DNA of 64,000 bases from Stegostoma tigrinum. Its lineage: Eukaryota. Within the stretch, counting starts at the first letter, position 1; every line of letters begins with the position of its first letter. Location: the NCBI RefSeq assembly GCF_030684315.1, contig NC_081390.1:12400001-12464000 (forward strand), read 5' to 3'. Below, piece by piece: positions 1-64,000 of the stretch. A model generated the notes under the pieces. That model saw nothing but the letters and a program-made list of their open reading frames with translations. It was not told where the DNA came from and did not search any database. A program made the position numbers and the translations under genes.

Positions 1-379
1 TCAGCATGGACTGGTTGGACCAAACAGTCTGCTTCCATGCTGTATGATTCTATGACCTGGCATGTAAGAGGATTTGAGGGTTAGGGCATATCAGTACGAT
101 CTTGTTGAATGATGTGACAGGTTTGAGGGGCCAAGTGGCCTACTCCCGCTCCCCTTTCTCATGTTCTTATGCTCTATGTGGAATATATTATATTTGGCAT
201 AGACTGGCTGGACCTAAGGATCTGTTTTCATGCTGTCTGACTCCATAATATGCTGCTTTTATTTTTGTTATAGTAATACATCTGTTAACAACTCAGGATG
301 TTAAAGATTCTTAAATGCAACTTGTTATTATTGACTGATTTGCATTGATTTTGGTTTTTACTTTTACAAAAACCCGTTC

Positions 380-665
380 ATATCCTCAGGGTTGCCCAAA
401 GTACTTTCCAGCCAATTAAATAATTTTGTGAGAAGTTGTGGGCGCTGTTGGCTTGTAAGCTTAGCGAATGAATGATAGGTTGCATCAACTCCTCACACTT
501 CTATTTATTGCAGCAGAAGCTTTCAGACAGGATTACTCCACTGCTCCTCAAGTCAAGTAGTGCCATAAGATCTTTCATGTTCACCTGAGAAGGGCCTCCT
601 CAGTACTGCATTCAGGTGGCAGCCTCGATTACCTGCTTAGGCTCCAGAGTTGGCCTTGAACCTAT
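380..665 (-). mobile_element. Deu-domain SINE, degenerate
   Basis: Reverse-complement similarity to the 8170-8620 copy (TAGTGCCATAAGATCTTT...CTCAGTACTGCA). Confidence 0.5.
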
Positions 666-2874
666 CAGTGGCACCTCAAACACAAGGTGGATTGTGGAAT
701 GATGTCGATATGTCACTTTGTCCCTTATGTCACAGGATTAACAAAACCATCAGTTAAATATTACATCAGATGTAACCATTGAGCTCAGAAATGGAAATCA
801 CCTGACATAAGTATCTCCAATTCACCCAAGTGGGATATATGACTGTAATGGCGTAAACTTGACAGAAATGCTCCCCATCTACCTGCATGAGCACCAATTT
901 AAATACCCACCTCTCAGTCTTAGAACCAGGAGTGTAGGATCACAGTAACCTCTCACTGGCATCTCCAAATAACATTCAATTACCGGAGGTCCTTGTTCCT
1001 CCAAGGCTGTGACTCACAAGTGATAGATGTGGCTGGATTGGAGCAGTACTGTTTCTGTCAATGACTGTAATGGTGTAATGTAGCCCTGCTCTGGAGACTG
1101 GATGGTTCACATGCTTCTTTGAAAGAACTCATGTTTACATAATAGCCTATAATGGTACTGCTGGTTTAGGAGTTCAAAGCATTGGTTACACCACTGCATC
1201 TAGATGCTGTGCAATAGGTCAGCTAGTCTCATTGCAAAGCTCAGCTTCTATCCAGTGATAGCTTTAAGATAATGCACCAAATGCATGGAGCATCTGGAAT
1301 CCACCCCAGACTGTACAAGTTAAACTATGATACAGCTTCTGGTAATGTGAACACTCTGACCTCATGTGGCTTGTCATTTACAAGCCAGTTATATATTGCT
1401 CAGCTTTCTTTGTGATTTCATGGAGATTCCTGGTGTCCTCTTGCCACTCTTGCGCCCCTCCCCATACCACACATGGCCTGAATAAGCCGGGGGTCTCCTC
1501 TTGGCTTCGCTTCCAACATTATGACAATTCAATCCATATGTCCGAGTGTTCTTTTTCTATTCCAGCTCTAAAGTTGCCACTCAGAAAGTTACCATCCTAA
1601 ACTATTCGAAGTTAACTTTCTGCTTCTTTCCAGTAGCAATGTCATGACAAGATTGTGGTTGTGTTTTAAATGATGCAAACAGTTGGAGATTGGCATTGTT
1701 GGTGCCTCAGTGACTGTCTCTATGGATGGCCAAGTCACTGTTGGGCCCCCTCAGCGATTGCAAGCCACTGATACAGAAGAATTTTAAACGAAAGAAAGTT
1801 CCACCTAGAATTAACAAATTTTGTGCTTCCTGCAATGCCTAACATGGTATAAGATTCAATTCACCTGAGTGAGGCCCTGCCTTCAAAATGCTAACATCCT
1901 GAAAGTCAACACTGGCTGTGTTTGTTTGCAGGACAGTTCCCTTTTCATAGGCACAGAGATTGTGTGTGAAGAAGTAGCCTATTCTCAAAGATGTTTGCCA
2001 TCATTTTCATTCAAATGATTCACAGGAGGACTGGACGCACTTATTAAGAGAAAATTTTTAGTTGATAAACCCAGATTCTGCTTTATCATTAACACTGGTT
2101 ACCACTTGGAAATGCAATGAGGAAAGCTTTATATTAGGAAAACAAGAAGTGAGTACCTCCTGTCCTGGTTGCACAGTTTCTTGGTCGATGACATTTATTT
2201 GCCTAATCACAAAACATGACAGTTGAAACTGGAATATTACTCTTATGTGTGTTCTGGGGCACAGATTCCCAATTGTATACAAAATACCACTTTTCCTCCA
2301 GGAGGTTAAATTGCTAAAATCTGTCAGACCCTACTGAACTGTGATGGGCTTAAAATCATTTAGTGAAACATTATAAATAGTAAGAGGAGACTTCATTATT
2401 CCTATCAGGCCATTTTTCTTGCAACTTAACCAATTCCGTGCCTTTGCTAACTTGATACAAACGCTCAAATTTCTCTTCGTGCAGAGTTTCACCACAGTTA
2501 TGTTTGACTGTAATGGGATCATTATCAAAGGGAAAATTGGAGTCAGGACAGTGCAACATGCTTTCTGAAATTAACAACAGGCTTGGATAGCCTCTTCAAA
2601 TCAACACAGAATGGAAAGCCAAAAAGAAACAATGTGTGGAAAATGCACAGATTGAAAGACCAACCATAACGTGTGTGAATGAAAAAGACATTCCAGTGCA
2701 TTCTGAGGAAAGCTGCTGATGAGTTTGCCTTCAAATGCTTTAGCACCAGCCTCCCGGGGTGATACATAAACAGTGTACAGGGTAAATGTCATTCACAGCT
2801 CAACAGGTTTATCCATAGAATCCACCAAAAAGTAGGCTCAAGCACAAAACATGTATAGGAATTCTTCCTGGAAC

Positions 2875-3255
2875 TTTGGAGTCTGAGGGGGGACCTCATA
2901 GAAGTTTATAAAATCTTGAAGGCCATAGAGGGAGAATAGGTCTTTTCTCTGAGGGTACAGGAATCCAAAACCAGAGGGCATAGGTAAGAGGGGAAAAATA
3001 TAATAGGAGCCTAAGGGGCAACTTTTTCTTGCAGATGGTGGTGCATGTGTAGAATGAGCTGCCAGAGGAGGAGGTAGAGGCTGGTATAATTACAATATTT
3101 AAAGGGCATCTGGATGGGTACATGAATAAGAAGGGTTTGAGGGATATGGGCCAAATGCTGGCAAATGGGACCAGATTTATTTAGGATATCTGGTTGGCTT
3201 GGACAAGTGAGACCGAAGGGTCTGTTTCTATGCTGTATATTTCTATGACTCTATG
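2875..3255 (+). mobile_element. CR1/HER1-type LINE 3' fragment
   Basis: LRGDLIEVYKI-like end of ORF2, followed by a 3'UTR ending CTATGACTCTATG. Confidence 0.85.
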
Positions 3256-3394
3256 TCTGTCCCTGAAAAGCACAATGGTGAGCTTAAGTTTATTGCTTTG
3301 GAGAATCAAAATTACACAGACCCATCAAATAGAGAATCACCGAGAAAGTGACATTCCCAGCCTAAATATTGCAGATATTGGAAATCGGAAATTT

Positions 3395-3680
3395 GAAAAG
3401 AACAAAAAGTGCTGGAGAAGCTCAGAATCTGTGGAGAGAGAAATGGAAAAAAAACACTTCAAGTCCCATTGTTCTTCACAAATAAACATAAACAGAAATT
3501 TGGTGTTTCTGACAAAGGGTTTGAGTCACGTGACCCGTCTATAGAAACACCAAATTTCTATTGCTGTTTGATTTTGAAAAAGTCACACCAGGCTCGAAAC
3601 ATTAAGTCTATTTCTCTCTTCACAGATGCTGCCAGGCCAGCTGAGTTTCTCCAGCACTTTCTGCCTTTATTCCCAGTTTA
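3395..3680. mobile_element. Penelope-like short repeat, inverted pair
   Basis: The arms AAAGTGCTGGAGAAGCTCAG...TCTGTGGAGAGAGAAA and TTTCTCTCTTCACAGATGCTGCC...CTGAGTTTCTCCAGCACTTT are reverse complements. A separate hairpin sits in the centre. Confidence 0.7.
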
Positions 3681-3729
3681 AAACTGTTGCTTTACTTCTT
3701 CACTTAAAACATGCACAATTCTTGTTAAT

Positions 3730-3880
3730 AACAAAATACTGGGAATGTGAAATTGCTGGGGTAACTCAGCAGGTCTGGCAGCATCAGTGGAGAGAGAAAC
3801 AGAATCAAGGTTTGGAACTTGATATGGCACCTTTTCAGTTCAGACTGGTTTGGAGTTTCTCCAGCATTTCTGCTTTCAAT
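3730..3880. mobile_element. Penelope-like short repeat, degenerate inverted pair
   Basis: ACTCAGCAGGTCTGGCAGCATC arm followed by a truncated inverted arm GAGTTTCTCCAGCATTTCTG. Confidence 0.6.
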
Positions 3881-4319
3881 TTACATTCTTATAACGCCAT
3901 CTATGCTCCATTTATCCTTATTTATGCTTTATCCATGTCAATTCGTCGGGTGTGTAAAGGTGTGTTTGTCCTAGCCCAGGCTCATACAGTCTTATAATAA
4001 TAGATTGTAATATTAGGAGAGAATTTAGAGACAAGTTTGATGACATTGAAATGCTTTTTCAGATATTACAGTAATATAATAATATCAAAGATCACTGTGG
4101 GCAGTGCAGTGAATCAAACAATTTAAATGACTCCTTTTAACATGTACAAACCAAGGAAAAGCTCAGATTTATATCCGTATAATTAAAAATATTCCACCTG
4201 ACATGTACATCACACTTCAAAGAGTCACACATGTGGAATGTTTGTCATATTCTCCGATATGCTTGCTCATAAGATTTGTCTTTTATTATGAAATGCTTTT
4301 AAAAGTCGGCAAATATTCA

Positions 4320-4520
4320 GTGAAAACAAAAAGTGCTGGAAATCACAGCGGGTCAAACAGCGTTCATGGAGAGAGAGCAAGCTAACATTTCAGGACTAGA
4401 TGACTCTTCACAGCAGCTGTGATGAAGAGTCATCCAGACATGAAATGTTAGTTTGCTGCCTGACCTGCAATGATTTCCAGTATTTTTCTTTTCAATACAG
4501 ATTCCAGCAGTTGCAGTAAT
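4320..4520. mobile_element. Penelope-like short repeat, inverted pair
   Basis: Central palindrome GATGACTCTTCACAGC-A-GCTGTGATGAAGAGTCATC with a degenerate hammerhead core, flanked by the family arms. Confidence 0.65.
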
Positions 4521-5454
4521 TCACTCCTACCAGCACTCGGTGCCTGTCATCCTCCCAGACAGGATAGGAACCCACATTGAACCACTACCAAACAGCTACA
4601 GAGACCAGTCAGCATAAGTTGATAAACTGTCTCTGGCAAGCTACTTGTGAGAAGCAGCAAAGAAGCTAACAAAATGGCCAAATTTTTTTTTAGAAAATAG
4701 TTTTGCCTGCCATCTTATTAAAATACCAACATACAAAATGCTAAAAATAAAGTTTGTAAAATAAACAATGGAAAACTTAAGTGGTGCAGAAGAAAATTTT
4801 AACTCATAATTTTTCCTATATTGTCTTGGAAATCTGACCAATTTTTTCATAGCCAGATCATTCTCTTGGAGCAAGTTTTTTTTTGTTGTTGAAGCTATTT
4901 TGTTCACTTCAGCCTTCTCTCCTAATCCTTTTTGGTTCTCTCTCCATGTTAAGGCTGAAGGCTTTTATTCCTGATTTCCCTGCTTTGCCAATTTACTCTT
5001 GATAGCAATAACCCAAAGCAGTTCCATAATGGAATATATCCAATGTTCTTTATTAAAGCAAAGTTCTCTATAAAAAGTTCTGCAAAAACTCTCACCCGTA
5101 CAATGCTTACAATCACAAGTGAACCCATCTACATGAAATTGTCTGAAGATCAGACCAGAACTGGTGATCAACCCATTCCATCTGAACTCCTCACTGTTGA
5201 TTAATTGACCTGTTCTCTGAGTGGGTTAAATTTTTACTCAGTGGTAAGCTGCTTCATACTCTTTCCATTCAAGGAAGTTGTGGAAGCAAAGCCTTTGACG
5301 CTATCCATTCTCCAGAAAATGACCAGTTTAACCACTGGCAAACATTACAATTGTGTCATATTTTCCATGTCAGTTTGATCAATGAATTCATCAAGAATTG
5401 CTTAGTTGTCCTTGTGAACTAAAAAGGCTCATCTCTTGCCTTTAATGCTCAATT

Positions 5455-5980
5455 GAATGATTGATTGTCACACATACCAAATTACAGCGTAAAGCTTTGT
5501 CTGCGAGCAGTACAGGCCGAACAATAGTAAGCAAGGATGTACAGATCAAAAAGGCTTATACAGAGACATACAAGTTACATTGCACAGAGTGTGTGCTAGG
5601 TGAGATCAACATTAGCAAGATCAGCATTATTTGAGGCTAGACAGCCCATTCATCGATCTAATAATGGTGGGGAAGAAGCTGTTCCCAAAACTGTTGGTGC
5701 ATGTGTTCAGGCTTCTGTATTTCTGCCTGACAGAAGAGGTTGTTGTAGATCATTACCAGTCTGCAATGGGTCTTTGATGATGTTGGCAACCTTTCTGTGG
5801 AAGCAATCCGTGTAAATGGAGTCCATGGATCAAAGGTTGGCTTCCATGATGGTTTGGGCTATATACAGCCTTCTGCAGTTTCTTACGATCCTGGGCAGAG
5901 CAGTTGCCGTACCGGGCCATATGCACCCAGGCAGTATGCTTTCAATTGTGCATCTGTAGATGTTGGTGAGGGTCCTAATG
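5455..5980 (-). mobile_element. Rex1/Babar-like LINE 3' fragment
   Basis: The minus frame TLTNIYRCTIESILPGCI.. resembles the Rex1/Babar ORF C-terminal motif; it is frameshifted. Confidence 0.65.
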
Positions 5981-6859
5981 AACTTTGATATAAAATCTAA
6001 CTTGTGCTCACCGTTCACCAATTTTATGTCATCCAATCAATTGTATGATATCTACACAGCACAATTCCATGACTGTCACAAATCTACCTGATAAATAGCC
6101 CACATTATCATGTCTGATTCATTGAGTCTGTTTTAAACAGAACTTTTCCAGAGTTACTGTGGCACTTCAGTCCATTACTGCTGAGTTAAAAGGCTGGATG
6201 TAAACAAACATGCAAATTCCTTCAGCCTGATACAAACACTTCAAAAAAACAGTGAGCTCTTCCTAATCTTAGGAAATCACCAGGTTTTGCATGTTATCTC
6301 ATCATTTAATTCTAATTTAGTTTCAGCTAAACTAGCAAAATGTAGCTTAATATCTATAGCAATAAATAAATAGCAGTGTTTGTAGTGTGCACACATGTTG
6401 TGTAATATAAATAATTACAGAAACAGCGTTTTCTATGATGGTCTGCCTGACAAAGCATTTCAGCAACCAACAGGAATGTTAATTATAAGAAGGAAGTCGC
6501 AATTATTTAGCTTTGGAAGGAGATTCTGAATGTAATTGCTGATATTAACCATATTAATCCAGGGTGTGATAAAAAATAAAGCAGTTCTCCAGGGGGGTCA
6601 CGGAAAGCAAAATTACAGATTTTTATTGAGGTTGTCTGCATTCATCTACACTGTAATGTTACTCACACACAGTATGGACTCATAGATTAATTTGAGATGA
6701 ACAATTTTACCTTAACACACAACAGAGAGTGAAGACTATTCTTGGTACACAGTTGAGTTGAGAGGTAAGGTGGCTTTTTCCTTTTCTGTCAACATACATG
6801 GAACTACACAACGCCTTATAAGACAGCTGGCATATCTGGACAGGACAATCAAATGCCCA

Positions 6860-7010
6860 ACATAGAACATAGAACATAGAACAATACAGCGCAGAACAGG
6901 CCCTTCGGCCTTCAATGTTGCGCCAACCTGTGAACTAATCTAAGCCCATCGCCCTACACTATCCCATCATCATCCACATGCTTATCCAAGGACTGTTTAA
7001 ATGCCCCTAA
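6860..7010 (-). mobile_element. Young CR1-type LINE 3' end
   Basis: (AACATAG)n tail; near-identical to 21045-21190. Confidence 0.8.
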
Positions 7011-8169
7011 CATATTTTGGAACATTTCTTTGAGAAGGCATTAAAACACAACAAATGTATCCAATTGGTTCCAGAAACCCATTCATAATAAACTTGCAGA
7101 CTTTGAGGGGAATTCCAAACAAAGAAGGTGAAAAGAGTCTCATTTTGTCACAAGGTGGAATTCAAACACTGCTGTCAATGGCCAAACATCAGAAACCTTT
7201 GGATAGGACAATTGAAAACAGATACTGTGGTCACACAACAAATCAAGAACATTTAATGAGATACAGTTTTGGCGGCAATAGGGAGACACATTTTTGATGG
7301 CAATAGGAAGACAGAAAGGAGAAGAGTTCCAGTCCAGCAAAAGAACATGGCCCTGCCTGAAATCCATGAGGAGACAGAGAATTTGGACTGGCTTTTATGT
7401 TTTAATTTGAAGAACAAATTATATTTGCAACTGTGAATCTATCTTCAGAAATTTCTTACCTCCTTGTTCAGTTGACCGAATGGATATTCCAGGACTGCAA
7501 TGCTTTAAAGACCTCATAATTGAAATATGTAAATGTGGCAGTGAATTTTTGGATTTTAAGAGACAACCAGATGTGGAATAGTAAGCATTTGTCTTTGCAA
7601 ACAAAATCACAAGAAAACTTGTCATACATGTACTTGAGAGTTACAGTATTCAGGGGACTGAAATACTCCTCCTTTGAACACCTCTATCTCTGTGAGTTCA
7701 TAAGTATAAAAAGCCAACTCCTAAACCAGTTGTGCATTCTGTCCATCTGACATTTTAGTTAAGTAGGTATTGTGACCAGTCTCTCTGAAAATGTTTGGAA
7801 GGAAAAGTAATTGTTATCATTTTTATTCAAAACATTGAATTTCAATCTTGAACCTTCAACAACCTGAAAATAAATTTGAAGGCAAGACATGAATGTTTAA
7901 TGGTTTGTTTAAAATTGAAAAAAATTAGATTAATACTGACATAGAAACAGCCAGAAGTGGAGCCTATTTTTACTTTACGAAAATGTATGCTCAGTTTTGT
8001 TCAGTTAGTCATATTTGGTTTAGAATACATTTTAGACTGTCCTTCACGTCGGGTATAATACGAGGCCACTGCAGGCTCTACTTGGATGAGTCATTGATTG
8101 CTACTGCCATGTTAGTAAGAGAATAAGAACCTAACTCTGAGAGGCTGATCCAGTTTCAGTGGTCTATGT

Positions 8170-8620
8170 AAATGGTTCAGTTACCAGTGCTTTCAACTCC
8201 CATAATCTAGGACTTAAACCCAAAATTCCATGTTGACAGTCTAACACAATACCGATGGAGTGTTGGACTGTTGGAAGTGCTGTCTTCTGGACAAGAAGTT
8301 AGTGTGAGACCTGTTTGCTTTCTGAGCTGGATGCAAAGGAACTCTACACTATTTAAGAAAAGAAATTGAGAGGCCTGTCTTGTGATCAAGACAATACTTA
8401 TCCTTCAACTAGCATCAGAAGAACAGACATCTGGGCATTACTCGGGTTAAAAATACTGGTTCAGCAATACTGGTACATTTTTAAAAAACTCACATTGCTG
8501 CTCACCAGAGTTTGCTGTATGCAAATTGGCTGCTGTGTTTCCTACATTTTATCAGTGACTACACTTCTGAGTTATTTCATTGGCTATAAGGTGTTTTGAG
8601 ATGGCTGGTGATCATAGTAT
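8170..8620 (+). mobile_element. Deu-domain SINE (SacSINE1/AmnSINE1-like), degenerate
   Basis: Resembles the Deu core (...GGAAGTGCTGTCTT...CAATACTTATCCTTCAAC...GCAAATTGGCTGCTGTGTTTCCTACATT), recognised from memory of the family rather than by alignment. Confidence 0.6.
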
Positions 8621-8766
8621 AGCAATCGGCATATTTTTAAGTCATTTGCTCTTCATGATCGGTATGTCAGTTAAACAGAAGTACAATATTGAGCTTTACA
8701 CTGCACAACACATCCAGGGCAGAATGGTTTATGTTGGACAATATGAAATGGTGTGCATTATGACAC

Positions 8767-8894
8767 AGAGATAACGGGAACTGCAGATGCTGGAGAATCC
8801 AAGATAACAAAGTATGGAGCTGGATGAACACAACAGGCCAAGCAGCATCTCAGGAGCACAAAAGCTGACGTTTCGGGCCTAGACCATCAGAAAA
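8767..8894 (-). mobile_element. Penelope-like short repeat, single arm with 13-bp TSD
   Basis: TGCATTATGACAC is duplicated at 8754-8766 and 8895-8907. The minus strand has CUGAUG..GUCUAGGCCCGAAACGUCAG, a hammerhead core with a small deletion. Confidence 0.75.
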
Positions 8895-9967
8895 TGCATT
8901 ATGACACCAGCTTGCTTCACCCTAAGGAAGTTAATATTCTAAAAGCCCCCTAAAATTGTGGAATATATTGAAAACACAAATATTCATTCTAAAGTCTGAA
9001 TACTTTCAAAGGAAGTCAAAGTCACAAGCAAAGGGAGCTTGTGACGCCGATACGTATGCACACATTTTCAATATAGATTGTTGATATTGAGTAAAGCCAA
9101 TGTGAATTGGGTCATCACCTGTTTTTTGCAGCCATTAACCCAGATCTATCTGTCTACCAATGTGAACATTAAACATCACATAGCACTATCAGAACATGAG
9201 TTTTTCCAATATCCTCAAGCAAATTATCCGATCACTTATCTCATCACTGGATATAGGATCTGGCTGACATTTTACCATATCACAGCTCATGCCATCATTT
9301 CAGCAGTTCTGTCAAATGCTTTGACATGTCTTGACATCAAAAAATGTGCTTTACAAGTACTGGCTTTCTCTTTCTTTGTGTTTAGAATTCTGTAACTAGA
9401 TTGCCTTTATTTGTTGTAAATGCATGAATGTCTTTGAAGTATTGCTTTCATATGTTTTTGGCCCCCAAAGAGTCAGTTGATTTATGCGATAGAAGGTTAA
9501 TTGCGCTTTTGTGAGCCAGCCTACTTTGCAAAATCAGTGACGTGCCACTCAAATATTCATTTCACTGCAGGAAGTCAACATTAACCAATCAAAATGCCTC
9601 AAAATGCCCAGATGACTGACATAGAGTCACACATAAAACAACATTTTCTCAAGTGGCACTTGACCCTCTTACATAATTGGTTGATTATATGGTGGGCATT
9701 CATTGTTGGCAACAATTAATCAAAATTACAGCAACATTCAAATTCTGCAGATGCTGGAAATCTGAAATAGAAAGAGAGAATGTTGGAAATCTTCGACAGT
9801 AGATAGCATAACTGGAGAAAGAAACAGGGTTAACTGGGCCAATTTGAGCTCCATGTAAGTGAATGGATTTTGCATGATTTAGAATATTGACTAAATCTTC
9901 AGGTCAATGCACCTTTGGAATTGGAAAACAATGCAGCTGTTTTAAATTTGAGGAATGCCTTCATTAA

Positions 9968-10288
9968 ATTCCCTACTATGTGGAAGCAGACCATTCAGCC
10001 CATCGAGTCCACGCCAACCCTTCAAACAACAGCCCTGCCCCAACGCCATACTTCCCATGGCTAATCCACTAGCCTGCACATCCCTGGATACTACGGATGA
10101 TGTAGCATGGCCAATCCACCTAACCTGCTCATCTTTGGATCTTGGGAGGAAACTGGAGCACCTGATGGAAACTCACGCAGACATGGGGAGAATGTACAAA
10201 CTCCACAAAGTCACCCAAGGCTGGAATTGAATACGGGTCCCTGGTGCTGTGAGGCAGCAGTGTCAAACACTGAGTCACCGTGCCACCC
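9968..10288 (-). mobile_element. HE1-type tRNA-derived V-SINE
   Basis: Reverse strand shows a tRNA-like head (A and B boxes), the central V-domain (GGAGGAAACTGGAGCACC...CACGCAGACATGGGGAGAATGTACAAACTCCACA on +) and a LINE-like 3' tail. Confidence 0.85.
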
Positions 10289-11929
10289 TAACAAAGCTCA
10301 TTAACAAAGTTAGTGTCCAGAGAACAAAGCTTGAGAATTCTGAGGCATAATGCTGATGCAAGGGTGGAATTATGTTAATTCTTTTCAAGGAAATGTGCAT
10401 GTCACTGACTTATGCTGGCTTTGCATTAACACATCACATTTGACGGAATTGTTTATGGCACTTCCAAGCATTGTCTGCTGAAACTCATGTCACTCGTTTG
10501 TACAGATTGGCCACTTGCAAAAAATCTAGCTCAAACACACTTTATGGATGCATTTGAATTACTTATTGGTGTACATCTGTGCTCATACACTTAGATGTAA
10601 ATTTACCTGATATCTGTGTTTGGAAAACTTCTGGACTTTGATCATGATTGTCTGTTCTACTTCTATCCTTTGAGTTCAGTTTTTGTTTTGGTGAGTCCTG
10701 CACTCAATCGTAGATTCCAAGCTTGAAGATTGTAACTCATTCACTTTTACTCCTGGTGGTGATGTGCCTGTTTTATGCCAGGTTTTTACAGCCTTGCATG
10801 GGTAAACTTTGGAAAATTTCTGAGTAAGTTCTCATCAGCAAGGTTAGTGGAGAAACCTGTTTCCATTTTGCTATAATTTCTGTTTACGTGCAATCCAGGA
10901 AATTACAGACTCTGAACAGAATCTCATTTAGCACAATTGTCAATCAGGCAGAATAATCAATGCTTGAACATAACGAAAATGTTGCAGAGAGCTCCTGCAG
11001 GAAACCACAAGTCAAATGATGCTGCATATAAGCAAAATATGCTGGGCTCCTGGTTAATCATGATGCATTGCACACTCTGATGTGGTGTTCACTAGTGTGG
11101 TGGGGCTTATTGATAACTGTTGTGGGTAAAAGACCTATTTCTTTGTTTGCAGACTGTTCTAGTTAATTACAAGCTGGGCTGCACATTTCCAGACTTTATT
11201 TTGCCAAGTAAGCAATTAAGAGCTTCATGCGTGTAAGTCTAGTGAGTGTGGGTACTTTGATTTTCCTGTGAGTCCCATTGGTCACTCCACTGCATCATAT
11301 GTTCTGCATAAGATTAAAACCAAAAATACACCATTTGGCAGGAAGACTCTGAGGAGTAACAGTTTAACTGCATAAGCCTAAGAAGAGAGCTAGAGAGAGA
11401 TCCATGGGGAAGACAATGAACGAATGTACATCAGTGTCTGTGTGTAGTGTTATTTTGTTTATAAAGTTATGCTATACTATACCTAGACTACTTCAAGATC
11501 ACTTGAGAGGCATCAGACCACCCCTACTCCAACCTAAACAAAACAAAACATAGTGGCAGCAACCTGTCATAAAGTGGAACCAAAGTTATACTGTCCAGAG
11601 GGAAAGCTTGCACTGGAAATCAGGCTTCACTGTTCCATGAGCAGTCACAAATGCACGCTTGGCTAGGATGGCTAACTTTTCTGATTTTGATCACTATTTA
11701 AGATAAAATCAACTCACATTAGGTTTTATCAATAAACAATGAAACCAACCTGCTTAATGATACTAAATTTGTCCTTTAACAAGTAGTAAAATGATTACTA
11801 ATTATGAATTGGCAAATTTCAACTCTTCTGTTATTAAATGCAAACATGCACGCATTCATTCACAAATGTAGCAGGCACAACAGAGAGACAACAGGATGAA
11901 AAAAACAGGAATAAAAACAAACTTCCTCA

Positions 11930-12260
11930 GACCCAAAAGGTTAACTCTGTTTTCTCCTCCACAGGTGCTGCCAGACCTGCTGAGCTTTTCCAGCAAGTTT
12001 GTTTTTGTTCCTGATTTACAGCATCCGCAGTTGTTTTGGTTTTTAGATAACAGGGTGAATTGCAGATGCCAGATAGTTAAAACAAAACCGGAAAAGTGCT
12101 AGAGAAACACAGCAGAACTGGCAGCATTCATGAGGTGAGAAACAGAAATAATATTTCATGTCCAACATGACTTCTTTGGCAAATGTTAAATCTGCTTGTC
12201 TCGCCACAGATGCTGCCAGATCTGCTGAGATTCTCCAGACCATCCTGTTTTTCAACAAGA
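11930..12260. mobile_element. Cluster of Penelope-like short repeats (one arm plus one inverted pair)
   Basis: GCTGCCAGACCTGCTGAG family motif at ~11967 and ~12211; inverted arm at ~12090-12150. Confidence 0.65.
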
Positions 12261-12661
12261 CAGTTTTTGCAGAAATATTATGGCTGGAAAATGTAGGCTA
12301 AATGGAATAAATTCTGTGGATCAAGAACCCAAACCATAAAGATATAATGAGGTGACTTTCTCACAGTAATTTTGGATTCTGGCAACAATATTATGGTGTT
12401 GTTTGTTTCAGTTATGGTCAGTACAGGAGCCGGTCGGTTGGACGTAGTTTTTTGTTTGAGTTAAAAGTTCTTCTTTTCAAGGTCTTTTTTCCTCTGAGAC
12501 AGACAGGGAGGGAGAAAGCATGAGAGAGAGAAAGAGAGAGTGAGTGAGAGATATGTCATGGTTTGCAAGCTTTTCAAGGTTTGAGTCCAACTGTTCTCTT
12601 CTCAGTTCAATGATGAAACTGCAACTTAAATCCAATCCAAATGTTGTTGGGTTAAAACCGA

Positions 12662-12862
12662 CTCAGAGATAGCAGGAACTGCTGATGCTGGAGAATCTGA
12701 GATCACATGGTGTAGAGCCAGATGAATACAGCAGGCCAAGGAGCATCAGAGGAGCAGGGCAGCTGATGTTTCAGGTCTGGACCCTTCTTCAGAAATGCAT
12801 TTCTGAAGAAGGGTCAAGACCTGAAACATCAGCTGTTCATCCAGCTCTACACCTTGTTATCT
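12662..12862. mobile_element. Penelope-like short repeat, inverted pair with perfect central palindrome
   Basis: GACCCTTCTTCAGAAATGCATTTCTGAAGAAGGGTC is self-complementary. CAAATGTTGTTG is duplicated at 12638-12649 and 12863-12874. Confidence 0.75.
12801..12833 (+). ncRNA. Putative minimal hammerhead motif (mirror copy on - strand at 12761-12794)
   Basis: UU CUGAAGA A GGGUC-AA-GACCU GAAAC AUC AG. The core boxes are intact, but stems I and III are weak. Confidence 0.45.
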
Positions 12863-15800
12863 CAAATGTTGTTGTGAACATCTTTTTTTCAACCAAAGGC
12901 TCCTGGTGGCAGTTAGTCTCAAAAGTATCAAATCTAGTTTCTACAGAAGTTAAATGCCTTTTTGTAAGTAATAAGTAATCACCATACATTTCCATTTTTC
13001 CTTCAAGTTATGAGATAAAACAATTTCAACTTCAAGATCAGGATACCAGCACGGTAGGCCTGTCCAGGCAGACCATATTCTTCCTTTTTCCCTTCTGTAT
13101 CCTTCATGTCTTTTTTGGCTTACCTTTTCAAGTTCTGGACAGAGTGTAGCAGCGTTGATTGCATCATGGGGAGTCTGGCAGCAGCTGTGGGTCTCGAGCA
13201 GTGTCAGCAGGAGGTCCAATGCAGGGAAGCAACAGTGGGACTGAGCCCAACATGGTAAGGCGAACCCAAAGTGGCAGTCCCCTGCTCTGTGCGGTGTCGA
13301 GAGGAGGAAGCCTGAGTTTCTCTGGAAAGCAGGCCAAAGTAGAGGAGACTGAGTTCTTGCAGGGAGTGCGCTTAAGAAAGACTGTTGAACTTTTACCTTT
13401 ATTCCTTATCTTTCCACTTAATACTGGGAAAGACTGCAATGTTAACTTTCAACTTGCTTTATTTTTCTACTTATACGAAGAACAATGATAATGCTTTACT
13501 TTTAATTCTGTTTCTCTGTGTTATTCTTGTATCTAAGTTTTGTATCTAGGTACCTTTATACCTAAGATAGTGCCGTGTGTGGCGATATTGTACATTTTTC
13601 ACTGTACTCCTGTACTTCAGTATGTGCGATATTAAAGCTTAAATAAGATCAATAAATCGAATGGTTTACTCTCTGCAACACAGCAGTCCACATTCCCATT
13701 TTCTGGTTTGTTTGCAAAAATAAAGACAAAATCTTTGACTGTAAATCCAAAAGAAAACAAAAAACCTTTCCAACTCACCAGTTGTCATCACTTGGGAAGG
13801 AGACTTGCAGCCTCTACAGATTAGCCAGCAATTGCGCATTCAGAGTCTTTAGGAACAACTTGATACACTACTGCACAGTTTGATGAATGTGGCTTGGATT
13901 TTTTTACACTGCAAGAAGGATTTAATGCCTGCAAAGGCAGTCCAGTTATTGAGGCTGTTCAACGCCCAAGAGCAAAACTGAGCGTTATATGGGGTGAGGG
14001 TGAGGCAAGAACAGTTAGTGCAGTTTGTAAGCCCAAGACATGAAGCAGGCCAAAGCAAAAGTCCAAAAAATGTACAAAAGCACACCAGCTGCCATTTTAA
14101 ATACTTCAGATGCAAACGGAACAAAGTACGTAACTGAGATGATTGCCAGCAGGGTAACTCAATACCACAATTATGGCAGACGTAGTCATTTTAAGAAATG
14201 GTGACATTTTAAACAGAATTTAAATGACAATTAAAGCCACAGAAGATAGGATCCAACAAGGGATTAACAATGTACACAGTGAATTTTGGTCAGCGAATAT
14301 TGATATAAAGGGACACTGTAGTGAGTCTAAACTAGACACTGTTGCAGCAGAGCTATTACATCTGAGAAGTTAAAATGCTTAAAACAGATCGAGTTAAGAT
14401 CTTTTTCGAACAGGCAACAAGGACCAGGTGGAACAAAGATCAGATGATTGCAAGATTAATACAAAAAGGCAAAGAAATAAGTAAACCACTTTCCATGCTT
14501 ATAGCAAGGTGAATAGAACAGAAAAGCAAAATAAGATATAAAAAAGGAAAGAGATAAAAGAATGCAAAACTATTGAGAAAGTCACAGTTTACAAAGACAC
14601 ATAAAGTACCAGCATGGAGAAACTAAGCTTCTCATTTTGAGCATGACAATTAAATAATAATTAAATTAAGTAAATGAACTTTCCGAATTTTAGACATGAG
14701 TGAAATAGATGGCTAGTTTCATCTAACAATCTGATTGTTTTGTCGCCGTTACTTAGGAAATATGTTGTAACCCACCCCAATCAATCATTGCTATATTTTT
14801 CTAACAGTACTTTGTCATGCTAACTCTGGGTTATGTTCACATGTAATATGTGATAGCCAAAAGCTATCATCTTTGAGTGGAGGTTTTTAAATCATTCCTG
14901 GGCTCCCACAATGGTTGCAGGACATCTTGTGTTATCTGCCATTAGTTGGACTTGTTTGTGCACATATAGTTTATCAATAGCAGTGAGGAAAATGGGGATC
15001 TTTGATCCGTGTAATGACCAACCTATCTCTGGTCTCTCTTTGTCTCCTTCAAACTTCAATACCACATAACTCAGATCATCTACTCCCATGTCCAGACCAT
15101 TGTCCACTTGTGTTATGAGATTACCCAGTGCAGAAAACCTCACCAATGCTATTGACTGACTTCCAGATCTGATTGTTCTATTGTTCTGATGTCTGCTCTC
15201 AGAAGGCTGTTGTTTGTACAGTATTCAATGTGAAAACTCAAGCAGTCATTGCCCTTCTCCTCAACAATCCATGTCGATCCCTAGCCTTATTTAAATATTC
15301 CACTCAAAAACCTTTCTATCAGCATTCATCCTTTGTTCTTCTAAATTTGGTCTATTATGTATTGCCCCCATTTGCTCACAGTGACTCAACCTTTATCCGC
15401 AACTAAAATGCAATTCCCTTCCAATTCACTCTCCTATTGAATTTTCTGTAAGGGACATCTGGTTGTTCATCATGGAACCGGCTGTAAAGAAAAGTAAGTT
15501 GTTTGTAGTGACAAAGTCCACCTGTCTTTTGGACAGTAGATGTCCGAACAAACAGCAGAAGAAAGAGAACTTCTAAAAAAAACTTTTAAAATGGTGACAT
15601 ACACCCACGTTGATGCATTTAGAAAATTACTTGGGTTAAAAACAATAAGAAACAAAAATCTGTGTGGTTGCCAGAGCACAATTAGTTAATGTAGCTCCAT
15701 GAACACAGCTCAAATGAAATTATCTATTACCCAACAGCATAGTGTAGCGAGACTGATGTCACGCAGTCTACAGACCATATTGTCTAATTCTGCTGGGGAA

Positions 15801-18138
15801 AAAAGAGCTTGCAGGATGGAAAATGGCTTCCATAGGAAAGAAAAGACGTGGGAGGCTGGAATTCAGATCGAAAAGAAGCTCTCTATCCATGATGTCGAGT
15901 GACATCTTCTTCCCTTCAATTCCAATGCTAATTTGTTTCCCCAACCTCATGTACATAACATGTGTCTATGACCAAACTCATATTTGTATGCGTGTGCCAA
16001 ATAGCTGGGATCGACACCATATGTGCGCATTTTCTGGACCCACAAATTTGCATATGAATTTTGAGACTTAGGCTAAGATGACTGCAAAGCTGGCTGGCTT
16101 GGAGTGTGGAATATTATTAAATGTCACATTTCTGGAACATGGCCTAAAGCAATTGGCCCATAGACTGAATCTCTGGAGTCACTGGTAGGTCCCTGATGTG
16201 AGAAACAACAAGTACATGAGAGCATAAGGAATAGGAGCAGGAGTCAGCCATTCACTCTGCTTACCCACTCCACCATTCAACAAGATCATGGCTGATCAAC
16301 CCAGGCTTCAACTCTTCTTTCATGGCAAGTCCTCTTTCTAAGCCCACACCTCCCCAGTATTGCATAAATCTATTTACATTTCCTTTAAATCCTTTCAATG
16401 ATCTAGCCTCCACATCTCGGTGGGTTAAGAAAAAATCCAGATACCCAATATCCTCTGGTGGAAAAAATTCTTTCAAATCTGAATATTGACAGAGTTTTGC
16501 CTTCTTAAGAACACTCAGATTTCCCTGCACTGCACTTTCTTTTGGAAACTCTCTCCATTTGAATGGTAGTCGGCCTTTTGATTCTTCATACAAATGTACA
16601 TGGCCTCACTTTCCTGTGTTAAACTCTGACTGCCAAGTTTTTGCCTACTCACTCAACTTAGCTCGTTTACAATTTCTTATATCCTTACCAAAATATGCAA
16701 TGTCATTCCACCTATTTTTGTATCATCAGAAAAATTAGCTGTTACACTCTGCCCCCTCCTCCAAGCATTAGTAAAGACAGTAAATAATTATGGATCTAGG
16801 AGTAATCTTCATGGTTCTCCATTAGTCATATCCATCCAACCAGAAAAAGCCCCATTAATCCTGACCCTCTGTGCCCATACATTATCTCCAATACTGTGAG
16901 CTCCTGTCTGTGTAATAACCTTTTGTGACACCTTATCAAATGCCTTCTGAAAATCCAAATACTTTATGTCCACTGGTTTCCTTTGATTAACTCTGCTTGG
17001 TTAGTCTCAAAGAACTCAAGCAAATTTGTCAAACATAATTTCCCTTTCACAAAATCATACTTACTCTGTGTGAACTGCATTAAAGTTTTCCAAATGTCCT
17101 GCTGTTTCTTCCTTAATAATGAATAATTGCATTTTCTCAATGACAGATATTAGGCTAACCACACTGTTGTTTCTGCTTTGCATCTCTCTCTGCCTTCTTA
17201 AACATGGATGTCACGTTAATGATTTTCCAATCTGCTGAAACCCTCACAGAATCCAGTGAGGTCTGGAATATTTCGATCAATGGCTCCTCTATCTCAGCAG
17301 CTGCATCCCTTAAAACCCTTGGAAATAGGCCATCAGGTCCTGGCAACTTGTCTGCCTTCAGTCCTACTAGTTTGTTAAATACTTTAGCCATCGTGATAGA
17401 TGCTGTTACAAGACATTTACTCCCATTAGCACTTCACTTATGTTAGTGTTGTATCCTCCACTGTGAAAGCTGATACTAAATATTGGTTGAAATTATCTGC
17501 CATTTACTGTTCCATGGTATTAATTTTCCACTTGCATCTGCCAAGAGCATTACACTTACTTTAGCCACATTTTTGTTTTATTTACATACATAAACTCTTG
17601 ATGTTTGCCTTTAGATTTCTGAACAACTTACTTTAATAATGAATATTCTCACTCTTTATCAGCTTTATAGTCATCAGCTGCTGGTGCCTAAAATATTCGC
17701 AGTCCTCTGACTAGCTTTTGCCACTTTGTATGCCTGAGTTTTTGATTGGATACTCTCATTGACCAACTTTTGTTAACCATGGGTGGGTCATCCTTCTCGT
17801 TTAGTACTTTTTTATGACTGGAATAAATTATTATTGAGTGTTATGAAATATTTGCTTAAAAGTTTGTCTTGGCTTATCCACTACCTGCACACTTAGTCTA
17901 TTTTCCCAGCCTGTTTTAGATAATTCCATCTTCAAATTTCTATAAATGCCCTTATTTAAGATGAGGACACTGGTTTGAGAGCCAAGTTGCTAACTGCCAA
18001 ACTGAATTTCAAATTCTACGAATATTGTGAGTGACTAGCTCTGAGAGGATTGTTAACTAAGAGGTCTCTTTTCAACTTCTGTTACTAGATCTAAAACAGC
18101 CTGTTCCTGTGGAGATTGTGCAACTTACAGCCCTAAGA

Positions 18139-18351
18139 TACAAAAACCAAAAGAAATGCAGATGCTGTAAATCAGGAACAAAAACAAAGTTGCTGGAAAA
18201 GCTCAGCAGGTCTGGCAGCATCTGTGTAAAACAGAATTAATATTTCGGGTCCAGTGACCCTTCCTCAGAACTGTTTTCTTCCTCAGAACTCTGTTTTCTC
18301 CTCCATAGATGCTGCCAGACCTGCTGAGCTTTTCCAGGAACTTTGTTTTTG
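18139..18351. mobile_element. Penelope-like short repeat, inverted pair inserted into a CR1 LINE
   Basis: Inverted arms; GCCCTAAGA is duplicated at 18130-18138 and 18352-18360. Confidence 0.75.
18235..18272 (-). ncRNA. Putative minimal type I hammerhead ribozyme motif in a Penelope-like short repeat
   Basis: The minus strand reads AGUU CUGAGGA A GGGUC-ACUG-GACCC GAAAU AUU AAUU. It has the core boxes, a 5-bp stem II, a 4-bp stem I (AGUU/AAUU with one G-U), and a loopless palindromic stem III. Activity is not shown. Confidence 0.6.
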
Positions 18352-19767
18352 GCCCTAAGAAACAATCCTGATGCAATCCACAAAATTCATCTTCCACGTG
18401 CCCTTGTCCATCTGATTAGTCCAGTCAATATTCAATTTAAAGTCACCCATGAAAATTGTAACACCCACTTATGTGCCTCTGTTATTTCTCAATTTATACA
18501 TTGACCCACAGTGAGGCGAATCTTCAGGGGAGTGTAGACAATTTCCACCCATGACTTCTTTCCCTGCTGCTCCTCATTTCCACCCAAACTAATTCCTCAT
18601 CATGATCTGATGTTTCTACATCTCTACTCATCTTCACTCTGACACAGTCCTTTATTAACAAAACTATCCCGCCTCCCGTTCTTTTTTGCCTTTTGTTCGA
18701 GAACATTGAATATCAAGATGTCAATCTTGGTCACTCTGCAACCATGGTTTTCTAATAGATATCAAGTCATATTCATTTGTTTCTCCTTGTGCGGTAAACA
18801 CATCTATCTTGTTCCAAATACCATGAACATTCAGATAAACAGCCTTCAACTTTTATTTGTTGTTATTGCTACCCACTCTGGTTCTAATTTCTGCTGCACA
18901 CTCCTACATATATTTTTCTCTCTTTCGAGTCACACATTAATTTTTGTTCACCTCTCTCCTACCCAGTGCCTCTGCTCTCATGTTTCTTTTTAATTTTTTT
19001 TAAACTTTGCTTCAATTGAACCCTCCTCTCTCTAAGTCAATTAAGGCCTGTCTATAATCCTAGCCATTTGATTTGTCAGGGCACTGGTCCCAGTATAGTT
19101 GAAATGAACCTTGTTCCAACAGCTCTCTCTTTCACCAGCACTAGTGTCAGTGCCCCACGAATCAGAACTCATTGAAAGTCATAGAGTTATACGGCTCAGA
19201 AACAGACCCTTCAGTCCAACTCATCCATGCCAAGTCTCCCAAACTAAATTAATCACATTTGCCTGCATCTTGACAATATCCTTCTAAACCTTTCATGTAC
19301 CTACCCAATGTCTTTTAAAAGTTATAATTATACCTGCGTCTACCACTTCTTCTGGCAGTTCGTTCCACATTACAACCACTGTCTGCGTGAAAAAGCTGTC
19401 CCTCAAGTCCCTTTTGAATCTTTCCCCTCTCACCTTAAAAGTATGCCCTCTAGTTTTGAACTCCCCTACCCTAGGGAAAAGACCTTTGCTATTCACCTCA
19501 CCTACGCCTGTCATGATTTTATAAACCTCCATAACCCTCTACCTCCTATGCTCCAGTGAAAGAAGTCCCAGCCTGTCCAGATTCTGCTTGTAACTTGAAC
19601 CCTCCATGCCCAGCAACATCCTTGTAAAGTTTTTCTGTACCCTCTCCAACTTAATAATATTTTTGCTAAAGCAGTGCTACCGGAACTGTACACAGTACTC
19701 CAGAAGTACCCTCACCAACATGCTGTACAACTGCAACCTGACACCCCAACTCCTTTACTCAATGGTC

Positions 19768-20396
19768 TGAAAATGGCAACACTTTGGCTTTAAGGAAGTG
19801 TATTTTATCCCGCTTTTTTTTGAAGAGGCTTTGAGCTAAAGGTGCTGAGCTGTCTCCTCCAAGTCAATAAATTTTGTGAGGCCTTAGGTTTTTTTCCTAA
19901 ACGTTGGAACAATAGAAACAACTTGAATGGGTAGAGTCGGGCTTCCACGGAACCAGAGTTTTAGTTAGCTTTCAGCAGTTTCTGTTTATTGGAGCTGGTT
20001 GTCAAAGCTGCTACATCTTTCGCCCTGGTGTAGATAAACACTTAGATTCTCTTCCTGCTGCCAGAATCATATGTAAGACCATCTATTTTACTGAATTTGC
20101 TTTTGCCAAGAGTGTGTTTATGGAATGTTACCATTTTGGAATAGTTGCTGTTTAGTAGTTAAATAATCTATTATTCTGTTAATTTTTCCAAATGATTTAA
20201 GTTGTTCCAATTCTTCTTTTGTTTCTTTTGTATTTTAACTAAGGTTAAGAATAAAGAGTGTTTTGCTTAAAGCTGAGTTGTGCAACCAATCAAATTATAC
20301 CTGGAACGCAGAACATACACTTGCCTTTAAATAAGAAACAGTTAGGGTCTAGGCTATCTTCTTGGTTTGCTTGAAGTTTTGGTCTGGTCCATTACA
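19768..20396 (+). mobile_element. Probable solo LTR inserted in a CR1 LINE
   Basis: A ~630 nt non-LINE block with TG...TTACA ends and an internal AATAAA (~20250). LINE sequence resumes on both sides. No clean TSD was found. Confidence 0.45.
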
Positions 20397-21044
20397 TGAG
20401 CAATGAAGGCAAACTTGTCAAATGCCTTCTTTACCATCCTGACTACCTGTGATGTGACTTTCAAGGAACTGTGAACCTGAACCCCTAGGTCTTTCCATTC
20501 CATAACACTCCCCAGGCCCTAACATTAACAATGAATGCCCTCAAGCAAAGTCAATGCTATCCCTCATCAGTCCTTGCCTTTCCAGATGCTTGTAAATCCT
20601 TTCTCTCAGAATCCCATCATAGACAACAAATTCACTGGTTTATCATTCCCTGGCTTTTCCTTCCAGCCTTTCTGAAATAAAGACACAACATTAGTCATCT
20701 TTCAGTCTTCAGGCACCTTACCCATGGCTGTCGATAAAAAAAATCTCTGCTATGATCCCATAATTTCTTCCCTAGCTTCCCTCAACATCCTCGGAAACAC
20801 CTGATCAGGTCCAGGGGATTTATCTATCTTTAGACTTTTTAAGACCTCCAGCATCTCCTCTTCTGAAATGTGCACTGTTTTCAAGACATCAATATTTGTT
20901 TCCCTGAATCCCTTCACTTCTATGTCTTTCTCCACAGTAAATACGAAGGTGAAATTTCATTTAGTATCTCTCAAATCTCCTCTGATTCCACACATTGATG
21001 ACCTTGTTAATCTTACTCTCTCCCTAGTGGCTTTTTCGCTTTTA

Positions 21045-21610
21045 CATAGAACATAGAACAACACAGCGCAGAACAGGCCCTTCAGCCCTCGATGTTGCGG
21101 TGACCTGTGAACTAATCTAAGCCCCTCCCCCTACACTATCCCATCATTATCCATATGCTTATCCAAGCACTGTATATATGCCCCTGATGTGGCTGAGGTA
21201 ACTACATTGGCAGGCAGGGCGTTCCACACCCTTCTCACTCTCTGAGTAAAGAACCTGCCTCTGACATCTGTCTTAAATCTATCACTCCTCAATTTGTAGC
21301 TATGCCCCCTTGTACAAGCTGAAGTCATCATCCTCAGAAAAAGGCTCTCACTGTCCACCCTATCTAATCCTCTGATCATCTTGTATGACTCTATGAAATC
21401 CCCTCTTGGCCTCCTTCTCTCCAATGAGAACAGACCCAAGTCCCTCAGCCTTGCTTCATAGGGCCTGCGCTCCAGACCAAGCAACATCCTGGTAAGTCTC
21501 CTCTACACCTTTTCCAATGCTTCCACATTCTTCCTGTAATGGGGTGACCAGAACTGCACGCAATATTCCAAATGAGGCCGCACTAGCGTTTTGTACAGTT
21601 GCAGCATGAA
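21045..21610 (-). mobile_element. Young CR1-type LINE 3' fragment (nested)
   Basis: ORF 21131-21487 YEARLRDLGLFSLERRR..TRGHSYKL..RFFTQRV..VWNALP, with an AACATAG tail. Confidence 0.9.
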
Positions 21611-22079
21611 AATATTTTAATATGCTTGTAGGATCTCTTTGGATTATCCTTATCCTTATCTGCCAGGGCTATCTCATATCCCCTTTTTGCCCTTCTGATT
21701 TCTGTCTTCAGAATGCTGTTACTCCCCTTATACTCTTCAAGACATTCACTTGATCCCAGTTGTCCATACCTGCCATATGGCTCCTCTTATTCTTGACCAG
21801 AGCCTCAATATCTCTATTCATCTTGTTCCCTACTCCTACCAGCCTTACACTTCATTCTAAAAGGAACATACTGCCTCTGAACTCTTGAACAGTATTGAAA
21901 TTCCCCCAGTTTTCCAGTCACCACTTTACCTGTGAAAAGTCGACCCCAATCAACTTTGGAAAGTTCCTGTCTCCTATCATCAAAATAGGCCAAACTCAAA
22001 CTAAGAACGTTAACTTTTATATGAAGCCTACCTTTTTCCATAGCTATTTTATTTCTCCCACACCAATCTTTGAGCCAAG

Positions 22080-22700
22080 TATTTCGCTCTTTATTTCACC
22101 TATTTGCAGATGGCTCGGGTAGTAATCCAGAAATTATTATCTTTATGCAGCTGCTTGTGAAGGCTCAGCAGAATGGCTTCCCTAGTCCTATCTATGTCAC
22201 TGGTACCTATGGGGACCATGAGAACTAGGTCCTTTCCCTCCAAGCTCCTTGCCAGCCCATAATGTTGGCGCCAGTTGGGCAACTCAGCCTTCGGGACCCT
22301 CTGTCTTTGCTGAAGAGAATGATATCTATTTCCCTAACTATACTATCCTCTATTACCAATATATTTATCTTCCTTACTCGAACGGTGCTCTGGCCAGTCA
22401 GTTTGTTCATTGTCTCTGCAGTCTCTGGCCACACTGGGAGCTATTGGAAAAAAACAATAGGTTGAGGCTCATCAAAAGCTAAATTCTGAACTCCAAAACC
22501 TGCCTCACTCACAGTTACACTCACGTCCCTGGCCACGTACTAAATATGATGTAATTTTTATCTAAAGAAGTATGACCGTCTCTGAAACAGAATGTCCAGG
22601 TAACCCTCCCCCTCGCTGATGTGTCACAGTGTCTGGAGCCTGGAGTCCATCTCAGCAACACTGAGACAAAATTCCTCCGCCAGATCCCACAGTAGCATCA
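22080..22700 (-). mobile_element. CR1 ORF1 remnant (SGNH esterase-like)
   Basis: ILVIEDSIVREID, C.TGA and VPIGTSDI resemble the VIGDSIVR / CLPGA / HIGTND motifs of CR1 ORF1. Confidence 0.6.
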
Positions 22701-23379
22701 CATCACTGGCTCCGCCTTCTCTATTTTATTTAATTTGTTATCTTGCATTTTATATATTTTAGGAGTGAACCTCTTAGCTGTGCTTTTCAGCTGCAATAAC
22801 ATCTCCTGATTTTAAACCACTTGACAAATGATGACAGACATTGAAGAAACACCAATCGAACATCTTCCTGCTTTTGAGTGATATCTCACTTCAGCTTTAA
22901 CAGGTAAAAGCAGGTCGAAGAGCTTCTCCTCCATTGTTTTTATCTCCTTTGGCTGCTGCCTTTGTCACACAGCTTTGCTCTTCTGTTTGCGAAGCTTCTG
23001 TTCAGCACTCTCTCACATTGTTTGAGAAGCTGTTGATCCTACTTATTTTGTAATTGCAAAAGTATACTTTACTCATGAATTATCTGTAAAAACAGTACAA
23101 AGCAGTTCAATTTGGACATTACAGAGAATACAGTGAAATTATGACATCTCTCATTTTGGATTCCAATCTACTGAAAAAAAGAGTAACCTTTGCTGAACAT
23201 GAAAATACCGTATTTATATTCCAATTAAAGCTACAAGGTTGGGGAGGTGGTGTCTTGGACTTCACAACCCCTCATTTTTTCAAGGCAGAAAGACCTTAGA
23301 CACTAGCTTGGTGGCAGTTGCCCCAAACTTTGGTGTGTCCCTTACCCATAATCCTGGACTTTAGCTCAGCTGGCTCAAT

Positions 23380-23576
23380 AGTTGGCTTGAAGTGCAGAGT
23401 GATACCAACAGTGTGGGTTCAATTCCCCCTTTTAGCTGAGGTTACCATGAAGACCTCTCCTTCTCAACCCCTCCCTTCACCTGAGATGCAGTGACCCTGA
23501 GGTCAAGCTACAATCAGTTGTCCTTCTCCAATGAGAGAACAGCCTTTAGGTCTGGTAAGACTATGATGGCTTTACT
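23380..23576 (+). mobile_element. tRNA-derived SINE, third family
   Basis: A-box-like TAGCTCAGCTGG and B-box-like GGTTCAATTCC, followed by a ~150 nt body. Confidence 0.55.
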
Positions 23577-23579
23577 GGG

Positions 23580-24200
23580 CCTTGGAATGTGCCAGTCAGG
23601 AATATTTGGTCAAGGTTAACTCTTCGCACTGGAAGGCCAGCATGTTTCTGGCAGACCAAAGAGTGTCTTTTACTGAACTGAAAGCCCTCCAGACACTGTC
23701 AAAGTTTGTCTCAATGTATGTCCTGGGGAGAAGACCGTAGAGCACAGAGTACTGCATCATGGATCTGGTCATGACGAAACTCAACAAATACCACTGCATC
23801 TGTTTCCAGACCTTCTTTGCAAAGATATTCCAGAAGGAGCTGTGTGATAGTCTCTTCACCACCACAGCCCTCTCAAGTGCACTGTGAGGTGGCATAGACA
23901 GACCATGAAGGATTGGATAGGTAGTGCCCTTCTCACCACCAGCCAATCTATATTTTGGTCCTTGTTGCAATGCTCTAGTGATGAAACGTTCTGCTAACTT
24001 ACTTCGACAGTCTGCTCAGGGAGCCACTCGACAGAATCAATACTCTCCTTTTCCCACAGGGCCTTGAGGATATTACACGCTGATGGACTTGTGTTCAAAT
24101 TTTCTTTCCAGATTTTTCCATGAGAAACAGATGATATGGAACGGTCCAATTATTTGGAGCATTCTGTGGCAAAATGGAGGGGAACCATGCCTCACCTTGG
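23580..24200 (-). mobile_element. L1/Tx1-clade LINE ORF2 C-terminal fragment
   Basis: FAKKVWKQMQW...SVLYGL...SVKDTLWSARN.L.FQ resembles the Tx1-type C-terminal region. Confidence 0.65.
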
Positions 24201-25799
24201 CAAAACATTCCTCCCATGTTTTGGTGAATGCTTGTCCACTTCAATCATAAACCTCTCACAATACAAGCTAACACGTATTATTGCAGCAAGTGAAGCCCAA
24301 TAGCTATGGTCTAGCACACATTGGTTTGAAGCCATGGCTCTAGAAATACTCACAACCTCTGTGATATTTGTGCCAGATGATTTTCATCCAACGATCCATT
24401 AATGTGACATGCAGCCACCTCAAACAGTTCACAGATATATGAATCATCTCAAAATTGATGCATTATACAATACAGAGGGAGGTTATGTGACCCTCAATGC
24501 TTGAACAAAATATTTTCAAAAAATGATCCAATTAGTCTCTCGCCCCTGCATTTTTCCAATAGCCATGCAAACTTTGCCACTTCCGATTTATCCAGGTTCT
24601 TTTCAAAAGTTATGATTAAATTTGCTTCCGTCAGCCCTTCAGCAGTAAATTACAGATCAGAACAAGCCTGAAAATTTTTTTCTCTTTTCCCTCGCTGCTT
24701 TTAGAGTAATGATGTGGCTTGCTTTATTTTAAGTAATTTATTGAATGGAGATAATGTGCCATTGAAGTCTTCCATTATTCCCAAAAGAGGGTATAAGAAG
24801 AAACAACAATGGAATTCATTATTGTTGCAATTGTAGCAAGAATCAAAAGACTAAACTAAAGGACAAAGCACAAACTTCTAAGAAGCATTTCCTCATAATT
24901 GCATGTGATATATTTGGAACTATTGCACCAGATCTGTGCAGCTTCCATGTATGATATCATTAGTTAATCATTCTGACAATTATCCACTAAAATATTAATG
25001 AGAAATAAAGCAATCATCCCAACACATCTGGCTCAGTGGTTAGCTATGGCCATGTCATTATGCCTTTACTATTTGTAAAATGCATCCAGGCTATGACATT
25101 TAGTAAGCCTACTCTCTTGTCAATTAACATTGGGTTTAGTTATGTCTACATGTGTTCTGGTTGCATCATGCTGCACTCATGCAGTCACGAGACCTCTCTC
25201 ATAACAAGGAAAAGCTGTGTGCTTATAGTATGTATCCAGAAGTTCCAAAGGAAGTGGAAATTACAATCAAAATAGTAACTGCACAGATAGTTCTTGAGAC
25301 AGATATTGGCCCAAGTCCTATGGAAGAGGTACATTATTCACATGCTGTTCAAATTTGTTGCTCTAATGTTGTTATCCAAAGGGTAGGAAGAATGTGAAGC
25401 TCACTACTACATCCAATGAATGAGGTAATATGAAATCAGTCAAGGCTAATTAAAACAATTGGGGAGAAAACAAATGTTGATAAGGTTAGATGAAGTTGCA
25501 TGGAAGGTGCATACTTTGAAGCAAAAACCACAGATCAATTGAACAAAAAGGATTACTCCTGTCCTACAAATTGGATGTAAATGCAAACTGAAGTGAATAT
25601 TTTTTACAGATAAAAATATAAACTAACCATTGCTTTTTAGCACTTCCTCCTGTATTAGCACCAAATTGACTGCTGGAATGAATATTCTGCACTCTTTCAT
25701 GCTACATTCTTTGGTGCACTCTTTAAGTGGAAGTGTTAATGCCATTTTTTAAAATTGGCTTAAGAGGTTAAAGAGCTGCTCATTGAGACATCAGTGAAA

Positions 25800-26155
25800 G
25801 AATTTTTTTCCTTTATTCTTTCGCAGAGAGGGGACATTGCTGGCCAGGCAGCATTTATTGCCCATCCCTAATTGTCAAGAGGACAGTTCAGAGTCAACCA
25901 CATTGTCGTGGGTCTGGAGTCACATGTAAGCCAGCAGATTTCCTTCCCCAAAGGACATTAGTGAACCAGATAGGCTTTTTCCCAACAATTGACGATGCAT
26001 CAATGGTTATCATTAGACTCCATTGGGTCCAGATACTTATTAAATTCAAATTCCACCATCTGCCATTGTAAGATTCAAACCTGTGTCCCCAGAACATTAC
26101 CTGGGTCTCTGGATTAACAGGACACTGATAATACCAGTCAGCCATCACCTTCCCT
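25800..26155 (-). mobile_element. tRNA-derived SINE, second family (further copies ~34750-35140 -, ~48990-49350 -, ~57505-57870 +, ~59870-60050 +, ~41410-41850 +)
   Basis: Shared core GAGTCAACCACATTG..GTGGGTCTGGAGTCACATGTA and a tRNA-like head, seen in several copies within the window. Confidence 0.7.
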
Positions 26156-26379
26156 TGATATTCCACACAAGTAACCCATCTACAGTAAATTAGATTGCAA
26201 CATTTGTTGTAGCTATGTGTGAAATACATAGTCAACAACAACACATTCTGATTTGTTCAGGCCATTAATTTAGGCCAACAGATTCCCAATAAATCTCAAC
26301 CTCACCACATGTATCTAAACAAGAATTTGTACTTATTTCACAACCATAGGACAGACATTGTAAATTCCTTACAGCCAGT

Positions 26380-26740
26380 GAAGAGCCAGTCTTCAAATGT
26401 AACAGTGCAATGTAGGGAACACAGTGCAGTCTGTTTGTAGACAGCAAACTCCCACAAACAACAAGGTGTTAATGAACAGTTAAACTGTATTTATGAAATT
26501 CATTGCAGATGAACATTTTTCCTGGCCCTAGGGATAAACTGCTGGTATTGCTGAAATAACACCTTGGGATAGTTTTCATTCACCTGATAAGACAGAAGGA
26601 AGCTCCATTTAATATCTTATCCAGAAGATTGCATGCATGACAGTGCAGCACTCCCTGAATACTACAGGAATGTCAGCCTGTGTGCAGGTCCTGGGAAGGA
26701 ATTTGAGCCCCACAACCTTCTGATTCAACATGAGGTCCCA
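26380..26740 (-). mobile_element. Deu-domain SINE, degenerate
   Basis: AATGTAGGGAACACAG...CAGCAAACTCCCACAAACA...GACAGTGCAGCACTCCCTGAATACT...GTCAGCC. Confidence 0.6.
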
Positions 26741-29604
26741 GATGGACAGCATTTAATATACACAAACATGGTCTGCCATGTTCATCATGAGTGGTGGGAT
26801 GGTAAACTTTATAACCTGAAGTATAAGACACAACACAAGGCACAGGGAGTCCATTCCAGGAAAATGAAATTGACAACAATGTTCTTATAATGGCAAAGGA
26901 GATATCAATATCATAAATTGAAATCACTATAATCAATTGTTTTGTGTGATCTATACAGCATAAATTCTATAATATTTTGCATGTCCTACAGGGTATATAT
27001 ACTGTAATATTTTGCATATACTGTGGGGTATATATATGTCAGTGTGATGTGTGTTTCCTCCTGTCCTATGCATTATAAATTATATTTCTTTCTCATTCCT
27101 TTTTCAGCTGACTGGGAGCTCCGGAGGGGTTGGGAGTGTTTGGAAAGATTATATATCTCGTCGGCACCATTTCAAATGTATTTCTGCTCCTGATCAACTT
27201 GCTGTCAATGTTACAAAGATGCCTGTTGTTTGGGGTTCTCTTGGGACACAGAAGATGTGAGGGGCTTGGGCAGGACAGGGGTGCCAGAAACGCTCCGGTT
27301 ACGCTCAAACCCCTGGAAGTACATTAGCTCACTCATATGACCGAGCAAAATTAACATGGACTGGGCGGCAGATGTACAGTGAGTTTTACGGATGGTGATG
27401 GAATCGTGGTGCTCAGTGGTATGGCTTGTGTTTCCTGGACGGATTTGCTGACAAGCCATGAACACCAGAGTAATGGAAGTCATCACTCTACATCGAGATG
27501 TCTCGGCAAGGAACAGATCCCAGTACAATCATCGTTCAATTATCAATCATCAGTGAGAATTCCGACAACCTCCAGGAGATTTAGGTTTTCCCCAGGAGAG
27601 GGGGGCTATTTAACTCTCCTGAGGCCAGCGGAGCTTCTCGTCTGCGAATTCTAGGGTTGGGGATTCAGTTCTAAGCAATAAACGCCGTTCGCCGACCCTA
27701 GAGGGGGGGCGGTCTCAATCAGCTTAAAGCCTGGATTCCCTGTAGATGCTTCAGGGAGAACTCATCAGGATGAGAGACTAGTTCCTTGTTGGGAATTTGT
27801 CAGTGGCTCACTGGGAGCCCTGATCTTCGGGCTGATTTCATTCAAGCGAGAGCACATTTCACTCTCCGTGTTTTCCACTGCATACCATCTACTCCGAGTC
27901 TGAACTGCAAGATCATTTATTCCGCATGTTTACCCTCTGCAAGCAAGCCTGTCCTTCTGAGAGGCACTAATGGACGGCAATTGGGAGCAGAGCAATACTG
28001 GGATGGGCAATCGGAAATTTGTATCAGCCACCCCATTGAAAAAGCCCGATCGGGGTAATGCCATTTTAACAGGCAAGGCGCCCGAGTTAACGCCCATTTG
28101 GACGCTGTCAAAAGCTAACCGAGACAAGCCGTTCCAGCAGCGATTGAGTGCACTGATTTCAAAGCACTTTCAGCTCTTTCCAAAGATTGCATAACGTTTA
28201 CAGAGTAGTTTAACAGTATCTGCATTAGCAATTGAAGCCCTCCCTTGGACACTGAGTAATCTGCACAGTTCCCCACTCACATCCCCATTGAGTTGGGGTG
28301 CGGCCCGAATGCACTGCAAACGTTCCTCAAGTTTGGCCGCTTCTTAAAATGTTCGGAATCAAAGTCGCAGTGGGGCTTGTTTTTTTTCAAAAAGCTCTCC
28401 CGCGTGCAGATGTTAACAATATCATTACTCAGTGTCTGGTTCCACTTAAAATTAACAGTAAGTGAAAGACCAAAAATTAGGCTGGGCTGAATTAATTACT
28501 AACAACATATGTCAAACGACAAAGAGCTTTTAACATGCATCTTCCCCCGGCTCCAAGCCTCCGCTCCTCTCTGACAGTCAGCTGGTTATAAACAAAACAC
28601 GTTTTGTACGTATTTTTTTAAAAATAACTATATTTCAGGCAGGCACATAAATCGCGACTTAGCAAATTCAGAGGTGGCTATTTTACTTGCTTCGTGGAGT
28701 TTGCCATTTTCATTGCTTGTCCTCAAAAGCCCAAAAAAATTCCCAGTGGTTCTATGTTATCTGCAGGATCAGCGTTACAAAGGGGCGCTCTTGTTTTATT
28801 GGGATTGTGATCGACAGACAACATTTACATCCGAACACAGATATCTCATTTCTATTCAAGGCTACTCTCCTACAACGAAAACCCTATTTCCCACAAACTC
28901 TCCTAACGGTGCACTTTCAAACGTGCAGGTATTCAGCAAGATGTATGTCTCAGTCAGATTTTTTTTTGTTTTTAAGCAGCACTTGAACTTTAAGGGAGAA
29001 ACACAACATCCATGAAGAGGGTGATGTGGAGTATAATTTTTGTAGAGATTTACAGTGACCCAGTTGTCGCCGGAGGGTTTTGTGAATTAAACTGGAGACT
29101 GAGGGCAAATTGCAAATTTGGAGGCCTAATGAAATGCTCTATCTGTTGGTCTCTCGGATAATTGTGGCAAAACCGCTTCGAAATGTTACATATGTTCTTG
29201 CCTTATATGTTTACTTGCTGAGCGCAATCTTTTTAATTTGAGCTGAGTCTATGGCTCTCTTTTGTTTGTGCGTTTTACACGTAAAACAGCAAAATATTGA
29301 TTTAATGTAAATTGGGTGCAACACACGCCAAAATTTGACAGCCATTCCGCCGTGGCTGATCTCGAGTCCCAGGCTGAAAAGTTGACCTGCTGAAACCGAT
29401 CGAAATGGACCGAGTGACAATGATCGCGTGTGCTTTTGAAGTTGATGACTTAATTAATTTGATGAGTCGACGAATGAATTTAAAGACGATAGCAATTAGA
29501 ATCCTATTTGTACTTAATACGTTACAGACTGGATGCAACACACTCCTAAAAGTTCTAAAATATAATGATTGATTGAATTTACTTTAGCACTAATGTTGTC
29601 AAAC

Positions 29605-29760
29605 AGAAACAACAAACAGAAATTGCGTCTGTGGAAGGTTCACCGAACCCGAAACGTTAAAACTCTGCTTTCTCTCCACAGAAGCTGCCAGACCTGCTGA
29701 GTTCTAGCAGCGATTTATGTTTTCTTTACAGATTTACAACATCTGCAGTTTCTGTTTTAA
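29605..29760 (+). mobile_element. Penelope-like short repeat
   Basis: CTGTGGAAGGTTCACCGAACCCGAAACGTTAA (hammerhead-like, A6 substituted) followed by the family arm. Confidence 0.65.
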
Positions 29761-31664
29761 CTTTACAAGTAGTTAAAACTTTATAGGCAGAAGTTTAAGA
29801 GAAGCATTTTAGCCATCTATCTATCTATCTAAAATCCAGCCATCAAACCAAGTACATCTCTGGGGTCTCCCCTTGTATTGTGTAGCCGCATCACGGACAG
29901 ACACGGGAAAGGCTCGAGTGGGTCACTGATAGAATTATTTTAAGTAGGGCTTTTGAGAAATCGGGAGGGGGGAGAGCGACTTATACGTTTGGATTTCCAT
30001 TTGGAAAAAGTTTTAAATTCCTTGTTCGTGGTATTAAGTTTATAGTATGGACAGTTTTTAAGGGTACGCCCGCCACGCAGCCCCGCACCCCAATCCCAAA
30101 AAAGACGTGTGAACTCAATAGCTATTCATGAAGTTTAGCCCAACTCGAAACGAACAATGTTCGTACAGAAGAACTACAGAAAATGCATTAAAATAATCAG
30201 GAACGTGAAATTTCACAAGAGTGTAATCCGGTTGAAGGTGGGCTCAGGCGCAACGGCCAATACTAACGAAAGCTCCGATATAACGAATATAGATTAATGA
30301 TGACCAATTACTTAAAATATAACCAGTCTATTTTTAACTCCCTTTACAGGTTATTGGGGCCTTATGTCATTTACTGCCATTTTTGTACCCTCCTTTATGG
30401 CATGTGTTCCGCAAAACTGACACTTCTGGCTGTTACAATAAGAGGAACACGGATTGCCAAAGTAGCAACTTACTTCAGGCTCTGTTCCAGCTGAACTCTT
30501 CCTACCTGAAACGCTGCGATCTGTCCGCCTTTGACCACATCACAGAACCCGGGCGGATAATGAGAATGCAGTAACTATACGACCCTCCAGCGCTGCATCC
30601 CGTACACGCAAAACTTTCGTTTCTCTTCCAGAGGGCGACAAGGCAAGAGCATTTATTTAATTCAGTTAATGTTTTGGGGTACGGGGCATTCGATTCAATG
30701 TTAACAGGACCAATGTATAAACTGGGTCCTGGAATGTAAATTCAAACGAAGTGAAGACGTTTGAGTTTCGTTTGTTTAATTGAGTGGAAATGTTATAATT
30801 GATTATAACCCTTGCGAAGTCAACACTTCGAATGTAACTGTAAAAATAAGTGTGCAGTCTAAGATACGTTAAAACCCACAATGAGAAACACTAGGAAGGG
30901 AGTCTTTGCTAACAAACGCTCTGTGAAATGTTGTTGAAATGAACGTACGTTTGGCAGTTTTTGGATAAGGCTGGCGCGGTGTCTTTCAGACGCAGCTGTG
31001 CTCTCACTGTTTGGGCTAGTGCATCCGTGACACATCCTTGACTCCAACACCTTTCCCCCAGGCCGCAGTTTCGTTCGGTCCGATATTCCTGTTTAATGCA
31101 AGCCTAGTCAAGAGCGTCCTTCCTAACCTCTCGCCGACTACAGCCCAAAACGGGTGTTTCTTTCAAATAGCAAGGAGAGGAGCAGTGGGGTTTACCTCAC
31201 ACATGCGACAAGTTGCTGCTGAGAATATGAAGAGAAGTACTTCTGGAAGAATTTTACAAAATAACAACCGTTTCTTGAATCACCCCGAACCCGTGAGGGG
31301 CGGAGGAAGTGGGGAAAGTAGATTTGATGGATTTCTAACGCGGGATGCTTTCTACAGGAATTTGTCCTTACTCCAATCTCCCCAAGACCAGTGGAATCTT
31401 ACCCTCTTGTCAGGATCAATGGCTCGAACGCTTACTAAAAAAAAATCAGTTACTCCAGCGAGGCCAAAACGAAACAAATGCATCTTCATTTCATTAAAAC
31501 GATCTTATTTAAAGATAATTTCAGAGCTTACTTTTTTTCTTTTACAGAATTTCTGTCCAATAATGGCAAATGTTATGCGTGATAAGTTTGCAAATCTGTT
31601 TAAAGCGGACTTCTTGCAAACTTTCAAATCATTACTTCGTGAGAACCGAGATAAAATAACATTT

Positions 31665-31798
31665 AAAAACCAAAAGAACTGCAGATGCTGTAAATCAGGA
31701 ACAAAAACAAAGTTGCTGGAAAAGCTCAGCACGTCTGGCAGCATCTGTGGAGGAGAAAACAGAGTTAATGTTTTCGGTCCGGTTACCCTGCCTCAGAA
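31665..31798 (-). mobile_element. Penelope-like short repeat, single arm
   Basis: Near-identical to the left arm of the 18139-18351 copy; AACATTT flanks both sides. Confidence 0.7.
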
Positions 31799-32894
31799 CA
31801 TTTGATGTGTCATAGGAGAGGACTAAATTCTATCACCTATTGAGTGCTGACCGCTCTCCCATCGCCTGAAATGCATCCAGTTTGTATCGCTCTCTCACTA
31901 AAAACCAGCGATCAGAGGCGAATCCATGTGAATGTGGGGAATTGAATTCGCTCCTGTTTTTACGGTAAACGGTTTCCAACGAACGGCTGATGAGAATTTT
32001 CCGGTGAACGGGGTCCTGAGTGAGCTTGCCCAGACGTGTCAGGGCCGTGCTAATTTATGGTGCATCGCTTAAGTTTGAGTTTTAATTAAGTGCAAACCGG
32101 CGCCCGCGTCGCTTGTGATTATCAGGCACCGAGAACAATCACCATTTTTTTAAAGAAAGGTCTGCAGTCCCAAAAAAACGTGTCAAATTTAGAAGCAAAA
32201 AGTTAGCAGTAAAATCGGTTAGGGTTCGGAATGTGTTCGGCATGCAAAGCGACTGATATCTATATGATGACCTGTGTGTCTCTGTGTGTATATGTTACAG
32301 GAAGCTTTATAAAAAAATTTCTTGACGTTGTAAGAATATTCTTAGCACAGGACTAGAGTACTGTCGAGCAAACATGAAAGTTCTGAGGACAATTGGTTAA
32401 GTTTGGTTAACGGTTCTTCTCTTGTTTGATCTTGCCGATGCTGGCGCCTTTCATAACATAACTTGTCTGCCTATTAAATGCCTTGACTTATCTTGAAGAA
32501 TTGCTTTTGCTTTTAGATGAACCATGGCTTTGGCTGAGAGGAGGGGGGTCGTGGCGTTGCAGGGACTAGGACAGACAAGAAGGAAGATTGCCCTAATTGA
32601 AAATATGCAGAAAATGTATTTTGAACCACTCATACTTAAGAAGCTTTTAGTTAAATACCAGGCGAGCTGGTTATTTTTGTTTGTCTAATTCTCTGAAAGT
32701 ATGGTTTCAATAAGTAGCTCGTAATGAGAATGAGATCTTGCTAAAGGCTGCCCCACTGCTTAATTGCGTTGAAATTGCTCCTGCGACCGTGTTCCAAGGA
32801 GCAAGTCGCCCCTGAGCTATCAATAAACGTGCCCAGCAAGAGATCTCTGAGTAACTCCTCATTTCTTTTAGAATGATCGCTGCCTTTTACAACC

Positions 32895-33000
32895 CAGAAA
32901 CCAATCGGCTCCGCTTTCTGCTCGTCAGCTCCCTGAGCCTGTCATCTCATTGGAGGGCAGCAGCATGACAGCAAACCCTCTCAGAAGTTTAAAGCGGATC
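32895..33000 (+). promoter_or_regulatory. Probable Msx proximal promoter
   Basis: CCAAT at 32901, reverse CCAAT (ATTGG) at 32949 and TATA-like TTTAAA at 32988-32993, 145-240 nt upstream of the ATG. Confidence 0.5.
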
Positions 33001-33137
33001 TAACTCGGCTCCAAGGCGTAGGCAAGTCAGACTTGAGGAGCTTGACTTTGGGAGCGTCTCTCTCTGGCCCTCCATGTCAAACAGAAGGGACTGAGAGCTT
33101 TACTGCACTGACTGACAAGTGCTTTACCCCCAGGTGT

Positions 33138-33546
33138 ATGGCCCCTTCCTGCCGGATGATGAGCACTGTCCAAGGCACACACAACCAGGGGATTAAAGAG
33201 CACAGAGACTCCGAGGCGGCAGCCAAGGGGCGAGACTGCAGCGACGCTTCCCTCATGGACTCGAATGGATGTAACTCTCAGATTTCCAGCCTCCCGTTCA
33301 GTGTGGAATCCTTGATCGCAAAGCGAAAGCCCTTCAGGAGCCAGGGCTCCCCCTCAGAGCCCTCAGTGCCTGCCGTCACCTCTTCAGCTTTAAAGGAGGA
33401 AAGCTCTTCCTCCTCCAGGACTTACTACCCTGGGGAAGACTTGCAGCACTTACCCGAGAATTCTTCTTCGCACGAACCCGAAAACCTTAGCCACAAGGAG
33501 CAATCCACTTGGGTTCAAAACAATCCTTCATATTCACCGCCTCCAA
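33138..33546 (+). CDS. msx3: Msx homeobox protein, exon 1 (probable Msx3 orthologue)
   Basis: The ATG at 33138 opens MAPSCRMM... The exon contains the Msx eh1 motif LPFSVESLI and a W..NPSYSPPP motif, and ends at A|GTAAGT (phase 1). The paralogue assignment is inferred from adjacency to znf511 and tubgcp2. Confidence 0.9.
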
Positions 33547-33565
33547 GTAAGTGCCGTATACGGCT

Positions 33566-34470
33566 TGCTCACTCACTCCTCTCAGCCTCACTCACTCCTC
33601 TCACCCTCGCTCACTCACTCACTCCTCTCACCCTCACTCACTCCTCTCACCCTCGCTCACTCACAGTCCTCTCACCCACTCACACATTCCTCTCACTTAT
33701 TCACTCCTCTCACTTACTCACTCTCACACACGTTCCTCTCACTCTCACTCACTCATTTCTCTCACTCTCACTCACGCACATTCCTCTCTTATTCACTCCT
33801 CACTCACTCACTTCTCACTCTCACTCACTCACATTCCTCTCTCTTATTCACTCCTCTCACTGTCTCTCTCTCCTCTCACTCACTTCTCACTCACTCACTC
33901 ATTCCTCTCACTCACTCACATTCCACTCACTTATTCATTCCCCTCAGTCACTCACTTCTCTCACTCTCACACACTTCTCTCACTCACTCACTCATTCCGC
34001 TCGCTCACTCCTCTCTCTCTCCTTTCACTTATGCACTCCTTTCTCACTCACTCACTTCTCTAACTCTCACTCATTCCTCTCACTCATTCCTCTCACTCAC
34101 TCCTCTCACTCACTCCTCTCTCTCACTCACTCATTCACTCACGCTCCCTCACTCATTCTTTCTCACTCATTCACTTATTCCTCTCGTTCGGAATCACTCC
34201 CTCAGTCATTCTCTCACTCACATTGACTAGCCCATGCCTTTCCCCCACCACTCATTCATTCACTTCTTCACTCATCCCTCTCATTCCTGCACATCACTCA
34301 TTTACTCTTTCATTTCTCTGACTAGCTCCTCATTTTCACTCACTCATTCCCTCTTGTACTCACTGCCTCTTGTATTCACTCTCCCTCATTCATCTCATTT
34401 ACTCACTAACTTATTCCCCTCTTTCACTCCTATTAGTAATTTATTCCTCTCTCCCATTCATTCCCCCTGA
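33566..34470. repeat. Degenerate (CTCA/CT)n microsatellite in the Msx intron
   Basis: About 900 nt of CACT/CTCT/CATT units, almost devoid of G on the + strand. Confidence 0.95.
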
Positions 34471-35149
34471 AACTCCTTCCCTCCTTACCTCACTGGGGGG
34501 ATGTGAGGGCCGTCACACTGAACGGGCAGAATCGGGATTTTGCGTCGTTTTACTGTAGTTTCGCTTTTTATTCCGTAGAAGTGATTTCTTTTTAAAGACT
34601 TCTAATCTTTGACATCAGTTTAGAATGTAAATGGTGGGGCTTGGTGGAATTGTAGCAAGTTCCATGGAAGTACCTCAACTCCAGCAGTTTACTCATAAAC
34701 AATAATAAAATGCACAGATTGGACGACTTTCTTTAAAAAAAATCGTTCTTGACGAGCGGGAGTCGTTGGCAAGACCAGTAATTAATTTCTAACCTTCAAC
34801 TGCATTTGGATTTAGTGGCTTGCTAGGCCATTTCAGAGGGCCGTTAAGAGTCAACCACATTGCTATGGGTCTGGAATCACATGTCGAGTAAGGGGGGGGG
34901 GGGGCGCAGACACCCTTCACTGTAGGGCGGTAGTGAATGTGTCCGCTGCAAATTCCTCTATTTATTACCAGCATTTTATTTCGGATTTATGAACGAAATT
35001 TAAAATCCTGCCCCCCACCCCATACACATGCACATACACCAAGCATCTGCTGTAGAGGGGTTTGACCTCCTTTCGCCTGAGGACTAACTCGGGCCTCTAG
35101 ATTCCTAGGCCTGTAACATGGCCACTACATCACTGTCCTCATTTTGGAA

Positions 35150-35650
35150 CTGTGGGGCTTAAGACCAGATCGTGGGTTTTATATATATATACTGGGCTGT
35201 GGATTATAAACCAAACTGTGTTTTATAGACCACATCGTCTTTTGTAGACTGGACTGTGGATTATAGACTGAACTGTGGGTTATAGACTAAACTCGGGATT
35301 ATAGATTAGACTGTGGCTATAGACACACAGTGGGGTTTTAGTCAGGACCGTAAATTATAGATTGGAATATGATTTATAGACCTGACTTTGGGCTACAGAC
35401 TGGACTGTGTTCTCGACTGGACTGTGGTTATGGACTGGATTAAGTGGGTTATGGGCCTTACTGTGGGTTGTAAATTGGGCTGTGAGTTATACATTGGGTT
35501 ACAAACTGGGCTGTGGATTGTAAACTGGGTTGCGGGTTATAACCTGGGTTGTAGATTATAGACTGGGCTGTGGATTGTGAACGAAACTGCAGGTTGTAAC
35601 TTGGCTGCGGGTTACAGACGGGGCAGAGGGACACAGACTGGGCTGTGGGA
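35150..35650. repeat. ~19-20 bp minisatellite in the Msx intron
   Basis: Repeated GGACTGTGGATTATAGACT / GGGCTGTGGATTGTAAACT units. Confidence 0.85.
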
Positions 35651-36565
35651 CATTGAGAAATTCGTTAGAAACAGGATGGTGGTACAAACGTATATATACA
35701 AGTTTGTTGTTTAGACGAGTTAGGATTTGATTAGCAACAAAAAGTGACTCTAATGGCAAGTTTTGCCAACTTCAAACAATTGTGGATGTGTGCCCGCGTA
35801 TAGAAGTGTCCTCCCCACAGACCCCACTACGCAAAATCTTCTCCTTCCGATTGCATTTGATGTAATTGCATTTTAATTGCAATTCTACAAAATCCACGTT
35901 GAACTATTCTGAATAAAGACGCGGGCTAGTTATTGAATAAATGGAAGTCCAAATCAAACTGAGATCTGCAGGGAACAGTAAATGTATTCACTAGAAATGA
36001 GCAGGCTCTTTACTGACTCGGGAGTATCAGTCCTGCTAACGGACCCAAAGCCTTGGCACGGCGGTGTGTGGTTCTATGCACTCTCCCTAGGCCATTAACA
36101 GGCATTGAAATCTGATTGATTCGTTTGTTTCATAACTTAAATTGAAGTGAAAGGTATATTCCGGCTGCTGGGACGCTGCTCAACCTTATTCAAATAAAAG
36201 CGAATAACTCACTCGTTTTCCCTAGGCCCCATTCTAAATATTCTAGAACAGCGACAAACTTCTGAAGGGATAGAAAGTGGCCCTCAATTAAAGGAGACAT
36301 ATTGGAGTGGAAGGGGAGTTTGTGAGCCACTGACAGGGCGCTACATGCCCCAGTAGACTGCAGGGGTACGGAGCTCATTCCTCATCCTCTTCCAAATTGA
36401 TATCGAGCCAAAAAAAAAACCCTTCAAACATCCTTCCTTATTGCCTGTGAAAGACGAGAGTTAACAGAATGTGCTCCACATATAGGTAACAATATTCATA
36501 GAATGCTAACCCCACCAAACAGCGGCAAGGGCTTAAGCTAGATATTTATCCATACTAGGCTGTTC

Positions 36566-36728
36566 CACAGGCATTCTGGAACCTTGTTGCACAGGCACAC
36601 TGGAACATTGTTACAGTCAGGCAGGAACATTGTTACAATGTTCCAGTGTGCCTGTGTAACAATGTTCCTGTCTGACTGTGTAGCAATATTCAAGTTTGAC
36701 TGTGTAACAAGGTGTCAATTTGACTGTA
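36566..36728. repeat. ~23-24 bp unit array that switches orientation mid-array
   Basis: Three units like CACAGGCACACTGGAACATTGTT are followed by four reverse-complement units. Confidence 0.85.
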
Positions 36729-36937
36729 AAGATGCTCCCGTCCTGTGAGCGAATGTATTTAAGAAATTAAACGTCCCGTATAGAGGCCAGCTGTTGTCAT
36801 GGGGACAACCTTTGGGAAGTTTGTTTCTTGTGGAACTCTTTGTGCTTTTTCCGTTCTTTTCCTCAGGACTCGTGTAACTTCGGGCTACTCCCAGTGCCGC
36901 TGAAATTCATTTCTTTTCTCTCTGCCTTTGGTTGCAG

Positions 36938-37353
36938 GACACCCGAGCCCACCCCCGTGCACCCTGAGGAAACACAAAAACAACAGGAAGCCTCGAACCC
37001 CCTTCACAACGTCGCAACTGCTGTCGCTGGAGCGCAAGTTCCGCCAGAAACAGTACTTGTCGATCGCGGAGCGGGCCGAGTTCTCCAGTTCTCTCAACCT
37101 GACCGAGACCCAAGTCAAGATTTGGTTTCAGAACCGGCGAGCGAAGGCGAAGAGGCTGCAGGAGGCCGAACTGGAGAAACTCAAACTGGCTGCCAAGCCG
37201 TTGTTACCTTCCTTCGGCCTGCCGTTCCCTCTGGCCTCCCATCTCACTTCTCCCAACTTGTATGGACCGTCTAACGCTTTCCAACGGCCTGCTCTTCCAG
37301 TGCCGGGACTGTTCACCGCCCCGGTCACATACGGAATGTATTATTTGTCGTAA
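36938..37353 (+). CDS. msx3: Msx homeobox protein, exon 2 (homeodomain and C-terminus)
   Basis: Polypyrimidine tract then TTGCAG|GA; the phase matches exon 1 (A+GA=Arg). Encodes [66 protein letters not shown], and ends YGMYYLS-TAA as is typical of Msx. Spliced length is 825 nt = 274 aa. Confidence 0.97.
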
Positions 37354-38386
37354 GTTGTTGGAGAGACTAGCCCCTTGCCGTCTCTTAGGCATTGATGCCT
37401 GAGAGTCTACTGGGCAGAACCAGAGGGGGAAAGAAGCGTCATTCAGGGAATTCCAGAATCACTGCAACCCTCCCTCACATTGGCTTGTTTATATCGAAAC
37501 TGGGTTATTGACCCATTTAGTCATTCCTTTTCTCTTTTAAAAGTGCAATTAAAGTTCATCAAAATATACAGAATAATTTATATAGAAATCTCAGTCTCTG
37601 CAGATCAAAACAAAATCTGATTTCTATAAGAAGTGGGTGATAAAACGCCACATAATAAAGCTGCCATTTGATCTCAAGCACCATGGCTTCATTGATTGAT
37701 ACAGTGGACGTATGAACCTCGCAGCCTGCATTTTGTCCTGATTCTCGCTGTGAATTGGGAGGGTGGGGGGGGGGGGGGGGGGGAGAAAGCGTGTCGGATT
37801 CCCTTTCAACAATCGTATTGGAGGTTCGCCCGAGTCCCTGTAACCTTACTGCATATCTCGCGGGCGCTGTCGCTGAACCATTGTGTGTAAGAAGTGTCCT
37901 GGGTACAGGCCGCGACACAGACGGGGAGACTTTTTCTCATCAGAATGGAGAGCGCTATGACTTGGCAGTGTCATTTTCAACAACAACAAAAAATCATTGT
38001 CAAACTTTAAAGCAAACCCTTTGGAGAGGGAAAGTTGCACTGTATGGCCAGCTTTCTGTTCGATTGAGGAATTGCTCATCTGTTTTCGATCCGCTTTCAC
38101 TTCCTAATGTTCTGTATAGACTCGTGTAAATACAGAAATGTATCGATGGGTCTGGGATTGGCTTGAGTTTGATTTGGGACTTTGGTTTCGCAGCCGTGGC
38201 ATTTCTGAATCAGACCAGACCAGCCTGAAGATTGTTTACCAATATTTAAATATATATTAAGTGCATTTAAAATACGTTTTCTTTAAAAAAACTGTTTACA
38301 TTTTCTTAAATGGTGTACAGTTATGTTATGTGCAGATGGTAACATGGGTAACGAGAATTTCATGTGTTTTTGTACATTGATGATTA

Positions 38387-38392
38387 AATAAA
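38387..38392 (+). terminator. Probable Msx polyadenylation signal
   Basis: AATAAA follows an AU-rich distal 3'UTR and precedes a U-rich tract. A proximal AATAAA is also present at 37654. Confidence 0.55.
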
Positions 38393-39452
38393 CTCTCTAA
38401 TTGTTCCCTTTTCTAATTTCATTTTATTTCATAATTGATTCACGGAAATTCGTTAAACATATTGTACCAGAACTAGCGGACGGGTTTGGATTAATAACAA
38501 AAGAGAGTGAGAATTACAGACTGAGTGGCTGAGGAGTCCGTATAACTTTGGGGCTAATGCCGAGCGGCTGTTGTAAAAGCATCCCAAAGTCCGCCCAGTT
38601 CGAACATACTCCTCCGGGAGGTGTCCAGTGAAAATGAACGTCAGACGGAAGGCACTTTAGTTCCGGAGATGATGCGCACACCCAGAGCCAACCTGCACTC
38701 TGCAAGGTGACACGAGGAGTTTGGGTGAGATTTGGCCCTTAATAAAGCAAATACATTTTAAAATAAATTCTCGGCGGGTGGTTCTGATACATCGTTTCGA
38801 GTCTTGACTACACAATATTTAACTTTAATTTTCTGCTTTTTAAGCGAAATATAAACCATTCTCTTCAGTTAGAATAACCAGTTATAGTTGATTAATTTAT
38901 AATGTATGTCTTAATCACTAATATTGCAGTTCTGACCGTTTTGAATTTGGTTGATTAAATTATTACTCAAAAAAGAACGTTTATTTTAAAATATGTTTTG
39001 TTTTCTAGCGAGCCACTGATTTATAATTAAGAAGACAGTTGTTGCAAGATAGTTGATAATTCTGTGGTTTTATTTCCCCAATATGATCTGCTAGTCGGAG
39101 GCTGAGTTTTATCATTACATCCCGTGTCCCCTGTTTGGTTCACATCATTGGTATCAAATTTAGCATTTACGCGGATCCCAGCCCAGAGCTGGCACGGTTG
39201 GGGGTGGCTCTCTCTATGTAGTGGACAACACTTTATAACGATTGTTTCCAGAAATTAAGTGATTAGATCATTGTGATCATTTGTAATTTGAAGGATGAGG
39301 TCACTGATTCCAGAAAAAAAATGTTTCGGGCAATACGGAAGAGACTTGCAAAACGTGGGTCAAATGATCGCCTGGCGCTGTGTCCTTATAATGAGTGATG
39401 TTTTATTATTTCATGTTGAAAAATGAAAAAAAATGAAACATGAAATACGATT

Positions 39453-39588
39453 ACAAGGTTTTCTGAAGAAGGGTCTAGGCCCAAAACACCAGCCTTCCTG
39501 TTCCTCTGATGCTGCTTGGCCTGCCGCCTTCATCCAGCTCTACACATTGTCATCTCAGATTCTCCAGCATCTGCTGTTCCTAATATCT
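39453..39588 (+). mobile_element. Penelope-like short repeat, single arm with 13-bp TSD
   Basis: ATGAAATACGATT at 39440-39452 and 39589-39601. The core CTGAAGAAGGGTCTAGGCCCAAAAC has G12 changed to A, consistent with CpG decay. Confidence 0.75.
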
Positions 39589-40904
39589 ATGAAATACGAT
39601 TTCACACTGGGCATCGTGACCAGTCCGCGACCCAAAACAGACCACTTTCCATCGATTTAATATGTTCAAAGTTATTCCAGTTTGGTATGGGCAGCGTTTT
39701 AGTCTCAACAAACTCCCCAGCGTCTGGCCTGCGCTCTTGTTTTCCAAACACGATGCAACAGTCCCATCTAGCGGCAGCCCGCTGTTTCCAATTCAATCCG
39801 CCCTTCAGCAGTTTCAGTCATCAGCAATGTTCAAACTTCACTATATTCCAGCCTTTGCGCATGTGTATTACATTTTTCGAATCCCATATATTTGAACAAT
39901 GTTGTCGCTATTTATATTCATAAATTGTGCGCTGAGCTTAATTTAAGAAAACACTTGCAATAACACTTATGAGCCCAGATTTTCAGGCATGTATTTCATT
40001 TTTGCAAATTTTGTGCTGACTTGGCTCGTACCCGGCCCACCTACTACCACCACATCAGAAAAACTGGGCAATCCACTTGCTACTTACACAAGTTCACACA
40101 ATTCATCACCAATCGTAACTACATTGGTCAAATGCAATGGGGATTTGGTATCGTGGCATCGTCGTAATTGCACTACGTATTGTATTGCAAATTTCTACCA
40201 CCATACGATCATTCGTCAGGGCTGCAGTGACTTCAAGAAATAAAACAATCAGGGAGTGTTTTATCACGAGTCAGGGTTATCAGAAAATGTACGTAAACAT
40301 TGGGCTGGAGCTAAACAATGACACATAGATTGATACAAAGAAAGATAAATACATTGATTAGAACACTGCTTAATTCTACAATATTCTAAAATTAACTATG
40401 TTTCATGGGCAACATTGCTCCCACTTTGTTTTAAATGTTTATAATCCTGTATTTAAATTTTTTTTTACAAATTCCTTTATATCTTGAGGCAAATTACCGC
40501 CTTTAAATCCCAAATGAAGTGATTCTTTTTAAATCTCCCTCTTGATGACACTGACTGATATGGATCGATTGAGAAAAGGGCCATTCTTCGTATGAGGCAG
40601 AGGTGTCAGAATCTAAAAGCTATTGGACTTTGTATCCTCTATCCCAGACATGCCTACTCTTCCCGTCAATGTGTGTGCAACTTCCTGACCGTTTTGTCAG
40701 CCAGGAGTGGGAGCCTTGGCTGACCTTCAGTTGTAGTTCAGAATCAGAATGCCTTTGCCAAGAAAAGCTGGTGGACCATTAGCTAGATTGAAAATAGCAA
40801 ACTCAGAATAGTCAATATTTAGGAGTTTCTTTGTCCTTATGGTGTAGTCCCATTTCAGGAAGCACCAACTCTGGAGTTAAGTATTAAATATGGTAATTGT
40901 GAAA

Positions 40905-41410
40905 GATAGAACATAGGTGCTGGAGGAGGCCATTTGGCCCTTCGAGCCTGCTCCATCATTACTCACGATCATGGCTGCCTGTCCAATTCAATCTTGTTTT
41001 CTCCCCATAACCTTTGATTCCATTAACCCCAAAGTGCTATATCTAATCACCTCTTGAATATATTCAATGTTTTGGCATCAACTGTGGTAATGGATTTCAC
41101 AGGCTAACCACTCTCTGGGTGAAGAAATGGCTCCTCATCTCTGTCCTAAATCATCTACCCCAAATCTTCATACTGTTACCCCTGGTTTTGGACACACCCA
41201 CCATCAGGAACATCATCCCTGTCCAGTACTGTCAGAATTTTATGTTTCTATGAAATCATCCATCATGCACCTGAACTCTAGTGAAAACATCCCAACCTAG
41301 TCAACCTCACCTCATGTCAGACCCACCATCCCCGGAATCAGCCTGGTAAACTGTTGCTGCAATTGAGAGCAAGAGCATCCTTCCTCAGAAAAGGATACCA
41401 AAATTGCCCA
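40905..41410 (-). mobile_element. CR1-type LINE 3' fragment
   Basis: AGAACATAGG..GGAGGCCATTTGGCCCTTCGAGCCTGCTCC tail followed by a degenerate ORF2 end. Confidence 0.75.
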
Positions 41411-41505
41411 CAATCTACTGGACTATCACAAAACCCATTGCTCTTGAGGGAAGGAAATCTGCTGTGCTTGCCCAGTTTAGCCTATAGGTGACTCCAAGCT
41501 GATAG

Positions 41506-41718
41506 AAATAGCAAAGTGTGGAGCTGGAGAAACACGGCAGGACTGGCAGCATCAGAGGAACAGGAAAGCTGGCATTTTGTCAGAAAAATTTTCGGACGAA
41601 AGGTCCTGACCTGAAATGTCAGCTTTCCTGTTCCTCTGATGTTGCCTGGCCTGCTGTGTGTCTCCAATTCCACAATTTGTTATCTCTAACTCTAGTATCT
41701 GCAGTTCTTGCTTGCTAC
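41506..41718. mobile_element. Penelope-like short repeat, inverted pair inserted into a SINE
   Basis: CCAAGCTGATAG is duplicated at 41494-41505 and 41719-41730; inverted arms; degenerate core CGGACGAAAGGTCCTGACCTGAAATGTC. Confidence 0.75.
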
Positions 41719-42839
41719 CCAAGCTGATAGCAACCTGGTTGACTGCTAACCACTCTGTGAAGTTCAAGCAGCTCGCTGTATTTCAGAAAGTGGCTTACCA
41801 CCAAAGTAGGTAATAGATGCTAACCTAGTCAGTAATGCTCACATCCTGAGGGAAGTTAAGAGATGGTTTATGTTTAATATTTGTGACTGTGTTCTATCAC
41901 TGTAAAATCACATTTATCAGCCATTTTAAAATATGGTTCAAAAGAACATTTTATGTCTGTCTCTTCTAGAAAAGAATGGACAGTTCTTGCTGAGGCTACC
42001 ATTGGTACAGCACTATGCCAGTGAGATTCTAATAATAGCACTTGGAATGTGGGTAGGCAGACTAGCTGTAGAGCATGAGGCCCAATTTCCAAGTACCTGA
42101 AATATTAACTTCAATGTCTGGCTGTAGTTCAAACATTGGTTAACACAAAGGAAAATCTCCCAAGATGTAACTTTGGCTTACGATTTAACAGTTTAAATTG
42201 CACAAACTATTGGCCAGATAAAATACTTATAAATATTTTCATGCTATGTATAAGTACAATGTGTAGCTATGTAGTGTGGATTGTGGTGCCACAGATTGTG
42301 TGAAAATACACTGTTCTTTATTCATCTTTCTCTCCTCACCAAGAATTTATCATTACAGATGGAAAGCCTGCACCAACGTTTCCTTATCATTTTGACATGA
42401 ATTAGCAGTATGTACCATGGGCATATGTAGTTCCAAAGAAGGATGAAGACGATAATTCTCATGTTACATTCTCTCACATTCTGTTCAGAAGCTTTGGAAA
42501 TCCACCAGGCTCACAGCTCAGGAAATTTGCAATACTGAGATTATAGTTGGAACCTCAGTCCAGAGAAAAGACCAGGTCAATGTGAAACTTCTTTCAAGAA
42601 TGTCTAAACTTGGATAAGTATAATGATTTTGGCACAAATTATTTAGTTATCTATATTTTAATAATATTGTTTATTTATGCCCTTTATACCCAGGGTGTTC
42701 ACAATTACATTCATAACAAAATTCATGTTATAATGAAGAAATAACTTCAGCCTTAGGTAGCTCAAATGCAGTTTTTGAATTTGTTTTATTCCTGTCAAGT
42801 CTTTCCCCATTGTATACTTCACCTAGTTGATTCAATTAT

Positions 42840-43065
42840 CATAAATAAAAACAAAGTGCTAGAGAAACCCACAAAGTCTGTCAGCATCTACAGACAGCGA
42901 AACGTACTTAAACATTTCGAGACCCATGACACTTCTGAAGAGCCATATTTGATTCAAAATGTTCATTCTATTCTTCTCTCCACAGATGCGGCCAAACCTG
43001 CTGAGTCTCACCAGCACCGTCTGTTTTTATTTCAGATATTCAGGATCCGCAGCAATTTGCTTTAA
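42840..43065. mobile_element. Penelope-like short repeat, degenerate inverted pair
   Basis: Family arms in both orientations around CTTCTGAAGAG. Confidence 0.55.
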
Positions 43066-44629
43066 TTTAATAAGACTATAGGATGTAGGAGCAGAAACAG
43101 GCTATTCAACCCATCAATTCTGCTCCCTTATTCAGTGAAATCATGGCTAATCTGAATCTTCAACTCCATGTTCCTGCCTTTTCATTTGATATGATTACCT
43201 TCTTTATTTCATCCTATAACTAAACGCAAGATAAAATAATTTCCTCACAAATTTGGGCCAGCTGCATATTTTATACATTTGGTGCAAAATATTTTAACTA
43301 TGTCCATATATGTATAACAATATCATTACCACAGTTAGTGCACATTACTTTGTTACAGCTGATCTCTTTGGATTTGACTGTGGCAAGTACCCAGGTTGGG
43401 ATAAACAGAATGCTCAAAATTTGGACTTGCCTATTAATTGAAAATATCCAAATAAAAACAGAATTAAATCAAAGTATTTTGACTCATTTGGTAAAAACAA
43501 ATGAACAAAATGGCAGAAACATTAGCTGTCACCATACTCAATATTTTTCTACAGTAAGAAATCTCAATCATGAGAATCAATGCAATCAAATCACGAGAAA
43601 ATGTTTCGTACCTTTTAGCAATCCAAAAATACAACCAGGAAATCAATATTTAGAATACTGGATATCAATTTAAAAAATACTTGCACTGATATAGCATCTT
43701 TCACAATCATCAGATGGTTCAAAGCACTTGAGAGCTAACAAAGTACAGCAAATTTTGCTTTAACCAGCATCGTAACAACCAACACACTTGATAAACCAGC
43801 AGAAATAATATACCTCAAGTACTGCCATGTCCAAGCATTTATGCTGTAAATAAAGTATAACAGTAACATGTAGACCCCTTTATGTTACTATTACTACTGT
43901 GTGTTTTTACATAGATTGTTTGATAGATGTTGATGTCTCAAAGCTTTGCTTTGTCCAGGCTTACTGCGGTTACATGTATCTCTTGATTATCTGGAATATT
44001 TGATCAGTTGGTGAGCTCCTGGTCTCACAGGTGTCAGTTAATAAAGTGTTTGTTGTACTTTTACAGAGTAGTCACTTTCGTAATGTGGGAACTACAGCAG
44101 CCAATTTGCAAAAAGTATAATTCCACAAAGAACATAATGACCAGATAATCTTTTTTCAAATATTAATTGAGGGGCAAATATTGGTTAAGAGACCAGAGAT
44201 AGTTCCTTCTTTTTCCTCTCACGAATATTATTGTGGGCTCTTTTGAATCTATATTAGAGGCCTACTAGGCCTTAGTTTAACATCTCCTTTGAAAATGTGT
44301 AGTAAAATCTAATCTCAACCTTTTAATTTGAAATATCCCAAAACAAAACCAGTGGAAATGGCTTGGAAACGATGGGCCTCTTAAAAAAAAGTGGAAATGA
44401 AATGCATTTACTTTAGTAGTAATTAATATGTGTTTTCAGAGAACCCTTTAAAAGATAACAACTGTGACCAGCGACCAATAATTTTAGCAGGCTGCCTCTC
44501 AGAGGCTGAGATTCTTCAAATCCATAAGGAGAAATATGACAAAATGTTCTTCCAAGTTCATATTTAGAACTGAAATCTTTTACAGTACAAAGTCGTCCTC
44601 TCCACTGACTAGTTATTTCGAAATACAGA

Positions 44630-44699
44630 TCACTTCTTTTTCCTTGCGTTTTTAAAGCCACGCACTGATCCATGGCCAAAACAAATTGTTGCTGGTACC
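44630..44699 (-). CDS. znf511: ZNF511 exon 6 (terminal coding exon)
   Basis: A strong pyrimidine tract and TAG| acceptor; encodes VPATICFGHGSVRGFKNARKKK-TGA, matching the conserved ZNF511 C-terminal P.TICFG.G..RGF motif. Confidence 0.95.
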
Positions 44700-45449
44700 C
44701 TAAAAAAGAAAAAAAAAGAGCCATTGAGATCAGGAATTTTTCTGTCTTTACTCAGTTACCTCATCTCAACCAAGGCAGCTGTGGTTATGTAAATTGGCTT
44801 CAGTGCTCAGGTTTATGGAGATGGGATAAAATAAATCCAGCCCAGGTTCCACTTCTTTTTGTGATCTCAATTATTCCTTATGTTACGCCCAAGTGTTTTG
44901 ATGCTAGCGGGAAGGACAACATGGTGGGTTCAGTTCTGACACCCCTCACTGTAAATATCTTTCAGTATTCACTAAGTACATACAAAGAACTGCTACTTGA
45001 ATGAGGTCCTGGAGGGCCAACAGCGCCTGTGCAACTGAATTTTAGCAGCTTTGAAAGGGATTGGAGGAAACATGCAGTTGGGTAGGTAAGAAGCTGCACC
45101 ACAGCTGCAAAAATTCTACAACTTCTGGTATTTTATTCCCCCAATGACCTGAAATGTTAACTGTCTCTCGCTATTGAAGTTGCCTAATGGAGTTAAGCCA
45201 GCAGTCTTTTGTTCTTATGTCAGATTTACAGCATTTGAATTATTGTTTTTGTTACAACCGTTACATTTTACATTACGTACAGAGATTTTAAAAAAATCAC
45301 ACATTGACTAACATTGAAACAACAAAATAAGTTGACAGCAATTTACTCTTATTTATTTTAAATAGAGATGATATGATCATATATACTTGATGCTTTAAAA
45401 ATGCTACAACATTCAAAAGTGAAAGTTAAGATGATAGAGTAACAATAAC

Positions 45450-45650
45450 CTGCATGAGAAGGACAGCCTTTGCTGCACTATAGGAATACTGGATTTCTCT
45501 TCTGACAATGAGGGACTGTCAGCTTCCATTGTTTGTGCAGGTGCATAGTCCATTAATTCAGTGGATGTTCTGCTGAAAGTATCATTTGCTTCTTTTTGAC
45601 AACTAGAAGTTTCCATTTCTATGTCATGTGAGCTCTGATTCTTTTGATTG
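45450..45650 (-). CDS. znf511: ZNF511 exon 5 (poorly conserved linker)
   Basis: CCCTGTCCACAG| acceptor; open frame NQKNQSSHDIEMETSSCQKE...LSFSCR; AG|GTTATT donor. Phase 2 to 2 fits both flanking exons. Confidence 0.8.
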
Positions 45651-46829
45651 CTGTGGACAGGGAGGAAAATAACATGTTTATTTTACTGCACTGCCACGGT
45701 GAGGAGCAAAGTAACCACACTACTATTTTCAAAAGAGGGCTATGATTTCAAGTTCATCTTTAGCATTGATTTTTTTAAGTGGGAAAAGAAATAAAGTCTG
45801 CTTGAGACTAAGGCACTTTGTGTCACGTGGCTGATCTGAACTGAGCTGCTTAGAAACATATTGGAGCAGGAGTAGACTATTCTGTTCTTTCACCCTGCAC
45901 CACCATTCTCAATCATGGATAATTGTCTATCACAATGCTATTTTCCCATACTTATTTCCATATATCTTTATGTCATTAGGATCTATAAGTTTCAATCTGT
46001 TCATCTCTCATTCCTTAAATAATCTGTGGTTGCTGCAGGGATGCATTGCTAATCATATCATGAACAGACACGGGGATTTAATTTCCCACTCTAATTGAGC
46101 CAAAAAAGTGAAGGTGTAATAAATACACTTGTATTAGGGCCCTCGTGGTGCAGTGGCTAGGCTTAGGCTTACCAACCGTAAGACATCGGAGCAGTCGCAT
46201 CATTCTATCGCAATCCCTACTCGCGTCCGTACAGCTTGCAGGAACCTCAACTGCTGGGCAACTGCAGGGGTTGAGACTCCTCAATCGTCACCCTACCGGC
46301 CTCACCTGAAGTTATACCTTCCTAACGTTGATCACAGAACAAATCTGAATTTGAATTACCTGGTCTGAAGGTTGTGCCTGCATCCTGGAGCCAAGTGTCC
46401 AACTAATGTTCCCCTTCCCTGACGTGGCTCAATCTCTGCAGCTTCCTTTAGCTACAAACACTTACTACAGATGTGGACCCCAAGGTAATCCAGGGCAAAC
46501 ACATCAACGACGATTATGAGAGATAACTCCAGGTAGGTAATGAATCAGACAGATGGATATTGCGCTCTACTACCAATAACAATGAATAATCACTTGGGTA
46601 CTATCTTGATATATATATTTACATAATGTGTGTTTGTCTGCGACTCAGTTTCTCAAAGATGAGATGCTAATCTCAATATATTCTGAATAATTATTAGAAC
46701 TGTTTCTGTGAGGCAGAAAACTTAGCCTATAAAGGGAATTTTGCTAAGGGGTGACACTGGGTTAATTCAAGCCAAAATTAGTTAGTGCACAGTAAAGCAT
46801 TATTTTCTAAATGCAAAACAAGCATGGAA

Positions 46830-47880
46830 TTGTCTCAGACAAGTCAAGTTTGACTAACTTGAATTGAGTTCTTTGATGAGGTAATGAAGTGGATTGATGA
46901 AGTTGACTGTTGTGCATATGGACTTTTAAAAGGCACTTATTAAGTGCAAAAATTAAAGCCCATGGCATTAAAGTGACAGTAGCAGCATGGTTAAGTGTCA
47001 GAAAGCAGAGTGTAGCCGTGATCAGCAGTCTTTCAGAATGAGGGAAATATTCAATGGTGTTACTCAAGGATTGGTAATAGATCCGCTAACCTTTTTGATA
47101 CAAACACACAGGACTTCCATATAAAATATGCTGATATAAAGCTTAGAAATGTAGCTAATGCTAAGGCATACAAAAGAGCAATAGGAACTGAATGATACAA
47201 TTTTAAAACATTATCAAGGACACCTGAGGTTTTTGTGTATATAAATCTTAGGAGATGGCAGGACAAGGGAAATACGGTGTTTTAAAAAAAATCCCTGACT
47301 TTGCTAATTAATTGTTACAGCAACAGAGTAAATAAAGCAGTGAAACTTTAGCCAGACTGGTTAGGTCACAATTAGTGTATATTGTTCAGTTCTGGGTACT
47401 ATGCAGTACTTTGGGATTTAAGCCAATGCCTAATGCAGGATGCAGCAGTGGTTTTATTAGAGGGCACTAACACTGAGGGTCTTCAGCTCTGTACAGAAAC
47501 TGGGGTTGTCCTTTTTAGAACAGGAAAGGTTTGAAAAGGATGTTCAAAATCATGAATGGTTTTGATAGAGAAAAGGAAGAGAAACTGTTTCCAATGATCG
47601 GTTGTTCATTAACAAGAGAACTCTGATTTCACAGTAATACAAAAATAATCAGACGTGGCATGAGGAATTTTTTTTTCCACAAAATGAGTATCTGTCATCA
47701 GGAATACACTGTCTGGAAAAGGAGAGGCATTAGATTCAATATTAACATTTAAAAAAGGAATTGGATAATTATCTGAATAATAAAAGTGCAAAACATGGAA
47801 TTAATTGGATAATGTTATCAAAATGCTAGTACAGACAAGGTGGGTCAAATGGTCTCAGATTGTGCTATATTACTCTATGA
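46830..47880 (+). mobile_element. Highly degenerate CR1-type LINE (znf511 intron 4)
   Basis: Remnants of CLTNL.EFF / YMDF.KA RT motifs and a 3' end TATTACTCTATGATT. Confidence 0.65.
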
Positions 47881-48130
47881 TTTTATTGCATTTGCTTAAG
47901 CAGTATTAAACTGAAATTTCTTTACCTCAGTTTTTCCAACAAAACTGATTGCTTTCAACTGATTGCTCCGCAGCTAGTATACATTCTAAGATAATAAGCC
48001 ATTGAAGTTCATTGAAGACGATGATATTTAAGAACCACAGGTGTATTATTGAGACGCTATACACATTGTATAGTTTATTAATCCAAACCAGTAAGTTTAA
48101 TGCAAACCCCGCAAAGAACAATTTCTTTAC

Positions 48131-48255
48131 CATTTAGGTTTTTTTGGTTTGTTGAATCTGAAGTCAGATGGATAACCATGAACTTCGATCAAATGCTTCT
48201 TCCGGTCACCAGGAGCCTTGAATTTTTCTTTACAACTCTCTACAAAGCACATATA
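48131..48255 (-). CDS. znf511: ZNF511 exon 4 (third C2H2 finger)
   Basis: TTCCAG|TAT ATG TGC encodes YMCFVESCKEKFKAPGDRKKHLIEVHGYPSDFRFNKPKKPK; donor GTAAAG; 125 nt, phase 0 to 2. Confidence 0.95.
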
Positions 48256-50620
48256 CTGGAAAATCAAAGATAGCATTTCAGTTACAAACAGTGATTTTTC
48301 CAGAAATCCATTATGATGATGTAAGATGGCACGAATTTTGGAGACAAATTTCATACTGCCCTGTGGATTGTGGCATATAAATCCTAGTTTGGGCATTGGT
48401 GGGGGGGGGGGGGGGGGTCATGACTTCCCACACAACCGTAGGAAATCTGCTCAGTATGCCCATATAAATTCTCAAAAGCTTCTCCAGGAAAGGAAATCAA
48501 TCTAACAGACGTCAGTGACCTGATTGGACATTTCATTTGCATTCTTAAAGGTAGAAGATTATAGCCAACTTTGCCTCCTGGCATATCCTGGGCCTCCCTC
48601 CCACTATTGGTGCAGAATGGCAGCACTAATATATTAAACACTGTATAATCCATAGACATTCATGGTCATGAGACACTCTTTCCATTCCCACCCTGGCGCA
48701 ACTGGGGACAGGGTCCTTGACTTAATCGATTAACTTCTGTGCAGAATCTGTCCTTTCGCTGTATGAATCCCTTATTTTAACTGACAAAGTAGTTTTATTT
48801 CCTTACTTATTACATGCCTAATTACCATGAAAATACTGATTACATAAAGAAAGCTTTGGCAGAAATGATCAGAAGGTCAAGTGCTTATTATAGACTTGAG
48901 CACATAATCTAGGTTGACACTTTAGTGCATAACTGAAGGACTATCAGAAATGATGTATATTAATCGAGATACCATTTTTATTTTTAAAAAATTTGATCAT
49001 GGGATGTGGACATCGTAGGCTAAACCAGCAGTTACTGCCCATCCTTAATAGCCCAGAGGACAGTTAAGCATCAAACACATTCCTGTGGGTCTGGAGTCAA
49101 ACCTGGACCAGGCCTGGGAAGGATGGCAGATTTTGTCCCCTAAAAAGGGCATTAGTGAAGCATATCAATTTTTACAACAATCGACAATAGTCTCATAAGT
49201 TGCCATGAGGCTGGCTTTTCACTCCAGAATTTTATTGAATTCAAATCTGATCAGGCACCATGGCTGGATTCGAATCCATGTCCCCATAACATTAGCCTAG
49301 GGTTCTGGATGAGTAGTCTACAGATATTACCACTATGTCATTGCTTTCCCCTTAAGGGCAACAAAATCACATTTGAAAATCACCAACAAGCCAATGCTAA
49401 GATATTACAAAATAAAGGAGAACCCATCATACTGTAGGTGACAACCATCATGGGAAACATTACAGTATGAAAAAGAACAACAATCTCATTATTAGAAAAA
49501 AAATCCAAGTGTCACATGTGGAAAGGTTTTCGGTACCACAGATTAGACAGACCTTAAATCATGCTAATAAAGAAAAGTGCTCCCTCTAGTCAGTAAGGAC
49601 TAGGGGTTGCTGACATTGCTAACTGACTAAAGTTGCTTTCACAATGTTTTTTCAAGTTAAAAACAATGTTTGTTTGCATTGCACAAAGTATGGATCAAAG
49701 GCTGATATCCCATGTTTGAAAAAATCAAGAGATGGACTTACTTACATTCGATGTTCAGCAATTTTTTTGTACATTGGTCATAATTTGTGTTGCAGCCAGG
49801 GTAGCCAAGGTCCTTATAAATTATATTGATTTAGGTAAACCTACCACCACTACTGTCTCTACTCTGCATAGTAGAGATATGAAAAAGCATTGAGTACTAG
49901 CATGCCTTATTCCTGACCCTCCTTAAGAATTGGAGATCTGCTAAGTTGATGTGTAGTACAGTTTGTTACTCTAGCTACATGCAGACGATCTAGAGATTTC
50001 ACAAATATAAATGTCTCCAAAATCCTCTTCAGCAGGTCAAGGTAGTAGTCAGGGCCAAGGGTTCTTTGATAGAATATGAGCCAATAAGGATGTGAATAAT
50101 GCCACAGGAACATTATTGTTCACTTTATTCCCTCATTTAATCTCACATGAAGGATACTATTAATAACCTAGTTTCCTAATGGAATTGCTACAATCTTTGA
50201 CTCTGGTGGCAATTACAAATGCAATCTCTGATGTTAGGGAAGAATAGTAAGACTCCTAAATAGCTCTCACCTCTGAATGCTTGATTCTGATACAATTCTT
50301 TTCCCATAATCTTGCCTTGGCTAATTTGAAAAGATGTAACAGTAATAAAAAGTGTTTGCTCTCATTTTCTCCCACTCAACAGTCACAATGTACCCTGAGT
50401 TGGCAGTATCCAAATGGTTCCTCTTAAGACAGTTCATCATCACTGTATTGCATCAGCAGAAGTTACTGAGATTCCTGCTTAGATCATCCTGCCTTTGTAC
50501 AGAGACAAGTGCACACGGTTCTGCATGGAGTTCAGACAACTCTATACATTACAGCAAATATTGACAGATTTAACACACACCAGTGAAGAACTCAGGATTT
50601 AGAGTTTCATAATCACTTAC

Positions 50621-50822
50621 CATGTTCTGTTTCGCTGCCAAAATTTGGAAAAATGAGTCGTGCCATTCCAGGATGTGAATATCTAGCAGATGACTGGAAG
50701 GAAAAGAGCGCTTGCAGGAGGAACAGACATTGCGGTGAAATGTATTATAATGATGTTCGTAGTTTTCTAAGGCATCAAACAGTTGACTACAACCTGCTAT
50801 TTGGCAACAGAATTCAGAAACC
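50621..50822 (-). CDS. znf511: ZNF511 exon 3 (two C2H2 fingers)
   Basis: Encodes VSEFCCQIAGCSQLFDALENYEHHYNTFHRNVCSSCKRSFPSSHLLDIHILEWHDSFFQILAAKQNM, with CTAG| acceptor and |GTAAGT donor; 202 nt. Confidence 0.96.
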
Positions 50823-50961
50823 CTAGATATTTTTTTAAAAAATGGAAACATAAATATACATAAGTTAGTTCTTCAGAAAAGTAGTAGCGGACAATTAAAA
50901 TGGCTTTGGTGGAATCCAGTTAGTAAAGGGGCAATCCTCAAATGCAAACAGCTTTACTTAC

Positions 50962-51032
50962 TTGGGTCTTTCTGCTTCTTCCACATTTGTTATAGAATTT
51001 TGCAGATATAAATGTCTACAGACATCACCATC
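50962..51032 (-). CDS. znf511: ZNF511 exon 2
   Basis: TTTTAG|GAT GGT GAT... encodes DGDVCRHLYLQNSITNVEEAERP and ends AA|GTAAGT (71 nt, phase 0 to 2). Confidence 0.93.
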
Positions 51033-52302
51033 CTAAAACAATAGGTTAAATTATTTTCAATAAATCATTGGTTTGCGAAGTAGTTAAAAGTTAATCAGTT
51101 ACATACAAACTTCAATTTTTTATTGGTATAAAAGAACCTTCTTGTAGTGGAAGGTAAGCAACAATACATCTAATAGCTAATATTATCAACACTGGGCAAA
51201 CACAGTAATGCACTGAAAAGCCAAGTCCGTGGGACTGTTGGATGAGATAGTAAACCCAAACTAGAGGTAATATAATCAGAAGACACAAAGCTATCAACGG
51301 TTCTACACTATCAGCATCCATTGAAACTTATCACAATGTCTGACTAGCCAAGGACATACTTCCCACGTTTTGACTGCCAGCAAATCATCCAACAAGGCAT
51401 CCCATAGTAATGCTTCTTTTACTATACGCTCATATTGTCAGAATATAATTTAAATTTATTTCCTTTATTACCAAAACCACCATCTCTAACGATCAAAGTG
51501 AATGCAGTCATCAGCTAAAGGTGTCCATGAAATTTAGTTTCTTTACAGCAAGGTCAATTTCAACTCCATTTATTATGTAGGTAATTTAGTTCCAAGGGTA
51601 AGGAAATATACTTGTTGCAGTGTGACAATCCTTTTAGTCGCTACCTAAACGTCAGCTAGGCATCAATGCAAATTAGCTGCATTACGGAGCAGGAAAACTG
51701 ACGTTTCGGGTTGGGACTTTCCTTCAGAAAACCCTTAACAGTTTGGCCGATTTGATTAATGCTGACTGGAAGGTGCTGGGGGCTCAATATAAACTGCACA
51801 TTGTGGTTAAAACAAATACATCGATAAATCTCATGTCCATCACTTTTTAAATACTTGGCTGTTCGCCTGCACGAAGTAAGTAGTTAAGTAAGTAGTGAAC
51901 CTCTAGTGAACCTCTCCACAATTCTAAAGATGCAACTGTTTGGGCCGTTCACCATACCTGATGTTCAAGAGAAAGCTCTCAGAAAGGAAATCTGCAAACG
52001 CTTTGATTATTATCACATTGTTGTTTGCGGGATTTTCCGTTAATTAGCTACTACAATGGCTGCAAAACACTTTGGGATGCTCTGAAATCGTAAAAGGCGC
52101 TACAGAAATACAAGTTTTTACTTATAAAGGAAACACGGCCATCAGCTTACACACAGCAAGTTCTCTCTCTGTCTCACACACACATATATACAGCAACGAG
52201 GGAATGACCTGACCTGTTTAAATGCAACTGAATGGACACCAACATTGCACTCCCCGCCCCAAGGACTCAAGGTTTCAGTTTAATTAACGTGCCGCCACTA
52301 AC

Positions 52303-52439
52303 CTCGAAAAATTCGTCCTCTTTCTGCAGGAAGATCCTCCTGGACCTGAAAGTAAAAGGTGACGGCCCCAGCTCTGACTCGCCAGCCGCCCCATCCCCTC
52401 CGGCTTCAACGAACGCCACCGCCGGCCAGAGTAGCGAGC
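52303..52439 (-). CDS. znf511: Zinc finger protein 511, first coding exon (start codon unresolved)
   Basis: Encodes ...SPFTFRSRRIFLQKEDEFFE|GTTAGT, resembling the human ZNF511 PFRF...HQFFE segment. In-frame TGA TGA lies at 52476-52471 with no in-frame ATG after it, so the 5' boundary is uncertain. Confidence 0.8.
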
Positions 52440-52619
52440 CTGGCCTAGACCAAGGCGTCCAGATCCCCTCTCATCAGCAACAACCGACCGACAACCCACT
52501 ATGCGTACACTCATCCAGTCGGCGGACTCACCACTGCGCATGCTCAGCAACCGCCGCCGCGTTGCCCCCTCAGTGCGCGTGCGTAGTAACCGTCATCTGG
52601 CCTCCGCGCGCGTCCCTTC

Positions 52620-52843
52620 TTGACGTCTCCGTCTGGGTCCAAGCGCCCGTCGACATCAGGCCCCTTCCAAGCGTCTTCCTTGCCTCCTTACTCTCTTCCC
52701 TGCCTCTTTCTTTATGTGCAAAACTCAGGTGGAACAGAGCGGCGGAGCCTCGGGTTTTCCAGGGGGAAGTGGCGGCGCGGTTGCAATTGTTCGGAGGAGA
52801 GGGGATGTTGTTGTCTGTTTGATGTGAGTGGAGCAGCTGAAAG
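52620..52843 (+). other. tubgcp2: Probable non-coding first exon of tubgcp2 (start approximate)
   Basis: Strong donor AAG|GTGAGG at 52843/52844 inside the CpG island, with an alternative donor GAT|GTGAGT near 52824. The coding ATG lies in the next exon. Confidence 0.5.
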
Positions 52844-53640
52844 GTGAGGTTCGGCCCCGGGCAGAGAGCGGGAGGAGCGGCCTGGGCCTCTGTCTCCGTG
52901 TGCGTTGGGAAGGGGTTATATTTAAAAATGAGCGCGATCTCCCCCAGCAGGTCTGGCTGTTTGTTTTGGTAAACAGGCCGGGCTGCTGCAAGGGCCCTGA
53001 TCCGGGGAGACCAGCTTTCCGCTGCCGGTCTAAAATCAAACCGCCCTGACTGAAAAAGCTAAGGGGCATTTCCAGGCTCTTAACTCCCGATGTGCGCCTT
53101 AGGTCGACCTCCTCCTCTCGCAGCCTCTTGTATTGCCCCTAACCCGTGCAGGCTCAGTCTTGGGGTAGAATTGGAATAAACAGTTTACCTCAATCCCTCC
53201 ACAAACCGAGGGTATTAATATCTGAAGCGGGGGGAAACCACAGGGCCTCATGTTTTTATATTCCGAATACAGGTCATTGCATTACTGTATCGCATCAGGT
53301 GCGCACCCACCTCATGCGGGTTTCCCCATTTTAAAAAATTGTAACTTTGTTTTTAAATCGCTTTCCGACCCCTCAGACCTTTAGTAATAAAGACGAAGTT
53401 CTTGTACGCAAAAGCAAAATACACTGGTACCTGGACATGTAAAATAAAAATAAAATCTTTGAGCGTTCAGACCTACTGAGTTTCTCAAACATTTGCTGTC
53501 ATTTCGATTTTCAGCATTCGTAAAATTTTGCTTTTATTTATTACAAGCTTTCATGATCTCTGCACTCTGACAATTCGACCATCTTGCACTTGTGTTTTGG
53601 TTGCTTTACTATTCTTGCCTTAACCTCTATGATTTTTAAA

Positions 53641-53942
53641 GAATTCCTACAAATGTGGAAACAGGCCTTTCAGCCCAACAAGTCCACACTTCCCCTCCAA
53701 AGAGCATCCCACCCTGACGCATTCCCCTACCCCTCCATTTCCCCATATCTAACCCACCTGGACACTATGGTTAATTTAGCATGGCCAATCCACCTACCCT
53801 GCGCATCTTTGGACTATGGGAGGAAACCCATGCAGACACAGGGAGAATGTGCAAACTCCAAACAGACAGTGACCTAAGGGTGAAATTGAACCCTGGCCCC
53901 TGGCGCTGTGAAGTAGCAGTGCTAACCACTGAACCGCCCTCC
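53641..53942 (-). mobile_element. HE1-type tRNA-derived V-SINE
   Basis: Clear similarity to the 9968-10288 copy (GCATGGCCAATCCACCTA...TTGAACCCTGGCCCCTGGCGCTGTGAAGTAGCAGTGCTAACCACTGA). Confidence 0.85.
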
Positions 53943-56047
53943 CTAAATGCTGCACCTATCTGATTCTCCTAAAGCATGGCTTAAGACCTACTATTTGGAC
54001 CAGGATTTTCTTTTCCCAATCAATGACTCAGAAGCACATCATGAGGTTCCTCAAGCCTGCTCTGTTATTTGACAAGATTATGTCTGAATTAATATTAGCC
54101 TCAACTCCACTTTTATGCCAATCCCTGATTCACCTTAACTCATTTGTCAGTCAAGAATCTCTCTAACTTAGCCTTAAAAATATTCAATGATCCCAACTTC
54201 TCCACTCTGTGGCGAAGAGAATTGCACACATGACCTTTTGAGAGAAAACATTTCTCCTCATAGTTGTCTTAAGTTGGAGACCCCTTATTCTTAAAGTGTG
54301 TCCTGATCTGTCCTGAATTGCCCATTGTGTCTTGGTGTCAAAGGAATTTTTTGGACATGTTTTTGTAAAAGGCTTAGGAATGTTTTACTTTAATAAATGC
54401 TGTATGTAAGGTTGGGACCTTGCCTTATTGTAAGCAGTGCATCTGTAGCAGTTTTCTGCAACTCAAGTTGTATCAGTCCTTTCCAGCAAATTGCTTTCTA
54501 TCCTTGAATTTATGCAAATGTTGAAAACATTTATTAGAAAATACACTTTACCTGATTGTTGGATTCATAATGGATTGATGTTATTATTGATACCATAAAA
54601 TGAAGAAGAAATTTCAGTGAGGCTTTATATCATGAAGAGTTCAGTTAACACAACATGCATGATCATTGAGTTTGGGACATTATTGCAATCCCAGTAACAG
54701 TGAAATCAAGAAGGAGAGATGAAACTTGATACAAGAATTGAGAAGGAGAGTTAAAGAGCTTAGAGTGATGGAGAGAGGGAATTTAAGAGTGTAAGGGGAG
54801 GAATGGAAAAGGTAGAGAATATCAAGGCTGGAAGTTACTAGACTAGATATTGAAACAGAGAATGACCTCAAATTGTGTAAACTTAATTTTCAAGCCTGTT
54901 TCATTTATAATTACTATACTGCAGTTTATGGATTTTCAAATATTAATTTCCAGATTAGAAGATTTTAGATCTTTTTCTTTTGTTCCTTGCTTAATGTATA
55001 TCACTGCCGCTTAATTAACTTAAGTGATTGTAGCATTATTAGAGAAAATGTTTGTAGACAGAGGTAAGTTACTAAATTCAAACATCAGTGATTATTTATG
55101 TTCAAGTTCTTGCTCCTGTAACTACTAAAATATGGACTGTAGAAGCTGGTGCTCAAATATTGATCCGTAGTTGAGGATTTTGTGGTTCCAGAATAAGTAG
55201 TATCTTGCTGAGATTCGGGAAAGCTCACGGCCTACAATTTACTAATGACTTTAAGCTGTTATTTGCATGTGGTGAGTTCCCAGCCATAATTGCTAAGTTT
55301 GTAGCCAACCTACTGTATATTGTTGTCTGATTTAAGCATTCTTAGTTTCAACTCGGTGCCAATTCCTTAAGCAAAGTGCTGCCTGTCATAGCTGCAAGTA
55401 GTTTTGTTTTGTAATCTTGTGCAAAGTTAGTCTTGGCATATATAGACAACTTGTTGCCCTTTCTATTTTGTGCTTATGTACAATTTTATTTTGTGTAAAT
55501 GACAGGAGAGAATTTTAGACCTGTTCAGGCAAAATTGATTTCAGTGTAATTGAATAACATGTGCTAGATGTAAATCTATGAAATGGGTGGCCTAAACTTT
55601 TACTTTATAGTTGTGATTCCTTTCTGAAATGTCTTCTTTTTAGGAACTTTTGTTTCAATACGAGTGTAGTTTATTGTATCTCAGCTGCCATAACGCACAT
55701 TCATTTGGAATGTATGTGTTTATTGAGTTTTGAAAAAAAGTTCCTTTATTTGAAATGGGACCTTTATTTAGCACTGCACCATTTCTGAGATTCAAAAGTG
55801 CAGCTTTTGGAACACAGTCATTTGTTTCCACATTTTGTCAGATTTACCACTTTGCTAGTTTTGGTTTCTTTGTTTTAAATGTGTTCCTTGGAGGAATTAA
55901 AATTGGTCTTCAATATACTGGGCTGTAAAATGTTCTACTGAAATAAATTGTTGTAAGAGTACAGTAGATATAATGAAATTATTTAACATTTTCAGTGGAC
56001 CTTTTTCAGCAGTTTCTTACAGTTTCTTGTTAACATAGGAAAGAATC

Positions 56048-56197
56048 ATGAGTGAATTTCGAATCCATCATGATGTAAATGAACTGATCAGTTTGCTTCG
56101 TGTTCGTGGTGGTGATGGAGCTGAAGTGTACATTGATCTTCTTCAAAAAAATAGAACTCCATACGTCACAACTACTGTGTCCTCCCATAGTGCAAAG
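56048..56197 (+). CDS. tubgcp2: Gamma-tubulin complex component 2, first coding exon
   Basis: MSEFRIHHDVNELISLLRVRGGDGAEVYIDLLQKNRTPYVTTTVSSHSAK is the vertebrate GCP2 N-terminus; donor AAG|GTAATA. Confidence 0.97.
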
Positions 56198-56728
56198 GTA
56201 ATATGCCCAATGTTGATCCGCGAAGTATTTGTTTCACCTTTCTAGGAACTTGAATTGCTGTATTTAGAATACCGTTATTGTTATAATCTTGAATGCTTAC
56301 CCTGAAAACATAGTGTGAAAATGTAGCATTAGTGAAAAGAGTTTCAATAATAGTTTTCAAGTGGAAGTTGGATATGTACTTGAACGGTTAAAAAATTGCA
56401 GATCTACAGGAATAGAGCAGAGGAATGGGACTAGTTGGATAACTTTATCAAAATGTTAGCACTCGCCTGATGGGCTGATTAGTTTCCACCTGCTTCAAGA
56501 GTGAGGTGACAAGTTTGGATTTTGAGTTTGAACACTTGTGTGCAATCAATACTGAGCCAAAGTAAAGGATTGCTAAATAAAGGATGCATTGGTGCTTGGA
56601 AGGTAAAGCTAGATGTTGGGCTTCTGTAACCAAGGACAGGCTACAGGGCAGATTGAATGGGAAGGAATAGAGTAAAGCTGTGTCCACTGCTTAAAAATTG
56701 ATGCGTTTTTAATATTTTTATTTTTCAG

Positions 56729-56857
56729 GTAAAAATAGCCGAGTTTTCAAGAACTCCTGAGGAATTTCTTAGGAAGTATGATGAACTGAAATCAATAAAT
56801 GTACGGAACGTGGATCCATTGGTTTACCTGTTATCAAAGCTTACTGAAGATAAAGAG
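56729..56857 (+). CDS. tubgcp2: TUBGCP2 second coding exon
   Basis: TTTTCAG| then VKIAEFSRTPEEFLRKYDELKSINVRNVDPLVYLLSKLTEDKE, then |GTAATG; 129 nt, phase 0. Confidence 0.96.
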
Positions 56858-58814
56858 GTAATGAGGCTTGAGTATATCTTTAGTGTTTCTGAGCCAGTTT
56901 GATACGATTTGCAATAAAATTCATACCTCTTATTGCATGAACCTGCCTGCTTCCTGTTATATTGATTGATGTTATTATTGGAATCATTTGGTAAACATAG
57001 CTGTGACGTGACTTGCAGTTTTGGAATCCAGACATAAAATGCGTACACTGTTGCACTCCTCACTCTGCACTGGAGGACAGTGTGAGTGGATTGAGATTTT
57101 CTTCAAGTACCCTCTGCTTTCAAAACACGTTGACAATGAACCAGACTATTAAGTGTACTCTGTGCTGCACACTCTGTTAATTATTACAAACAATGTTCCA
57201 AAAGATCCAAAATTAATTCAGGAAGAACTGGATTATCTCTGTTAGCCTTTTTATGGTGTCAAGAATGCTGAAATTCCTTTTTTCTTGGGATGTGGGCATT
57301 GTTGCCCCACTCTCTTCCTTCCTAAGTAACGTTCCAGCTCATTTGATGAAATGTACCTGCTGGTACACCGATCTGTTTGAGAGTTGACAGCTCAGTAAAT
57401 TATGGTAGTAGGTGATTGAATGTTTCCTTCGAAATGACTGTTGATCTGAAGGTGGCGTTGAAGTGAAGAAACATAAACTTAGGAACAAATCTCCTCATGA
57501 AATAAATGGTGTAGTGGTGATGTCACAAATCCATAGGCTCAGCCTCATGCTCTGGGGTCATTGGTGCAAATGCCACTATGAGGACTGGTGAAATTTAAAT
57601 TCAATTCATCGTTCAAGAATATAAAACTAGCCTCTATAATGGTGGCTATAAAATTTATGATCCGTCGTCATAAAACTCACTTTACCTGCTAATGTGCTTT
57701 GAGGAAAGAAAATTTTCTGTCCTTGCCTAATTTGGCCTACATGTTACTTCAGACTGATAGCAGTATGGTTGATTCTTAACTCATCTCTGAAATGACCTAG
57801 CTCAGTTTGTGAGAATTTGGGATGTGCAACAAATGCCAGTATCATCAGTGGTGCCCATGTCCCAAGAAAAATTAAATTTTAACCACCTTGTTACCATCAG
57901 ATGGTTAACAGAGAAAATCCAGTTCTTGTTTAATTAATTTAGTCGTACATGGATTTGCCAAAAATGTCTGCAGATTTGCGCCTCATTTTGTGGTATGGAG
58001 ATGGCTCCCTTTGAAACACCCCATTTCATAGATGGTGCTTGTATAGTTTTTGTGGCATTGATTCAACCCAAATGTTACTTGTTTGTCTTAAAGAGAGATA
58101 TAGTGACTTGCCTTGGTTTGCCTTGACTTCTCATCAGTTCTCAGTGATGGATATTTTTACGTCACTCTGGTAAATTGATTTCAATGTTTCCACTCTTTTC
58201 AGTAAAACAGACTACAGCTGTTCAAAAGTAGATTAGGGTATCTGTAAATCAAAATTACATTGAATTTTGATGGACAAAATCCAATATTTAATTTTCAACC
58301 TTATATCATGTTTGTCTCAACTTCAATTTCTGATCATAAGGTAATACTTCTTTTATTCTATGCAACCTCATCCAGTACCATTACAGAATACTAGATTCTG
58401 TGCTCTTCATTGTCTACACTTCAAAATTTGTATCTTGTCTGAGCCCCAGTGACGACTCCTTCAGACATTGTGCTAAATAGTGATGCAGCCAAACAAGATT
58501 AAATTTAATCTAACCCAATTCTCAGCCAGATTATTGTGACATTGTTAGTTTGCTGAAGGTAGAATTTTAGTTTGGAACCACTATTTAAATTTGAGTCTGT
58601 GTCTATAGATATTATCTTGCCTGGGAAAAATTGCAACCAGAAATTTGTAAGACCAAGAGCTTGGATAAAGGCAAAATGTTTTGGTTCTGCTTTTATTTCT
58701 AGTTTTCAGTAAAAGCTGGAAAGAATCTGCAGGCCATTCAGAAATTCCCTGTAGAGCTATCTGTGCCTTTGCAACCTTTATAATTTTAATTCTATAAAAC
58801 ATTGTAATTTTTCC

Positions 58815-59013
58815 AACAACAACAAAAGTAGAAATTGCTGGAAAAGCTCAGCAGGTCTGGCAGCAAGTGTGGAGAGAAATCAGAGTTAATGTTTTGAGCC
58901 CAGTGACTCCTTCTCAGAAGTGGAGGAATTCTGACTTTTCTCCACAGATGATGCCAGACCTGTTGAGTTTTTGCAGCAATTTCTGTTTCTGATTTCCAGC
59001 ATCCACAGTTCTT
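58815..59013. mobile_element. Penelope-like short repeat, inverted pair with 13-bp TSD (tubgcp2 intron)
   Basis: TTGTAATTTTTCC at 58802-58814 and 59014-59026; inverted arms. Confidence 0.75.
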
Positions 59014-60458
59014 TTGTAATTTTTCCGCGTATGTTATACTTTATTCCAATATGATTTTTTGTATGTGGGTAAATTTTTTTTACCTAGTTTATTGGACCAT
59101 CATTTCTGGTCTCCCAACAATATTAAGTGATATGGGAATTTTATCTTTTTGTTTATCATTTTTGACAATTTGCTTTCTTCTTTCAGCCTTCTGTGAATGC
59201 TGTCTTGTATTCTCTGACTGAGTGAAGTATCATGGTCATCTGCTCCTAGGCCTGTTACTGATGCTGCCTTGAGGGCAGTTGGTAAAATGTGCGATGTAAC
59301 TTGGCCACCATTTTTTGGCTTTGCTAGACAGCATAATTGATTATGAACTTGCCACGGAAATGGTGCAGTACTGCAAATTGCACCTTGTCAATTCACAGCA
59401 CAGCATAAAATTAAAGCAAAGTAGTACAGATGTTGGAGATCTAAAATAGCAACAGTGCTAGAGAAATTCAGCAGTTGTAAAGCACAGAAGTGACTCTTGG
59501 TCTGGCAGCATCTGTTGGGACAGGAACAGGGCTAACATTTTGAGCCCAATATGCCTCTTCTTTGAAATTAAAGCGCTTTCTGTTTACATTCCATGATAAA
59601 CGTTTAATCACGAGTGTCAGCAGTGCTTAAATATTCTTATGTTTTGCCGTTATCAAGTGTGCACTAGGCAAACTCAGCACAAGTTAAGAATAAGAATTTG
59701 GAAATGCAAACTTGCATTATGTACACGCAGTTCAGTTCACAGTGAACATAAAAGTACATAAATGCAAACTTAAATTGAAGTGATTGTCCATATAGTTTAA
59801 TACAGTTCCAATGAAGGTTGTTGTCAATCTACCATCATAGGTCATTTTAATGTAGCACCATAGGTCATTTGGTACACTAATGGCCTTTAGGAAAGGAAAC
59901 TGCCATCCTTGTCTGGTCTGGCCTACATGTGACTCCAGACCCACAGCAATATGGTTGACTAATAAGTACGCTCTGGACAATTAGGGATGAACAATAAATG
60001 CGGGCCGAGGCAGTGTCGCCCTCATCACATGAACGAATAAGAAAAGTTTGGGAATAACAGTATTACTTTTAAAGTTCTGATTAAAGTTATTGAACAGGTC
60101 AGTTTTGGTTTTATCCTGTTGCTGTTTTTGACAAATGTTTGCACAGATCCAATAAAGAACGCTTTTCCTAACATTTTGTTATTGAATTGGTCTACTCCCA
60201 ATTCTGATTTGAATGTTTGTGTATTCATTACAGTTGCAAAAGAGTAAGGTTGGGGAAAAAAGCTTTTGGTAAAAATGATTAAAAGTTTCAGTAATTCAGT
60301 TTGTTAAACTTTTTTTAAAAAAAAAATTAAAAATCCTGATATCTTGCCTTGATTTTGATTAACAGTTATAACCATGAAATTGTGAGGTCTACAGATTTTT
60401 CCATAGGTATTTAACTACTGTGAGCTTAGAAACAGATTTGTCTTCTCTTTTATTACAG

Positions 60459-60635
60459 ACTCTGCAGTATTTGCAACAGAATGCTAAGGACAGAGCAGAA
60501 CATTCATCCAATGTTTTAGCTAGCAGTGGTGCAACGTTCAACATCCCAACTACGACTGCCAAACTCTCGATACAGGAACTTGAAGAACTTCGTAAACAGC
60601 TCGGTAGTGTCACTACAACTACAAATTCACAGCAG
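60459..60635 (+). CDS. tubgcp2: TUBGCP2 third coding exon (gene continues beyond window)
   Basis: TTACAG| then TLQYLQQNAKDRAEHSS...LSIQELEELRKQLGSVTTTTNSQQ, then |GTAAAG; 177 nt, phase 0. Confidence 0.95.
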
Positions 60636-61229
60636 GTAAAGAAATTGAACATCAGCTTTTTTATTTAAGCAATCTTTGATATTCTTGTGTATACTGGAGA
60701 TACAAAGTCTTCTGAGTAACAAAAATTGAACATTGGGATGTGATAAATCTGAATTTACCTTATTCATAAGTTTTTTCAGTCCCAATTTGTGGTGTTCAGT
60801 CTTATTTATTAAAAAGATGTAAACTCATTTTCACAGTGGATTAAAGTGCACTGGTAATGTAGAATATTACCGTGAGGTAATATTCCAGATTAATTTTTAA
60901 AAATTCAGGGCATGTGGATAGGTGTACAGCAGGTATCGTATCTAGGCTTGGGCGAGTAACAGGAAGTTCCAGAATTTTTGATTCAGTGATAATGAAGGAA
61001 CAGCAGTATCATGTCAGGATCATGAGTGGCTTGAAGGAAAACTTGCAGGTGATGTTGCTTCCATGTATCTGCTACCCTTGTTCTTCCAGAAGTTAGTAGT
61101 TGTGGGTTTGCAAGGTGCGGTCGATGGAATCTTGGTGAATTTCTACAGTGCATCTTGTAAATGGTAACACTGCTGCGTCAGTGATAGAAGGAACGGATTT
61201 GGTACGAGTCAAGCAGGCTCCTTTGTTCC

Positions 61230-62190
61230 CTTCCTCTTCCCTTACCGTCTGGGCCGCTCCTGGGCTGATCCGGCAAACAATGCCTCTGGCCTAGGACAGA
61301 ACTAGGCTTGGCTTACAGATCTGCTCCTGGCAATGCTCTCTGTGACTGAACCCTTCACTGCAGGCTACCTTTAGGCTGCCTGGATATCACTCAGCTTCTC
61401 CTCCTGCTCTTTAACTTGTTTCCACCTCAGCGATTGCCCTGTTTCAGTGTCTGTTTATTTGCCTTGGGTTCTGTAACCTGACATTGCAGGTAATCAATCT
61501 GATTCCTGTACCATTCCTCCAGTCTTGCCCCTCTCGCTGCAGGTCTGGATGCAGCATTTCCCCAGTCCTGCTCCCTTCCTCTGCATCTCTTAACGCTGCC
61601 TTCAGTTCCCTGACTTTCCTGACCAGCACCTGAACCTGTTGCTGGAGACAGAAGCTCCAGATTGCCTTCCTTATGGAGTGCTCATGCTCCTGGCTCTCAG
61701 TTAATTGGGCTGCTGCTTCTGCTGGATGTTCTGCTCTCAAAAGATCCAGGATCCATTTATTACATATATTCACTTTTTTGAACACATAGGAGGAGATTGT
61801 CTCGTCCATCAGAGACTTTGCTTCTGTAACACCTCCTACAGCATTGAATTCCTTCTGTCATTGTTCTGCTGTGGGTCCATTCTGTAGGGATTCTGGTTTG
61901 TGATCAGTAATCTGCTGATTTTTAGGTGGTTCAAATCACCCCCAGATCCTTGGCCCTGACACTGGACTTAATTGAGGAATGTGAAGAAGGCTATAGGCAG
62001 GTGTTTCAGGGCAAAGAATCTCTGCATCTATAAAACCACAAGAAATAAAAAGGCGAATAATAAACAGGGAAATAAACAAAGGTGAATAAAAATACAAGAG
62101 TTAAAAAGGCAAATTCAAAACATTAAAACTGACACTATCAGTTATTAACACGGGCTAATTACTATCAGAAACTAAACAGTAGTTTCAGCA
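61230..62190 (-). mobile_element. Probable LINE 5' region / ORF1 remnant
   Basis: ORF 61444-61809 has a Cys plus leucine-zipper-like segment (CLQQQVQVLVRKVRELKAAL), as in CR1 ORF1 N-termini. Confidence 0.35.
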
Positions 62191-62904
62191 TAACAAAGTG
62201 TGAAGCTGGATGAACACAGCTGGCCAAGCAGCATCTCAGGAGCACAAAAGCACACATTTTAATCAGACTTCCTGACGTTAGGGCTCCCTGCACTGTTACC
62301 AATCCACCTTCCCCTCCCTACTAGCTAGGTTGGATGCTTTGGGTCTCAAAGGAAATAGGCTCACTGCTCGGAATAAACACAGTTTTGAAATACAGTTGAC
62401 TGTTCCCACTTGCTGTAGCCGGTGCTACACTGAAGATTTCGGGCAGTGTTCAATCTGGTTTGAGAACCTGGGTTTTCTTTCTTTGTGGTGGTTTTATGAA
62501 CTGGTTTTCACCTCAGGATGTGTTGGAGGCCTTGTCAATCATTTTGGTAGTTTTCGGAGGTCATCGGCGTCAGATCTGCTGGTCGTGATCAGTTGCCGTT
62601 GGTTTCCCTGGTACGGAACAGCCCTGTGTTGGTAAGTTTCAGGGGGATAGCTGTGCAGAAAGTTCTCGGCAAGAGTAGTTGCCTGGGATCCCTCTTCTGC
62701 TGGTATATGTAGGGTTGGCTCTCTCTCCCCGAGATCACGGCCAGCAGGTATACAGACTGTGTGCGCCGTTATCACCTTGCAAATCTGTGTTATCCGTTGT
62801 CTTTCTGTGGTCCCTTTTGTGGTGAATTGGCTTCCTGATAGTTTAGAGTAGATGTAAATATGTTTTGGTTAAATGGAATGTCCAATATTTCTGTGAATGA
62901 ATAT

Positions 62905-64000
62905 TAGACTATAAGACATAGGAGTGGAAGTAAGGCCATTCGGCCCAACAAGTCCACTCCGCCATTTAAATCATGGCTGATGGGCATTTCAACTCCACTT
63001 CCCTCCACTCACCCTGTAGCCCTTGATTCCTTGTGAGATCAAGAATTTGTCAATCTCTGCCTTGAAGGCATCCAACGTCCCGGCCTCCACTGCACTCTGT
63101 GGCAATGAATTCCACAAGCCCACCACTCTCTGGCTGAAGAAATGTTGTCTCATTTCAGTTTTAAATTTACCCCCCCTCTAATTTTAAGGCTGTGCCCACG
63201 GGTCCTAGTCTCCCCGCCCAACAGAAACAACTTCCCAGCATCCACCCCTTTGAAGCCGTACATTATCTTGTAAGTTTCTATTAGATCTCCCCTCAACCTT
63301 CTAAACTCCAATGAGTACAATCCCAGGATCCTTAGCCGTTCATCATACGTTAAACCTACCACTCCAGGGATCATCCGTGTGAGTCTCCACTGGACACGCT
63401 CCAGGGCTAGTATGTCCTTCCTGAGGTGTAGGGCCCAAAATGGGACACAGTATTCTAAATGGGGCCTAACTAGAGATTTATAAAGCCTCAGAAGCACATC
63501 GCTGCTTTTATATTCCAACCCTCTTGAGATAAGTGACAACATTACATTTGCTTTCTTAATCACAGTCTCTACCTGCAAGTTAACCTTGAGAGAATCCCAA
63601 AGCGTAAAACATCACATTTACTCACATTGAATTTCATCAGCCATTTCCTGGACCACTCTCCTAATCTTTCTGCAGCTTCCCCACCTCCTCAGTACTACCT
63701 GCCAGTCCCCCTATCTTCGTATCATTGGCAAACTTCGCCAGAATGCCTCTGGTCCCTTCATCCAGATCATTAATATACAAGGTGAACAGCTGCGGCCCAA
63801 CACTGAACTCTGCGGGACTCCACTCGTCACCGGTTGCCATTCTGAAAAAGAGCCTTTATCCCAACTCTCTGCCTTCTGTCAGACAGCCAATCCTTAATCC
63901 AAGCCAGTAGCTCACCTCGAACACCATGGGCCCTCACCTTGCTCAGCAGCTTCCCATAAGGCACCATATCAAAGGCCTTTTGGAAATCTAGATAGATAAC
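62905..64000 (-). mobile_element. Relatively young CR1-type LINE, RT and 3' end (runs off window)
   Basis: ORF 63150-63578 KKANVML..ISRGLEYKS..LYKSLVRPHLEYCV.FW..LRGDLIETYKI; YLDFQKAFD motif at the window end. Confidence 0.92.

Follow-up and report, generated by a model that had tools for sequence, protein, structure and literature searches.

Insertions of EN+ Penelope-like elements (PLEs) show head-to-head inverted arms with a tail of 30–40 bp on one arm, variable duplications of 8–15 bp, palindromic junctions and solo pseudo-LTRs (pLTRs) (Arkhipova et al., 2013, PMC3846280; Craig et al., 2021, PMC8557442). The shark repeat analyzed here resembles these insertions in all of these features, but differs in that the pLTR core makes up the entire insertion, no ORF is seen, in most copies a hammerhead marks a fixed 5' edge, and the density of copies is high. 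The minimal hammerheads of metazoan PLEs, which are mostly single, have a CUGANGA box followed by an extra base, a G10.1-C11.1 pair, a loopless palindromic stem III and a short helix I (Cervera and de la Pena, 2014, PMC4209133), and the same holds for the shark motifs, although helix I of shark subfamily B comprises only 2 bp. In Schistosoma, hammerhead pairs on opposite strands lie 100–700 bp apart (PMC4209133). The searched supplement of that study holds no entry for shark, Callorhinchus or Leucoraja.

The Poseidon element of Anolis carolinensis (PAc) has two alternative ends ~100–130 nt downstream of the hammerhead, as does the shark unit (Frangieh et al., 2024, PMC11167929). With a purified PLE protein, nicking and extension occur on both strands, reverse transcription starts at two internal sites bracketing the tail, and uncleaved RNA is the main substrate (PMC11167929). 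For the shark unit, an uncleaved template and priming on both strands are likewise proposed. PAc differs in being autonomous, with an ORF that begins in stem II; the putative shark partner is likely of the Neptune type. Animal non-LTR retrozymes are likewise short and non-coding, with a type I hammerhead, PLE-pLTR ancestry and long duplications (PMC7229834; bioRxiv 10.64898/2026.07.22.740005). However, they are arranged head to tail in arrays and, in PMC7229834, have canonical hammerheads and circular RNAs, whereas the shark copies, with their minimal hammerheads, occur singly or paired head to head. Elements of this kind and the way in which they insert have been published, and the biology itself is therefore no surprise.

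Hammerhead-tipped repeats in the window

Profile searches with two models (A and B) built from copies inside the window, i.e. the whole 64-kb stretch of shark DNA analyzed, identified 20 loci with 29 arms of a hammerhead-tipped repeat. This corresponds to one locus per 3.2 kb, and 2,997 nt (4.7% of the window) lie under the 28 longer arms. In the reversed window, used as a control, model A gave one match at E 0.65 and model B none. All 18 positions listed in a preliminary description of this DNA were recovered, and two loci (45.2 and 53.5 kb) were added. The unit of ~130 nt has a minimal type I hammerhead motif at its 5' edge, followed by a body and an optional 3' tail of 33–40 nt; the insertions total 130–300 nt and consist of this pLTR-core-like unit alone.

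3353–3682: old inverted pair; tailed arm 3367–3480 (minus), tail-less arm 3570–3668 (plus), both extending ~35 nt upstream past the hammerhead; degenerate duplication (12/14) at 3353 and 3669, found post hoc
3735–3879: decayed pair from the profile search; arm 3750–3833 (minus), short remnant 3842–3879 (plus, E 0.23)
4316–4525: inverted pair; left arm (minus) tail-less, right arm (plus) tailed; near-palindromic center; duplication not found
8754–8907: minus strand, solo subfamily B copy 8767–8894, tailed; hammerhead with a 4 nt deletion; exact 13 bp duplication (8754, 8895)
9737–9852: minus strand, old solo copy from the profile search, tailed
11886–12059: plus strand, subfamily A copy 11927–12045, tailed; short inverted remnant, recognized by eye, before the copy; 15 bp duplication with 2 mismatches (11886, 12045)
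12058–12255: old inverted pair adjoining the 11.9 kb copy tail to tail; left arm (minus) tailed, right arm (plus) tail-less
12638–12874: subfamily B inverted pair from the profile search; tailed arm 12665–12795 (minus), internally deleted tail-less arm 12800–12864 (plus); palindromic center; 15 nt filler 12650–12664; exact 12 bp duplication (12638, 12863)
18130–18360: subfamily A inverted pair; tailed arm 18139–18272 (minus, tail 18139–18178), tail-less arm 18287–18351 (plus) starting where cleavage is predicted; exact 9 bp duplication (18130, 18352)
18235–18272: minus strand, the one minimal type I hammerhead of the window that is complete, in the left arm of the 18.1 kb pair; core from C3 at 18268 to H17 at 18239; stem II of 5 bp, helix I of 4 bp, palindromic stem III without a loop
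29592–29760: plus strand, subfamily A copy 29628–29755, tailed; short inverted remnant on the left side (E 0.47)
31658–31803: minus strand, young solo subfamily A copy, tailed; 7 bp flanking repeat, within chance
39440–39601: plus strand, solo subfamily B copy 39459–39588, tailed; exact 13 bp duplication (39440, 39589)
41494–41730: subfamily B inverted pair; left arm (minus) tail-less, right arm (plus) tailed; exact 12 bp duplication (41494, 41719)
42838–43062: old inverted pair; left arm tail-less, right arm tailed; overlapping hairpin center; duplication not found
45146–45247: plus strand, decayed solo copy, tailed; one of the two added loci
51675–51735: minus strand, hammerhead half of a subfamily B copy, from the profile search
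53463–53529: plus strand, decayed copy represented by its tailed 3' half; the other added locus
58802–59026: subfamily A inverted pair; tail-less arm 58815–58921 (minus), 5 nt filler, tailed arm 58927–59016 (plus) starting where cleavage is predicted; exact 13 bp duplication (58802, 59014)
59408–59574: minus strand, old solo copy, tailed; 25 nt internal insertion; exact 10 bp duplication (59408, 59565)
62184–62261: minus strand, tail-less subfamily B fragment, from the profile search

At least two subfamilies had been claimed, and we find A (11.9, 18.1, 29.6, 31.7, and 58.8 kb) and B (8.8, 12.7, 39.5, 41.5, 51.7, and 62.2 kb) together with older variants. The unit has a sharp 5' edge, which lies at hammerhead helix I. 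Model position 8 or lower is reached by 20 of the 29 arms, while the pair at 3.4/3.6 kb, which continues ~35 nt upstream of the hammerhead, indicates that this 5' edge is not universal. Two of the 29 arms, with starts at 18287 and 58927, begin exactly at the predicted cleavage site. No head-to-tail neighbors occur among 28 arms in the window.

In all eight pairs in which both arms are at least 60 nt long (3.4/3.6, 4.3, 12.1, 12.7, 18.1, 41.5, 42.8, and 58.8 kb), one arm only is tailed, a pattern with a probability of 0.004 if each arm independently had a 50% chance of a tail, and the 33–40 nt tail offsets the outer ends in every case. The pair at 3.7 kb was left out of this count since its second arm is a remnant and the tail aligned on neither arm; a tail is present at nine of the 11 remaining loci. 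Fillers of 3–15 nt lie at or beside the junctions at 12.7, 18.1, 41.5, and 58.8 kb, the centers are palindromic or overlapping at 4.3, 12.7, and 42.8 kb, and the 18.1 kb junction coincides with helix I complementarity. Of 16 arms, only 4 matched their own partner best, by a score that favors long arms.

Exact duplications of 9–13 bp flank seven of the 20 loci (8.8, 12.7, 18.1, 39.5, 41.5, 58.8, and 59.4 kb), compared with 1.6% of 1,143 random spans; the preliminary description counted six. The imperfect duplication at 11.9 kb is equaled by 0.09% of random spans. Three of the exact duplications (8.8, 39.5, and 59.4 kb) surround one-armed copies. The lengths vary (9, 10, 12, 12, 13, 13, 13, and ~15 bp), in agreement with the earlier suggestion of retrotransposition. 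The ends carry neither poly(A) nor a microsatellite.

The hammerhead motif

The inner-end motif given in the preliminary description stands as a consensus but not as an actual copy, since none of the 19 anchored arms matches it in full. An exact CTGANGA...GAAA is present in three of these 19 arms and the complete core in one. With a strict minimal-hammerhead descriptor the window passes at the left arm of the 18.1 kb pair alone (core 18268–18239, minus strand), and no pass was obtained in 200 shuffles. By contrast, the loose CTGANGA...GAAA pattern was discarded as evidence in itself, with 15 matches against a shuffle mean of 7.4, barely over chance. At positions 15.2–16.2, 17 of the 19 arms have CG or what its deamination yields (CA, TG, or TA) and, judging from the sequence, most core losses are CpG decay. 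The extra base after A9, the G10.1-C11.1 pair, the palindromic 15.2–16.2 and the short helix I fit the published PLE minimal-hammerhead consensus.

Pairing was counted with an anchored script, as MAFFT misaligns stem II across the subfamilies because their loop lengths differ. Pair 2 of stem II is G-C in eight arms, A-U in two and broken in 8 of the 19, while pair 2 of helix I is U-G, U-A, or C-G in 12 of the 19. Contig loose ends of a second organism (place 12181) also have A on the 5' and U on the 3' side at stem II pair 2. Several old arms are poorly anchored, and the covariation support appears to amount to one or two events. Rfam scans of the window and of 18200–18285 returned no hammerhead family, just sub-threshold hairpin matches, as expected for a motif that has a loopless stem III in place of the canonical helix III. 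Fold energies were no better than those of shuffled sequences (z –1.3 to +0.5). The hammerhead is likely a minimal form dependent on a dimer, with self-cleavage after NUH as a candidate activity.

Copies and Penelope-like proteins beyond the window

The repeat is very abundant in shark DNA. In one run from the same species, ~120,000 contig pieces align to a 1.07 kb stretch, a depth that is not a copy number, and the alignments stop sharply at the hammerhead edge and at the tail. Run X1 gave 2,566, 902, and 727 records of loose ends at 12045, 12663, and 12795, respectively, all without consensus (agreement 0.35–0.41). A joint reading from the short 3' end into the 5' edge (12795 to 12864) was found in 8–11 contigs per run, and some head-to-tail dimers likely exist.

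The shark PLE ORFs (P0031–P0052) encode an RT, a DKG motif, a CX4CxxC linker and a GIY-YIG-type end. The element peptide was absent from the 22 shark PLE proteins, which in turn gave no convincing tblastn match in the window. Similarly, no RT or GIY-YIG Pfam domain was detected in 177 of the 179 stop-free stretches of at least 70 aa in the window. Two of 30 gene models with the element peptide (P0012 and P0026) contain a PLE-like piece. In P0026, a subfamily A peptide is joined to a piece of PLE ORF with ~70% identity; the alignment of P0012 with the Neptune-type P0033 was not significant, and the GIY-YIG label of P0012 rests on Atlas clusters in which 10–18% of the members carry GIY-YIG or HTH_animal. 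Since ~10 other such models look by eye like LINE chimeras, PLE fusions can arise by chance. An apparent reading of gene-model peptides as opposite-strand translations of PLE ORFs was rejected as false positives without signal. Scans for the motif in collections of viral, metagenome, and prokaryote sequences were empty or yielded 11 high-GC loci put down to chance, which match little past the 21-mer and have no PLE protein match.

Probable origin and proposed mode of insertion

A PLE origin of the hammerhead-tipped units is highly probable. The preliminary description had proposed non-autonomous, Penelope-derived, retrozyme-like elements rather than MITEs. Penelope descent by retrotransposition is upheld by the variable duplications, the one-sided tail and the fit to the PLE hammerheads (PMC4209133), whereas the comparison with retrozymes is not. 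For the full version of our proposal, in which the ~130-nt unit is a PLE RNA end (pLTR) that is copied in trans and can propagate again, we estimate a probability of about 0.55. A Penelope reverse transcriptase-endonuclease provided in trans would likely insert copies of the unit at staggered nicks in the DNA. An existing copy would be transcribed, and a PLE protein, probably of the Neptune type, would bind the RNA from hammerhead to tail and nick both target strands 9–15 bp apart. Reverse transcription would begin within the RNA at either of two sites bracketing the tail, so that poly(A) would not be needed. If both nicked strands served as primers, one per site, the cDNAs would meet 5' edge to 5' edge, and a short filler or microhomology would link them into a MITE-like pair, while use of the tail site alone would give a solo copy. 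With all cis signals inside the unit, short copies would likely become new sources, as SINEs do. Most copies start ~30 nt upstream of the cleavage site, which implies templates uncleaved at that site; the hammerhead would remain mostly uncleaved in the template and mostly be lost to CpG decay after insertion.

A competing reading keeps the PLE origin but takes every copy to be dead on arrival, a 5'-truncated remainder of the end of an autonomous full-length element. Short copies would then never propagate, and the 5' edge would be set where RT stops at the protein-bound hammerhead or where the full element has a splice or start site. PLEs are heavily 5'-truncated, their mostly single minimal hammerheads are likely truncated elements, and the end of a D. 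virilis intron falls on helix I's 5' end (PMC4209133); the 3.4/3.6 kb arms that reach upstream also agree with truncation. However, none of the 29 arms runs on into coding sequence, and the 727 records at the 5' edge share no upstream consensus, while ordinary truncation should give a ladder of longer copies. We consider truncation rather unlikely. An alternative touching only the formation of pairs stands somewhat below even odds: the inverted arm may arise by fold-back self-priming of a single cDNA followed by endonuclease trimming, as already proposed for PLEs (PMC3846280). The palindromic or overlapping centers and the helix I complementarity at 18.1 kb suit this route, but the junction fillers do not, and the constant tail offset agrees instead with two start sites in vitro.

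That the units are non-LTR retrozymes, i.e. tandem, self-cleaving and circularizing units spread by rolling-circle copying, is very improbable. Their type I motif and long duplications, the 12795-to-12864 joint, and the derivation of animal retrozymes from PLE pLTRs, with presence in one chondrichthyan (bioRxiv 10.64898/2026.07.22.740005), point in that direction. Against this, 0 of 28 arms are head to tail, the units begin upstream of the cleavage site, described retrozymes are tandem repeats with canonical hammerheads (PMC7229834), and the motif has no helix III, even though the 2026 preprint admits minimal forms (bioRxiv 10.64898/2026.07.22.740005). Hardly credible at all are MITEs moved by a DNA transposase with an accidental hammerhead resemblance. 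Such elements would account for short inverted arms inside duplications and for a window in which no PLE ORF was found, but not for duplications varying from 9 to ~15 bp, outer ends made asymmetric by the tail in 8/8 pairs, perfect duplications around one-armed copies, or a descriptor hit unmatched in 200 shuffles.

This very abundant, MITE-like shark repeat is likely the end of a retroelement, which matters for repeat annotation. The huge number of tiny insertions, with both junctions within one read, offers a natural data set for PLE biology, in particular for the making of the inverted arm, the tail on one arm, and hammerhead cleavage in vivo. A bolder form of the trans-copying proposal is doubtful. 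In it, the unit would be a self-propagating, SINE-like PLE parasite that numbers ~10^5 to 10^6 in these sharks and is transcribed from a start of its own at helix I, and the arms at 18287 and 58927 would be DNA copies of hammerhead-cleaved RNA. RNA-seq of the anole element showed no such cleavage; if the bolder form is true, these two arms would preserve in the genome a trace of PLE ribozyme cleavage in vivo.

An abundant dispersed repeat

Profile searches of the whole window, seeded from its own copies, recovered 29 arms (single repeat copies) at 20 loci, and a reversed-window control was clean; the dispersed family claimed in the preliminary description is real. The 28 longer arms occupy 4.7% of the window, and the youngest copies are 92-95% identical. 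In sense orientation, the unit comprises helix I (2-4 nt), a hammerhead motif of ~30 nt, a body of ~65 nt, a first 3' end and an optional tail of 40 nt in subfamily A and 33-35 nt in subfamily B. Neither poly(A) nor a microsatellite was found where the ends of the window copies were read.

Beyond the window, the analysis drew on protein databases and on contigs assembled from sequencing runs. Along 11850-12920, run X1 of the same species contributed 119,996 aligning contig pieces, and two runs of a second organism contributed ~90,000 each. Contig depth is no measure of copy number, as the tool itself warns; contig pieces and window density together point to a genomic copy number of 10^5 to 10^6, and the repeat is very abundant. 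Among the 24 rows of loose ends listed (2,893 further rows exist), those without consensus accumulate at 12045 and 12663, where tails end, and at 12795, the edge of the hammerhead, and the tail-less end does not appear. Among the contig joints are neighbours placed tail to tail and, in small number, dimers placed head to tail. The joints 12727-12786 and 12796-12833/12834 are present as high-depth single contigs, each with one fixed joined form; depth at such contigs reaches ~1,590, compared with ~20 for unique DNA (X2), which suggests that certain rearranged or paired forms were amplified as such.

The hammerhead motif

The layout obtained from 19 core-anchored arms is CUGANGA, one extra base, a 5 bp stem II, GAAA, a two-base palindrome, U, H and a helix I of 2-4 bp, in agreement with the minimal-hammerhead consensus of metazoan Penelope-like elements (PLEs) given in the PMC4209133 supplement. 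The motif previously ascribed to the better-preserved copies, CTGANGA-A-GGGTC-loop-GRCCY-GAAAC-GTY, is matched in full by none of these arms. A complete core is found only in the left arm of the 18.1 kb pair, and the hammerhead descriptor gave 0 matches in 200 shuffles. Two CpG sites account for most losses; in contigs aligned to the 12.7 kb copy, C11.1 and the CG palindrome are restored in one-third to two-thirds of the depth (places 12773 and 12767). Covariation in stems I and II, an earlier proposed check, is present but thin: stem II pair 2 is G-C in 8 arms, A-U in 2 and U-A in 1 but mismatched in 8, and U-A, U-G and C-G occur at helix I pair 2. Hammerhead folding energies were no better than those of shuffled sequences.

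Inverted pairs and flanking duplications

Every pair is arranged head to head, with the 5' edges meeting at the centre. Exactly one arm is tailed in all 8 pairs in which both arms are at least 60 nt long, and a tail is present at 9 of the 11 other loci; the 3.7 kb pair, whose second arm is reduced to 38 nt and where no tail aligned on either arm, was excluded from this count. Pair centres are palindromic or overlapping at 12.7, 4.3 and 42.8 kb, and 3-13 nt separate the arms at 18.1, 41.5 and 58.8 kb. At 18.1 and 58.8 kb the second arm begins at position 33 of the profile, immediately 3' of the predicted cleavage site. The 18.1 kb start falls on helix I complementarity, and microhomology could account for it; a 5 nt filler separates the 58.8 kb arms; such starts (2 of 29 arms) are a clue rather than an established result. 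The 12.7 kb pair has a 15 nt filler (12650-12664) between duplication and tail end. The two arms of the 3.4/3.6 kb pair have ~35 nt in common upstream of the hammerhead (3490-3575), with a perfect inverted repeat of 17 bp among them; this stretch may represent part of the longer parent pseudo-LTR. Copies are clustered tail to tail at 3353-4525 and 11886-12874, with gaps of 12 nt (11.9/12.1 kb) and 66 nt (3.6/3.7 kb); together with similar recurrent joints in the run contigs, this hints that new copies insert adjoining the tails of old ones.

A fixed search around both edges of each locus detected exact flanking repeats of at least 9 bp at 7 of 20 loci (13, 12, 9, 13, 12, 13 and 10 bp), compared with 1.6% of 1,143 random spans, and a 15 bp duplication with 2 mismatches at 11.9 kb; the remaining loci showed no flanking repeat above chance in this search. 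A 12/14 repeat flanking the 3.4+3.6 kb locus was spotted post hoc, outside the fixed search. Since the duplications around the one-armed copies at 8.8, 39.5 and 59.4 kb are perfect, each of these is a complete insertion in itself rather than a MITE fragment.

Origin of the repeat and other features of the window

Most likely, the repeat is the hammerhead-to-tail end of PLEs, laid down in the published pattern. The preliminary description is supported in deriving it from Penelope and in setting MITEs aside, but not in its term "retrozyme-like": the MITE and retrozyme readings both fail defining tests among the window copies. Similar ends presumably occur on the full-length Penelope elements of sharks and rays in public assemblies. 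The anatomy of the repeat agrees with what the anole PLE protein does in vitro, where it nicks and extends both strands, initiates at two internal sites bracketing the tail and uses uncleaved RNA as template (PMC11167929). Because of this fit we prefer a model in which a short RNA, which would hold all cis signals, is primed from two ends; fold-back priming, which would generate the inverted arm, and an origin by simply truncating an autonomous element are plausible alternatives.

Neither the Pfam scan nor the protein search revealed a PLE ORF in the window, although the Pfam scan is not highly sensitive, since LINE fragments escaped it too. PLE-like pieces are present in 2 of 30 database proteins bearing the repeat peptide, the chimeric gene models P0026 and P0012. 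P0026 is ~70% identical to shark proteins that combine reverse transcriptase and endonuclease and have DKG, YIDD and a CX4CxxC linker, which fits the Neptune type as described in PMC8557442; P0012 offers a weak GIY-YIG lead. Many of the other proteins resemble LINE or host-gene chimeras, so that the two demonstrate a suitable enzyme in sharks but not its link to this unit. Stegostoma tigrinum gene models contain peptides encoded by the repeat, which marks the window as shark-like DNA. In subfamily B the sense frame stays open over ~43 codons, and predicted exons of host genes often include it (ZNHIT3 and GGA3 isoforms), with examples in the Stegostoma models P0010 and P0023 and among P0001-P0030; this reflects either exonisation or an annotation artefact.

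The shark family is not described by title or abstract start in the literature searched, and may well be catalogued in Dfam, Repbase or subscription papers. The supplementary tables of a retrozyme preprint (bioRxiv 10.64898/2026.07.22.740005), which cover one chondrichthyan, may bear on its novelty; the literature covered also includes PMC3846280, PMC7229834, PMC8969392 and PMC6155905.

The window also contains the following features, the three tracts lying between presumed Msx exons:

36904-37350, +, Msx-type homeobox exon (Pfam Homeodomain; best PDB match Msx-1)
33568-34467, CT-rich low-complexity tract
35185-35641, 19 bp minisatellite
36561-36726, hairpin repeat of 24 bp units
50573-50872, -, which we take to be a ZNF511-like exon (Pfam gives DUF7565 only, below cut-off)

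An upstream Msx exon is likely near 33100-33550. Further dispersed repeats at 6867-7008, 21044-21185, 10083-10290, 53757-53827 and 63153-63611 have the look of 3' ends of CR1-type LINEs and of a SINE similar to HE1.
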